Source of the DNA: Ylistrum balloti | Lineage: Eukaryota | NCBI RefSeq assembly: GCF_031769215.1 | Contig: NW_026782196.1 | Span: forward strand, 3,162,001-3,226,000 | Length of the DNA stretch: 64,000 bases | Direction: 5' to 3' | In this document: positions 1-64,000 of the stretch, piece by piece | Numbering within the stretch: the first letter of the stretch is position 1 | How the letters are laid out: each line of letters begins with the position of its first letter | Position numbers and translations under genes: made by a program | The notes under the pieces: model-generated | What the model saw: the letters and a program-made list of their open reading frames with translations, nothing else | Told to the model about the DNA's origin: nothing | The model's database searches: none

Positions 1-2187
1 CATAACACAAAATATACACAAATTAATAGCACCTCTAAATAAGAATTAGATACAGTAGAGTCACACAATGAATGAAATTCCATCCTCCACCTTAATTCTG
101 AAACCCAGGAGGCGATATTGGAAAATTAAAACCGACCGAAACAGCCAACAGTCATGGTAGTTATAAGATGTTAACATTGCGGAATTATTTGTTTATTGTG
201 TATCTATCTATCATTATCTATACAGCTGATTTATGAGATTTGGAAGATGTTCATTGTATTTGGTGCATACAGCAAACATATAATTTACTGTTAACCGGAG
301 GAAACATCTATTATTAAAAACTTAATTTTATACCCAAATTATTAGCAAGATTAAACAAAGGAAGATGTTTATTCAGAACAATGTTAAGGATAGTGTTTTG
401 ATACAGGACAATACCTGTGAAGAGTTACACGATACGTAATAAAGGTTTTACATGTGATAAGTATAGCACTGTGTAGGGGTGTTTCTAAATGTATATAGAA
501 TAAGGTTACACGGAGATTTAACATTAATATTTGGAATCACAGTTTGTATATACTGCACTTGGTGTTACGTATATGTTGAGATAATTCCTTTCGTTGTTTG
601 ATTTTGTTGGCATAATCATAAATTTGCTGATAATGCATGTTTAATACATATACATATTTGTAAAATGATAATCAATATGATTCGCATATCATTTATATAG
701 TACATATTTTCATAATATGAAAGATTTTTGCTGAACAGTAGTATGTGTACACACCTGTAACATGTGTGAAATCTTGTTTGCTGTTGAAACCTTGTTCAGA
801 ATCAACTCAGCCATAGCAATACCCTTGTGCAAAGTGACAGGGTATCGCAGTACACGTTAAAATTCCTTACACCAGTGCCATGATAAGCAAATGTCAAAGA
901 AAAATGAGGAATGCGAAACAGCCATGTACCGGGAGTCGTATATACCTTTGTCTTAAGTACGGAAACAAACAGCAACCAAGTAGTACAGTTTAAGTGGCTA
1001 AAATCACCCAATGACAAGACTCACTGGTAATAGCGAGATTTGTATTTTCGAAATAAGCGTGTTTTACGTGCCGCTATCAACTTCCGTAAACAATTTCCAT
1101 TTGTCGTGAGATTGATATGCCCTTGAGTTTACAGGATATTTAAGAAATGACACAGAATTCGACTATCATCACATTATATTCCTACATGGCTGATGAAATA
1201 TTGAATATGAACTGATGATATTAATATCAACAGCTATTTAGATGATTAATTTTATCGATTTTGTGTAATACGTCATTATATTGTGTAAACTTGCACGGAT
1301 TTAACATTCCATGTAGACGTGACGTCACCGCAGGTTGTGATTCCATTTTGCCCTATTCGTTATTTTATACAATATCATAAGTATTCATTTATTTAATCAT
1401 CTTTAGACTGCTTACATACTGAAATGTAGTTTAATGGATAAATGTTAATAGTTTGGGATCATATTAACCAAAAACGGCAATGGAAACATCGCCACTACCG
1501 CGTCACGTGGTCTTGATCGTGACGTCAATAAATTTTACTGTTTGTAATTGTTATTCTGTGATAATGACATCGATGAAGTCCATTTTAGTAACGAAAATGA
1601 GAAAATTTGAAAACGTATTTCATGAAATAGATTCCTGGAATTAATTTCGTAATAGATATGAAGAGCAATGACCATTAATCTAACGAACCTGATGTGTAAC
1701 GAGCAATATACACGCCACTCGAATATTAGTAATAGTCGCACAGCTAATATCCAGTGCTGGCTTATAATTGTGTCAGTGGTAATATGCACAAGGAGCTGTT
1801 GCAAACATATCCCCTCCCTAATGATAGCAACACGACGGAATCTCTGCAACGATCCATGATGGGAAAGTATTTCAATGAACACTCAAAATGCATATTTTCG
1901 GAGTAAGCAACATCTCCTCCACAAATAGGATTGTTACAAAATATCTGTAGCAGAATCAAGATGATGACCTGACGAATTGAATTCTGCTTCCGTCAAACTA
2001 TGATCTGAACGAATACCAAATATAAGGCATATGTTCTCTTTTACCAGCATTACCAGAAACACATCCGTGTGAGAGAGAAGAGAACAAAACTCTAATAAAT
2101 TAGATAGAATATATTAAACTGATGGTAAATCTCCAATGCCGTTTATTACGACAAAATTATCCGAAACTGGAAGCTCAGTACCTCATT

Positions 2188-2407
2188 AGTGCTAGGGTCC
2201 TTCCTCATAAGTGCTGGAGCTCATTCTCAATAGTGCTGGAGCTCATTCTCAAAAGTGCTTGAGCTCATCCTCAATAGTGCTTGAGCTCATTCTCAATACT
2301 GCTTGAGCTCATCCTCAATAGTGCTGGGGCTCTTCTTCATAAGTGCTGGGGTCCTTCTTCATTAGTGAAGTGGTCCTTCATCAAAAGTGCTGTAGTCCTT
2401 CCTCATT
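2188..2407. repeat. 22-bp minisatellite, about 10 copies (AGTGCTGGAGCTCATTCTCAAT consensus)
   Basis: AGTGCT recurs every 22 bp; 220 bp equals 10 units, more degenerate at the ends. Confidence 0.9.
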
Positions 2408-5402
2408 CATGGAATTGAAAACTGTTCAACAATAGTACATTCCTCAGAGGACCTTAGGGCAGTCGTAAATATTAATTATGTCATTATAGAATATCACCTT
2501 TTCACAATGCTTAGTTCATTAATCTCATTATGCACATCGCGTATGTTTACAAATTACTATTATAACAAACTATACAGATTGTGTTGTTGCTTCATTGCCA
2601 GGTTTACACCTGTAAGTACAGCTTTTAATTTCCTTTCAAAGACGAGAAATAAAAAGATGAACCGATATTAAAGTCTTAGTTTGAAAGGAAAGGGATATGT
2701 TAGTTAAACGCGTGAGTAATTTCAAAATTAAATGTCAAGATGTCTGCATTAGAAATCCTATAAGAAGTATTTCGTCTTTTCCTCATATTATTAACTATAA
2801 TTGTTAGACACAAACATTCTAATGGGCGTCTCATCTGTCGGACACTACCGGGTTACCTCCCTCAAAAACATTATCATATTATATGAAAAAAAATTCATTG
2901 ATTCTAAAAAAAAGAATCTCTAGAATCTTAACAGAAAAAAAAAACTTTCATTATAGTCAAAGAAAAGATGTAATAGAAATGTAAAATGTCGTGACATTGT
3001 GATGTAGATAGTGGAGAGGATTTGTCAATCGCTGTAGCAACAGAATATTGGCGTACGTCATGTTATTTCACACATCTCGTCATTTAGTCTAGCCTACTAA
3101 TGTGATATTGACGAGAAGATGTCCCGGTAGTCGTCTTTTATGATCAAATTAATTAAACAGTAGCCACATTTGTGACATTCTTTTCATCTTACCATTCTAG
3201 TTAAGATATCTGTGATGCATTGTTTGATTTGAACATGTTCATTTGTTGCTTCAATAAAAAATCGAAAATGATGTTAAAGTCTTCTCAATTGTTTTTTCAA
3301 TTGGTTTGATCAGGCATCCCAAACGTCTATAATGATTTTTTTATTCTTTCTTTTTTCAGTTAATTCATTGTATTGACTGCTTTGAAACTGAATTTCAATA
3401 TTTCGTAACGAATACAATCTCTCATATTATGCAACCTATATGTTCAATGATCTTCCCCAAGATGTTTACTGACATCACAATGTAACCTTTTTTGGTCTTC
3501 AGTATCAATATTGGTACACGTAGCTATTTTTGAGTTGTTAGTGTTTTTTTCATTACTTTCAAACTCATCTTTGTAATTGAAATGAGCGTGAAGTGTTTCA
3601 CTATTTACCTCGCGGCCTTTTACTTAACTTAAATCGCTCTTGACATTCACATTTCAAATTGTGTAGAATGCCAAAGAATGAATTCGACATTTGGTTTGAT
3701 CTGATGCCAAGAGACTATGTATAAAAGAGGGCACCTGTCAATTAGGATAGTTAACATTTCAATATGGAATTGAGGTGTCCTTGTAAAGAGAACAACAGTG
3801 TAGTGTTTCTTTTAATGTCAAGGAAACGTCCCAACGTGAAAGTTTAAGGTCGCTGTCAGTGAGAATGTGACAAATACAGAAATAGATTATATTGGAATAA
3901 CTACCTTAACTATAAAGCGAGAGGTCTGCTTATTGATTATGGAGTCCAAATTCCAAAAGTAAAGGTCAAGGTTAGCCATTATCGAAATATAATGTCAGAA
4001 CTCCATAATCATTTATATGTAGAAACTTCCAAATGACATCGAACGGTTTTCCGCACGTTGATTTCTGTGTATATTGAGATCAAAATGCCAAGGTCTGTAT
4101 AAACCATTATAAACATTCTTATACGTCTTTCTTGGTTGGATTGGGTAATGTCACGACACATAGCGAGAACTCTAATGGTTTCTATGTTATACCGATAAGG
4201 ATAACAAGATTTATGGTTTACACTAAAGCATAGCCTCCGTGATGGATAATGTTAATAATCCGCGCTGGTCTCTGATTCTTCTTCCCTGATAGAATTTGTT
4301 TATACATCACTGCACATAGGCTTTGTTCAGGAAATTTTCTTTCTGTAAAATTGATGATCACAAAAGAAATTAACTTGCAGAATGAATACAATCGTCCTGT
4401 ACAAAAAATCGTCTTATTCCAGTATATTTTTCCACTTCCTCAAGCTTATATTCTGTCAGTCTCAGCGTTACCATGGCTTTCAGTTGAACAATTAAAAAAA
4501 ATCATCTTATTCTGATTCATTGAATATTGCGTAGTAGATAACACACTGTTCCTATAACGGGATCGTGTATCTGTGTAAATACTTTCTTTAAAATGAAAAC
4601 TTATTTCTGTGGAAAAACCAAATTTTGTGATTAATGAGAAAGAAAAGTATTTTAAAGCAACAATCTGGTTTACTAAGTGTTTGTTATGTACATGTAGAAA
4701 TAGAAACCTGTTTACTGTTGTTTATAATGTATTAGACCAACTTATTGTGAAATTCTCCACAGGAAACATTTTTGATAAGTTATTTTAAAATCAAACCTTT
4801 GTTTATCTATTAACAAAGACTAAAAAAATTGCTGACAATAATTAAAAGGTCACTATTTCTTCGTCAACTCTGGTATCGCTCGCACACCCAAAAAAAGCTT
4901 GTTCCACACACTTACTCTGTCGGTTGTAAAGCAAAGTTTGAAACAGGTAGCAAACGAAATAGAAGTCATCTCTATAGCGGTTAGAGACGTCATATGGAAT
5001 TCTTTCGCTATACCTAAGCTTTCATAAAGATTTCTTTCAATTGATGACTAGAATAGCATAAGTAGGTCGTTTTTGTTGATCTGGTTTTTTAAGTGACATA
5101 CAATCCGTTTCACGTAATGAATAATGTATTTTATGTAAAGAAGGTAGTTGAATTTCAATGATATCGGCAGAACTATGACTTCCTTAATACTAACCATGTC
5201 AACCATGGATAAAGGGAGGTAACCGCGGTACGCTCTGAATAGTGGCACAGGAAGATTTTAGATTTTGTTAATACAAAGTAAACCAAAATCATACAATACT
5301 ATCATCAGACTTAATTTATTTATATGTTCATTCGACTGGAGCTAAAACTTTTACTCGAATCATCTTAAAACATTATCATGCATACTCCCATGAGTAGCAC
5401 AT

Positions 5403-5525
5403 TCACTCTCAATGGACCGGAAATGTCAAACTCACTCACAATGGACCGGAAATGGTAATACTCACTCTCAATGGACCGGCAATGGTCATACTCACTCACA
5501 ATGGACCGGAAATCCTTACTCACTC
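5403..5525. repeat. ~30-bp tandem repeat, 4 copies (TCACTCACAATGGACCGGAAATGGTCATAC)
   Basis: CAATGGACCGG core occurs 4 times at about 30-bp spacing; degenerate ATACTC(A/G)C units continue to about 6290. Confidence 0.85.
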
Positions 5526-6620
5526 GGGGAATCCAAGAATACGACTGTGTGTCACTTTGTGATCAGAGAAGGTGACGAAGTCGGCCCCTTGTGGAAGCAA
5601 GTTTTTTTCTTCGGTGTCTTTAACCAAGGGGACAGGAGAGCAACATAGATTATACAACCAATATTTTAACTATTTGGATCTTTATTTATTTATCTTTTTT
5701 TTCTCAGCTGTTTCTTTATGTGCTTTTTTTCCAACATTGGTATTCGTCTTGGCATCCGTCCTCACATGATAATGGTCAAACAAAACGATAAAACCAAGGC
5801 CATGCATGTACTTGCTTAATATGAACTCAGGCATACTCGCCATAGTCTCAAATATTATCATACTCATTCACTTTAGACTAAATAAGTGTAATTAAACTCA
5901 CTTATCATAAATTGAAATATGATCGTACACACTTATTATGGACTATGGTAGGCTCATACTCACAATGACCTAAATCAATCATTATCTGCACACGAACTTT
6001 GGACTTACTCGAGACCATACTCACGCAGAATAATCTAAAACCCTCATTTACTATAAAATATGACAGGATCATATTCACAATAAATCAATGTACGGTAATA
6101 CATGTCTTACTCGCCATACAGCAGGATCATGCTCGTTCACAGGGTAAGATCGTGCTCACTCAACATGTTATGAAAAGACGAAGCCATATTTACTATAAAG
6201 TTAGAGAACATCAAATACACAAGTATATACCAGTATCAATTTTAACACTCTATTTACTTATGTGTCATATTATACACTTAAAATGAATCGGGATCTTCGC
6301 CTTAGTGGACGGAACGCTATTTATGTCAGTTTCCTGTTTTCTTCCTCACACCGGAGTGATCGAATTCTTGATCGAGGTCACTATACACCTGAATACATAG
6401 ATTTGTGACTGTATATCAACGACACAAAAACATCTAGATGAGTCGTCTAACGATAATTCTTTAGATATTGCCATTCAGTTGTAATCGTTTATGATATTCT
6501 GGTACTGTAGCTTTCTAAGTGAGTAATGGAAGATTGTATAAGACACGTGAACGATACATTTCAATACAAATTAACTAGAGCCAAATAAGGACTGAAACTG
6601 CAATATACAGCTGTTGAGGT

Positions 6621-6984
6621 CATTGAGGTCATCACAAAAGTACGTCCACAATGAGGTCATTACCCAAGTACGTCCACATTGAGGTCCTCACCCAAGTACG
6701 TCCACAATGAGGTCATCACCCAAGTACGTCCACAATGAGGTCATCACTCAAGTACGTCCACAATGAGGTCCTCACCCAGGTACGTCCACAATGAGGTCAT
6801 CACCCAAGTACGTCCACAATGAGGTCCTCACACAAGTACGTCCACAATGAGGTCCACGCCCAAGTACGTCCACAATGTGGTCCTCATCCAAGTACGTCGA
6901 CAATGAGGTCCTCACACAAGTACGTCAACAATGAGGTCCTCGCCCAAGTACGTCCACAATGAGGTCCACACCCCAGTATGTCAA
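6621..6984. repeat. 28-bp minisatellite, about 13 copies (CAATGAGGTCATCACCCAAGTACGTCCA)
   Basis: Directly visible periodicity. Confidence 0.95.
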
Positions 6985-6990
6985 CAATGA

Positions 6991-7312
6991 CACAGTGACA
7001 TTATTTACCCATGAACGTACCGTGACATCTACTACCAATGTACGTACACAGTGACATCCATTACCAATGTACGTACACATGACATCCATTACCCATGTAC
7101 ATAAACAGTGACATCCATTACCAATGTAGGTACACAGTGACATCCATTACCAATGTACGTACACAGTGACATCCATTACCCATGTACGTACACAGTGACA
7201 TCCATTACCCATGTACGTACACAGTGACATCCATTACCAATTTACGTACACAGTGACATCCATTACCAATATACGTACACAGTGACATCCATTACCCCTG
7301 TTCATCAACAGT
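6991..7312. repeat. 29-bp minisatellite, about 11 copies (CAGTGACATCCATTACCCATGTACGTACA)
   Basis: Directly visible periodicity; its reverse complement recurs at 39010-39590. Confidence 0.95.
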
Positions 7313-8110
7313 AACATCCGGACTTCTTGGCATTATTAACTGAATGAAAACGATAAATACAATATTCTCAACCTACCTTTCCATTTCAAATGATATTTTC
7401 TTTCATTTTTTAACTTGCAAAATAATTAATTCCACAAATTAATAAATGTCTCAAAATATCGTTTATCTTCTTATTTTTGTGTAAACGGCTCACACGACTA
7501 AATCAGCACATGAGCGAGTGGAATTCTGTTTCATCCTGGTAGATCAAAATTGTGATTTTTATAAAAGATTGTGCTCTCTGGGGTTGAATGAATAGAGGAC
7601 CCGTCAGATATATTGATTGGCATACATTTGAAATATTGGGGCGAATGAAAAAAATTTTAAATGTTCGGGATAAATATTTTGACCGGAAGTTTTATTTTCC
7701 ATTTATTTTCCCAAGAAGTGTAACAATAGAAACGAAAATGCATTGATATATACTTCTGTATTTGAAGAAATGTCAATTGGCGTAACAACAAACACATGCG
7801 TTCTGTAACCTGATACCAAATATTAATCTTATTCTATACACAGTAGTACCAATTAACGTTAGAGCACATCTGTAGATTACATTATGTATGTGTTATAGCT
7901 AAATACTATCGTCTAAGAGTGATAACTCCTTTGGAGCTAATATTCAGGTGTCGCGGTGCTACAGTTGTGGGATCGCACAATGTTACACGATGTACGATGT
8001 GCGCACGATGTCTCCGCGATGTGCGCACGACCTACACACGAAGATTTTGGTGCGTTGTGCGTTACCACAACTGTACTATCGACAACGCCGATACAACGGG
8101 GTATCTTAGT

Positions 8111-8157
8111 ACACACACACAAACGCTCACATACACACACACACATCAACACATACA

Positions 8158-8217
<60 letters not shown>

Positions 8218-8233
8218 TTATATATATATATAT
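8111..8233. repeat. (CA)n followed by (TA)n microsatellite
   Basis: Directly visible. Confidence 0.97.
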
Positions 8234-8590
8234 TATGTACATATGTATATATGTAAGTCCATATGTATACAGTCACATTAAAAAAAGCTATTCCTGTGTG
8301 AAAACTTGATGAAATTCACTGAAAATATATTTGTATTTGGATGGTTTTTTTAGAATTTTTATTTCTTGATGTGAACAACATAACATTGATATAACTACCA
8401 CAAACAGACATGAGTGGAGATGATCTCTGTATCTATGGTAAATAGGGGTAAATAACAACGTAATACATCAGTATTCATCTCATCAGTCATCGAGAATTCG
8501 GGAAGTTCGTACTTATTTACAATGTCCGTTTTCATGGAAAAGTCATTGCACGGTCAGACTGGTTTCCGCTTTGTCCTTGAATTAATTTAG

Positions 8591-8598
8591 TATATAAA
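8591..8598 (+). promoter_or_regulatory. Candidate TATA box of the methyltransferase gene, with a non-coding first exon ending at about 8699
   Basis: TATATAAA is conserved in both arms and is followed about 100 bp later by a donor (CTG|GTATGT left, CAG|GTATGT right). The ATG exon is preceded by an acceptor (TTCTTTTCAG at 9980-9989). Confidence 0.45.
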
Positions 8599-9999
8599 TA
8601 GATAACGACGCTCTCCACAATATCGTGTGAATCTTAAGCTCTGTAGACGGCACTCTGAGTCCTTCTTGACACACCGCTAAAGACTTCCTTGTCATACTGG
8701 TATGTAAAATTTCTTATTTTATTATCATTATTATTATTTTGAATTTTCTTTCGAAACAAAACCCTTAGAATTAAAGCATGCAGGTAGGCAACAGGTTACA
8801 ATTCTCCCGTAAAATTAAAATTTTCTTCTTATGAACCCGATAAAATGTAATATTACGGCAATTCCAAACTTTCTTACTTGGCGATATAACCAGTGTTCAT
8901 AAACAGTTGCTGCTGATCATGAAATTGAAAAAAAAAAAAAATGCAAAATAGTTGTTTTGCCCAACAAATTATGACATACCTTCACAGAAGCTATATCTTG
9001 TAAGTATCTGACATAGTAACACTTGTTTCGTCTATTCCTGTCACCCGATCGGAAAATCTTTGAAACATAATTTAAAACAAAAAGTCATGCTGCCTTGTGC
9101 TTCCATTTCAGAATCTGAATAACAGTTTTACATAGTATGTGCGAACTGTTTAAGCAATACTACAGTTAATAATAATAATTGGCTTTTTATTATAACTACT
9201 GAAAAAATAATCTGTTTTTCATTTTATGGTTTATGTAACTGTAAGATATGTTTTTAATTTCATAAATAAATACAAAGTCACCCCCTCTGTAAGGTTGGCC
9301 TTTTTCATTCATATTCATTGTTGTGTCGATTCTTGTCGTAGTGTGCATATACATAAATGATCATTAAGATAAAACTATAATAAAATAAACAATTTGGTAA
9401 AATTACGGCGTGAAATTTATTTCTTATATTGGCAAAATATTCATGTCGTCACGTGTTGGTATGTTGTTTATCTATAGTCTAGTGAGGTTTACCCATGCAC
9501 CATGCAATTCTATTTTTATCTGACCGTCTATGACCAATGTTTTTCATGAAAATGTTATTTCAATGTAAAGTTCGTCTGAACTCTGCTGCAGGTATTCAAG
9601 CATTAAACCCACCCGTAATATCATTCAACATGGCTCTACATGATGATTTCACAATCCTAAAAAAAACTTCTCTTGTTTCCGCTCGATGACCACTGTCCGA
9701 GTCTATATATCTTTTTGATGATGCAATTTAGTGTTATTGTATTTATCTCTAAACTTGTATTAAAGGGTGCTTGTTTGTATTTTGTACAATTTAACATATT
9801 GGTTCGATATTACTTCATTATAAGCTATCTACCAGTAAGTAATAGTTGTATGTTTATCCTATCTATATTACGTTATATATGTCCAGTTGTTGATGTTTCA
9901 TTGTTTCTTTCATTGTTTTAATTGGTAGACTAGAAAAGCTTTGGCGGATTAAAATTATTTGACTTAACTAACTAACGTATTCTTTTCAGATCTTTAGAT

Positions 10000-12900
10000 A
10001 TGAATCGAAAGTTGTACACGGCCCTGGTTGGTAAAGCTGTTAGAGACCCAATAGTGCGTTCTGGCATGAAATTGGCCAGCAGGGTGAATTTATTCCAGGC
10101 GTTGAGGGAGAAACCCATGACCGTGCGCACACTTGCTTCTGAACTAAACATGAAAGAGAGGTAAGGGTTAATAATTAAAGGAAGCGCAAATGATTACCTC
10201 CCTTAGTGCACATAGGATTGTAGAGAAGATAGCAACTTCTATCGTTACCTCTCTCAGTGAACATAGAATTGTTATTGTATCTCAGAGTGTTGTGAAGCCA
10301 TTTATTAAAAGAGCATGATATCATTGTATTTCTGTGTATTGTGGAGTCCCTGTCTCTCTCACATCTTTTTAGTTAGATCCCAAAAGTACTACTTCATAAT
10401 CTTTCTTTGAAATTGTACACTGTGATTACATTTGGCGTCTGTACCTGTATCTGCTGGTGTTGCAACTCAGAAAAAGAAAACTCACCAAATGGGCAAGCTA
10501 TTTCGAGTGTCGTAATGCCCTGCGTTTGATACAGGATAAATTACTTGTAATTTGCAAAGCGGATAAAGGAAGGTATTTAATTGATAAATAGTGGACAAAT
10601 GTATTCTCCATTAGGTTTGTTGACATCAACTAATTATTTTCTTCTGATTCCATATGTACAGTCTTAATCTATCATGGTGGGACTGACCATTGTAAGTCAT
10701 GTCAGTGTAGCTAGATAAACAGTCAGTCGGCTAGCTATTACTCTTATACATACAACAAATAGATGTTATTACCCAGTTCTATTTTTAATGTCCATGTAAT
10801 ATATAGTTAATCTTATTTACCGAGACTTTGACATTAGTACGTTGTCCTCTTCTCTGAATGAATTAAACATTTTGTTTTAGGTATATATGGGAGCTCAGCC
10901 AGGCCATGATGGCGTCCGGCGTGATCACCATGGATGCAGAGGAGCAATTAGCCATACCACCAGATTGTGCTGACATATTGTTAGCTGAGACAGAAAAAGC
11001 TGCTTGGAATCCCCATCTTTTTAAGACCTTACCCATCCTTGATAGCTGTTTTCCGTTGGATGGAAAACCAGGTTTGTATTATTTATGTTAACTGAAAAAA
11101 TCAATTGGTAATATAATGTTAATATTTGCCTAATCCAACATTATTTGGATGTAAGCAAGTGCTTTTTTTTTTAATTCGGCGGCTATTTATTTAGGTGACA
11201 TGCATAATCAAAGTTTACATTGTTGGGAATGTATTGTAGTGTTCGCATTGAACATTTATTTTGTATTTTCTGTTCAGTAGGAAAGATCTCATTGGACCAA
11301 GATAATCTAGACTCTATGTCTGTTTGCACAAAAACTTTAGATAATGAAGTACACTCAAATGTGTATCTATCAACATCTTGCTTATTTCCAAGGTCCGACA
11401 AAAAAACTAACAATTCAGAATTAATGTTAAAGAGTGAAACAATTCATCTACGGTACTCTATGGGTTACACCCTGTACCCCTGGAACGTTCCAGGATTACA
11501 TTGAAGAATTCATGACTCCATGTGGATCAGACGAGAAAACTAGTTTGATCCTTTCATGTAAAATTCGAGATCGCACGGTATGTAGCACTGGCTTTGGTGT
11601 TGGGTGCCGCTCCTGTGTAATCTTGAAAGGGGGATATCGGTATGTTATTGCTCAGTTTTTTGTGTTTTTTTTTCTGAAACCTGTTCTATGCTTGCTCCTA
11701 AATATGTACTTATACGAACACCGTTGAAATATGGTATTTTGACTTGGCATTATACTGAATATCCACTATATTCTTTGACAATATGAATATTCTATTTTAA
11801 AATTGAGATGAAAGACTTTAATTATAATTTAATCATAAACAGGAAACTTGTGGTCTGTTTTGGTTGTCAAAGCAAATGCATCTATCAAGTTTTATTTTGT
11901 AATATCTTGCGCCAACATCATGATACTGGGAACAAGCCATAAAATCAATGGCGACATGTACCTTGTAAACCTGGTGTCCGAAAGTGGAAAATTCACGATA
12001 GGGCAATTGAAATCATCACGCTTATCATAAAGACTGGTGGAAAACTGATTTAGGACTGAATCCTACTTCTTAATCCGGCACCACGTGGAATACATGCATA
12101 TACAAGTAACACGGGATGGACGTGTTGAACTGACGTCTGTACTAGAAAAATCCTGCGCACCTAGCGAGGCATATATATGAATCTTCATTCCTGTAATTTC
12201 AGGTTACACACTTGATGAGGCACCGTTTGTGTTGGATTTGCTAAATGAAGTTCGATCTCCATACAGAGCAAGTTTGGTTAAAGAACTCGTGTCCAACATT
12301 AACCTCTATTACACGGGAGGTAAGTTACTGTTTAAACTTAACCGAGAAACAGCTTGCCATCCGGGAAGGTAAAGGTAATTAAAACCCTCAAATAAAAGAT
12401 AGAATCGTGACTTAGACTGGTAATTAGGCTTTCTTTACGGGGAAAATATATATAACAGAGAATTGTCAATGTTTCTTGTCAAAACGACGAAAAACATGAA
12501 AGACAAAGAAACAACAGTGTTAATTATGATGGATATAAATATCTGCAGCATAAACCATGTTTTATTACAAGGGGAAAAAAAGCATAAGAAAAAACTAAAC
12601 AACATTTGGAACTGATTTTAGTGATATATAAAATAAATAATCAACCAGAGGGAGGAAGTAATGAACAAATATGTGTCGCCGCAATAAAGGTGTAATAAAG
12701 AAAATAGAAATGTTGTAAAACTATTTTGTGGAAACTCGAGAGTTTGTTAACAAGACATCTGGAATTAATATACTACTTTATTATAAATAGATAAAGAGTC
12801 GGTTATGTTCTATCATATAAACATAGAGAAAAAAATTTCTTATCAAAATAATGGAGGAAAATTCATTATCTTATTAGGGAAATACAGTAGTATTCAGTAA

Positions 12901-13924
12901 ATTCACTTATTCCAATGATCGTAAATGTATACAAGATATTTCATGTAACAGAAATTATCCTATTTAGTGAATTTGATCAATCGTTGATACTTCGATAGAT
13001 TTAATGATGTACTAGTTACTTATGGATATTGTTTCCAAAACAGTAAACGTTTTTTTTATAAAAATTAAAGATAAGACCAAACCATGGCCGGTTTACCGAG
13101 TTCTTTCATCACTGAATATACTTAAGATTTTCTCTAGGGATGTCCGCGTGGTGTATTAGTAAATTGGTTGTAAGGCACGATTAAAAAATGTCTTTCAACG
13201 TAATTACGTGTTTCTGTGTCAAAATACAAAACTATTAAACACAATGTACTACGTAAAGTATTTGATACAAAGGTTTATTTTTTATTAAAGTTTGTTGTAT
13301 GTGCATATTTGTTGCATATGTTTTCTTCATTTCGATTCAGGTAACCTGAAAAATGTGCTGGATGTTGGATGTGGTTCAGGAGATATCACTATTTCCCTGG
13401 CAGAGCAAATGAAAGGTGTCAATGTTGTCGGGTGTGACACATCGGAAAAGGCTATCGTCACTGCATCAAAATCTTCTACAAAGGTCAAAAACGTGTCATT
13501 TACTCATGTAGATGGTGGAGCCTACCAAAAGGATTGGATAAAAAAATTTGACGTCATCCTGATGTTCGATGTCCTTCATGATCTTCCACATCCCGAAGAA
13601 ACCATGACAGAAATTATAAAAGTGCTGAAGGATGACGGTATTATGATTATCATTGACCCAGACGTCAGCAACAACCCTCAAAATAACATAGGGAACCTTC
13701 ACGCCGCCAACGCTCTCACCTTCAGCTCGTTCTACTGCGTTCCTAGCAGCTGCTGTCATGCTCACAGTTCCGCTCTAGGTATCAGCTGGGGAAGAGAAGG
13801 AAAAGAGTATTTACTCAACAGTTTAGGGTTGGTCGTAAGAAACAGGGTATCGCTTATCAAAAGTATGTTCTTTCACGCGTTTGTCTGTGTCAAATCCTCG
13901 TCGGCAACAGAAAAGAAACTGTAG
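10000..13924 (+). CDS. SAM-dependent methyltransferase, Rv2258c-like (N-terminal winged-HTH plus class I MTase), 350 aa, intact
   Basis: Exons 10000-10160, 10881-11071, 12203-12319 and 13341-13924 (1053 nt; phases 2,1,1; all GT-AG). Motifs: LNMKERYIWELSQAMMASGVI (cf. family LxERYVxEWLxAMxxxG), VLDVGCGSG (motif I), FDVILMFDVLHDLPHPE, SSFYCVPSS, LGISWGRE. Confidence 0.9.
11579..12109. mobile_element. 531-bp insertion in intron 2 of the left methyltransferase copy, flanked by a CACGG direct repeat
   Basis: Absent from the right arm, which reads GATCGCACGG-GATTGACG. CACGG occurs at 11574-11578 and 12110-12114. The element class is not identifiable. Confidence 0.5.
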
Positions 13925-16900
13925 CAATCTTCAGAATATAGCAATGGCATGTCCACTGACGCGTAATGTCTTGATTCGGTACCAGGTGATAAGCTGATTC
14001 GTTATTTTCTTGTTTTAACGCCAGTAGGTACATGGTGTACACTTGTGTACTTATACGAAATAGCAAGTGAATAACTCGCAAAACAATGTCACGAACATAC
14101 CAAAACGTATGATAAACCACGTATCTTATATGTCAATACATACGTAGTTTCCTAACATGAATGTAGGTTTTAGATTTTATTCTGTATAGTGTGCATTTCT
14201 ATTCTTTTGTAGTCCATTGTACTGAACCTAACCTTGCTGAAATAACATAACGGAATTTGTTAGACATTTTTCTTTGTGGATAAACCTGTTTAATTTACTC
14301 GAAGATATGAACGGGTTTATCATGAATTTACGTGTATATATTATATATTACAATGTATATACCATTTGGAGTCCGTAAAACGTTTGACTCACATGACTTT
14401 GCGATGCTTGTATTTCTGTACCAGGAGCATAGCATTAGGTAGCTTTGTATAGATTACACAACTTCACGCCTGACTAATATACACAGCTTACATACATACA
14501 CATGTATGCCATTTAAAAACAAGAAAGAAAATACTGACATGCTGATCGAATCTGAATTCATTATGTAATATGTTGATGCACTTCTGAAGCGATTTTCAAA
14601 GCATAGAGTCATCTAGATTATATTTTTGCGTGTTACATGATTGATTTTAGGTTAAACATTACATGTTTCAAAAACATTTCATTTACAAAAATGTCAATCT
14701 AAATTGATAATTAAAAATACAAATTTTTTAAAAGAGCAAAGCATTTCCGAACTTGTGTTTTGGCCTAAACCAAGCACTCAATACACATGAGCTATTTTCT
14801 GTTAGAGTTACCTCCCCTATACGTGTCGTTGTGCGACAGGTTTCCATATTTTATTCAATTTCGAAGAAATACGACTATGTTGAGCATTACATGATTCTTG
14901 TTAGTTTTAATTGAAATAATTAATTACGTTTGCACGGAGTACACTTTTCAAGATGTATGCTGATACGGATTTGAATGTTTTGGCCATGCAAATATCTTGT
15001 CACGGGAGGAGCAATTTACAATGTACCCTTTTCACTCTCGCGAGAATAGGACATGATATACAGTTCTGTATCATGTTCTTTTGCTTACTGCCTTTCCTTG
15101 CTACAACATCGAGTAACTGAAGATTAAATCTTAAATTACAGAGAATCAAGCTACGTTTATATAACTCAATACTATATTTCGCTGCGGTTTCACTACTTGC
15201 TTCGAAATAATTTCTCCATGGAATACTGCTTCTGGTTTTTGTAGTATCATAAAATTAATAGCAACACATATGGAAAGGGAGGTCATTATGTCAAGTCTGA
15301 TTAATTGAACTGTGTTATTAAACTTTTTTATAATTTGAGAAATGTCACGCATCACTTGTGTCGATTAATCACTATACCGTGCATATACAAAGAACAAGTC
15401 TGCAATTTATCTCCTTTTTGATCAATGATTATTTTAAATGTATAGATAACATATTGCTACTGCTATATAATCATCCATCGTCATACATGTAAATTACATA
15501 CTTATAAATGTACATTTTGTTTACCAACTACTTTTTTTTAATTCGCACTACATTTGATAAATGGTCTATTTTGCAAAAGATATCTGTAAAAAGTAACCAG
15601 ACCCCGTATCTACGTGTAATATACTTAAATTCATATCAGGATAAGATATTGTATCTTACCTACATGGTTAACGATGCTCATTCGATGTACGTAAATGTAT
15701 ATAGAAGATTCACAGATGACCGTAGCCGAATTCACTACAGTACATTGTGACCATCTGGTGCATTTTTGGTCTATAATCTGATTACCATCTCGTCACACTA
15801 TTTTCGACCTTAGTGTACATAAGATTATAGTGTAGCCGAAAAAGCTGGTCGATTCCGTACCATCTCGTACACTACGTACATCAGTGCTTGTACGCTCCAC
15901 ACTGGTCATGTGTCAGATGAAGGTGACCGTGTAGTCATCGACACGTCACACTCTAGTCTTCTACTGGTTATGTCATAAGAAATTATATTCTATTGACACT
16001 ACAAACCCGTAGAAAATGTTCCAAGACATCTAACCTTTAGGTTTGATCATGGATATATCATGTTATTTTCCTATTGGCTGAAAATGCTCAGTTGGATATA
16101 GACATATCGTTCAGTTTAATTTTAATTCAAAGTTATTAGAGTTAATTGAAGTTTTACTTTGTATTTCAGAACAACGGAAAATGTTAAAGATCTGTATACA
16201 AATGAAATTGGACTACAGCCAAAATCTGCAATCGCCCCCATTTAAGGAGGAAAAAAATTCTATAAAGCTACATTTCCATGAATCTAAATATCTTTATGTA
16301 TGTAGCAACATTAGCATGATCTATGGTCATGGAAATAAGAAAATATTACGATTTTATCATTTATTATAATACAAATATTTAGTTTAATTATAAAGACTTC
16401 CATAAGGACAGTTCTCTATTCAAACTAACTGTGAAGGTCACCACACACAATGTGTATACGCAAGACTGTTGACGAGTAGACAAACACTTGTGTTGACGTA
16501 TATACTAAACTTATCATCTATCGAAAGAGGAATAACTGTATGTTGGAATAGATAAAAGATTTCTACTCATCAGATCACGCCCCCCTTATTTCTAGGAAGG
16601 TCTTGAAGGTATTGTTTTTGCCGCTAAATTAGTTTCTGTGAGATAAATGGCAAATCTCAGAAGTATCTCTTTTTTCAATGCTTATCTAAACTGTTTTTAG
16701 AATATATTTATACAACAACTTCATCATCATCATACGTACATATTAATTGGCACTGTTTGGTCTATATATAAAAAGTTATCAATCAGAAGTAAATTGAGTC
16801 TGTTATATACTGTACACCGATGTTGATTCAAAATCTATAAATGTATACAGATTCACGTGTGACCGACATCACGTGTGACCGACATCTGGTCATTGTGTTT

Positions 16901-18599
16901 GACACTTAACATATCCTGTTATTTTACTATACTGCACAGAACAATATATACACATACTTCAGAATTGATCTAACTCTAGATGTAGATCCGAGTTCATGAT
17001 GCATTCATGATAAAATAAAATTTTAAGGGAAATTTCGGGATCGTATATGAAAGAAAACATCAAGCATGCGATGGAATTTATTAAAAAAAACACGTTGATT
17101 ATGTGACCATACACACCTATTTTGTTTTCTGTTCGGATGTAACAATTCAACTCTATATATCAAAAGTATTCTGTATAACATCAGGAGTTTAAAAGTCGAC
17201 TTATTTTTGTTTTGTTATAGAAGATTGCTATTAATTCCATAACGCTTTTTTCTTGCATACATCATTTTATGCGAATGGATCAAACTGCAACTTTTTTTCC
17301 TTTCTAGAAGGACGAAAAACATTTCTATTAGTTCCGAGGTTTGCCCTATGCTGCACTCCAAGTTTTCATTCATGCATATGTACTTCACCTTCTTCTAAAA
17401 TTCGCATATATATGAAATTCGGTTAATTATATTTAACGTTTAGGTCGTAAGCATCATTGACGTGTCTAAGGAGGACGAAACAGCTGCATGATGCAGCTTA
17501 ATTCATTGTTAAGCTTTACTGCAGCTTGTCTAAATTTGTGTGAAAAAGTATTTTTCACTTGTGTGTCAGTTGAATGAAAGGATCTTCTTATATATTATGT
17601 TGAAAGAACATTTTGACAAGTTATAAAAACTTAAGCTATTCGGTGCTCTGATATTGAGTGTTTATGCCATTTTCCATTTGTCTATCATGCGTGTTGTTTA
17701 GGTCGTCAAACAGATCTTAACTGTTTGGAGATACAGACTAACGAGCATCAAACACATCCTCCTTCAAATCGCACAAAGTAGAGTATTTCTCAGTGCGATC
17801 ACTATAACGAGCGTAAAACATCCTCATAATTTTTATCAACTTCCATATAATTTGAAACCCTGCGTTTCTCAGTTGATGTCATCTTAAAATTGGGATATCA
17901 ACTTCAAAATCGGTTTAGCTACAGCTGGTAATTAACCGATAACAAACTTAAGAGTCTCCCTATACAGATTGGTATCCGCACAACGTTGAGCATGGTATTC
18001 GGACAAAAGACGATTCTGCATGGGCTAGTATTGGTATATATTTTTTCCGATGAAGTCATGTGGTTATCTGTATCAAACTTGGTTATGTGTGGAACGGCTT
18101 ATGGATAATATTTACCCCAACACGTGTGTCCCCTGACAATGACGTGTATTAGTTTTTGTATTTGTGTATTTCATACTGTGGTGTTCGGACCCTGTGCATA
18201 GTTCAAGGTATTATTTCTGCTCAAAAGATATTATTATTGATCACCGCCTTGATGTGTTATTGCTCGTCAGTTCTCTACAAGTCCATACTGCTTCCAAAAT
18301 GACAATGTCCTTGTGCATCAGGCACGTATTATAAAAGAATTCAAGCAAAACAATAGAATTCCTATTGCCAAGACTCATGATATTAAAGTTTTATGAATAA
18401 GAATTTACAATATGGATTCAAATGAATAATTATCTAACAGAAATGTTAGGCAAGCATTACCATCACTTAAATTATAGGGTTAAATAATAGTAAGATTAGA
18501 TAGGTAATAAAATTATATATAACAAGATGTAGTCAAAGTTTGTCAGTTGATCACGGCTGCAGGTTCAAACTGTCCATATACCCACACTCCTGAGCCGAG

Positions 18600-19690
18600 T
18601 CCGTAAAAATTGACAGGCAGACCAAACGTAAGATAACAGATTCAAATTAAAAATAGAAAAAAATGTATATATAAGTAGAATAAGGCTAAAACAGGCGACC
18701 GGTATCAGTTATGAATCTCTGAACAAAATCAAGAATATATTTATTTATATTTGCATTAAGTGTATGAGATCCTTTAAGAAATGTATCAGTGGTAAGGGGT
18801 ATAGAATCACTAAGAGTAGAAAGAGAATTAAGGAGGAGTTGTGTTTGGATAGTAAAGAACGGACAATGGATTAAAGAAGTGAGTAGGATCTTCAACTCGG
18901 TGGCCACAAGTACAGGCAGGGTTGTCTTTAAGGTGGGAATTAAATAAGTCAAAATTTAGATTACTTGCAGAGTTTCTTAGTTGACACAAGATTGTGTTTG
19001 CCTTTCTGTTACCGTAATATTTAAAAGTATCAGTGCATTGTAAAAGAGGATTGATAACAGGCTGTGACAAAAATGCTTTTCTTATTGTATAAATGGATGT
19101 CAATGAGGGAAACAGACAGGATGGGTCATTCCATTCAGTCATGAGTTTTGGGAAAAAACTAGTGCTATATTGACGAGTTCTTGCAAGGGACACATCAAAC
19201 AACCTGTTGTGTCGAAGAGGATAATGAGCAGTATCATTGTTGATAAAAGGCTGAATAAAATTAGTTACATGAAGAGGGCATCTGTTTTTTAAAATGTTTT
19301 AAAAAATGGATATTTTGATGTAGGTGTCTTCGTTTAGCTAATGATATTAATCTAGACTCATTATAAAGGATAGCATGACTGGTGCCCCGTCTCAGACCAG
19401 TAATAATATGTATTGCCTCTAATTGAACTGATTCTAAGATGTTGCATTCCCTTTCTGTGCAGTTAGACCTAACAATATCAGCATATTCTAAAATAGGAAG
19501 AATAAATGTTATATTTATTAATTTAAGTGACTTTCTGTCAAATTTGTACTTAAACATTCTAAGAATATTTATTCGTTTATAAGCTTTCTCATACATAAAG
19601 CTTATGTGGTTGGACCAATTAGCATGAATGAGTTTTATTTGATATTTATACATACTAAAACACTAACATTCTCTTACGTAACTAATAAAC
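18600..19690 (-). mobile_element. 5'-truncated, decayed CR1/L2-type LINE (RT C-terminal region and 3' end)
   Basis: Frame-broken ORFs: FILPILEYADIV..LESVQLEAIHIITGLRRGTSHAILY; QLRNSASNLNFDL..PACTCGHRVEDPTHFF; FVQRFITDTGRLF. Boundaries are approximate. Confidence 0.85.
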
Positions 19691-22029
19691 AATTGTTCAG
19701 AATTAGGATAATGATGAATGAACAGATATCTTGATTGTAGGGCGTTTCCTGGTTGTCTGTATATTTCAGTGGATAAGCTTTTGTATGCTTTAACATTGTC
19801 TATTTGTCCATTATATTGAATACATGTGTAATGATATATATTATGAAACGAAAAAAAATGAATGATTCAATCCCACGGCGACTATTAACAGTATTAAATC
19901 AAAAGAACGCCTAAGCAAATAATAGACAAGTGGGTTTTATTAATGTTTCATCCCGGTTTTAGTTTTTTGAAGCAGGTCTGGTTCATTTCCGTCATTATGG
20001 AAAATTGTGAAAACTCTTGGCACAAAGGTTCAAATTGCGTTCGATTTTCCATTGAAAGTGATTTTAATAGGAGAAGAGCATGAAAAGCTCCTTCAATTAG
20101 AAAGTGGTTAAGACACTTGTTTGTGAAGTGATTTTGTTACCTGGATGTTCAGGCATAACCAAATATCGAAAAATACATGGTTTATGTATTACGGGTTCTT
20201 TGAATTCCATATACCATTTAATCCACGTCCACATTTTCTACAAATTATGAACGAGATTGTAAAATCACCATCAGTTTTTGGTATTCTAAAATATTTATCA
20301 GAAACGCATGCATATTTCAATAGCATTTCCTTTGTTGTCGAATGTTTCGATTGTTTTTTCGAACAGGAGATGTTACCAAGGTAAGAAAGTTGAAAGTTTC
20401 GTTTATAGATAATATGGTATAATTATCTATCAGTGTGCTTATGACATCAAAATTTTCGAATTTTTAATATTTACCTCGCATAGAAATTCTTGTGATGAAA
20501 ACATCTTAATTACTTCGCTTTCCCCTGTCACACCTGAAATAAGAGTTACCACTTTAAAAAGACAATCGAGATATACTCATGTGATGTCAATCATATAAAA
20601 AAAACAGTACCAGTTATACATTCCTATTCTATTTACAGTGTTGAAAAGGGAAGCCTTTTCACATTGCATTGCTAGTAAGGACCATCTTCTTAATTAGCAC
20701 GGATTCATGTCCTCAAAGAATTAACCGCGATTTATAATGCACCACTAGCGCGTTATAGCAAAATTAGTTTTGATATTTGTAAACGTCATTTTGAACACTG
20801 TTACTCGCAAATAATATATTCAGAATTGATATTAATGTAAATTTTTCATCATTCTATAACGACAGTTCATCTTGGACAAATCTCATTTTACATACCAGTG
20901 TAAAGGAGATGAGCTGTGTCGACATATCATTATTAAAAGACATCGGCCTGGACATTGATATCGGTGTTCCTGCCTCTCGCACATAATACTCTTTTCGCCT
21001 CTAGCCAATCTTAATAAAAATTCAAATCATCAACCATTCGATCAGGTTATTTAGGATGTCAACTTGTTGAAATTGCAAGTTTGACCCATTTTTTGGCAAA
21101 ATATGGAATTTTTAACATGCATGAACTAATACAAAAACAGTAATTCAGGTTAGGTTGTCTTTAAGTGCGATCGCCTACAGTTCCATATTAAATGGAAACG
21201 AATATAATTATAATTTATCATATACTATAGATACTTTTGTAACTATTTGTAAATATAACTTTTAATTAGACTAATACAAGGAATCTAAAGTGGCGATATT
21301 CTCACTCCACATCTCTTTCTTTGATGTGTCGCAAATATATGGTGCCACAAAGCTTTGGCAATGATACTGTGATAACAATATCAACCTCTTGCCAATCTTA
21401 GTTGCTATAGGTCATATTACATTTGTATGATAACAAATGGTAATATTAGTGGTGTTATTATGCTGACAATAGGGTGGTCATGTGATATCCTCAAATAGAT
21501 TTGTCAATGTTTTTAACATTTATCACGAATCACATATCGACGGAAGTGAACACCTCTTGTGACAGGCTGTAACTGGTATCAAATGTAGGGAACAAAATGA
21601 CCCTTATACTTCGTGTTTTACCGATAACCATTAACACTGATAAATGCCAATATCTATGAATATTTACTTTACTGTTCGACTCTGCGGATCGGCAATTCCA
21701 CTCCATTCTGTTGATGTGGCAGGAATTTCTCCAATAACTATATTTCTGAACAGACAAAGTAACAGAGAGCAAACATCTGCTAAGATAAGAAAAAATGTAG
21801 CTTATTACATATTTTAGATAAACATACATTGAAGGCACAGTATACAATAGAGATAAATAAAAGTTAATCAAAAAATCACCATCTATGAAGTCAAATTCCT
21901 TTACATTTATCGTAATCATTATCAAAGAATGACCGTATTAACTGAAATATAACACAATGAATGACGAATTTTAATTGTTTTCTCCTTCCATTAATGCACC
22001 AATCTGTAAAAGAAAAATGAAAAAGATAT

Positions 22030-22430
22030 AGTTCCCCTTTGTCCTTGGTTATGCCAATATAATTTTGGGACTGACCAGAAAGACAAAATGGCCGACAGGC
22101 GATCATCTTGTATTTTTCTCAGCAAAGTTTGTTATTGCTATTTCTTGGGAAGTGCTAAATGTATCTTTCTTAGATTTCATATGTAGGTTGTTTTCCTTTT
22201 GTTCTTAGATGTGCCCATTTGGTTTTGGATCTGATCAAAAAGTCAAAATGCCTGACAACGGCCATCTCGGATTTTGATTTAGTTTGTTATCGCTACAACA
22301 GCCTAGATTTCATTAAATTTCATGTGAAAGTTTCTCTTGATCCCCAGTTGTGCCTTTTAGATTTGTGTACTGATCAGGAATAGAAAATGGCCAACTGGCG
22401 GCTATCTTGTAGTATATGAGACTGTATAAT
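22030..22430. repeat. Interspersed repeat with AAAATGGCCG...GCCATCTTG motifs (Helentron/HINE-like); internally deleted relative of 23917-24432
   Basis: Matches 23917-24000 joined to 24129-24432. The family label is recalled from mollusc repeat motifs, not verified. Confidence 0.6.
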
Positions 22431-23769
22431 ACAATTTATAGCCTTTATTAACATAGGGAAATTGCAATCATCACGCTTAACATACAGCTTTGTATATAAT
22501 ACAACAAGAAAGAAACACGCTAGTTTAATAGCCCTAAGAAGTAAAGGGACACATGATTTAATCGCCAGCATGTCTCTTATTTACCTGCTGAAGGACGCTA
22601 AAGGCATTGAAGTCCCTAACTGCACACATACTCTCGGTCTAGGGTTACCTATTAAGGATAATTATTAACGATAATTAGCGTTATACACAAAACATAATCA
22701 TTGGTAATTTTAAATGGTGAATACAATTTATAACTGTGTCGGTAACATCGACTACCGATAAGTGTTATATCTATTTGTAGTACATATACACCTCCTGCAC
22801 AATTCGTAGAGGAAGTATTTGACTGTTGGCATTGCGTCTACCTATAAAATCACCGATACTTACTCATGTGATTGTGAACCATTCGTGGAAGTATCACACC
22901 GTAGTCTCACGACATCGGAAGGCCGCTAATATATCCGGGCAATTGTGAGTAGATTCCAATTTGCAGATATAACAATACACCCTAAAAAACACTGTTTCAG
23001 GCATGAAATACTTCAAAGTATAATTTTGAAATTATTGGTGAAAAAACTTTTTTTTCTGAAAATTTCAAATATACATTATTTTTGCTAGTATGTGGTGACT
23101 TCGCAATGTAGGAGAAATTGCGTGACTGTAAATTTGTATTAATAATCAAGAACCAAACTACAATCATATTTCTCATCATATTAATTTTTTAGAAGTAAAT
23201 CACAGACATATCCTTACTAGAAACTACCTCTGTGGTGTCTCTACGTTGGAGATGAGATTGGGAGATCTCGAAAGGAAGGAAAGACGATTAAGTTGACAAA
23301 CGGAAGATTTAAAAGAATTTTTTAAGATTTTAAACAAATTAATCGGAGAAAATAAAATCTCCCATAGGTTAAGCTGTGGATAAAACTGTCTGAGAGAAGT
23401 GTACTGTCAATGTAATTTATAAATACTTACATACTAGTATGCTTGGCAATACCGATCAAATGGTAAAAGGACAGTATGGTATACATTTGCGTGTCCAATA
23501 TTGGTGAATTTTGCTTTTTTGGGGATCGATACGAAAGAAATACAGTACATAAAACAGTAGCAAATTTGTATGGTAGCATAGTCCTTGGTGACGTCCATAT
23601 ATAGACCTTAACATGAAACGTAAGACAAGGCAAACTCGTTTAAAATGGTTTTTCTGGTATTGTTTCTTGTGTATATTCCTTTGAGGTTGCGCATAACACT
23701 TTTTAACTCATTTGAATTTATATTGAAACAATGCAAATTATACACAAATACATGTACTAGACATTCTTT

Positions 23770-24450
23770 TAGTCCCTAGTTGTGACCGTTTGATTTTTTG
23801 GACTGATCAGAGAAACAAAATTACTGAGAGACGGCTATCTTGTATTTTTCAATGCAGACTGTTATCGCTATTTCTTGAAAAGTACTTGATGGGCTCTCTT
23901 CCAATTTCATATGTAGGTTCCCCTTTGTCCTTGATTGTGCCACTGTAATTTTGGGACAGACCAGAAAGACAAAATGGCCAACAGGCGATCATTTTGAATT
24001 TTGACTTTGAACTTCTGTAATCATTATTTCTCGAGAACTGCAGCATAGATCTTTCTCAAATTTCATGTGATAGTTTCCTTTGGTTGCTAGTTGTGCCTGT
24101 ATTATTATGGGAACGATCCAAAACATCAAATGGCCGACAGGCAGCCATCTTGTATTTTTCTAAGCAAAGTTTGTTATTGCTATTTCTTGAGAAGTGCTAA
24201 ATGTATCTTTCTTAGATTTCATATGTAGGTTGTTTTCCTTTTGATCTTAGATGTCCCCATTTGATTCTGAGTCTGATCAAAAAGTCAAAATGCCTGACAA
24301 CGGCCATCTTGGATTTTGTTTTAGTTTGTTATCGCTACAACAGCCTAGGTTTTCATCAAATTTCATGGGAAAGTTTCCCTTGATCCCCAGTTGTGCTTTT
24401 TAATTTTTTGTACTGATCAGGAAAAGAAAATGGAAAACATTTCTTAAGAA
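23770..24450. repeat. Array of ~150-200-bp subunits with AAAATGGCCGACAGGC(A/G)..CCATCTTG (Helentron/HINE-like)
   Basis: The motif recurs at about 23815, 23972, 24128 and 24286. Confidence 0.6.
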
Positions 24451-25452
24451 GTACTGACCGCTCTCAAATTTCTTACGTGTGTTCCCGTTTGATAATAGCT
24501 CGTTTGATTTTGGGAGTGTTTAGAAAAGGACTAAATCGGTTTCAGGCGACCATCTTTAATTTGGCAGATAAAGATTATCATCATTTTTTCTGCAAAGGAA
24601 TATATTTCTTATCATTAAGAGCAATATTGGAGAAGTGAAAAGAAGAGAAGAAGCCCAACTTTCAAAGGTCAAATCAAGATCAAACAATGGTGGGCGCCAA
24701 CATCCCTGTGGGATATTTTGTTTCAATTCAATTTCGATTTTCCGAGGTCGCCCATAGTCTTCATCATGTTGGGTCCATGACATTACTAACGAGACCTTAA
24801 AGGACGAAACTGCTCTATTATGCAGATTTACTTACTAATTGCCTAAAAGATGCAATAATTCTTTTTTTATTTAATATTCTGATAGTTTATCATTTGTATA
24901 CATATTGCTTAACTTAACTGCTGTCAAATACCATATATTGCAAGAATAGTTAAATCTATTTCCAATGTTTGGAATAAATTGAATCACAAAATTTAGACTA
25001 AATGAGAAAAACGTAAAGGTAGATTGACCAAATTAGTTATTTTGATTTACCAAGAAAGGAATACACACCTTCTGTATAATGTTAAGATAAATAAACTTGT
25101 ACATAAACATTTCCTGACGCTCATCAATTGACGGCCTTGCTGATAGTGAAGTTGACTTTTTGGTCTATATCTAATGATCAATTGTTTACGTGTAGCTGAA
25201 CATTACTATACTCGAATGAAGTTTACTCGAGTAGTAGAATCTAACTTCATGATGAATATCTCATATTTTTGAAATTTTGGACAGAGAATTATGAAAAAAC
25301 TTTTTTATTCTAGTTGATGTGCCCTGACGTAGAAAGAGAAAATACCTTTATCATAGGAAATTTTCATGTTTATCTTTCAACAGAAGTTCCAAGACAGGTC
25401 GACTAACCTACCTTATAGGACTTTGATATATGTCCTTGTGAGGAATATAAAA

Positions 25453-28265
25453 ATGACGGAATCATCCACATTTCGTCTTTGTATCATTTTGTTCCTGGTA
25501 ACTATCACCATACCTGGATGTATTTGTGAACGTGAGTATCTAGGAAGGATTTATATGTAAGTCTTAAGGTGAGTATCCAGACAGGGTTTATAGGTAAGGC
25601 TCATGGTGAATATTCAGGCAGGGTATATAGGCAAGGCTTGTTGTCAGTATCCAGACAGGGTATGTAGGTAAGGCTCATGGTGAGTATTCAGGCAAGGTTT
25701 ATAAGTAAGGCTTAGGGTGAATATCCAGGCAGGGTGTATATGTAAGACTCAGAGAAAGTATCGATACAGGGTTTGAAGGTAAGTCTCAGAGTGAGTATCC
25801 TACAGGGGTTATAGGTAAGGTTGAGGGTGTGTATTAAGGCGAGGCATATAGGAAAGGCTCAGGATAAGTACCCAAGCGGAGCCTATAGGTACAGATCAGG
25901 GTGTTTTGCCAGATATTGCTTATAGGTAAGGATATGGGTGAGTATCCAGGCAGGGTTTATATTTAAGGCTCAGAATGCTTATACAGAGAGGATTTATATG
26001 TAAGGCTCAGAGTGAGTATCCAGGCAGGATTTATATGTAAGGATCAGGGTGAGTATCCAGGCAGGATTTATATGTAAGGATCAGGGTGAGTATCCAGCCG
26101 TGATATTTTCCCAGTTGTTCAAACACTTTATTTTTCACAAAATACCAAAAGCATACTTTTCACCTTACAGGAAAACAACTGTACCTATTCCATGTAAAAT
26201 TAACGTTCGGGTTTGAGGATATACATTTAATATTTGTTTTTCCTGCACCAATCTCTGAATGAAAATGATTGGTATTGATATTTCAATATAATATGGTATG
26301 AATTATTGACGGTCTTTGTCCTTACATGGTATGATCTCATTTCAGTTGTTCCAACTATCACCATTTCACAGAATGCCTATAGCACAATTGCAGGAAACAA
26401 CATCACTCTTGTATGTACCGTGTCTGCCAACCCCGTCCCCACTTCAGTGTTCTGGCAACGTAATGTTGGTTCTGGAACACAGTCCATCACCATTGATGGT
26501 ATCAACTACTCCGGATCTACAGTCAGTAGTCCATCCCTGACTGTCATCAATGCCAACATCAATGATTCTGGAAACTACACCTGTTTCGCCACCAACGTTA
26601 TAGGAACAGAACACAGCGCCGCCATTACGTTGATAGTCACAGGAAGTAAGTATATGATACCAACAATAAGGAGATGAGTGTCGTTTTATCTAATCTTAGT
26701 GGCCGTTATCAGTTACAAAACTCAGTGAACGTTTTATGTCGAAAGATACACAAAAGTAGATAAGGTCTGATGGATGTTAATTGATTTGTATGCCTTAGAA
26801 AAGGCCAATCATTTGGCATAAACTTTACGCATTTTTCGAAAATTGGGGAGAAATTTCTACTTTCCTAAAACTCGGAATGTATTATTAAATGACATAATAT
26901 TGTGTAATCATGAAGGAAAGATTTGATGCGCTCAGAATTAACAAAGTGGGTTTGTTTATTTCAGCTAAAAGTTTTCACCCTGTTCTAACTAAAAAGAACC
27001 GAATCCTCGTAATAAAAACGTTGGGGTTTTTTTGCTTTAAAATAATTTTACCAACAGAAATCATGAAACGAAAACGATTGGTATTGATATTTCAGAATAG
27101 TAACTTCAACATAATGCTCTTCGATATTGGAAGGTTCTGTCCTTATATATGATTTCATTTCAGATGTTCCAGCTGTCGCCATTTCAAAGAATGCCTATAG
27201 CGCAATTGTAGGAAGCACTATCACTCTTATATGTACCGTCAGCTCCAGCCCCGCCCATTTCTCCGTGTTCTGGCAGCGTAACATTGGTACTGACACACAG
27301 AACATCACCACTGACGGTATCAACTACTCCGGATCTACAGTCAGTAGTCCATCCCTGACTGTCATCAATGCCGATATCAATGATTTCGGAAACTACACAT
27401 GTGCGCCACCAACTCTGTAGGAACAGGACAGAGCGCCGGCATTGCATTGACAGTAACTGGAAGTAAGTGTATAATACTTACAGGAAGGAGACGAGGATGG
27501 TTTCACGTAATGTTATAAGAACTTTTACAACTTTGCTTCTGAAATGGATATTAAAGTGTAGAAAATTTGATGTGAATATGTCTCTCTTTTAGTGATTTCG
27601 TGAAATGAGATCGAATTGGCAAATATGTTTTGGTTTCTTTTATATAGAAGACGAATTGCAACTTTCCTATGATTGGAATTTTTTTATTAAATAACACAAC
27701 GACATCCTTTGAGGATGAATAAGGGTTTTTATTCAAAATACAACATTTAAACTTATTTACTTCAACTAACACTTTACTTTTAACCATACAAAAATAATTT
27801 GAACCTAATCCTTGTAAAATTAACGTTCGGATTTGAGGATATACATTTAATATTTGTTTGTCCTGCATCAATCTCTGAACGGAAAGGATTGTTATTGATA
27901 TTTCAATATAACATGGTCTGAATTATTGAAAGTCTTTGTCCTTACATGGTATGATCTCATTTCAGTTGTTCCAATTGTCACCATTTCACAGAACTTCTAC
28001 AGCACAATTGCAGAAAACAATATCACTCTTGAATGTAACGTGAACTCAAACCCCGCCCACACCTCAGTGTTCTGGCAGCGTAATGTTGGTACTGCCACAC
28101 AGAACATCACCACTGACGGTATCAACTACTCCAGATCTACAGTCAGTAGTCCATCCCTGACTGTCATCAATGCCGATATCAAAGATACCGGAAACTACAC
28201 CTGTTTCGCCACCAACTTTGTAGGAACAGGACAGAGCGCCGCCATTACATTGACAGTAACTGGAA
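25453..28265 (+). CDS. Immunoglobulin-domain protein: signal peptide plus tandem Ig exons (hemicentin-like I-set); 3' end unresolved
   Basis: Exon 25453-25531 encodes MTESSTFRLCIILFLVTITIPGCICE with a phase-1 GTGAGT donor. Ig exons 26346-26645 (300 nt), 27164-27462 (299 nt) and 27966-28265 (300 nt) carry ITLxC, VFWQR and DxGNYTC motifs. A possible last exon starts at about 32129. Confidence 0.78.
25532..26099. repeat. 37-bp tandem repeat, about 15 copies (GTGAGTATCCAGGCAGGGTTTATAGGTAAGGCTCAGG)
   Basis: GTGA(G/A)TAT occurs at 25532, 25569, 25606 and onward at 37-bp spacing. Confidence 0.9.
27164..27462 (+). pseudogene. Frameshifted middle Ig exon (1-nt deletion after the second Cys codon)
   Basis: TGT-GC-GCC-ACC-AAC here versus TGT-TTC-GCC-ACC-AAC in the sister exons; 299 vs 300 nt, giving a TAG at 27418-27420. 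Confidence 0.75.
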
Positions 28266-28851
28266 GTAAGTATATAATACTTTCAGGAAGTAGACGAGAG
28301 TCGTTTAACCTAATGTTATAAGATGTATAAGAAATATTTTCTGCTTAAATGGATATTAAAGAGAAGAAAATTTGATATGGATATGTCTCTCTGTTAATGC
28401 TTTAATGAAAGAGTGTGTTATTTACCTAATTGTAGTGGTCGTTATCAGTTACAAAACTACAGGTGAACGTTTTCTGTCCAAGAAGACATTATAATAAGGA
28501 GATTAATTAAGTTTCGGTTTTTAAAAATAATTAATCCATTAGAAATGTTAGAAGAGATGACTTTCTTCAGAAGTTTCAGAATATCATTAAATGATTCGAT
28601 TTCTTTAAATTCCAGGACCATCTAATACTTTTCTACTTTCTGTATTTCTATTTCAAAATTGCACTATGATATTAAATAATTACAAGGAAGGATATTTGAT
28701 GTCATATGTTTATACATGCTGACTTTTAGACTGATCTGATATCGTGGCATGTATAATTGTGTTATCTCGAGTGGATGTTTAATCGGACTGTGAATGTACA
28801 CTTGGTATTATCTGCTAATATCGAACTTAAATATCTATTCATTTGTTGATG

Positions 28852-30310
28852 CGTAATCGGTGTCCTGGTGAACTCTGAATGTCCAGCTGACGTTCTTTTG
28901 TTTTGTGGATGTGTAATCGGTGTCCTGTTTAACTGTGAATGTCCAGCTGGCGTTCTTTTGTTTTGTGGATGTATAATTGGTGTCCTGTTGAACTGTGAAT
29001 GTCCAGCTGGCGTTCTTTTGTTTTGTGGATGTATAATTGGTGTCCTGTTGGACTGTGAGTGTCCAGCTGGCGTTCTTTTGTTTTGTGGATGTATAATTGG
29101 TGTTCTGTTGAACTGTGAGTGTCCAGCTGGCTTTCTTTTGCTTTGTGGATGTATAATTGGTATCCTGTTGAACTGTGAATGTCCAGCTGACGTTCTTTTG
29201 CTTTGTGGATGTATAATTGGTGTCCTGTTGAACTGTGAGTGTCCAGCTGGCGTTCTTTTGTTTTGTGGATGTATAATTGGTGTCCTGCTGAACTTTGAGT
29301 GTCCAGCTGACATTCTTTTGCTTTGTGGATGTATAATCGGTGTCCTGTTGAACTGTGAATGTCCAGCTGACGTTCTTTTGCTTTGTGGATGTATAATCGG
29401 TGTCCTGTTGAACTGTGAATGTCCAGCTGACGTTCTTTTGCTTTGTGGATGTATAATCGGTGTCCTGTTGAACTGTGAATGTCCAGCTGACGTTCTTTTG
29501 TTTTGTGGATGTATAATCGGTGTCCTGTTGAACTGTGAATGTCCAGCTGACGTTCTTTTGTTTTGTGGATGTATAATTGGTGCCTTGTTGAACTGTGAGT
29601 GTCCAGCTGGCGTTCTTTTGTTTTGTGGATGTATAATTGGTGTCCTGCTGAACTGTGAGTGTCCAGCTGACATTCTTTTGCTTTGTGGATGTATAATCGG
29701 TGTCCTGTTGAACTGTGAATGTCCAGCTGACGTTCTTTGGCTTTGTGGATGTATAATCGGTGTCCTGTTGAACTGTGAATGTCCAGCTGACGTTCTTTTG
29801 TTTTGTGGATGTATAATCGGTGTCCTGTTGAACTGTGAATGTCCAGCTGACGTTCTTTTGTTTTGTGGATGTATAATCGGTGTCCTGTTGAACTGTGAAT
29901 GTCCAGCTGACGTTCTTTGGCTTTGTGGATGTATAATTGGTGTCCTGTTGAACAGTGAATGCCCAGCTGACGTTCTTTGGCTTTGTGGATGTATAATCGG
30001 TGTCCTGTTGAACAGTGAATGTCCAGCTGACGTTCTTTTGCTTTGTGGATGTATAATCGGTGTCCTGTTGAACTCTGAATGTCCAGCTGACGTTCTTTTG
30101 TTTTGTGGATGTATAATCGGTGTCCTGTTGAACTGTGAATGTCCAGCTGACGTTCTTTGGCTTTGTGGATGTATACTTGGTGTCCTGTTGAACAGTGAAT
30201 GTCCAGCTGACGTTCTTTTGCTTTGTGGATGTATAATCGGTGTCCTTTTGAACTCTGAATGTCCAGCTGGCGTTCTCTTGTTTTGTTGATGTATAATTGG
30301 TGTCCTGTCG
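28852..30310. repeat. Highly homogeneous 60-bp satellite, about 24 copies
   Basis: Successive 60-nt lines are nearly identical (TGTCCTGTTGAACTGTGAATGTCCAGCTGACGTTCTTTTG(T/C)TTTGTGGATGTATAAT(C/T)GG). Confidence 0.97.
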
Positions 30311-30689
30311 AACTCTTCATGTCGAGCTAAGATTGGTTTGTGGATATATAATCGATGTCTCGTTGGTTTGTGATGTAAAACTGGTCTCATGCTGTATAAC
30401 ATATATATTTCAATTTCAACTACTTTCATGAACTTTTCATATGTTGATAGGATCTGGCAACAAGTTATTCCGTTTTCAGTCCAAAATTAGTACATGAATA
30501 CAATTCATATCCTGCAAAACGATACATTAATTCATTGAAATATAATTAAAGAGGTAAGGGGAGGTAACGCCAATTTGTTATAGTACATAAAACGCTTACT
30601 TATTAAATTTATAAAGTTAAAGTATGCTTTGGACATTTTAAAGTATGCTTTGAACATTTTAATTTCATTTTACAAATATTAGAATTTAT

Positions 30690-31740
30690 TGATAAGTTGT
30701 CAGAAATGAATCCTTGGATACATATTGTAGTGCATGTCAAATTGATGTTATATTTTATTATTTTGGATGTCAAAATTGTGTCTCGTTTTATTGTGGACGT
30801 CAAACTTGTTTCATTTTGTATTGTGCCATGTTGTATTGTAGATGTCAAACTTGTGTCATGTTGTTTTGTGGATGTCTAACTTGAGACATGTTTATTAAGA
30901 ATATTAAACTTATGTCTCGTTTTATTGTGGACGTAAAACTTGAGTCATGTCGTAATATGAATATCAACCATATGTTATGTTGCATTGTAAATATAGAACA
31001 ACTTTTGGCAGGATGTATTGTGAATATCAAACTGGTGCCATGTTGTATTTTGGATGTACACCTTCTGTAGTTTGTTGTATTGTAAATGTCTTACTTAAGG
31101 CATGTTTATTATGAATGCTGTATTGTGTTGCCAAACTTGCGTTATTTTGTATTTGTTAATGTCAACCTTGTGTCATGTTGTATTGTGGATGTGAAACTTA
31201 TGACATGCTGTATTGTGAATGTAGAACTTCATTCGTGTTGTATTGTTGATGTCAAACTTGTGTCATGTTGTATTGTGGATGTCAAACCTTGTGTCATGCT
31301 GTATTGTGGATGTCAACTTTGTGTCATGTTGTATTGTGGATGTCAATCTTGTGTCATGTTGTATTGTGGATGTCAACATTGTGTCATGTTGTATTGTGGA
31401 TGTCAACATTGTGTCATGTTGTATTGTACATGTAGAACGTCTGTCGTGTTGTACTTCGGATGTTAAATTTGCTTCTCGTATTGTGAATGTCAACCTTGTG
31501 TCATGTTGTAATGTTGATGTCAAATTTATGTCATGCTGTATTGTGTATGTAGAACTTCTGTGTTGTTTTATTGTGGATGTCAAACTTACGTCATGTTGTA
31601 TTGTGAATACAAATCTGGTTGTAAGTTGGATGAAGATATCAAACTTGCTCCATATTGTATGTTGATGCCAATCTTGTGCTCTCATGTACTATAGCTGTTG
31701 ACCTTGAGTCATGTTGCACTGTTCGTAGTTAACTTGTATC
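30690..31740. repeat. Degenerate 30-bp satellite (TGTGTCATGTTGTATTGTGGATGTCAAACT)
   Basis: 30-bp periodicity, cleanest at 31240-31430. Confidence 0.88.
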
Positions 31741-33713
31741 ATGTTGAGTTCCGTTAATGCTTTGTTACCTTTGCTATCGGCTTGGTGTTAAATATAACTT
31801 TGTCTTCGTGGCATTGGTACATACAATGATTAATGAAGAAATCTTATATATTATGTGTGCTGTTTTCATTGAAATTGATCTATTGAATAGATGTTTTCCT
31901 AACATTGTCTTCATTTCAATTAAAATAAAAACGTAATGATTTGAATACTGAATATTACTAGATTACAAAGATTCATTTAATAAGTTTTCTTATATAATTC
32001 TAATTGGTTGTTAAATAGCACTAATATGAATTATATTTGCCTTTTCAAATTCATGTATTTATGTCAATTATTAAGATAATTGTACTTCCATATTTCTTTA
32101 CTTTATCTTTTTAATTGTTCTTTTACAGATTGGTGCATTAATGGAAGGAGAAAACAATTGAAATTCGTCATGCATTGTGTTACATTTCAATAAATACGGT
32201 CATTCTTTGATAATGATTACGTTAAATGTAAAGGAATTTGAATTCATAGATGGTGATTTTCGATTAACTTTTATTTATCTCTATTGTATACTGTGCCTTC
32301 AATGTATGTTTATCTAAAATATGTAATAAGCTTCATTTTACTTATCTTAGCAGATTTTTGCTCTCTGTTACTTTGTCTGTTCAGAAATATGGTTATTGGA
32401 GAAATTCCTGCCACATCAACAGAATGGAGTGGAATTGCCGATCCGCAGAGTCGAACAGTAAAGTAAATATTCATAGATATTGGCATTTATCTGTGTTAAT
32501 GGTTATCGGTAAAACACGAAGTATAAGGGTCATTTTGTTCCCTACATATGATACCAGTTATAGCCTGTCCTAAGAGGTGTCCACTTCCGTCGATAAGTGA
32601 TTCATGATGAATGTTAAAAACATTGACAAATCTATTCGAGGTTATCACAAAACCACCCTATTGTCAGCATAACAACACCACTAACATTACCATTGATTAT
32701 CATACAGGTGTAACATGGCCTAGAGCAACTAAGATTGGCAAGAGGTTGATATTGTTATCACAGTATCATTGCCAAAGCTTTGTGGCACCATATATTTGCG
32801 ACACATCAAAGAAAGAGATGTGGAGTGAGAATATCGCCACTTTAGATTCCTTGTATTAGTCTAAATAAAAGTTATATTTACAAATAGTTACAAAAGTATC
32901 TATTGTATATGATAAACTATACTTATATTCGTTTCCATTTAATATGGAACTGTAGGCGATCGCACTTAAAGGCAATCTAACCTGAATTACTGTTTTATGT
33001 CAGTTCGTGAATATAAAAGCTCTATATTTTGCCGAAAACTGGGTCAAACTTGCAATTTCAACAAGTTGACATCCTAAATAACCTGATCGAATGGTTGATG
33101 ATTTGAATTTTTATTAAGATTGGCTAGAGGCGAGAAAAGTATTGTGTTCGAGAGTCAGGAACACCGATATCAATGTCCAGGCCGATGTCTTGGAATAATA
33201 ATATGTTGACACAGCTCATCTCCTTTACACTGGTATGTAAAATGAGATTTATCCAGGATGAACTATCGATATAGCATGAGGAAAAATCTACATTAATATC
33301 AATTCTGAATATATTGTTTGCGAGTAACAGTGTTCAATATGACGTTTCCAAATATCAGTTGAAACTACTTTTGCTATAACGCGCCTGTGGTGCATTATAA
33401 ATCGCGGCTAGGTTAAATTCACTGTACCACAAAAGGATTGAAATGCACACTATACAGAATAAAATCTAAAGCTACATTCATGTTAGGAAACTACGTATAA
33501 ATTGACATATAAGATACATGGTTTATCATACGTTTTGGTATGTTCGTGACAATGCTTTGCTAGTTATTCACTTGCTATTTCGTATAAGTACACAAGTGTA
33601 CACCATGTACCTACTGGCGTTAAAACAAGAAAATAACGAATCAGCTTATCACCTGGTATCGAATCAAGACATTACGCGTCAGTGGACATGTCATTGCTAT
33701 ATTCTGAAGATTG

Positions 33714-36700
33714 CTACAGTTTCTTTTCTGTTGCCGACGAGGATTTGACACAGACAAACGCGTGAAAGAACATACTTTTGATAAGCATACCCTGCTTCTC
33801 ACGACCAACCCTAAACTGTTGAGTAAATACTATTTTCCTTCTCTTCCCCAGCTGATACCTAGAGCGGAACTGTGAGCATGACAGCAGCTGCTAGGAACGC
33901 AGTAGAACGAGCTGAAGGTGAGAGCGTTGGCGGCGTGAAGGTTCCCTATGTTATTTTGAGGGTTGTTGCTGACGTCTGGGTCAATGATAATCATAATACC
34001 GTCATCCTTCAGCACTTTTTTAATTTCTGTCATGGTTTCTTGGGGATGTGGAAGATCATGAAGGACATCGAACATCAGGATGACGTCCATTTTTTGTATC
34101 CAATCCCTCTGGTAGGCTCCACTATCTACATGAGTAAATGACACGTTCTTGACCTTTGTAGATTTTGATGCAGTGACGATAGCCTTTTCCGATGTGTCAC
34201 ACCCGACACCATTGATACCTTGCATTTGCTCTGCCTGGGGAATAGTGATATCTCCTGAACCACATCCAACATCCAGCACATTTTTCAGGTTACCTGAATC
34301 AAGATGAAGAAAACATATGCAACAAATGTGCACATACAACAAACAAAAAATAAACCTTTGTAGCAAATACTTTACTTTGTACATTGTATTTAATAGTTTT
34401 GTATTTTGACACAGAAACACGTAATTACGTTGAAAGACATTTTTTAGTCGTACCTTACAACTAATTTACTAATACACCACGCGGACATCCCTAGGGAAAA
34501 TATTAAGTATATGCAGTGATGAAAAAACTCGGTAAACCGGACACGGTTTGATCTACATGTAACCGTGGGTGGATAGACTACCAAAACCCCTTCTTTGGTT
34601 GGAAAATGATTTAATTGTCTGAAGAAGACCTAAAATTAAAAATACAATTATAAATACACATTCACTCACACACCTTGCACACTGCGGTAAATTATGAGGA
34701 ATGTTTTATAGTTTGAAGATTACAATATATTAATGTGACTTATATTAATTAAGCTTACCAGGGACGCCGGCTTTGGTGCTCTGTCAGATTTGACAGGTTA
34801 GCCTACGTGTTGACTGTCTGAGTGATGCTGTGCGAGTGTGGTGGCTCTTGGTGGGAGTTGGCGGTGACTGGACAGAGGACGTGAACTCGACGTGCACATA
34901 CATACATTCTTTCATACTTGCTTTACGCGATGATTTAAAATGATGTATTCTATCACCTGGCTACATACATTACAAATATCTTTATTTTTTTTATAACGTT
35001 TACTGTTTTGGAAACAATATTCATAAGTAACTAGTACATCATTAAACCTGTTGATGTATCAACGATTGATCAAATTCACAAAATAGGATCATTTCTGTTA
35101 CATGAAATACCTTGTATACATTTACGATCGTAAGTGAATTTACTGAATACTAATGTAGTTCCCGAATAAGATAATGAATTTTCCTCCATTATTTTGATAA
35201 GAATTTTTTTTCTCTATGTTTATATGATAGAACATAACTGACTCTTTATCTATTTATAATAAAGTAGTATATTAATTCCAGATGTCTTGTTAACAAACTC
35301 TCGAGTTTCCACAAAATAGTTTTACAACATTTCTATTTTCTTTATTACACCTTTATTGCGGCGACACATATTTGTTCATTACTCCCTCCCTCTGGTTGAT
35401 TATTTATTTTATATATCACTAAAATCAGTTCCAAATGTTGTTTAGTTTTTTCTTATGCTTTACTTCTTTCTTTTCAACATATGTAATAAAACATTGTTTA
35501 TGCTGCAGATATGTATATCCATCATAATTAACACTGTTGTTTCTTTGTCTTTCATGTTTTTCGTCGTTTTGACAAGAAACATTTTACAATTCTCTGTTAT
35601 AGAATTTTTCCCCGTAAAGAAAGCCTAATTCATAACCTAAGTCACGATTCGATCTTTTATTTGAGGGTTTTAATTACCTTTACCTTCCCGGATGGCAAGC
35701 TGCTTCTCGGTTAAGTTTAAACAGTTACTTACCTACCGTGTAATTGAGGTTAATGTTGGACACGAGTTCTGTAACCAAACTTGCTCTATATGGAGATCGA
35801 ACTTCATTTAGCAAATCCAGCACGAACGGTGCCTCATCAAGTGTGTAACCTGAAATTACAGGAATGAAGATTCATATATATGCCTCGTTAGGTGCGCAGG
35901 ATTTTTCTAGTACAGACGTCAGCTCAACACGTCAATCCCGTGCGATCTCGAGTTTTTTAACTTTCGTTTACATGAAAGGATCAAACTAGTTTTCTCGTCT
36001 GATCCACATGGAGTCATGAATTCTTCAATATAATCCTGGAACGTTCCAGGGGTACAACGAAAGTGAGCGTAACCCATAGGGTATCGTAGATGAATTGTTT
36101 CACTCTTTAACATTTATTCTGAATTGTTAGTTTTTTGCCGGAACTTTGTAAATAAGCAAGATGTTGATAGATACACATTTGAGTGTACTTCATTATCTAA
36201 AGTTTTTGTGCAAACGGACATAGAGTCTAGATTATCTTGGTCCAATGAGATCTTTCCTACTGAACAGAAAATACAAAATAAATGTTCAATGCGAACACTA
36301 CAATACATTCCCAACAATGTAAACTTTGATTATGCATGTCACCTAAATAGCCGCAGAATTTTTTTTTTTTTTTTTTTAAAAAGCACTTGCTTACATCCAA
36401 ATAATGTGGGATTAGGCAAATATATACATTATATTATCAATTGATTTTTTCAGTTAACATGAATAATACAAACCTGGTTTTCCATCCAACGGAAAACAGC
36501 TATCAAGGATGGGTAAGGTCTTAAAAAGATGGGGATTCCAAGCAGCTTTTTCTGTCTCAGCTAACAATATGTCAACACAATCTGGTGGTATGGCTAACTG
36601 CTCCTTTGCATCCATGGTGATCACGCCGGACGCCATCATGGCCTGGCTGAGCTCCCATATATACCTAAAACAAAATGTTTAATTCATTCAGAGAAGAGGA

Positions 36701-37549
36701 CAACAAACTAATGTCAAAGTCTCGGTAAATACGCTTCACTATATATTACATGGACATTAAAAATAGAACTGGGTAATAACATCTATTTGTTGTATGTATA
36801 AGAGTAATAGCTAGCCGACTGACTATGTTTATCTAGCTACACTGACATGACTTACAATGGTCAGTCCTACCATGATAGATTAAGACTGCACATATGTTAT
36901 CAGAAGAAAATAATTAGTTGATGTCAACAAACCTAATGGAGAATACATTTGTCCACTATTTATCAATTAAATACCTTCCTTTATCCGCTTTGCAAATTAC
37001 AAGTAATTTATCCTGTATCAAACGCAGGGCATTACGACACTCGAAATAGATTGCCCATTTGGTGAGTTTTATTTTTTCTGAGTTGCAACACCAGCAGATA
37101 CAGGTACAGACGCCAAATGTAATCACAGTGTACAATTTTAAAGAAAGATTATGAAGTAGTACTTTCAGGATCTATCTAGAAAGTTGTGAGAGAGACAGGG
37201 ACTCCACAATACACAGAAATACAATGATATCATGCTCTTTTAATAACTGGGCTTCACAACACAATGATACACAATGACAATCCTATGTTCACTGAGAGAG
37301 GTAACGATAGAAGTTGCTATCTTCTCTACAATCCTATGTGCACTAAGGGAGGTAATCATTTGCGCTTCCTTTAATTATTAACCCTTACCTCTCTTTCATG
37401 TTTAGTTCAGAAGCAAGTGTGCGCACGGTCATGGGTTTCTCCCTCAACGCCTGGAATAAATTTACCCTGCTGGCCAATTTCATGCCAGAACGCACTATTG
37501 GGTCTCTAACAACTTTACCAACCAGGGCCGTGTACAACTTTCGATTCAT
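33714..37549 (-). pseudogene. Disrupted second copy of the Rv2258c-like methyltransferase
   Basis: Exons 37549-37389, 36664-36474, 35849-35733 and 34293-33714. GAG>TAG nonsense at 33830-33832, a 1-bp deletion near 33786, a 3-bp deletion (SKSSTK>SKSTK) and many replacements. Confidence 0.88.
34558..34965. mobile_element. Solo LTR, 408 bp, Gypsy-type termini
   Basis: Starts TGTAACC and ends GGCTACA (6/7 inverted match); 4-bp TSD TACA at 34554-34557 and 34966-34969; absent from the left arm. Confidence 0.8.
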
Positions 37550-39009
37550 ATCTAAAGATCTGAAAAGAATACGTTAGTTAGTTAAGTCAAATAATTTTAA
37601 TTCGCCAATGCTTTTCTAATCTTCAAATCAAAACAATGAGGCATGAAAGAAACATCAACAACTGGATATATAAAACCTAAAAATAGATAGGATAAACATA
37701 CAACTATTACTTACTGGTAGATAGCTTATAATGAAGTAATATCGAACCAATATGTTAAATTGTACAAAATATAAACAAGCACCCTTTAATACAAGTTTAG
37801 AGATAAATACGATAACACTAAATTGCATCATCAAAAAGATATATAGACTCAGACAGTGGTCATCGAGCGAAACGAGAATTTTTTAGGATTGTGAAATCAT
37901 CATGTAGAGCCATGTTGAATGATATTACGGTTGGGTTTAATGCTCGAATACCTGCAGCAGAGTTCAGACGAACTTAACATTGAAATAACATTTTCATGAA
38001 AAACATTGGTCATAGACGGTCAGATAAAAATAGAATTGCATGGTGCATGGGTAAACCTCACTAGACTATAGATAAACAACACACCAACACGTGACGACAT
38101 GAATATTTTGCCAATATAAGAAATAAATTTCACGCCGTAATTTTACCTAATTGTTTATTTTATTATAGTTTTATCTTTATGGTCATTTAACTGTAGTATT
38201 GCCTTAACAGTTCGTACATACTATGTAAAACTGTTATTCAGATTGTGAAATAAAGGCACAAAGCAGCATGACTTTTTGTTTTAAATTATGATTCAAAGAT
38301 TGTCCGATCGGATGGAATAGAAGAAACAAGTGTTACTCTGTCAGATACTTACAAGATATAGCTTCTGTGAAGGTATGTCATAATTTGTCGGGCAAAAAAA
38401 CTATTTTGCATTTTTTTTTTTTTTCAATTTCATGATCAGCAGCAACTGTTTATGAACACTGCTTATATCGCCAAGTAATAAAGTTTGGAATTGCCGTAAT
38501 ATTACATTTTTTCGTGTTCATAAGAAGAAAATTTTAATTTTACGGGGGGATTTAAAGAACTGAGAAAATAATCTAATGTCGCTAGAATTTCTCTTTCATT
38601 AAAAAGCTATTGAATGGTGTAACCTGTTGCCTCCCTGCATGCTTTAATTCTACGGGTTTTGTATCGAAAGAAATTCAAAATAATAATAATGATGATAAAA
38701 TAAGAAATTTTACATACCTGTATGACAAGGAAGTCTTCAGCGGTATGTCAAGAAGGACTCAGAGTGCCGTCTACAGAGCTTAAGATTCACACGATATTGT
38801 GGAGAGCGCCGTTATCGATTTATATACTATTAATTCAAGGACAAAGCGGAAACCAGTTTGACCGTGCAATGGCCTTTCAGTATGATTTTCCATGAAAGTG
38901 GACATTGCAAATAAGTACGAACTTCCCGAATTCTCTATGACTGATAAGATGAATACTGATGTATAACGTTATTATTTACCCCTATTTACCATGGATAGAG
39001 ATCACTGTA

Positions 39010-39590
39010 GATGTACATGGGTAATGGATGTCACTGTGTACGTACATTGGTAATGGATGTCACTGTGTACGTACATGGGTAATGGATGTCACTGTGTACC
39101 TACATGGGTAATGGATGTGATTGTGTTCGTACATGGGTAATGGATGTCACTGTGTACCTACATTGGTAATGGAGTCACTGTGTACGTACATGGATAATGG
39201 ATGCCATTTTTACGTACATGGGTAATGAATGTCACTGTGTACGTACATGGGTAATGGATGTCACTGTGTACCTACATTGGTTATGGATGTCACTGTAGAC
39301 GTACATGGGTAATGAATGTCACTGTGTACGTACATGGGCAATGGATGTCACTGAGTACGCACATGGGTAATGGATGTCACTGTGTACGTAAATAGGTAAT
39401 GGATGTCAATGTGTACGTACATTGGTAACGGATGTCACTGTACGTACATTGGTAACGGATGTCATTGTACGTACATGGGTAATGAATGTCATTGTGTACG
39501 TACATGGGTAATGGATGTCACTTTGTACGTACATTGGTTATGGATGTCACTGTAGACGTACATGGGTAATGAATGTCATTGTGTACGTAC
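39010..39590. repeat. 29-bp minisatellite, about 20 copies (reverse complement of 6991-7312)
   Basis: GTACATGGGTAATGGATGTCACTGTGTAC periodicity. Confidence 0.95.
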
Positions 39591-39733
39591 ATACGTATAT
39601 ATGTAAGTGTAGAACAGGGTACCAAAATATGTGGTGACAATATGAAAACATTTATGGTGTCTGTATCAACAAAAAACAGGTGTAACATTCCTGGGGGAAA
39701 TTAAGTGTTAGGATAAATACCTGAAAACCTTAT

Positions 39734-40000
39734 TTGATTTTTGAGGACATACAACATTCTGAAGAATTGTGCATGTTTTATACTAGACTTCCAAATGCAT
39801 CTACATTTTACGTGTTATTCAATAAATTGAGTGACGCTGAAGGCGATACAAAGAGATCAGAAACCATTGATAACCAAGGACATCCCGTTTACTACGACTC
39901 ACTAATGAGCTATTTTAGTGTTGATACAATTGCGCCTAGGACTACTGCAGGACTTGGCACAAAGATTTCACATATCGAAACTCTCCACGCTTACTCCTCG
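39734..40000 (+). mobile_element. Decayed ISL2EU/PIF-Harbinger-like transposase remnant (HTH_Tnp_4-type region)
   Basis: FEDIQHSEELCMFYTRLPNASTFYVLF, then across frameshifts SRLLRLTNELF-LVLIQLRLGLLQDLAQRFHIS, matching the family pattern FLVLxRLRLGLxxxDLAxRFxIS. Confidence 0.7.
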
Positions 40001-40189
40001 GATAGACAAAAAACACTATGCCAAGGAAGTTTCAGACGAGGTAACCAGATTATAAGTTAATCCTTTATTGTCCAGAGATTTATACAGAAACATCACAGTC
40101 CTAAGCCAACAAATCTTTAATGTACTCAAAATACAAGTCAAATATGACATACAATGGTGAAACTCTCCAGTCAGTCTGAAGTTGTCGTG

Positions 40190-41185
40190 CTGCTTCTAAA
40201 CACAGTATAAATGAAATTCACCAATCAGTCTGAATATAGACACAGTATTAATGAGAAGCACCAGTCAGTCTCATGGTCACGTGATGCCTGTAGACACAGT
40301 ATCGATGAAACACATCTAAAGTCAGTATTGATGAAACCCACCAATTAGTCTGGATGTAGACAAAGTATTGATGAGAGGCACCAGAAAGTCTAGAAAGTCA
40401 CGTGATGCTTGTAGACTCAATCAGATAGATGTGATGTTAATAAATACGGTATTGATGAGAGACACTAGTCACTTTGAGGATCACGTGATGCTTGTAGACT
40501 CATCGGAGAATCACGTGATGCTTGTAGACTCATTATTGATGAAACTCTAGTCTGGCGGGGGATCACGTGATGCTGGCAGACTCAATTTCGATGAGACTCA
40601 CCAGTCCGACTGCGGATCACATGATGCTTGAAGACACAGTATTGATGGAAATCACCAGACAGTCTGAGGGTCACGTGATGCTTGTAGACTCAATCAGATA
40701 GATGTGATATTAAAAGACACGGTATTGATGAGACGCACCAGTCACTTTGAGGATCACGTGATACTTGTAGACTCATCGGAAGATCATGTGATGCATGTAG
40801 ACTCATTATTGATGAAACTCAAGTCTGGCAAAGGATCACGTGATGCTTGTAGATTCAGTTTTGATGAGACTCACCAGTCAGACTGCGGGTCACGTGATAC
40901 TGGTAGACACAGTATTTGTGAGACTCACCAGTCAGACTGCGGATCACGTGATGCTTGTAGGCTCATCAGAGGGTCACGTGATGTATGTAGACTCAGTTTT
41001 GATGAGACAAGTCAGACTGCGGGTCACGTGATACTTGTAGACACAGTATTTGTGAGACTCACCATTCAGACTGCGGGTCACGTGATACTTGTAGACTCAG
41101 TTTTGATGACACTCACCAGTCAGACTGCGGGTCACGTGATACTTGTAGACACAGTAGTTATGAGACTCAGTACTCAAACTGAGAG

Positions 41186-41215
<30 letters not shown>
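40190..41215. repeat. Degenerate 54-bp tandem array rich in CACGTG, occupying the predicted JMJD7 3' UTR
   Basis: CACGTG at 41025, 41079 and 41133 (54-bp period); roughly 14 CACGTG in total; a larger internal duplication at about 40390-40560 vs 40670-40850. Confidence 0.85.
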
Positions 41216-47537
<6,322 letters not shown>

Positions 47538-47647
47538 TATGTAATGCCACTACAGATGTCTCACTGCTGTCTCATTCTAGTAAAAATTACATGTTTCTTT
47601 TAGAAGGGACGTGAAGAACACGCCAGTCTGTCTTAAATCATAGTTCA

Positions 47648-50600
47648 ATGTGTATGGCTGCGCTAAAGAGTTTCAAGACAAAGAGAGACAACTCTAAGCA
47701 AAAACATTTAACTGCCCGCGAGAAAGCAGTTAAAATTAGTAATGGGATGGTCAGTTTTATAAAATTAGAAGTGTATTTTCAATCAAAAGTATATGTTGAT
47801 GGAATCTGATCTCTAAAGCTGATTCAGTAGAATGCATTACACCAATTCGGCGTCATTCACTACACAAGTACATGACATAAAAATTAAATTGCATGATAAA
47901 GATAGCTTACTTTGAAATGTCTTAGGCGTATGGAAATCTGATTGCAGTTTAACGCAGTATAGAATAATTGCACATTTCCTAATATGGAAGGCGGGAACCC
48001 ATCGCAATATATAAAAACTTAAGTGAAATGAAAATAACTACTATGTAAACATGTTATCAATTAGGAAAGCGCAAGACAAGTATCTAGTTAGGCTGATATA
48101 AGGATTTATGGATATAAGGATGATGAAATACTATATCTTGCAATTTTTTATTACATATGGTGAAGGTACAAGAAATAGAACAACCACATTCTCCACTGGA
48201 GAACTTTTTTGTACAAGTGAATCGGGGTATTTATTTTCGTGTCAATTATATCTATTTTACTACACCAACAAAAAATATAATCAGTACTTGAATGAAATTC
48301 CTGTGTTTTTCAAGGTATACATGTCGACAAAGGTGAGTCGCTTTTCGAAGAAGTTGGTTTTTAGTTTTAACATATTTTATTCTCAAGAAAAATACAAGTA
48401 GTATAATTGTTTATGAATTAAACCTTCCGATGGTCTTTATAAATCTGTTTTGTAAATTCAAGCATGCCTGATAATAGACTATCTGAGTTAATTCCATTGT
48501 CTATATTCAAACCTTGAGACATCTCTGACCTCTGGTGTCGATAATTAGGACATTCAAAGAAGAAATGATAGGCGTTTTCACATGGAGAGCCGCAGATACA
48601 GACAGGGTTATCACTAATGTGAACTCTAAATATATCAGTGTACCTAGATTACATGTTTATTTATAGTTGTTAATTGGTATGTATATAGACGTTCATAAAT
48701 ATATATAAAAAAATCATTTCAGTTTTATAGTTTTGATGCTTTACGGCAAAAACCGAAAAACATACCTTTGAATAAACCGCTCTCACATCAAATCGAGGCT
48801 CTATTTGCTCGTGACGTCACAAGGGTAGCATTTGGGACGACCCGCCATGCCAGGTAACTTTCGCGTGTAGACTGTCGAAAATATGTGAAACAGACGTTTG
48901 GTTGTTTAATCTTCATACTTCTCGTCCTGTATTTATATCCTACCATATTTGTGCGTATCAAGTGATATTTATTTTTATTCAAAACGTGCGAAATTCGAAG
49001 TATTAGCTTAACTATGGAAGCGACTCCGACCAACAAACGTTCACGTGGGAAGAGATGTGTAGCGTATGGATGTGGAAACACCACTTTAGACGGTGTTTCA
49101 CTTCATTTTTTCCCATTAGACAGACCGGAAATATGCAAAGTTTGGACTGCATTTGTGCGGAGGAAAAGGGATTTGTGGGACGGGCCAACAAAACATTCAG
49201 TTTTGTGTTCGGAACATTTCGGTGAGGACTGCTACCCGATGCAGTACAGATTTCTTCAATCAATGGGACGTACACCACCGAAAAAGAAAACGCTAATAAA
49301 AGATGCTGTGCCAACGATCAACAAAGGCTGCACCAACGTAGAGGAAACGCCTGTCAAAAGACCACGGACTGCTTTCGCAAAAAGAGAGAACAGAAGGGTA
49401 ATTATTACATAATACATGAAGATCTAGGGCCTATGTATATCATATAAGTTATAGTAGTATCTGAGTAGAAAAGGTAATGAGTAATGCAGCCTTCCTTAGT
49501 GGACAATACTCCTATTTAGCATTTAATAAACCTTTTCCCAGTAAATGTTTCAGTGTATGCGAGGTATCTTCAGTTTTAACTTAAATGTACGTATTAAACA
49601 GCTACACTGTGACTACATGTACATTATTTGTATGATAAATTTGATTTTTTTTTATAGATAGTCGAGCAATGTTTGAAAGAGAGTTCCACGGTATCCACAG
49701 ACACTCAGGTGGAGGAAGATCCTGATGTTTCAGCCAGTGATGAGGTTATGGAATTGCCAGAGGAACATGTACAGACAAGAAATGACCATGATTATTTCTC
49801 CTGCAATTTCAAGGTACTAAAAATGATACTCATAAGGCCAAAAAAATTATATGCGAGTTTACTGTCACCATACCGACCCTAAACTTTTAATTCAGGTTTT
49901 CACACATGCACTGTAAAAGTCAAGGTTGTTGCTCTTATAAAAGTTATGTATAAAACCAGATTTACAGTTATTGCCCTTTATAGTTTTTCTTTGTCCGCAC
50001 CATATTTACAACACTGTTTTACATATATGTAGGAACTCCAAACTTTATGTACAGAATGTTCCATATGTCACAGCAAACTACATGTTTCAAACAACATAAA
50101 TAGTGAAATGGTCTCTGATCTTGTGTGTCAAACATCGCCATGGGCATCTGTTGGGCTCTTGTAAGGTTGGTCAAGGAACATACTTTTTTTCCCACCTTAC
50201 ATATACATAGGTTATGGAGGTTCAACTGTTAATGTACATCATAACTACCGTGTACAAGAAAAGTTTCTATTACAGGAAACACCATCAAAGACAAAAACCT
50301 GTGGCACGCAGCTCTCCCTGAAACCACCCAAGAGGAAAACGGTCAGGATACAAGTGGCCCCCAATGCAGTGGAGAAAGGTAAATTGTAACCTGCTTATGC
50401 ATGTCAATAGGGTCTGTAAGTCTCGTCATGTGACCTGCAAGATTGTGACATTTTGAAAAGTCATAACTGTATGAAAAAATAGAGTATTACCAGTTGGTAC
50501 AATACAGCTGTAAACTGTTTTAAGTACTTGTCCTAATTACAACATTTTAAAATTACTATTCCATTCATTTATTATTTGAATAAATCACAAGACATTTTTA

Positions 50601-53600
50601 CTTGCATTAATGCATTGTGATTTTGTTTTATCTTATAGGATGTCAAACTCGTGCTCCAAGACCAAAGGTGAGACATGCAGAAGTTCAATGTAATCTTCTA
50701 AAGCCAGTGGTGGAGAAAGATGAAGAAACCAACTTGGAAAGTGATAGTGAGTACGAAGATCATCTAGACCTTTTCAAGACCAACAGTAAAGATCTAGACG
50801 ACTCCTATCATCCGGATTCTGGTCCAGACGACTCGGACACAGAGTTAGATATGGAAGAAAATGAGTATGTGTTGTAACATGTCTGACATTTTGCAGAGAA
50901 AAATAATTTATTTTGATACTTTCTGGCTTGTGTTTCGGGACTTTGATATGGCATGCTTTCTCAGTCATATCAATCCATTGTGTGCTAAAACATCATTGCA
51001 TTGCCTTTTTGGATGGCACTTTGATCTAACGGTGTTGTCCCAAGATGGAATAGAACCCTAACCTCAGTCTTGCTTATATCATTTCTCTATAATAATATCA
51101 TGTCATAGTGCCCTCATTCATATTATGGCAATTATGTATGTAGAATGTCATGAACATTTATGTATTGCAGAGATGTGCTACACAGTGGACAGAGCAGAGA
51201 CAGACTCCTCATAATTGAAGAAAGCAAACTGCTTGAACTTTTTGATAAATGTAGACACTGTTTATCACCATGCCAAGGAGAAGTGACACGAATGATCGGT
51301 ACCATGTGTTGTGTGCATCAAGAATGTGACATGTGTGGTAGGACCTTTAAATGGAGAAGCCAGTCAATGGTGGGATCCCTTCCAAGAGGAAATGTCCAGC
51401 TGTCTGCCAGCATTTTATTTTCTGGATCGTTGCCCTCAAAGACTCTAAGAATTTTTAACTTTATGGACATCCCGGTAATATGCCATGACACGTTTTTCAA
51501 GCATCAGCGACATTATTTACAGCCTACAATTCTAAGGATGTGGACAGAAAAACAAGTGCAATATTTTGCAGAAATGTGCAAAAGTGACAATGACATTTGT
51601 ATAGGAGGAGATGGTCGATGCGATACCCCCGGACACTGTGCTAAGTTTTGCAGTTATTCACTGATGGATTTGGACAGAGGGACAGTCGTAGATATACAGT
51701 TAGTTCAGGTTGGTATTTCTAATCGTAAAAATTTAAAAAAAAAAAAAAAAAAAATCCACTCATTATATATTCCACAATTTCTGAGACCAGGCTTAACCAC
51801 TGGACGACTGTGGCCCCCGTTAATTTTATGTAAATTTATATGTAGAAACTGCTGATAGAAAATGTGGTCATGAATACATACAGAAACAATTTCAATATAT
51901 ATATATATATATATCTACAATCTACATGTACTTTCCAGAACATGAGTTATGTTAATTTTGGTACATTGTGTAATGTTAAGATTTTGATCAATTTCAGAGC
52001 AATGAAGTCAAACATAGTGTCAACATGGAAAAGGAAGGGTTAATACGGAGCGTGGACAATCTAAAACGCCATGGGATCAACATAGATACCCTAGTCACCG
52101 ACCGACATGTCCAGATCAGAAAGTGGGTGAGGGAGAACATGACAGAGACCAATCACTGCGTTGATGTATGGCATGTTGCAAAAGGTATTGCATTTTCTTT
52201 AAGTGTTTGTGTTTAGCATAAACAAAACAAGAAGCCCAATCAGTATTAACAGTCACCGTAGTAAATAGTTTGATTTCAGTTTGTTTTGTTTTGCTAAGGG
52301 CTTTACTTCAGATACTTTGTAGACCATGTCCTAAGGACTAAATAAATATCAAATGGAATTAAATGTATGAACACACAACTCAATTTAAAGTATAGAATAA
52401 TTTTTTATGTTAAAATATAATAGGTTTTGTATTAAAATGCATATGAAATATTCTTTAGGTTTGAAGAAGAAGTTGTTGGCACTGTCAAAAGAAAGAGATT
52501 GTGGTGAACTTGAAAGCTGGATAAAAAGTTTAACCAATCACTTATACTGGGTTCCTGCATCAACGCCCTCAGCAGATGGCGCTTTGATGTACCAGAAGTG
52601 GGTTTCTGTAGTAAACCATGTCCAAAATATTCATGATGGTCATGGTGATCTGTTTCCTTGCTGTCTGCATGATGACTTGAGAACACAGGAAAGGAAGAAG
52701 AAATGGATAAAACCAGGTATTTTTCCTGTTATGGCATTGACTCAATTATTGTGTATCCTACCTTTAACTTGCTTACTTATTCATTTGGTTCGAAATTGGT
52801 GACGTATCAATAATTCAAATCATAACTAAATTACGAATGACATTTATCACTTGCTTAAAAACATTTTAAGTGCCTAATTTCTTTAGCAATGACATTTTTC
52901 ACCTGAATGAAAAGCACATCCAGGAAAATGGTATCTTTAGTTTCTTGTTCTTAGCATGGAATTAATATTCGTGTTCTAAATTCCTTATGATCCCATATTA
53001 TATTTTTACTTCATCATTTGAAATCCTCACTTTCACTTTTCAGAGAGTAAAGTAATGGAGAAGCTAGAACTGATGTTGACATCACCACAAATGAAAAAGG
53101 ACATTCCCATGCTATCAACACATCACCAAACTTCAGAACTAGAAGGGTACCACTCAACAGTTAACCAGTTTGCCCCTAAAATGCATGGCTTTTCATTCAA
53201 TGGAATGTTGTGCAGGTATATGATCACATGATTCTCATAAGACTATTATTTCTTTAGACATCAATTTGTACAGACAAGTTGATCGTATATGTATATCTGT
53301 CTCAAGATCTAACATCATCAACAGGTTTTGGAAATATCATTATTCACTAGTAGTCTACCTGTCTCAAAACTCCTGTGGTGAATATTGCAATGTTAAAAGA
53401 GATTTAGTGTTGTAGCTAGATGTAAGATATGTTAAAATGAGTATGTAAAAGATTTAGGCAGCCAGTCTTAATTCTTAAGATATTGATGATACTTAATCAG
53501 GAAAGTTTAAATATTGTTGCATCTCTTTGAATAGGGTGATTCTAGCTGCACTTCACCACAATGAAAATGTGAGAAGAGAACAAGCCATGACATCTGCTGG

Positions 53601-56600
53601 GGAGAAAATGTTTAAGATAATCTACCCTAAACAGAAGAAAGGTGGATACACTGTCAGAAAAGTCAAAACAAAACAAACATTTGGTAAGTATTATGTTGCA
53701 TATGAAGACGAGTTCAATATTTTAGGTTAGGTTCAGTATTCTATATATTGCAGTACATGATTCTTCAATTAACAACTTGCATTTTAGTTGCAGGAAAATA
53801 TGTCCATGTATACAAAACATTTAAAGTCTTTACTAGCAATAATGTCAGATTTTGTGTAATAGTGATTGGAAAAAATAATATAACCAGTGTACTTGTATAT
53901 GTACTTTTTATCTTACAGACTATGTACATGAACTGATGGCAGAAGTGCTACAAGTGGCAGAAAAAAGTACGATGCAAGTGGAGGATATGCTACTTAAAGA
54001 CCAACCCCCACCACTCTGTAGTGATTTTGTCAGACCTGTAAAAATGGAAGCTGTCGCATTGATGGAATCAAGATTTAACTTGAACATTTAAAATACATAC
54101 ATGTACATGAATTTTCATCTTTTTTTTATATGGTCTGCAAGTCTGTTTTACTTTACTTCTGTGTACCAACTGACGTTTTAGGTAGTAGTCTTATAGAAGA
54201 AAAGTATTTTCAATTTCGACAAAATGCACATTTCCCAAGGAGTTTTTAAAAACGTACCTACTGGTAATCCTCCGTTTTCATAGTTATGATTGTTCAAGTT
54301 AAGTGGTATGTTCTAGTAGGTCACATGACGAGACTTACAGATCCTATTACAGTTTCAAGTGTATATATGAATAAAAAACAACAATCAGATATCAATTATA
54401 ATTTTATTGTTTCATGTCATTCTTTCAATGTTTTCAACACATATTTTTAATGCACAAAATTAAAACCTTTAAAATTTCCATTTGGTGCAGGAAATGTTTC
54501 TCTAATAATCTTCACAGCACACGCAGGTAATGGCACTCTTATGCTTTTTCCCAAGTACCCCCAACACCATCTCACAAATTGTCTGTATGCTGTATAGCGG
54601 TATCTCCTGATAAAACAAGAACAATATATTCTGTAATCATTGTTAATGCCAAGTTTGCCATTAATCTGCGGAGGATGCAAGCACTAGTGAATTATGGTAA
54701 ACACAAGTAACTCTACAATACATATGTGTAACAATTCCAAACCAGATTTTCAGAAATGTTGACTTATTATTGAAAATCTATTTTATCTTGTCTGGTTATT
54801 GGTTCTTTTGCAGTATTTTAGACCTGTAACTTGATAGACAAGTTTGTAACATCATTTTTAAAATATCTTCTTAACAAATGAATTATTTTATTATGTTTCA
54901 AGTTTTATAATAATAAATTTGATGCTGTAGATAAACATCATAACTTACTCAGGGCATTCTGGTATCTCTCCATGAAGTTGTCTGTACTGGAAATAAGATG
55001 TTCTCAGCACATAAATATCCAAACAGACTGGCCCAAATCCAGGATGGTCTGTTATGCACTGTATCCCTGGTATGTCGTCTTTTGTGTTCAGTACACTGTG
55101 TATCTCACTACAGCACCTGCACTCCTCAATGGTAGGCATAAGACTGCAGTTACCGCAAAGACACCTGTAACATATAAAATTTTCTGTGTTTTATACATAA
55201 TTCACTAGTATGTTGGTGTGAAAATACCTTTAAAATGTCTTGTTAGAAGTTTTCTATTCAACACTTTATAGTACATACCAGTACCATTTGACATAGCAAA
55301 AGAATACACTTTGTTTCCAGGAAATGTTCTCCTTTGTAAAAAGAAATGCTATGCACATTAATTTATGTAACACAAAATATTTAGGGGTGGGTATTATGTA
55401 AAAGTCAAATAATTGTAAATGCAAAAAAAAGGCATTGGCTGTTATTATCTCGACAAAGTCGGACTTGTGAGGTTGAGCAAGTGGAGAAAAAATCCTGAAA
55501 ATCCGCATTTGTTAACATGCACGATGCATTTTGAAAAGGGAAAATTCCTGGAAAAAAAATAATCATACGTGAAAGCTAACATCTCTGAACATACCAGTCT
55601 AAGGATCCCAGGCGATCAGCATTATCATCGCTACGTGTAGACGACGCAGGTGAAGATGGACTGCTTTCACCATCTACCTCGGGTTCAAATTGGTATGGTT
55701 GAATACCAGCTTGTCTCTCTATAACCTCCGTGTCGTAATCAGAAGATTCAAAGCTTAAATTCAGGCTGCATTCTTCCGAATTGTTTGAGTCTTCGAACCA
55801 CTCGCACTCGCTGTTATCACTGTCCGACATTATCATTTCTTAGACCAAGCGCTACCCTTGTGACGTCACGGGATTTTCCGGTCTGTTAACCGGAAGTTGG
55901 GAAGTGTGTTAATTAGCCTCCATCGACAGGTGCAAACCGGTTCCGAACGGTGAATTTAACGACAAATATCTCAAAAACTAAGCGACAAATTTTGACCGGG
56001 TTTCCGATTTTTTTAATAAGAAAGGAAACATAATTAATATTAATTAATACTATACCGTAATCTAGGTACACTAGGTGAATTACAGTTATACCGTATTTTT
56101 TGTTATGAATAATGTTTAGTTTGCGCTCAACATATCCAGTGTAACTGGGGGAAAATATCTTTTGATTTCGTGAAATGGAGTTTTTAAATTTTCTGCAAGT
56201 TGTTGACGATCTAGCAGCAGCATCAAGTTTAATCCAAGAACAAAGAGCAGCAAGAAGAAAGGATGAATTAATAGAGGAAAGTCAGAAATTTGGTAAGATA
56301 AAATCGTTGGCATTTCTTAATTATTATTCTGGGAAATAGTAGAGACACCTAACAGATAAGGAAATTGAGAATGAAACATTATTCAGGGAAATAGTAGAGA
56401 CACCTAACAGATAAGGAAAGTTGGAATGAAACATTATTCTGGGAAACAGTAGAGACACCTAACAGATAAGGAAAGTGAGAATGAAACATTATTCAGGGAA
56501 ATAGTAGAGACACCTAACAGATCAGGAAAGCTGGAATGAAACATTATTCTGGGAAATAGTAGAGACACCTAACAGATAAGGAAAGTGAGAATGAAACATT

Positions 56601-59365
56601 ATTCAGGGAAATAGTAGACACCTAACAGATAAGGAAATACAAAAGATACAGGGGAAAATACATATAAAAAAAGATTTGTGAACTTGCAACAAATTTTCTT
56701 TATAACTAATGAACTGGCCGTGGTATAGCGGTAAAGTGATTTATACATATATATGTATATTGGTAAGTAACTTCAAAATCAATAATCAATATCAAAAGAC
56801 CTGTAGTGGAATTCATTCGTGCATTCATTTTACAGGAAACTCTTTTAGGAAACAATATAAATTACCAATGGAAGATTTCATAAATACTTGTACCTGGATG
56901 ACGTGACTTCATGGGAACGTACGAACATACTACTTTGATATAATCACTTATTCAGAGTAGGGTCCCTTTCCACACGGAAAATACAAGCGTTACACCGTTT
57001 CACTGTTCCAAGCATTCAGCTGGTCAGCAGTTAATGACATCCCGTCCCTAGTAAGTTAACTTTCTCAAAAACACTCCTTCCATTTATAAAAAAATAGTTC
57101 CACTTCCCCGTCCGTGCAAGAATGGTCCCGTCGTTAAATTAGAACTGGCACATGTTCACTAATGCATGTCAACGAGGAGTATGGAAGTAAAGTTGTACAT
57201 ACTATTATCATTCTAAAAAGTGTTAAATATATTAAACACTGACAGTGTACGGACTACAACAGACATTGTGTAATAATATCAAAGTATTCGTGTCATTCCT
57301 AGTAAAAAGATACAGTTTAAGTAGTAACACACGATGCGGTTTTAATCGGTAAAAGTGTTAATAAGTTGACATTAAATCAGTTATTAGTTCAGTGTACAAA
57401 ACGAAAACAAATATTAACTGGAAAAGTCTAGAAAATATGTACTTCGCCAGCTAAACAGACATATGGTGATTATACAAAAACAAATATTTCTTGTCGGTAT
57501 ATGAAATATACCTGTTTAAACCGACAGTCTTTATAGTTAACTTATCCTCCAGACATGACAAGAATATCTTTACTTATCCGGATATAATAGACCGGTTGTG
57601 GTAAAACAAAAACATTGTGATTCAAGGTTTCCAAATAAGGTGGAGACTTTCTACAAAGACAGATTATGAAAAAAGACATTTTCAGGTCAAGACAAAATCA
57701 CTGTTTAATTTCCCGTTGAATATGTCAGAAGATATGAAAACAGTATATCATAGCGTACATATTTTATGCATCTGTATGAAACTGAAAACCCCTTCAATTC
57801 GACAATCTTTGAAAAGCGAATATTATTTGCCAGTTCAAAACAAAGTAGTAATAAAACATAATATACAAAGTTATGTAAATGTAAACGACGAAACCTGTCT
57901 ACACTGAATAGCAGTAAAAAACGGATTTCATATATATATATATATATATATGTACATGCAAAAGATGAGACACTTTGTACATTAGTACAATAAGATTAAA
58001 CCTGTCTTCAACAGACAACTGTGACTCTGACTTCACTGAAAACCTCTGAAATACGGTTATCAACCGAACCAGACACAATGTATGGAAACAAAATACTGNN
58101 NNNNNNNNNNNNNNNNNNNNNNNNNNNNNNNNNNNNNNNNNNNNNNNNNNNNNNNNNNNNNNNNNNNNNNNNNNNNNNNNNNNNNNNNNNNNNNNNNNNN
58201 NNNNNNNNNNNNNNNNNNNNNNNNNNNNNNNNNNNGTGTGATGAAACCTGACTACACTGACAACCTGTGCTAAACGGCTTTCAACCGAATTATCTGGAAA
58301 CAAAATGTATTGTAATATACCATGCACAGTGATATTTATATATATATGATGATGGTGAAACCTGACTTCACCGACAACCTGTACTAAACGGCTTTCAACC
58401 GAATTATCTGGAAACAGAATGTATTGTTCAATAGAGTAACCTTATGGTTTAAGCTAACCAAGCTTGGTGTCAGAGATAAATTTTTGACGACCAATAAATC
58501 CCTTTATTCATTAGTTACGTCATGTGTTTTAGTTAATGGAAAACGTTCATTTTTTTTTCACTAATAATGTCGGATTGATGCAAGGGGAAATTTTCATCCC
58601 CCTTTACTTTTTTCATTGTTCATTAATGATTTTGAAAACGAGTTTATTGAAAATGGTGCAACATGTTATGATTTTGGGGAATTGAGATTATTTTTATTAT
58701 TATATGCAGATGACTTGGTTTTATTCTCGGAAACAGTCGAAGGTTTGAAAAGTCTTTTGGACAATTTATGCAATTACTCAAAAAATGAAAATTATCAGTT
58801 AATACCAATAAAACAAAAATTGTTGTTTTCAGAAATGGTGGGCGTATTAAGGAATCAGAATACTGGAGGTATGATGGTAACCTCATTTCGGTAGTTGATC
58901 AGTTTTGTTACTTAGGATTTTTGCTAAGGTTTGATAACAAATATGGTAGTATGGTAAAACATTTAGCTGACCAAGGTCGTAAAGCACTTTTTGCTTTGCG
59001 TTTCAGTTTTATTTAACCAAATATTTACCAAAACAGCGCAGAATTGTTATCTCTAAACTTCGTTTATCAGCTCATAACCTAGCTACAGAAACTGGTAGAT
59101 ATAGAAATACTGATGGGAATAATAGACTTTGTAATAATTGTGACCTATTAGAAGTAGAAGATGAATTCCATTTTCTTTTTACCTGTTCCATACATTCCGA
59201 TCTTAGGAGAAAATACATTAAACAATACTACTGGTATCAGCCATCTGTTTTCAAAGTTATAGAATTATTGAACACACATAATTTGAAAGATTTGAATTTA
59301 CTGGGCAAATACATTATTGAAGCGAACAAACGTAGAAGTATTTTTTTTCTTATGTTTTTTGTTGT

Positions 59366-59437
<72 letters not shown>

Positions 59438-59658
59438 CGATGTTATTATTATGATGATGTAGATGTAGTTGGGTTGTCGGTACGTCTCATCATCAGGTAT
59501 TAATGTAAATTATGGTAACAATGAGAATATATATAACTGATTGTTTGTGTCTAAATAGTGGGTATGATGTAGTTCCCGTGTTTTTACTATGTATTATATA
59601 TATTATCATGTGTGTTATTATATGTTACCGAAAAGTTGTATAACTTAAGGAAATAAAC

Positions 59659-59725
<67 letters not shown>

Positions 59726-61459
59726 GGGTCATAGCACGTGAATGTCTCATTCAGATGACACTACCTGAAACACGAGTGCTAGATGGTTGACTGGCGAAGC
59801 GTGACCGATTCTGAGGAAGCAGACTGGATAGGAGTATCAGTAGGAGGTGACATCGGACCACTTGAGGATGTACGAAAAAGGATGAGCTGGGTTCCGACAA
59901 TAACCAGCAATGGCGTTTACACACTCGTAGGAGGTAGGAGGCGTAGATAGGACCATCCATTATCCAATGGGACTCAATAATGTTATCCTTCCACAATCTG
60001 CTTAGCTTAAACGAATCACTGACGATATGGGGTAAGACACTCTTTGTCTTTGAACATGGATTTCTGATCAGATTTCACCCTGTACACAGCCTGCTTGTCT
60101 GTATATCGAACGAATCTAGAAATAATCGAAACCTTGTTGTTCCGGACCTTCCCAATAGTGTGGGTTCTAGAAATATCATCTTTGGAAATATTAACCCTCG
60201 GTTTGTTTCAAATATCAATTACAACTTGGTAGGTGTCAGACTTGTTAACAAGTTTGTCTGTGGGCACATTATAGAACTTCAATGCACCTAGCCTGGTGTA
60301 TTGTTGTTGTTCCTCCAGATCAATTTGCAGGGAAAAAAACAGACTGACGTAGATCAGAATCTCTGGAAACTTGACACTGGACTTCCAGTCTTATGTGTGT
60401 GTGGTGACCGTATTGACCTTGGAAGAAACAAGCCGCAGTAATTAATAGCTCTGTCATTGGACAGGGCATCGCTGACCGCCTGGTCAATTGGGGGTTTCAT
60501 TGGCTCAAGTAGCAGGTGAGAAACCAAAGACGCCAAGGACGGTGCCAACATTTCAGAAAACTTTGATAAAAATCGGGAGTGACCGTCATCTGCTGGTGTT
60601 TGGGAGTCGATCAGTTAATGGCGACGGCCCCGTGGTAGGTGGCTGGTCATACATAGACACAATAGGCTGAGTATATTGAGTGGGTGGGATAGATAGCGGG
60701 GTAGGGAAATCTGATGACCGTTTATACTCAATATCGTCTGTAGATACAGGGCTGTTCTCCTGCCTTCCTGTCAGTGTATATATGTGGGAGGATCCACAAT
60801 ACCCAAAATGTTCATGTGGGGTGTGATAAATGTGTTTACTGTATAAAATACAACTAACAAACATTTTAAATCCTTATTTCGACACATTACAGCTTTGTGT
60901 TGGTTCAGGGTCGATAACCTGTCTATGCTTAAACCATCAAAACCGTCTTTTGGTGAAAACTTCTTGGCAAATAAAGAATAAATAGAAAATTGCCGGGGGA
61001 TGGAATCGATATTCATAATTCAATAAAACCTTAATTGACGTGCTCTTAACATCAACTCTGTTGACTTTTCTGGCTTTTTACGTTTTGTGTATTTTATTTT
61101 CTCTAAAGAAAACGAGATTTATCCTATTAAATGTCTGTTAAGGACTAAAATCAAAGTAGTGAGACTAAAGATGGAATACGTTGTATGACAAACCAGACAC
61201 ATCTTATGGTTTTATCTCTCTTTTTGCCTTATAAATGACTTTTTTAACCTTACGTTTAGGAATCCGAGCACGCTAACTGGTCATGTGACAAATAATGGCA
61301 GACCTTTAGTTTCAGGGCTATTCATGGACTGTGCAATGGTTTCTGTTTCCAAGGTCACACTTACTGACCCATATGGAATTAAATACCTACATCGCCAAAA
61401 TGCGCGCACGTGCCATTGACCCCATGCGACCTTTTCGTCTAGGCATTGATGCACTGTGA
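47648..61459 (+). CDS. Candidate unidentified multi-exon gene divergent from JMJD7 (partial, tentative)
   Basis: Phase-compatible candidate exons 47648-47749 (MCMAALKSFKTKRDNSKQKHLTAREKAVKISNGM), 48166-48226 and 56200-56292 (VDDLAAASSLIQEQRAARRKDELIEESQKF). Further candidates at 56836-, 57013-57050 and a terminal-looking 61316-61459. No family recognised. Confidence 0.3.
48810..48829 (+). promoter_or_regulatory. 20-bp subterminal motif containing a CRE/ATF palindrome (CGTGACGTCACAAGGGTAGC), upstream of the transposase
   Basis: Exact reverse complement at 55851-55870. Confidence 0.6.
49014..54091 (+). CDS. Kolobok THAP + DDE transposase, 781 aa, 10 exons, uninterrupted
   Basis: Exons 49014-49397, 49658-49813, 50276-50378, 50639-50864, 51171-51708, 51998-52184, 52459-52716, 53044-53215, 53535-53683 and 53919-54091 (2346 nt). 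THAP: CVAYGC..FPLD..W..CSEHF..DAVPT. Catalytic region: GGDGRCDTPGHCAK, LVTDRH, DVWHVAK, TSELEGYHS, LAALHHNEN. Confidence 0.92.
54447..55836 (-). CDS. KolX accessory protein (Cys-rich, P2X7 cytoplasmic-ballast-like domain), 205 aa, 3 exons, uninterrupted
   Basis: Exons 55836-55595, 55164-54949 and 54606-54447 (618 nt). Motifs: GIQPYQFEPE, WCLCGNCSLMPTIEECRCCSEI, CITDHPGF, RYTAYRQFVRWCWGYLGKSIRVPLPACAV. Confidence 0.9.
55851..55870 (-). promoter_or_regulatory. Second copy of the 20-bp CRE-containing motif, upstream of KolX
   Basis: GCTACCCTTGTGACGTCACG, 14 nt upstream of the KolX ATG; an ETS-like CCGGAAGT lies at about 55890. Confidence 0.6.
56323..56637. repeat. 55-bp minisatellite, about 5.7 copies
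   Basis: Unit ATTATTC(T/A)GGGAAATAGTAGAGACACCTAACAGATAAGGAAAGTGAGAATGAAAC. Confidence 0.93.
58020..58425. repeat. ~110-bp tandem repeat, at least 3 copies, spanning the assembly gap
   Basis: CTGACTTCACTGACAACCTG...CGGCTTTCAACCGAA...TGGAAACA recurs on both sides of the N run. Confidence 0.7.
58099..58235. other. Assembly gap (137 N)
   Basis: Run of n characters. Confidence 1.
58440..59721 (+). mobile_element. 5'-truncated decayed non-LTR retrotransposon (RT and C-terminus) with a microsatellite tail
   Basis: VGLMQGE, LFINDFE..LLLYADDLVLFSET, KTKIVVFRNGG, FCYLG, GRY..RLCNNC..EDEFHFLFTC; ends with AATAAA plus (GATT)n at 59659-59721. Confidence 0.85.
59367..59441. repeat. (GAT)n microsatellite
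   Basis: Directly visible. Confidence 0.97.
59745..60700 (-). mobile_element. Decayed LINE ORF1 (L1-type coiled-coil/RRM) fragment
   Basis: Across stops and frameshifts: DLEEQQQYTRLGALKFYNVP, ISKDDISRTHTIGK, ISRFVRYTDKQAVY, ECLTPYR, IESHWIMDGPIY. The upstream boundary is uncertain. Confidence 0.7.
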
Positions 61460-62869
61460 TGGGAATTAGTAGACGAAATCTGTGTAATACACTTACTATG
61501 GTAGATATCTTTGAAGCATAGTCTTAGATTTTTTAACCAAATACATAAACATCACTCTACAGAATCAGACGTTTCCGAATTTAGCTTGTTGTAAGGCTTT
61601 TTGATAACACATTTCCGGCCGAAGAAGGGTTTCCGTAAAACAAGTCATTAATGAAATATAGTTATCCCAATTACGTGTATTCACATTTTAACTGAGATAA
61701 AAGGCCCAATTCTAAGAGTTACTTAGAATGAATATCTACATTTTCGCTGCAATGTCACAATTTAAACTCGGAAAAGTACGTATAGTTTACGAGCCTACGG
61801 ACCGGAACGAGGGTGAATACAACTCTGTATGAATGAGTAGAATGATTAAAAATGTCAAAAGCCTCATAGGAGACATTGCTGTTCATGGATGTATGTAAAG
61901 ATTATGTAGGATTAAAAAGAAAATTATTTCTTCTGACCTTGTTGGTGGTAAATGCCACGTGTTTCAGACGCCATTCTGTGTGTGTTCCTCTAGAGATTGA
62001 ACCCAGATCCTCTTGGTTTGAATCGATCGGCCAAGTGGTATAGTGTCGTTAGAGTGAAACATGACATTCTCGACATGGCGTCATTGAATAACATGAAGAC
62101 ATTGCATTGCTTGGAAGACTTCATTGTTATAAAGAAGTTGTTTTTTCTGTGTAATATAGCCTTTTAAAGATAACCTTCCGGTGTGTGCCAGAGCAGTACA
62201 TGTGTTGAGTGATTTGTAGGAGTCTGTAATATGTTCGTGTAAGCCTTCTTGTAATGATACAAAACAAAAGCCGAATATATAGTGCTATCACTCTGAAATA
62301 TACTGCTGAAGACCTCCAGCATACAGGTTACACTGCCAACGGACAAGCCAATCATAACCATACCACATTGCTGAATGTAAAGGCAGGAAGTAGTAACCTC
62401 TATTTTTAAAGGCCCGACAAAAAAAGGTAAGAAGTCTTTTACGTCAACTCCAGGTTAAGGTTTCGAATAAGTACTGAACTTTGAGTTTTTAATCCACAGG
62501 ATTAAATCATGTTGACCCACATCAAGAAATGATGACTGATTAATTTTCTCTTACGCTTTCCAAACAAGCTGTGTACTAAATACACCGCCCTTTTGATCTG
62601 TGGATTGTGTGTCAAATTTGATACCGGCGTAGTAATGACACAATCCCCTGTCTGTCTTTTGTACGGATTTTAGAAGTTATTGTGAGTAGTAACGTTTACT
62701 GTATGTAGGTGTACAGAAAGGTGCACTAAGGGAAATCATATGTAACGGTGAGAAATCATACATTAATTCCTGAAATCTGAATTGATATTGAAACATCTAA
62801 TGTAACGGCGAATCCTGGGGAGGACATGGCGTATCAGAATTATTTCCCTTTTGTTATAGCATACACCTT

Positions 62870-63607
62870 ACTAACAACACATCTAACTAACTAGATAACA
62901 CATCCAGCTACATCTCGTGTAACCATATAGTCAGGTGACACACCTAACATGATGACGTATATAGCTCTTCAGGTGACATATCTATGTAACAAGGTGACAC
63001 ATCAAACACACGAGTTGACATATCTAACTAATAAGGCTATATATCCAATCAACCAGGTGGCACATCCAGTACACGAGTTGACATATCAAACTAACAAGGT
63101 GACGCATACAACACACCACTTTATCTAAATATACAGGTTATACATCTAATTGACCTAGAGACACTTTCAGTAAACTAAGTAACACTTCTATCTAACTCGA
63201 TAACAATTCACCTTACAAGGTAAGATTTCAGTTTAAACATATGTATACATCTGGCTAACTATGTGACACGTACAGACTAACTTCATGACACAAGTAAGAA
63301 ACCAGCTGATTCATTCAGCTAATCGTATGTCACATCCAACAAATTGGTGACACATCTAACTACCCAAATGACACATCCAATTTGTAAGGTAGCACTTGCA
63401 GCTAGCTAAGCAACATTTTCAGCTCATACGTGTATACTAAATCTTAGAAAGTAAGTGACACATCCTACTAATGAAGGGACACATCCACAAACGAAGTCAC
63501 ACATCCTTCTAACGAAGTGACACATCCACAAACGAAGTGACACACCCACAAACGAAGTGACACTCCCACAAACGAAGTGACACTCCCACAAACGAAGTCA
63601 CACATCC
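62870..63607. repeat. Degenerate GGTGACACATCTAAC-type array ending in a clean 20-bp repeat (ACAAACGAAGTGACACATCC x6, 63481-63607)
   Basis: ACGAAGT at 63491, 63512, 63532, 63552, 63572 and 63592. Confidence 0.75.
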
Positions 63608-64000
63608 TAATTATATATCACATAATGTAATATTTTATTATCTAACGTCAAACATAGGAAAGTACCTTAAACAACAGTGATGTATAGGCGCCTGGAAGTC
63701 AAAGTGTAAAATTTGTGAATAGATATTTTCTGACAGTGGATTGCTTTACTTAATTGGCAGTACGAACACATCATCACACTTAACCGGAAGTCTGCAGGGA
63801 GGTGTTGTTATCACGAGGTGATATTTACATGTTTCAGGTTTAGGCGCGTGGATATTTCGATAGAGTTTAACTATAAATCATCCCAACGACGTCTATGTTG
63901 TGTGTGATAGGAGAATCCCAGGAGGAATTAGAAGGACAGCGAGAAAAATCATAAAACGAAATACAAGTTACATTTAATCACTGTGACAGTTTTTCTACAA

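What the first reader, a model, noticed from the sequence alone, without database searches (positions are those of the whole stretch)
6991..39590. 33-kb imperfect palindrome enclosing an Ig gene, with a methyltransferase in each arm
About 7 kb of homologous sequence is present in inverted orientation around a 10-kb spacer. The outer ends fall in the same 29-bp satellite. The inner breakpoint (22013/32119) lies just upstream of a splice acceptor and, on the left, next to a HINE-like repeat. Each arm has private indels, so this is not a simple read fold-back. The geometry permits arm-to-arm conversion and inversion of the spacer (inference).
Basis: partly seen in the sequence, partly recalled or inferred. 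Interest (0 to 1): 0.7.

Follow-up and report, generated by a model that had tools for sequence, protein, structure and literature searches.

The report
Old inverted duplication of methyltransferase gene
In the scallop Ylistrum balloti, a chromosome segment carrying a methyltransferase gene was copied in reverse orientation about 10 kb away and the second copy is now decaying; it is a real but ordinary gene duplication, not an actively maintained palindrome.

Summary
Window 8421-22032 and 39004-32100 are inverted copies: 6,371 aligned bases at 95.1% identity, around a 10,067-bp unique spacer. Both outer ends lie in the same 29-bp satellite.

The window is Ylistrum balloti. Each arm carries a four-exon Rv2258c-like SAM-methyltransferase gene, and the two genes converge on the spacer. 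Both are already RefSeq loci:
- **Left copy (LOC132552245):** full length, 350 aa.
- **Right copy (LOC132552330):** a GAG>TAG stop at codon 312, a 1-bp deletion downstream, a lost codon, and 10 of 14 polarisable replacements. It also lacks about 8.3 kb present on the left and has gained a young 422-bp repeat.

The copies are sister to each other and have single orthologues in three other scallops.

Contigs from four other sequencing runs cross the right inner junction, and several runs hold both arm types. An assembly fold-back or haplotig is therefore unlikely, although read depth and arm-spanning molecules could not be tested.

Divergence is even along the arms and the longest identical run is 187 bp, so nothing shows ongoing arm-to-arm conversion. 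Spacer inversion remains possible but untested.

The spacer holds a small gene with a signal-peptide exon and three tandem Ig exons, one of them frameshifted.

The scan noted other inverted duplications in this genome. This one is ordinary and of low interest.

The parts
6624..7319 (.). Left outer satellite: 28-bp variant at 6624-6990, then the 29-bp unit at 6990-7319
   Evidence: TRF; inverted BLAST HSPs to 39002-39613 at 77-89%
7320..8420 (.). Left-private 1.1 kb between the satellite and the start of homology. Contains an (AC)n run and a ~70-120-bp dispersed fragment; the rest is single-copy
8421..14228 (+). Left arm, outer segment: 5' flank plus the whole methyltransferase gene
10000..13924 (+). 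Left methyltransferase gene LOC132552245 (XP_060072380.1, 350 aa). CDS exons 10000-10160, 10881-11071, 12203-12319, 13341-13924, all with GT/AG introns; full length
   Evidence: Exact translation match to P0012; Pfam Methyltransf_31 4e-24; PDB 5F8C, E 1.2e-15
14229..20721 (.). Left-private 6.5-kb block absent from the right arm. Only 18378-19630 is a dispersed LINE-tail fragment; the rest is single-copy. A 5-nt direct repeat TAACC flanks the block
20722..22032 (+). Left arm, inner segment (3' flank), ending at the inner breakpoint
22028..22410 (+). ~380-bp dispersed repeat, often tandem elsewhere, that abuts the left inner breakpoint. A second copy lies at about 24070-24433
22033..32099 (.). 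Unique spacer, 10,067 bp, with no inverted similarity between its ends
25453..28265 (+). Small Ig gene. Signal-peptide-like exon 25453-25531; three tandem phase-1 Ig exons at 26346-26645, 27164-27462 (299 nt, frameshifted) and 27966-28265
   Evidence: Pfam Ig_3/I-set
28842..31605 (.). Spacer minisatellites: 60-bp unit x 24.8 at 28842-30328, and 30-bp units at 30785-31605
32100..33410 (-). Right arm, inner segment, homologous to 20722-22032
   Evidence: junction-crossing contigs in other runs
33411..39004 (-). Right arm, outer segment, homologous to 8421-14228
33830..37549 (-). Right methyltransferase gene LOC132552330 (XP_060072473.1, 311 aa). Canonical-splice exons 37549-37389, 36664-36474, 35849-35733, 34293-33830. 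TAG at 33832-33830 where the left copy has GAG; 1-bp deletion between 33787 and 33786
34555..34976 (.). Right-private 422-bp insertion in intron 3, from a young repeat family (12 or more copies at 94-96%)
   Evidence: contig depth 390-590
39002..39613 (.). Right outer 29-bp satellite, inverted relative to the left one

Best explanation
This is a lineage-specific inverted segmental duplication in the scallop Ylistrum balloti.

**What was copied (inferred).** A segment running from a 29-bp satellite through a four-exon Rv2258c-like SAM-dependent methyltransferase gene and its 3' flank was copied in reverse orientation. The copy sits about 10 kb downstream, on the far side of a small Ig gene. Up to about 15 kb may have been copied.

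**What happened since (shown).**
- The two copies have diverged by about 5% without visible homogenisation.
- The left copy keeps the full 350-codon reading frame.
- The right copy is degenerating. It has a premature stop that removes the last helix and two beta-strands of the fold, a frameshift behind the stop, a lost codon and an excess of derived amino-acid changes.
- The right copy has lost about 8 kb of sequence and gained a young repeat.

**Inferred.**
- The palindromic geometry is a by-product of how the duplication arose: a replication template switch or fold-back repair, with both breakpoints in repeats.
- The palindrome has no function of its own.
- Rare recombination between the arms could still invert the spacer and swap the 3' halves of the two genes.
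For: **Repeat geometry.** Shown. The arm sequence occurs exactly twice in the 648-Mb genome.

**Species and gene identity.** All exons match XP_060072380.1 and XP_060072473.1 at 100%.

**Family.** Pfam methyltransferase domains lie above their cut-offs in both copies. The best solved relative is Rv2258c, PDB 5F8C, at E 1.2e-15 over residues 39-320.

**The copies are recent sisters.** They group together with support 93/100 and branch lengths of 0.027 and 0.036. Each of three other scallop species contributes one closest homologue.

**Decay of the right copy.**
- GAG>TAG plus a 1-bp deletion.
- 17 amino-acid differences: 10 derived on the right, 4 on the left, 3 ambiguous; dN/dS 0.72.
- The missing tail is conserved in all orthologues. 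In an AlphaFold model it forms helix 307-317 and strands 322-327 and 336-340.

**Deletions in the right arm rather than insertions in the left.** The 6.5-kb block is mostly single-copy. A dispersed repeat crosses the edge of the 416-bp left-private block.

**Post-duplication insertion.** The 422-bp right-private element belongs to a family with 94-96% identical copies.

**No homogenisation.** Divergence is 5.2% in the 5' flank, 4.9% in introns, 6.1% in the 3' flank and 2.7% in exons. Identity in 250-bp windows ranges from 91% to 99%.

**Independent data.** Contigs of runs X2, X3 and X5 cross the right inner junction (32041-32315 or 32041-32547). In 32518-32795 the same runs hold two contigs, one with 6-9 and one with 26 differences, matching the right and left arm types.
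Against: - Only Logan contigs were available, so neither read depth nor single molecules linking the arms could be examined.
- Per-contig word depth of arm-specific contigs is 11-17 in X2 and X5. That is lower than the one spacer contig at 31909 (22-27). This is the direction expected if the right arm were hemizygous or allelic. The tool warns that such depths are not interpretable, and the spacer contig may run into a minisatellite.
- The left inner junction lies in a high-copy repeat, and neither it nor the two outer junctions were checked in independent data.
- X5 carries the same organism label as the small 2023 runs and might be the assembly individual.
- Whether the stop codon and frameshift are fixed in the population could not be read from the table.
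- RefSeq still calls the right copy protein-coding.
- No outgroup genome could be fetched, so neither the ancestral arrangement nor which arm is the original is known.
Confidence: 0.85

Rival explanations
1. Assembly artefact. The two arms are the two haplotypes of one single-copy locus, or a chimeric fold-back read, wrongly joined in inverted orientation.
For: Bivalve heterozygosity is high. Contigs of other individuals differ from the reference right arm by 2-5%, which is not far below the 5% arm-to-arm divergence. Arm-specific contigs have lower word depth than one spacer contig. Depth and spanning reads were not testable.
Against: - There is no gap inside the feature.
- All four arm ends join different unique sequence. 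The flanks beyond the satellites and the two spacer ends share no similarity. A haplotig join would therefore need two exact chimeric junctions.
- The right inner junction is present in contigs of three to four other runs from two studies, and both arm types co-occur in each.
- A fold-back read would give near-identical arms, not 95% identity with a private TE and deletions.
Confidence: 0.05
2. The duplication is real but not fixed. The right arm is a segregating presence/absence insertion, hemizygous in many individuals.
For: The right-junction contig has word depth 14.5-15 in X2 and X5, against 22-27 for a spacer contig. Two different insert-free joints at 34553-34988 appear in all four runs, which suggests structural alleles. 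Presence/absence variation is common in bivalves (general knowledge).
Against: The right junction or right-type contigs were found in all four runs laid. Contig depths are declared unreliable by the tool. Five per cent divergence and several private events indicate a long residence time.
Confidence: 0.12
3. An actively maintained palindrome. Arm-to-arm gene conversion and recurrent spacer inversion keep two methyltransferase copies and flip the Ig gene, as in mammalian sex-chromosome palindromes.
For: The geometry permits it. The longest identical run, 187 bp, exceeds the shuffle expectation of 125 bp (2.3% of shuffles reach it). Right-arm contigs of other individuals carry left-arm letters at about a quarter to a third of diagnostic sites, including 32113, which lies 13 nt from the right-specific junction.
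Against: - Identity is 95.1% and even along the arms, against more than 99% in maintained palindromes (PMC3723533, PMC8981503 abstracts).
- The two longest identical runs lie in or start in exons 4 and 1, where constraint explains them.
- One copy carries two disabling lesions that conversion would have erased.
- The shared letters are as well explained by alleles private to the reference.
Confidence: 0.06
4. A large mobile element with multi-kilobase terminal inverted repeats that carries the Ig gene as cargo.
For: Inverted terminal arms end in the same satellite.
Against: The arm sequence occurs only at this locus. No transposase, integrase or polymerase domain was found in the ORFs scanned. 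The arms consist of an ordinary host gene with orthologues in other scallops. No target-site duplication could be sought because the ends lie in satellites.
Confidence: 0.02
5. A hairpin-RNA locus. Read-through from the left gene across the spacer into the antisense right arm gives a long double-stranded RNA that regulates the methyltransferase.
For: The genes converge and the arms are complementary over exons and introns.
Against: No run listed as holding the stretch is on record as RNA, so there is no transcript evidence. The 10-kb spacer contains another gene and three minisatellites.
Confidence: 0.03

Closest known systems
Large palindromes of mammalian sex chromosomes (human Y P1-P8, primate X palindromes; PMC3723533, PMC8981503, PMC8327919)
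   Same: Two inverted arms around a unique spacer, with a protein-coding gene in each arm.
   Different: Those arms are more than 99% identical through ongoing gene conversion, and both gene copies are kept. Here the arms are 95.1% identical, divergence is even along them, and one copy has a stop codon and a frameshift. The arms are also far shorter.
Inverted duplications formed by fold-back or template switching, with a spacer between the copies (PMC3907307; reviewed in PMC9199198)
   Same: An inverted copy separated from the original by a stretch of single-copy sequence, with breakpoints in or next to repeats.
   Different: Those are large, recent, often terminal and pathogenic human rearrangements with mapped junctions. 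Here the event is small, interstitial and old. No junction microhomology is visible at 22032/32100, so the mechanism is inferred, not shown.
Inverted low-copy repeats that mediate inversion polymorphisms by non-allelic homologous recombination (for example human FLNA/EMD and F8 int22h; recalled from general knowledge, not checked here)
   Same: Kilobase-scale inverted repeats flank a gene-bearing spacer, so crossing-over between them would flip the spacer.
   Different: The known cases have about 99% identical repeats. Here the longest perfect match is 187 bp, and no orientation polymorphism has been looked for.
Mycobacterium tuberculosis Rv2258c, a class I SAM-dependent methyltransferase (PDB 5F8C/5F8E/5F8F)
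   Same: It is the best solved relative of the arm gene: E 1.2e-15 over residues 39-320, covering the N-terminal helical domain plus the Rossmann-type domain. NCBI names the Argopecten homologue 'Rv2258c-like'.
   Different: The similarity is distant. The substrate and role of the scallop proteins are unknown, and the animal genes have introns.
The 46-kb inverted duplication of an SLC6 + SLC16 cassette 'with asymmetric fate' noted by this scan elsewhere in the same genome (s1-246963, unchecked)
   Same: Same genome and same kind of structure: an inverted gene duplication whose copies fare differently.
   Different: Different genes and size. I did not examine it.

Membership tests
Inverted segmental duplication (low-copy repeat) | Two copies of non-transposon sequence, at least 1 kb long and at least 90% identical, in opposite orientation on one chromosome | tested here: met
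   6,371 aligned bases at 95.1%; exactly two copies in the genome; content is a host gene with scallop orthologues.
Inverted segmental duplication (low-copy repeat) | Physically real: both copies and their junctions present in independent individuals | tested here: inconclusive
   The right inner junction and both arm types appear in contigs of X2, X3 and X5, and partly in X1. The left inner and both outer junctions, read depth and spanning molecules were not testable.
Maintained (sex-chromosome-type) palindrome | Arm-to-arm identity above 99%, kept by gene conversion (PMC3723533, PMC8981503) | tested here: not met
   95.1% overall and 91-99% per 250-bp window. The longest identical run is 187 bp.
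Maintained (sex-chromosome-type) palindrome | Both arm gene copies intact | tested here: not met
   The right copy has a TAG at codon 312, a 1-bp deletion and a lost codon.
Rv2258c-like class I SAM-dependent methyltransferase | Methyltransferase domain above the Pfam cut-off, with the glycine-rich SAM motif | tested here: met
   Methyltransf_31 scores 85 bits (left) and 74 bits (right) against a cut-off of 27. DVGCGSG is present in both copies.
Rv2258c-like class I SAM-dependent methyltransferase | Full-length similarity to Rv2258c, including the N-terminal helical domain | tested here: met
   PDB 5F8C at E 1.2e-15, query 39-320 against chain 61-348. The model shows helices over residues 3-153 ahead of the Rossmann part.
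Rv2258c-like class I SAM-dependent methyltransferase | Complete fold, including the last helix and two terminal strands | tested here: not met
   Met for the left copy. The right copy ends at residue 311, before most of helix 307-317 and before strands 322-327 and 336-340. This tail is conserved in all orthologues.
Rv2258c-like class I SAM-dependent methyltransferase | Methyl-transfer activity and substrate | not testable with these tools
   No biochemical data. No paper was found linking Rv2258c and molluscs.
Immunoglobulin-superfamily gene (spacer) | Ig domains above the Pfam cut-off in a coherent exon structure | tested here: met
   Ig_3 scores 57, 41 and 45 bits against a cut-off of 30. 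Phases are compatible between the 79-nt signal exon and the 300-nt Ig exons; the middle exon is frameshifted.
DNA transposon with long terminal inverted repeats | Multiple copies and a transposition enzyme | tested here: not met
   Single locus. No such domain in the ORFs scanned.
Helentron/HINE (repeat at the left breakpoint) | Characteristic termini, a sub-terminal hairpin and insertion between T and T | not tested
   Only abundance and boundaries were established: more than 2,700 candidates at 72-75% identity, starting at about 22026-22033. No tRNA or Rfam match.

The most novel reading that the evidence does not exclude
The arms may still exchange sequence. In four other individuals the right arm carries left-arm letters at about a quarter to a third of the diagnostic sites, right up to 13 nt from its private junction. 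The Ig-gene spacer might therefore be polymorphic in orientation in Y. balloti. Crossovers inside the convergent methyltransferase genes would then shuffle the intact and the truncated 3' ends between the copies.
Probability: 0.08. Interest if true: 0.4.

Novelty: new member of a known kind. Interest (0 to 1): 0.15.

Why it matters
The finding matters little beyond annotation.

- **Gene annotation.** LOC132552330 is probably a decaying duplicate rather than a working gene. Its RefSeq model also uses a non-canonical intron.
- **Assembly quality.** This part of the Y. balloti assembly is probably sound.
- **Genome pattern.** It adds one dated-by-divergence example to what looks like a recurrent pattern of inverted gene duplications in this genome.

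Only if the spacer proved to flip between individuals would it become a modestly useful natural system for studying recombination between diverged inverted repeats in a mollusc.

Tried and rejected
- The RefSeq neighbourhood and orthologous loci of other scallops could not be fetched, so synteny and the ancestral arrangement stay open.
- **Reads.** Only Logan contigs were on offer and no listed holder is on record as RNA. The table did not show the stop-codon site.
- **Spacer ends.** A word-size-7 BLAST of one spacer end against the other found nothing, so homology does not resume beyond the repeat at 22033.
- **Junction microhomology.** None was seen at 22032/32100.
- **The 6.5-kb left-private block.** I first took it for a LINE insertion and rejected that: only 1.25 kb is dispersed repeat. 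Its 5-nt flanking repeat fits either a target-site duplication or a microhomology deletion.
- **ORF scans.** Pfam gave nothing for ORFs in the arms' 3' flank, the private block and the flanks. It gave only low-complexity hits for the minisatellite ORFs.
- **RNA genes.** No tRNA or Rfam family lies in 6000-40000.
- **Literature.** No genome paper for Y. balloti, nothing on Rv2258c in molluscs, and nothing on inverted segmental duplications in bivalves.
- **Spliced models.** My own right-copy CDS was used only inside scripts for translation and dN/dS.
Full report
**Source and observation.** The window is G000:C339:3162001-3226000 of a 648.5-Mb assembly. All exons of two RefSeq proteins of the scallop Ylistrum balloti match it at 100%. 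They are XP_060072380.1/LOC132552245 and XP_060072473.1/LOC132552330.

- Co-linear inverted matches join 8421-22032 to 39004-32100.
- A global alignment gives 6,371 ungapped columns at 95.1% identity, JC distance 0.050 and 35 gap events.
- The spacer, 22033-32099, is 10,067 bp. Its ends show no inverted similarity even at word size 7.
- Both outer ends lie in the same 29-bp satellite in opposite orientation: 6990-7319 and 39002-39613. A related 28-bp variant lies at 6624-6990.
- That satellite is otherwise found only as 62-74% similar arrays on five other contigs.
- The arm sequence itself occurs exactly twice in the genome.
- The only N run is at 58099-58235, outside the feature.

**Anatomy of the arms.** The arms are very unequal in physical length, 13.6 kb on the left and 6.9 kb on the right. 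About 8.3 kb is private to the left, in blocks at 7297-8425, 9167-9353, 11563-11978, 12015-12108 and 14229-20721. Only 66 + 422 bp are private to the right.

- **The 6.5-kb block is not a LINE insertion.** Only 18378-19630 is a dispersed LINE tail, with more than 3,500 first-look candidates. The rest is single-copy.
- **The edge of the 416-bp block is crossed by an old dispersed repeat** that is complete on the left and cut on the right. At least that difference is therefore a deletion in the right arm.
- **The 6.5-kb block is flanked by a 5-nt direct repeat (TAACC), with one copy on the right.** This fits either a microhomology deletion or a target-site duplication.
- **The right-private 422 bp (34555-34976) belongs to a young family.** It has 12 or more copies at 94-96% identity and contig depth of 390-590. 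It is a post-duplication insertion.
- **The left inner breakpoint abuts a ~380-bp dispersed repeat.** It lies at about 22028-22410, is often tandem elsewhere and has more than 2,700 candidates. A second copy sits at about 24070-24433.
- **The right inner flank is unique**.

**Genes in the arms.** Each arm carries a four-exon gene, and the two genes converge on the spacer.
- **Left, + strand:** 10000-10160, 10881-11071, 12203-12319 and 13341-13924. All introns are GT/AG, and the translation equals the 350-aa RefSeq protein.
- **Right, - strand:** 37549-37389, 36664-36474, 35849-35733 and 34293-33830, using the conserved canonical sites.
- **RefSeq model of the right copy.** The 311-aa RefSeq protein can be reproduced from the window only with a non-GT/AG exon 3/4 junction.

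Both products hit class I methyltransferase families far above their cut-offs. The best solved relative is M. tuberculosis Rv2258c, PDB 5F8C, at E 1.2e-15 over residues 39-320. NCBI names the Argopecten homologue Rv2258c-like.

**Fate of the copies.** Where the left copy has GAG (13805-13807), the right copy has TAG (33832-33830). It also has a 1-bp deletion 45 nt further on and has lost one codon.

The 39 residues removed are conserved in Pecten, Mizuhopecten and Argopecten. An AlphaFold model of the left protein (mean pLDDT 77) places helix 307-317 and strands 322-327 and 336-340 there. The right product would therefore lack the end of the central sheet. That this destroys the fold is an inference.

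- Of the 17 amino-acid differences, 10 are derived on the right, 4 on the left and 3 are ambiguous.
- Several right-arm changes hit positions invariant in the three closest orthologues: Y153N, L176Q, V185G and F226M.
- Between the copies, dN/dS is 0.72 with dS 0.035.
- Divergence is 2.7% in exons against 4.9-6.1% in introns and flanks.
- The copies are sister to each other (support 93/100, branch lengths 0.027 and 0.036), to the exclusion of the homologues found in three other scallop species.
- The next paralogue in the genome is only 52% identical.

**Spacer.** On the + strand lies a small Ig gene.
- A signal-peptide-like exon at 25453-25531 (79 nt).
- Three tandem ~800-bp units, each with one phase-1 Ig exon: 26346-26645, 27164-27462 and 27966-28265. 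All are Pfam Ig_3/I-set positive.
- The middle exon is 299 nt and therefore frameshifted.

The rest of the spacer is three minisatellites, with 37-, 60- and 30-bp units, plus the dispersed repeat. No transposition enzyme was seen. A Cupin_8/JmjC-like gene lies to the right, at 41781-46315 on the - strand.

It is followed by only 3-20 open codons, and nothing shows that it is used.

**Real duplication or artefact?** The structural argument is as follows. The four arm ends join four different unique sequences: the left flank, the two unlike spacer ends and the right flank. Allelic haplotypes or an inversion heterozygote cannot give this layout without two exact chimeric joins. A fold-back read would give identical arms.

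For independent data, one run search found nine holders in three studies, all kept as Logan contigs and none recorded as RNA. I laid four runs on 31601-37600 at 90% likeness: X1-X3 (organism label A, one study) and X5 (label B, another study).
- Contigs cross the right inner junction in X2, X3 and X5 (32041-32315 or 32041-32547). X1 also has a contig there.
- In 32518-32795, X2, X3 and X5 each hold two contigs with 6-9 and 26 differences. The reference arms differ at 21 sites in that interval. These are therefore the right and left types, and both copies exist in each individual.
- Many 'other letters' equal the left-arm state (25 of the 40 listed rows). This includes 32113, only 13 nt from the right-specific junction. 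A k-mer contig can show that only if real reads hold it.
- All four runs agree against the reference at these sites. The simplest reading is alleles private to the reference right arm. Inter-arm conversion cannot be excluded.

Depth cannot be used with contigs, as the tool says. For the record, arm-specific contigs show lower word depth than one spacer contig in X2 and X5.

**Conversion and inversion.** Identity per 250 bp ranges from 91% to 99% with no long identical tract. The longest perfect runs are 187 bp and 180 bp. They lie in exon 4 and from exon 1 into intron 1, against a shuffle mean of 125 bp; 2.3% of shuffles reach 187. Constraint on coding sequence explains them.

The uncorrected stop codon and frameshift argue against homogenisation. 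Recombination between the arms is possible in principle and would invert the spacer and swap the genes' 3' halves. No data bear on it.

**Origin (inferred).** One breakpoint lies in a satellite and the other at the edge of a dispersed repeat. An inverted copy lands 10 kb away, across a single-copy spacer. This is the pattern expected from a replication template switch or fold-back repair (PMC3907307, PMC9199198). No junction microhomology is visible and no outgroup was available, so neither the mechanism nor which arm is the original is shown.

**Comparison and verdict.** The structure shares its geometry with the mammalian sex-chromosome palindromes. It fails their defining features, which are more than 99% arm identity through conversion and intact arm genes (PMC3723533, PMC8981503).

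It is best filed as an ordinary, moderately old, lineage-specific inverted segmental duplication with asymmetric decay. The scan has noted other inverted duplications in this genome (s1-246963, s1-258834). I also found a second, older inverted pair of methyltransferase exons on contig C106: 1.08 kb at 89% identity, 30 kb apart. Both genes are already annotated. What is new is the description of the arrangement and the likely pseudogene status of LOC132552330.

**Limits.**
- The single read-laying run is spent.
- There were no RNA data and no genome of a related scallop.

Noticed in passing
window 25532-26097: Intron 1 of the spacer's Ig gene opens with a 37-bp minisatellite (15 units). Every unit begins GTGAGT, giving a row of about 15 consensus-like 5' splice sites directly behind the signal-peptide exon.
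   Followed up: no
window 27164-27462: The middle of the three tandem Ig exons is 299 nt instead of 300, with a 1-bp deletion near 27402. It would shift the frame if spliced in. The three ~800-bp units are 82-87% identical.
   Followed up: partly
window 28842-30328: A 60-bp minisatellite (24.8 copies, 93% identity) is open in three of six frames, giving ORFs of 555, 473 and 463 aa. Pfam hits are only to low-complexity repeat families, so it is probably not coding.
   Followed up: partly
G000:C106:84298-85359 and 115298-116362: A second inverted pair of methyltransferase-family exons lies elsewhere in the genome: 1.08 kb at 89% identity, about 30 kb apart, and only about 32% identical in protein to the gene studied here.
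   Followed up: partly
window 35733-35748 and 34293-34311: The RefSeq protein of the right copy (XP_060072473.1) requires a non-GT/AG exon 3/4 junction. The canonical GT..AG pair used by the left copy is conserved in the right arm and in frame, so the model probably needs revision.
   Followed up: yes
window 34553-34988: All four other runs contain two different contig joints that skip the 422-bp right-arm insertion: one skips 412 nt with a 5-nt overlap, the other 433 nt with 9 other letters. One is expected from the left arm. The other hints at an insert-free right-arm allele.
   Followed up: no
window 41781-46315 (- strand): A Cupin_8/JmjC-like gene, with three exons detected by Pfam, flanks the palindrome on the right.
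   Followed up: partly
window 22028-22410 and 24070-24433: A ~380-bp repeat family is very abundant in the genome, with more than 2,700 candidates at 72-75% identity, and is often in short tandem arrays elsewhere. Two direct copies lie in the spacer, one exactly at the left inner breakpoint.
   Followed up: partly

What the first reader, a model, noticed from the sequence alone, without database searches (positions are those of the whole stretch)
48810..55870. Twin 20-bp CRE-containing motif heads both convergent transposon genes
CGTGACGTCACAAGGGTAGC is perfectly repeated in inverted orientation about 173 and 202 bp inside the two ends, while surrounding sequence is unrelated. Each copy lies 14-20 nt upstream of an ATG. 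One motif could therefore co-regulate transposase and KolX through host ATF/CREB (TGACGTCA) and also serve as a THAP-bound subterminal site, coupling expression to transposition. That function is a hypothesis.
Basis: partly seen in the sequence, partly recalled or inferred. Interest (0 to 1): 0.7.

Follow-up and report, generated by a model that had tools for sequence, protein, structure and literature searches.

The report
Conserved twin CRE box in Koloboks
A 20-base box, made of a classic cAMP-response element plus a G-rich half, sits just in front of both genes of this scallop "Kolobok" jumping gene; the same box lies at the same place in eight other distantly related Kolobok families, so it is a selected control site, not chance.

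Summary
The 20-mer occurs exactly twice in 64 kb, inverted, 173 and 202 bp inside the ends of a 7,436-bp two-gene Kolobok (48637-56072). A second, TTAA-flanked copy in Ylistrum balloti fixes those ends.

The new result is comparative. In nine Kol0-type families (16 ends, THAP exons 38-60% identical), a CRE octamer or half-site followed at once by a G-rich half lies on the inward side of each end. It is 161-268 bp from the tip, and 171-175 bp in 8 of 16 ends. In families with short inverted repeats, only the tip and this box survive between the two ends.

ETS, GC-box or CCAAT motifs cluster just tip-ward of the box. The KolX start codon follows it by 13-27 nt in four families. The box therefore lies at or just after the transcription start, not at a classical -50 position.

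My best reading is a shared start-proximal promoter box with a host bZIP site. Its family-specific half plausibly binds the transposase THAP domain. No binding and no start site were measured. The left ATG is not the transposase start codon.

Earlier notes of this scan describe other Koloboks in this genome, but not this box.

The parts
48637..56072 (.). Whole Kol0-type Kolobok element (7,436 bp), family 'A'
   Evidence: Homology to the second copy L001 (Ylistrum balloti, internally deleted, 99.8-99.9% identical) starts and stops exactly at these coordinates. L001 is flanked by TTAA on both sides. Loose ends at 48637 in three DNA runs end in TTAA.
48637..48652 (+). Left tip, 16-nt terminal inverted repeat beginning AG
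   Evidence: (I3). The RR terminus is as described for Kolobok (PMC9587614).
56057..56072 (-). Right tip, 16-nt terminal inverted repeat
   Evidence: (I3).
48810..48835 (+). Left box: 20 nt exact (48810-48829), 26 nt at 92%. It holds the CRE octamer at 48812-48819, then the G-rich half.
55845..55870 (-). Right box: 20 nt exact (55851-55870). It holds the CRE octamer at 55861-55868, then the G-rich half.
55876..55896 (-). Pair of ETS-like CCGGAA cores just tip-ward of the right box
   Evidence: A similar pair, with the same spacer to the CRE, is present in family G.
48854..49006 (+). Putative first intron of the transposase gene (inferred). This would make the box part of a short 5' leader exon.
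   Evidence: The only AGGTRA donor in the leader is at 48853|48854, and an AG acceptor lies at 49005-49006. The spliced-RNA run X6 has no depth at 48400-48999, and its contig over the THAP exon starts at 49008. The joint itself was not observed.
49014..54091 (+). THAP-DDE transposase gene. The THAP exon coding part is 49014-49397. Later exon ends and starts are 49813, 50276-50378, 50639, 51708, 51998-52184, 52459-52716, 53044-53215, 53535-53683 and 53919.
   Evidence: Pfam THAP 8.8e-15, with weak Mutator-like hits on the core exons. Seven GT..AG joints are seen in contigs of run X6. The exon 2/3 joint comes from the NCBI model P0001.
54450..55836 (-). KolX gene (P2X7 'ballast' domain), three coding pieces, start codon 14 nt after the right box
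   Evidence: Pfam P2RX7_C 6.7e-9 on the last exon. A 205-aa NCBI model sits at the equivalent place in L001. KolX is described in PMC9587614.

Best explanation
The twin motif is a conserved, bipartite cis-element of Kol0-type Kolobok transposons. It lies at the inner edge of what was ancestrally a long terminal inverted repeat, and it points inward at both ends. The first half is a cAMP-response-type palindrome (TGACGTCA, or at least one half-site). It most likely binds a host bZIP factor of the CREB/ATF group. Together with ETS, GC-box or CCAAT sites just outside it, it forms the proximal promoter that starts transcription of both convergent genes at or within a few bases of the box. That gives the transposase and KolX one common control. 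The second, G-rich half (consensus about AAGGGGAAC) differs between families but matches at the two ends of each element. It resembles known THAP sites and the element's own tip. It is probably the subterminal binding site of the transposase THAP domain. Bound there, the transposase would sit on the start region of both genes, where it could repress them, as is known for the P element. Shown here: the box, its conservation, its position and its promoter-like surroundings. Inferred: who binds it, where transcription starts, and any feedback.
For: The box is exact and unique in the window.

It is present in 16 ends of 9 families from Ylistrum balloti, Mizuhopecten yessoensis, two sets of Logan runs and three ENA assemblies. 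An ungapped alignment of 15 ends gives ACGT invariant and a consensus of G-TGACGTCA-C-AAGGGGAAC.

These elements are Kol0 Koloboks. KolX exons 2-3 are found in all six other two-ended families, and the transposase core in three.

The hits were not cherry-picked: 14 of the 17 CRE half-site hexamers inside the seven two-ended elements are the boxes.

In families A, D and G the two ends are otherwise unrelated (z = -0.5, -1.5, +0.9). In B, E and H the box lies inside 211-257-bp inverted repeats, and in B the repeat ends exactly at the box.

ETS, GC-box or CCAAT motifs occur within 60 nt tip-ward of the CRE in 12 of 15 ends, against 11% of internal windows (p about 1e-9).

The KolX ATG follows the octamer by 13, 19, 24 and 27 nt in B, D, A and F.

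The transposase gene is transcribed and correctly spliced.

Published THAP sites carry a GGG or GTG core: hTHAP1 AGTACGGGCAA and P transposase GTTAAGTGGA. THAP sites of P and Galileo are subterminal.
Against: No transcription start was observed.

The box is only 13-27 nt from the KolX ATG, so it sits at or after the start site, which is unusual for a CRE.

Four ends carry only a half-site or a variant octamer (families E, F-THAP side and G-THAP side).

There is one box per end and no array of G-rich sites, unlike Galileo.

The tight 171-175-bp spacing from the tip in 8 of 16 ends is not needed for a promoter. It points to a role in the transposition complex.

The resemblance of the G-rich half to THAP sites and to the tips is loose, and was not shown to co-vary beyond shared ancestry.

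Ends within long inverted repeats are not independent data points.
Confidence: 0.5

Rival explanations
1. The box is a cis-element of transposition only. It would be a subterminal site where the transposase, KolX or a host architectural protein binds to build the paired-end complex. Its place in front of the genes would follow merely from the compact layout of the element, and the CRE look would be incidental to a dimeric binding site.
For: The spacing from the tip is tightly clustered: 171-175 bp in 8 of 16 ends from 6 families whose intervening sequence cannot be aligned. The box has the same orientation relative to the tip at both ends. Internally deleted copies keep both boxes. P elements have single inverted 11-bp subterminal repeats and internal THAP sites with a comparable layout.
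Against: The invariant half is exactly the host CRE consensus, and every end keeps at least one half-site. Classical promoter motifs are enriched just outside it. The remaining spacings vary from 161 to 268 bp. Deletion derivatives keep several hundred bp of each end anyway, so their retention of the box says little.
Confidence: 0.25
2. The box is a host-only promoter. The CRE binds a bZIP factor, and the G-rich half is the initiator region or the site of a second host factor. The transposase has no part in it.
For: The promoter context is as above. There is only one G-rich site per end. The G-rich half has a common core across families, as a host site would.
Against: The G-rich half differs between families while being identical at the two ends within each family, over 10-15 nt. 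That is more than an initiator needs, and it is the pattern expected of an element-encoded partner. It also resembles the tips.
Confidence: 0.17
3. The box works at the RNA level. Because it is inverted at convergent genes, both mRNAs would carry the same sense sequence in their 5' leaders, for example as a translation-control or small-RNA target site.
For: If transcription starts tip-ward of the box, both leaders contain it. It lies 13-27 nt before the KolX ATG in four families.
Against: The leaders of five ends show no shared or unusually stable fold (z = -1.0 to +0.95, with different structures). An 8-10-nt perfect palindrome is a mark of a dimeric double-stranded-DNA site, not of a hairpin.
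Confidence: 0.05
4. The box is a neutral relic: the last surviving piece of an old long inverted repeat, or a product of gene conversion between ends, with no function.
For: Families B, E and H still have 211-257-bp inverted repeats that include the box.
Against: The same block survives in nine families whose ends are otherwise unalignable, and independently at both ends of A, D and G. Chance survival of the same 17-20 nt each time is not credible.
Confidence: 0.03

Closest known systems
Kol0 lineage of Kolobok DNA transposons (Kolobok-1_XT type, two genes: transposase and KolX) and their T2-MITE relatives
   Same: TTAA target duplication in all 15 non-window ends. Tips begin AG (AGGRR-like). 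There is a THAP-bearing transposase and a convergent KolX gene with the P2X7 ballast domain.
   Different: The papers I could read describe tips, target sites and proteins, but no subterminal box or promoter. The words promoter and subterminal are absent from PMC9587614 and PMC6004289.
Drosophila P element ends: 31-bp inverted repeats, internal 10-bp THAP transposase sites, 11-bp subterminal inverted repeats
   Same: A THAP transposase of a related superfamily. There is a single short inverted site well inside each end, separate from the tip (sites at 41-63 bp). From my own knowledge (Kaufman and Rio), the 5' site overlaps the P promoter, and transposase or KP represses transcription there.
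   Different: The Kolobok box lies further in (161-268 bp). It carries a host CRE palindrome, heads two genes rather than one, and its binding protein is unknown.
Galileo (P superfamily) THAP sites inside long inverted repeats
   Same: THAP sites lie in family-specific parts of long inverted repeats, outside the conserved tip. This is like families B, E and H here.
   Different: Galileo has several sites per end, shown by footprinting. Here there is one box per end and no binding data.
cAMP response element (CRE, TGACGTCA) of cellular and viral promoters, bound by CREB/ATF bZIP dimers. The HTLV-1 Tax-responsive elements are a composite example (own knowledge).
   Same: A full palindromic octamer in 12 of 16 ends and a half-site in the rest. 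It sits next to ETS, GC-box or CCAAT motifs. In HTLV-1, a viral protein contacts G/C-rich flanks of a CRE beside CREB, which parallels the proposed CRE plus THAP pairing.
   Different: The position is at or just after the likely start site rather than about 50-150 bp upstream. No bZIP binding was tested. The parallel with Tax is an analogy only.

Membership tests
Kolobok superfamily, Kol0 lineage | TTAA target-site duplication | tested here: inconclusive
   Met in the sister copy L001, in other copies seen as loose ends and in all other families. Not met in the window copy, whose flanks read TATC and AGGT.
Kolobok superfamily, Kol0 lineage | Termini 5'-RR ... YY-3' | tested here: met
   The element begins AG and ends CT. 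The definition is from PMC9587614.
Kolobok superfamily, Kol0 lineage | DDD/E transposase (here with an N-terminal THAP domain) | tested here: inconclusive
   THAP is clear (8.8e-15). The core gives only sub-threshold Mutator-like Pfam hits, but it is 36-64% identical to the cores of families B, E and G. Catalytic residues were not mapped.
Kolobok superfamily, Kol0 lineage | Second gene KolX with the P2X7 cytoplasmic ballast fold | tested here: met
   Pfam P2RX7_C 6.7e-9, above its cut-off. The description is in PMC9587614.
cAMP response element (CRE) | Palindromic TGACGTCA or a TGACG/CGTCA half-site | tested here: met
cAMP response element (CRE) | Lies in a promoter, upstream of the transcription start | tested here: inconclusive
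   Promoter motifs lie beside it, but no start site is known. The KolX ATG 13-27 nt after the box places it at or after the start.
cAMP response element (CRE) | Bound and driven by CREB/ATF bZIP proteins | not testable with these tools
   Needs a band shift, ChIP or a reporter assay.
THAP-domain binding site of a transposase | About 10 nt with a GGG or GTG core, as in published THAP sites | tested here: inconclusive
   The G-rich half has a GGG, GGT or GTG core in all ends. This is a resemblance only.
THAP-domain binding site of a transposase | Present at both ends, inverted, subterminal | tested here: met
THAP-domain binding site of a transposase | Bound by the element's own THAP domain | not testable with these tools
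   Needs a band shift or footprint with the expressed domain.

The most novel reading that the evidence does not exclude
The box is a composite docking site, kept over long evolutionary time, where a host CREB/ATF dimer and the element's own THAP transposase bind side by side at a fixed distance (about 172 bp) from each tip. One 20-bp site would then start transcription of both genes, shut it off when transposase accumulates, and mark the ends for assembly of the transposition complex.
Probability: 0.25. Interest if true: 0.7.

Novelty: new variant of a known kind. Interest (0 to 1): 0.55.

Why it matters
Kolobok is one of the least studied superfamilies of cut-and-paste transposons. No member has been studied biochemically, and the role of its second gene, KolX (the likely ancestor of the P2X7 receptor's ballast domain), is unknown.

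A short box conserved across nine families gives the first concrete handle on how these elements are expressed and recognised. It names a candidate host factor (CREB/ATF) and a candidate THAP site. It also implies that the transposase and KolX are under one control, which argues that KolX acts together with the transposase.

The family in this window is young, multi-copy, transcribed and correctly spliced, so the predictions can be tested directly in scallop material or in a heterologous reporter.

Tried and rejected
- Exact look-up of the window's THAP exon found nothing. Relatives were reached through the word search instead.
- The search with the first KolX exon gave only two hits, both of family B.
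- No run on record as RNA holds the element. One run labelled DNA turned out to carry spliced contigs, but it does not cover the box.
- I looked for arrays of the G-rich half within the ends, as in Galileo, and found none.
- An RNA-structure reading of the leaders was rejected.
- The other three CRE octamers in the window (1320, 1520, 13549) lack the G-rich half and are not Kolobok ends.
- Pfam did not recognise the short KolX and core exons of families B, E and H. A local tblastn did.
- The findings search by sequence, and by the octamer as a word, returned nothing.
- A splice donor just after the box is not general. In family F it cannot be used, because no acceptor lies before the ATG.
- I did not test co-variation of THAP residues with the G-rich half. 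Nine related families cannot separate it from shared ancestry.
- No contig looked human, and the N run at 58099-58235 was left alone.
Full report
**The observation**

The 20-mer stands at 48810-48829 on the plus strand and at 55851-55870 on the minus strand. Even with three mismatches allowed there is no other match in the 64-kb window, and shuffles give none. The inverted match runs on to 26 nt at 92%. The full CRE octamer TGACGTCA occurs five times in the window against about one expected. The other three sites lack the second half of the motif.

**The element**

- The plus strand carries a THAP exon (Pfam 8.8e-15) and core exons with weak Mutator-like similarity.
- The minus strand carries a gene whose last exon is a P2RX7_C domain (6.7e-9).
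- This is the two-gene Kol0 type of Kolobok, whose second protein, KolX, has been described as a free-standing P2X7 ballast domain (PMC9587614).
- The word search found a 98%-identical THAP protein annotated in Ylistrum balloti. Its locus, L001, holds an internally deleted copy. L001 9624-10715 equals window 48637-49728, and L001 10716-13348 equals window 53437-56072, at 99.8-99.9% identity.
- That copy is flanked by TTAA on both sides and begins AG and ends CT.
- DNA contigs of three runs diverge at 48637 into different flanks that end in TTAA.
- The window copy itself has no TTAA: its flanks read TATC and AGGT. I cannot explain this.

**Expression**

No run on record as RNA holds the element. 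However, one small run of a second organism label (X6) carries contigs with seven GT..AG joints that define the transposase exons. The gene is therefore transcribed and correctly spliced.

X6 has no depth at 48400-48999. Its contig over the THAP exon starts at 49008, one base after an AG acceptor at 49005-49006. The only good donor in the leader is at 48853|48854, 24 nt after the box. This suggests, but does not show, a short leader exon that contains the box. The ATG at 48847 would then open a three-codon reading frame ending just before the true start at 49014.

**Conservation**

Copies of family A are too alike to be informative, so I fetched more distant relatives through their THAP exons and first KolX exons.

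Eight further families were obtained:
- D from Ylistrum;
- F from Mizuhopecten yessoensis;
- C and I from two sets of Logan runs (left ends only);
- B, E, G and H from three ENA assemblies of unidentified animals.

Their THAP exons are 38-60% identical to that of the window. KolX exons 2-3 are present in all six that have two ends, and the transposase core in three.

Every one of the 16 ends carries the box, on the inward side and in inward orientation. The box is a CRE octamer (perfect in 12) or a half-site, followed at once by a G-rich half. The 15 ends aligned need no gaps. ACGT is invariant, and the consensus reads G, the octamer, C, then AAGGGGAAC. Of the 17 CRE half-site hexamers inside the seven two-ended elements, 14 are the boxes, so the pattern was not picked out of noise.

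**Selection rather than descent**

In families B, E and H the ends are long inverted repeats of 257, about 230 and 211 bp that include the box. In B the repeat ends exactly at the last base of the box. In A, D and G the ends have drifted apart, and between tip and box they are no more alike than shuffled sequence (z = -0.5, -1.5, +0.9). Only the tip and the box are held.

The first half is the same in all families. The second half differs between families but matches between the two ends of each element.

**Position**

The octamer lies 161-268 bp from the tip. Eight of the 16 ends, from six families, fall at 171-175 bp although the sequence between cannot be aligned.

The KolX start codon follows the octamer by 13, 19, 24 and 27 nt in B, D, A and F, and by 53-138 nt in H, E and G. 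Transcription of KolX must therefore start within or tip-ward of the box. The box is at the start site or in the leader, not at a classical upstream position.

ETS, GC-box or CCAAT motifs lie within 60 nt tip-ward of the octamer in 12 of 15 ends, against 11% of internal windows. Counting each long repeat once, this is still 9 of 12. On the KolX side, families A and G share a pair of CCGG-cored ETS-like sites with the same short spacer to the CRE.

**Reading**

These facts fit a shared start-proximal promoter whose fixed part is a host bZIP site.

The family-specific half behaves as the site of an element-encoded partner would. It has a GGG, GGT or GTG core like the published sites of human THAP1 and the P transposase. 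It also resembles each family's own tip. THAP sites of P and Galileo are likewise subterminal and separate from the tip.

Against a simple picture stand three points:
- there is one site per end and no arrays;
- the box is unusually close to the start codon;
- the conserved spacing from the tip is a feature a promoter does not need, and it speaks for a part in the transposition complex.

An RNA-level role is unlikely, because the leaders have no common or unusually stable fold.

I put 0.5 on the promoter-plus-THAP reading, 0.25 on a purely transpositional site, 0.17 on a host-only promoter, and small odds on the rest.

**Novelty**

The two Kolobok papers I could read do not mention a promoter or a subterminal motif. 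A text search for the octamer together with transposase, terminal inverted repeat and promoter found nothing relevant. Earlier notes of this scan cover other Koloboks of this genome but not the box. In kind, the box is a variant of what is known from P elements. As a conserved feature of Kol0 Koloboks it appears to be undescribed.

**Limits**

- Binding, start sites and function are inferred.
- Three host animals are unidentified.
- Ends within long repeats are not independent.
- Families C and I have one end only.
- Only single exons were used.

Noticed in passing
window 48633-48636 and 56073-56076: The full-length window copy has no TTAA on either side; its flanks read TATC and AGGT. The sister copy, other copies seen in reads and all 15 ends of other families are TTAA-flanked. 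This may reflect aberrant insertion, later rearrangement or an assembly fault.
   Followed up: partly
window 50406-50500 and 54254-54348: A 95-nt inverted repeat (77%, with a 37-nt core at 92%) lies inside the element. One arm is in the intron 50379-50638. The other is in the stretch after the transposase stop, where the two genes' 3' ends meet. In the pre-mRNA the arms could pair around the catalytic exons. Only the second arm is kept in the deleted copy L001.
   Followed up: partly
run X6 on window 49008-54334: A run listed as 'DNA?' (22 million letters, organism label B) carries contigs with seven GT..AG joints. It is therefore RNA or cDNA, and it gives the only expression evidence for this element.
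   Followed up: yes
9 families, 16 ends (A, C, E, F, H, I at 171-175 bp): The distance from the tip to the CRE octamer is 171-175 bp in 8 of 16 ends although the sequence between cannot be aligned. This is about one nucleosome repeat. The cause is unknown.
   Followed up: partly
window 48847-48853 with 49007-49011: If the predicted leader intron is removed, the ATG after the left box opens a three-codon reading frame whose stop lies 2 nt before the transposase ATG. That would be a possible re-initiation arrangement.
   Followed up: no
window 48402-48613: The left flank of the element is itself a high-copy repeat, with many variant contigs and a depth 5-20 times that of the single-copy contig beside it.
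   Followed up: no
window 1320-1327 and 1520-1527: Two full CRE octamers lie 200 bp apart, the second next to a CACGTG box, without the Kolobok G-rich half. This may be a host promoter.
   Followed up: no
L007/L009 9868 versus L010 9745: One copy of family B has lost the outer 127 bp of its KolX-side inverted repeat, so it lacks that tip but keeps the box and both genes.
   Followed up: partly
L011 about 9640: The left end of family D holds, about 90 bp inside its own tip, a second TTAA-AGAG tip-like sequence resembling the tip of family F. It may be a remnant of a nested or hybrid end.
   Followed up: no

Follow-up and report, generated by a model that had tools for sequence, protein, structure and literature searches.

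The window, the whole 64-kb stretch of DNA that was analysed, contains at positions 48637-56072 a Kolobok element of 7,436 bp, bounded by terminal inverted repeats (TIRs). Its two genes converge, and their introns are of the canonical GT-AG type. There is no N within the element; elsewhere in the window N total 137, in stretches. The features are as follows.

48637-48652 (+): left TIR, 16 bp, beginning 5'-AG, AGTGTACCTAGATTAC, exact reverse complement of 56057-56072
48811-48829 (+): copy 1 of a 19-bp twin motif, TGACGTCA, built around a CRE core; it precedes the transposase gene and lies about 175 bp in from the left end
49014-54091 (+): transposase gene (THAP-DDE), 10 exons, 781 codons, 2346 nt
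49014-49397, 49658-49813, 50276-50378, 50639-50864 (+): transposase exons 1-4
51171-51708, 51998-52184, 52459-52716 (+): transposase exons 5-7
53044-53215, 53535-53683, 53919-54091 (+): transposase exons 8-10
About 49056-49322: THAP domain, in transposase exon 1 (Pfam THAP E = 8.4e-15, full model covered)
50033-50149 (+): optional extra exon, 39 codons, between transposase exons 2 and 3
50406-50500: arm 1 of an internal inverted repeat, in intron 3, pairing with 54254-54348
51610 (D), 52100 (D), 52163-52174 (DVWH), 53142 (E): candidate catalytic residues of the DDE core, transposase exons 5-8
52662/52668: C/H of a candidate zinc finger, transposase exon 7
54254-54348: arm 2 of the internal inverted repeat, between the two stop codons, pairing with 50406-50500
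54447-55836 (-): KolX gene, 3 exons, 205 codons, 618 nt, in frame
55595-55836 (-): KolX exon 1, acidic tail
54949-55164 (-): KolX exon 2, Cys-rich half
54447-54606 (-): KolX exon 3, C-terminal half of the ballast domain
55851-55869 (-): copy 2 of the twin motif, about 200 bp in from the right end; the ATG of KolX lies 15 nt downstream
56057-56072 (+): right TIR, 16 bp, ending CT-3', exact reverse complement of the left TIR

The reading frames of both genes were checked exon by exon, and the domain searches were likewise run on each exon. The original prediction had held that all 13 exons assemble without a stop or frameshift, that the DDE-region motifs and the C2CH residues of the THAP domain are intact and that the TIRs are perfect. 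We found the same: both genes (10 transposase and 3 KolX exons) are in frame, the two D residues, DVWH, the C/H pair and the E are all in place, and the TIRs match at 16 of 16 bp. The transposase exons are bordered by AG and GT throughout, with consistent phases and no stops, split codons included. On XP_021356047.1 and further long homologues exons 5-10 line up head to tail, and such mapping on annotated or uninterrupted homologues confirmed the predicted 10-exon splice model. The candidate exon beginning at 50033 is open and in phase only with a weak donor, GTTGGG, at 50149, the strong donor GTAAGG at 50160 breaking its frame, and for this reason it was left optional; among the long homologues mapped, none covers the linker between exons 2 and 3. 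An intron in the 5'-UTR is suspected, with its donor at 48854. The arms of the internal inverted repeat self-match at 77% in each copy of the element.

The THAP domain has C15, C20, C65 and H68 as well as the AVPTI motif. In an alignment of 11 homologues the transposase keeps 33 of 34 invariant columns, including those of GDGR, TDRH, DxWH, C..H and E..H, and the D of GDGR, the D of TDRH, DVWH and the E of LEGYH all fall on invariant positions. A His/Cys cluster in exon 7, with the near-invariant C68 and H70, forms a candidate zinc finger between DxxH and E. Compared by eye, the motif blocks of the core agree with those of Kolobok-2_DR, Kolobok-1_BF and Kolobok-1_XT in a published alignment. 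Pfam contains no Kolobok model, and the transposase exons were thus scored against models of other superfamilies. The matches to Mutator (PF20700) and MULE (PF10551) were weak, at 17-21 bits against cut-offs of 26.5-27.6, and some of the six long full-length homologues searched passed the PF20700 cut-off. The piggyBac transposase domain gave no Pfam match in any exon or in these six homologues. Among the exons of both genes, small matches to DUF678, DUF7276, DUF2321, TFIID_20kDa and DUF5086 lay far under the cut-off and were taken as noise. A word search with exon 5 returned unnamed fragments only, and a sequence profile of the DDE core found no solved structure. In the predicted structure of the closest homologue (pLDDT 81.6) the nearest solved folds to the core were the P-element and IS256-family ISCth4 transposases (6P5A and 6XGX), which share with it the RNase-H-fold DDE core but differ in target duplication; identity to them is about 11-12%, with TM-scores of 0.3-0.45. 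Judged from this model, the core has an RNase-H-type transposase fold. The dN/dS of the transposase, measured against an older subfamily, is about 0.3, and three amino-acid changes are private to the window copy.

The second gene, KolX, had been predicted to encode a Cys-rich domain resembling the cytoplasmic ballast of P2X7, and the searches bear this out. Exon 3 matched Pfam P2RX7_C at E = 2.3e-9, KolX sequence matched P2X7 chains in the PDB at E = 0.005, and exon 2 aligned with a profile of Pfam-verified paralogues with an hhalign probability of 91% (E = 9e-7); Pfam searched with this Cys-rich exon found nothing. A phmmer search of the PDB with the same exon hit only calcineurin and a protein of sperm microtubules, both set aside as chance. 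All seven zinc cysteines are kept in their published positions, in the pattern CxCxxC, CC, C, C seen in the P2X7 ballast and zebrafish Nanor, together with equivalents of R546, A549, Y550, F553, P570, C572, R578 and F581-P582. Unlike the P2X7 ballast, which forms the tail of a channel, KolX is a free-standing protein; its N-terminal tail is acidic, and it has a PYQFEP motif. The GDP site of rat P2X7, as defined by Rump et al. 2020, is kept only in part, with Y, V and A in place of H547, R574 and K583, and the same is reported for invertebrate domains (Rump et al. 2020). According to Kojima and Bao 2022 (PMC9587614), the P2X7 ballast domain and Nanor are likely to descend from KolX. Our selection test for KolX rests on only 5-6 substitutions.

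The element belongs to a family, here family A, with about 10 left and 9 right ends in the 648.5-Mb genome and copies that are 99.5-99.9% identical. TTAA flanks 8 of the 10 left and 7 of the 9 right ends (15/19), and the only ends lacking it are both ends of two complete copies, the window copy and a copy termed C698. Both ORFs are intact in these two copies, and C698 differs from the family terminus in its first 4 nt. Two deletion copies, C331 and C566, have TTAA at both ends, and the junctions of the internal-deletion derivatives in the family show 0-1 nt of microhomology. Wherever a young copy has the complete KolX gene the encoded protein is the same, except that C807 lacks one codon. The genome also contains older copies that have decayed and acquired stops. 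The assembly looks haploid, and we found in it no empty-site alleles or paralogous sites for C698, C566 or C331. The window copy and C698 do not share flanking sequence; a hexamer, AGGTGA, common to their flanks was ascribed to chance. Judged from its copies, the family is very young, low-copy and recently active. The suggestion that the element is possibly active is reasonable for the family, given its near-identical copies at different TTAA sites, intact ORFs and deletion derivatives, and is less certain for the window copy itself, where the absence of a target-site duplication leaves mobility in doubt.

This absence had gone unnoticed in the original prediction. The window copy is flanked by tatc on the left and aggt on the right, and lies in an older host repeat for which five paralogous empty sites were compared. 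Exactly at the position of the element these sites hold about 6-8 extra bases, TTAA included, and it appears that about 6-8 bp of target were lost at the insertion site, the inferred target being approximate because the host-repeat paralogues are just 72-82% identical.

The same genome contains a second, diverged Kol0 family, family B, with 39-71% amino-acid identity to family A. It shares with family A the layout, the exon breaks, TTAA and the termini 5'-AG...CT-3'. It also has a near-identical version of the twin motif in both corresponding positions. In the window this motif occurs in two exact copies where 0.01 would be expected, and it is most likely a promoter element of both genes.

The Kol0 lineage includes Kolobok-1_XT, Kolobok-2_DR and Kolobok-1_BF (Kapitonov and Jurka; Kojima and Bao 2022, PMC9587614). 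In the latter account, Kolobok termini are 5'-RR...YY-3', unlike those of piggyBac. The C/DxxH signature is common to Kolobok, MuDR, P and hAT, and a zinc finger between C/DxxH and the catalytic E occurs in all Kolobok lineages except Kolobok1 and is absent from MuDR, P and hAT. The marker of Kol0 is a second gene, KolX, with a ballast fold, two Zn and seven conserved Cys; the described hosts of Kol0 are vertebrates, annelids, cnidarians and sponges, with Kolobok in general also known from molluscs (PMC9587614). The earlier statement that canonical Kolobok elements pair a transposase with KolX is right for Kol0 and too broad for Kolobok as a whole. The TTAA duplication (in the family, at the 15 ends above, and not in the window copy or C698), the AG...CT termini of both families, the D, D, DxxH, zinc-finger and E motifs (GDGR.D.PGH, TDRH, DVWH and an LE..H block behind a THAP domain, compared with the named references by eye) and KolX with its ballast domain place our element in this lineage. 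It departs from Kol0 as described in its bivalve-like host, in the division of its genes into 10 and 3 exons, in the missing duplication of the window copy and in the twin motif ahead of both genes, which the available part of the account does not mention. We conclude that the element is very probably a complete Kolobok transposon of the Kol0 lineage, one of a very young and low-copy family in a bivalve-like genome. Elements of this type have been described before, and this one is a further member of a known lineage, from a recently active family.

MuDR and P elements duplicate 8-10 bp on insertion. Assignment to the MULE/MuDR or P type could draw on the Mutator and MULE matches, on the full-length homologues exceeding the PF20700 cut-off, on the nearest solved folds and on the THAP domain that also stands at the start of P transposase. 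Such matches are to be expected of a Kolobok, since in the published account the C/DxxH signature is common to all these superfamilies; the exons themselves score below the cut-off, the duplication is a 4-bp TTAA, the TIRs are short, the candidate zinc finger lies where MuDR, P and hAT are described as having none, and KolX marks Kol0. We therefore consider this assignment very unlikely. Membership of piggyBac, which also duplicates TTAA and in a few families carries KolX-like proteins, is more improbable still: the transposase is unrelated, the piggyBac domain being absent from all exons and from the six full-length homologues, the termini differ, the DxxH-containing core agrees with the Kol0 blocks in the published alignment, and KolX here has all seven Cys, most of which the piggyBac-borne versions reportedly lack (PMC9587614). 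A domesticated host gene pair might equally have kept both ORFs intact, and relatives of KolX have been domesticated elsewhere, as the P2X7 C-terminus and Nanor (PMC9587614). The original prediction had named a single fixed copy at an orthologous position across species as the outcome that would speak for domestication. The copy census, with the same termini at about ten loci in unrelated TTAA sites, with deletion derivatives and with older copies decayed by stops, refutes this reading, which we regard as almost certainly wrong.

A more substantial possibility, though not the one we favour, concerns the window copy alone. It may be intact in sequence and yet immobile, having entered its site by a non-canonical route or changed there later, for instance if an excised element was captured by end joining or if both duplications eroded, in which case it would be at most a stationary source of transposase and KolX. 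The tatc and aggt flanks, the TTAA-containing extra bases of the five empty sites, the lack of TTAA and the four changed terminal nucleotides in C698, the sole other complete copy, and the presence of TTAA at all other family ends point this way. Against it, both TIRs of the window copy are perfect, Kolobok excision may not require the flanking TTAA, the inferred target is approximate, and the sample is two copies.

Taking the element as a Kol0 Kolobok, we propose that the THAP zinc finger of the transposase would bind sequence near the element ends, and that the RNase-H-fold DDE core would excise the element and paste it into TTAA sites, with TTAA duplicated. The CRE-containing motif just upstream of each gene would drive both genes. 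KolX would be a zinc-binding ballast domain that stands alone and bears an acidic tail, and our best guess is that it assists or regulates the transposase as a partner encoded by the element itself. The window copy should be able to supply both proteins, though without a target-site duplication it is possibly hard to mobilise itself.

The P transposase has its own GTP-binding domain. In the Kolobok element a nucleotide-binding domain, if there is one, would be a separate protein, KolX. It is conceivable, if unlikely, that KolX is a guanine-nucleotide- and zinc-binding cofactor that gates synapsis or target capture by the transposase; KolX would then supply in trans the GTP-binding domain that the related, THAP-bearing P-element transposase has in cis. 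Compatible with such a role are the intact and, but for the one-codon deletion, identical KolX of the young whole-gene copies, its retention in deletion derivatives, the kept equivalents of R546, Y550 and R578 of the GDP site, and an exon structure that is the same in a family only about 50% identical.

The element is otherwise an ordinary member of a described lineage, and as the type is already known its worth lies in material and not in discovery. The genome contains two Kol0 families that are young and have both genes intact, the TTAA-flanked deletion derivatives could be used as ready-made mini-elements, and the conserved candidate promoter or binding motif adds to what can be tested. The proposal that a complete copy could be used to study KolX function is borne out by the intact two-gene element and its near-identical copies, and such natural material would allow a test of whether KolX is required by the transposase.

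The element spans 7,436 bp with a G+C content of about 35%, like that of its surroundings. Its left end is a 16-bp sequence beginning AGTGTACC and its right end is the exact reverse complement of this terminus. Within it we located two convergent genes:

48637-56072: Kolobok element
49014-54091 (+): THAP-DDE transposase gene, 10 exons, 2,346 nt
54447-55836 (-): KolX gene, 3 exons, 618 nt in total

The reading frames were verified exon by exon, from exon lengths, phases and split codons only and not from a joined protein. On this check all borders of the transposase gene are canonical AG and GT, the phases agree from exon to exon and no stop interrupts the frame. The original prediction of perfect terminal inverted repeats and 13 exons was thus borne out, with 10 exons on the (+) and 3 on the (-) strand, stop-free and phase-consistent for the 10-exon gene. 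A candidate extra transposase exon from 50033 keeps the phase only if it ends at the weak donor at 50149; use of the stronger donor at 50160 breaks the frame. We also observed an inverted repeat of ~95 bp (50406-50500 and 54254-54348, 77-92% match) flanking transposase exons 4-10 on both sides, which is found in all copies and is not high-copy elsewhere in the genome.

Exon 1 of the transposase gene encodes a full THAP domain (Pfam E = 8.4e-15, model positions 1-87), in which C15, C20, C65, H68 and the AVPTI motif are all present. The core exons gave only Mutator/MULE matches in Pfam, below threshold, and a word search with a core exon matched only unnamed fragments; an exhaustive search with the largest exon was therefore run and returned 3,265 cluster representatives at E <= 0.001. 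The best homologue among them is XP_021356047.1 from the scallop Mizuhopecten yessoensis, on which exons 5-10 map head to tail (69-243, 244-305, 307-391, 394-448, 450-498 and 500-552). The gaps between these blocks, one residue at three junctions and two at one, coincide with split codons. Long homologues from other animals, fish included, show the same order, and two of these were called on contigs of ~3 kb; the mapping supports the predicted splice model. Alignment of 11 long homologues gave 34 invariant columns, among them GDGR, TDRH, DxWH, a C..H pair and E..H; 33 of these are kept in the window exons, and the sole exception is a Cys shared with the published Kolobok-1_BF. Both the C2CH of the THAP domain and the motifs of the DDE region are thus intact, as had been proposed. 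Full-length homologues carry THAP and PF20700 "Mutator-like" and no other relevant Pfam domain. The predicted structure of the core of the closest homologue, rather than of the window protein (pLDDT 81.6, pTM 0.77), comes closest to the ISCth4 transposase of the IS256 family, followed by the P-element and Hermes transposases and retroviral integrases. Judged by this modelled fold, the transposase is an RNase-H-fold DDE enzyme.

The last KolX exon scores E = 2.3e-9 against Pfam P2RX7_C and E = 0.005 against P2X7 chains of the PDB. The Cys-rich middle exon gave no direct match in the Pfam and PDB searches; against a profile of paralogues that were drawn from this genome and verified with Pfam, it aligned with an hhalign probability of 91% (E = 9e-7). 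It holds the CxCxxC, CC and C cysteines and the C-terminal exon one more, and these seven positions agree with those that Kojima and Bao (PMC9587614) show for KolX and P2X7 in their Figure S6. The suggested resemblance of the Cys-rich domain to the P2X7 ballast therefore stands. In rat P2X7, GDP is contacted by R546, H547, R574, R578 and K583 (Rump et al.); of these five KolX retains only the equivalents of R546 and R578, and likewise that of Y550. Invertebrate ballast domains are reported to show the same pattern of retained residues (Rump et al.). Across the genome we found at least 48 P2RX7_C matches, several of them in single intronless open frames, for example C200:967100-967477.

The 648.5-Mb assembly (G000) contains 10 left and 9 right ends of the family of near-identical copies (family A), which belong to the following:

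Window copy and G000:C698:771742-779191 (L002): complete copies
C185: copy cut off by the contig end
C578: 5'-truncated copy
C331 and C566: internal-deletion copies, both ends kept
Several one-ended fragments

Young copies are 99.5-99.9% identical to the window copy, which answers the genome-wide identity check proposed with the original prediction, and C698 has both ORFs intact. The KolX protein is identical in all young whole-gene copies except for a one-codon deletion in C807, and this identity extends to deletion copies without the transposase core. Microhomology at the internal-deletion junctions is 0-1 nt. The older relatives, at 93-95% identity, show truncation and stops. Against them dN/dS is ~0.3 for the transposase; for KolX it is 0.25-0.5, a figure based on only 5-6 changes.

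TTAA flanks all family A ends but four, namely both ends of the window copy and of C698. At the window copy the junctions read tatc/element/aggt and the TTAA duplication is absent. At precisely the junction position, five paralogous empty sites of the host repeat have ~6-8 additional bases, TTAA among them; the paralogue sequence there is ...ATAATTAAGTGAAC..., of which ~6-8 bases are absent from the window. Judged by these sites, the window copy probably either entered at a TTAA and then lost its duplications, or arrived by a capture that deleted a short piece of the target. The host repeat (48385-48636 and 56075-56322) is interspersed and older than the element, and has dozens of paralogues that are 68-87% identical. 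C698 has no TTAA on either side, departs from the terminal inverted repeat in its first 4 nt, and lies in single-copy sequence that shows no relation to the flanks of the window copy.

The same genome holds a second young Kol0 Kolobok family (family B), with two copies that are 99.8% identical to each other:

G000:C157, about 241823-249760 (L043, L045): complete two-gene element, ~7.9 kb
G000:C475 (L044): second copy

Its exons share 39-71% amino-acid identity with those in the window, the convergent layout and exon breaks are as in the window element, and the family B element has a 15-bp AG-initial terminal inverted repeat and TTAA on both of its sides. KolX exon 1 (window 55597-55836 (-); L043:1075-1305) is strongly acidic in both families, with PYQFEP and, just ahead of the Cys-rich domain, ADR[LI]G..DW in common.

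The window contains a 19-bp motif with a CRE palindrome in two exact copies (0.01 expected), at 48811-48829 (+) and 55851-55869 (-). The copies are inverted, lie 175 and 203 bp inside the element ends and stand directly upstream of each gene. A near-identical pair at the corresponding two places in family B argues that the motif is functional. We read it as a putative shared promoter element of both genes; alternatively, it may be a candidate THAP-binding site. An ATG lies 12 nt downstream of the left copy with a GT donor (GTAACT) immediately after (48847-48859), and the short reading frame from it would end in a stop. Together with the AG at 49006-49007, this donor could bound a 5'-UTR intron.

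PiggyBac, MuDR and P were considered as homes of the element and ruled out by Pfam domain content and TTAA-site data. Kojima and Bao (PMC9587614) characterise Kolobok by duplication of TTAA, by 5'-RR...YY-3' termini and by a DDD/E transposase in which a zinc finger comes after C/DxxH, and the Kol0 lineage by a second protein, KolX, with the P2X7 ballast fold. The pairing with KolX had been taken as canonical for Kolobok; on that description it holds for Kol0 but not for Kolobok at large, since KolX defines Kol0 only. At the level of the family every one of these features is present. The core motif blocks are very like those of Kolobok-2_DR, Kolobok-1_BF and Kolobok-1_XT in a by-eye comparison, not a tool alignment, with Data S5 of Kojima and Bao. 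Given these Kol0 features, and as a ballast-like domain was already known from an oyster and a limpet (Rump et al.), the element is, judged on its sequence, a further member of an already described kind, the Kol0 lineage of Kolobok.
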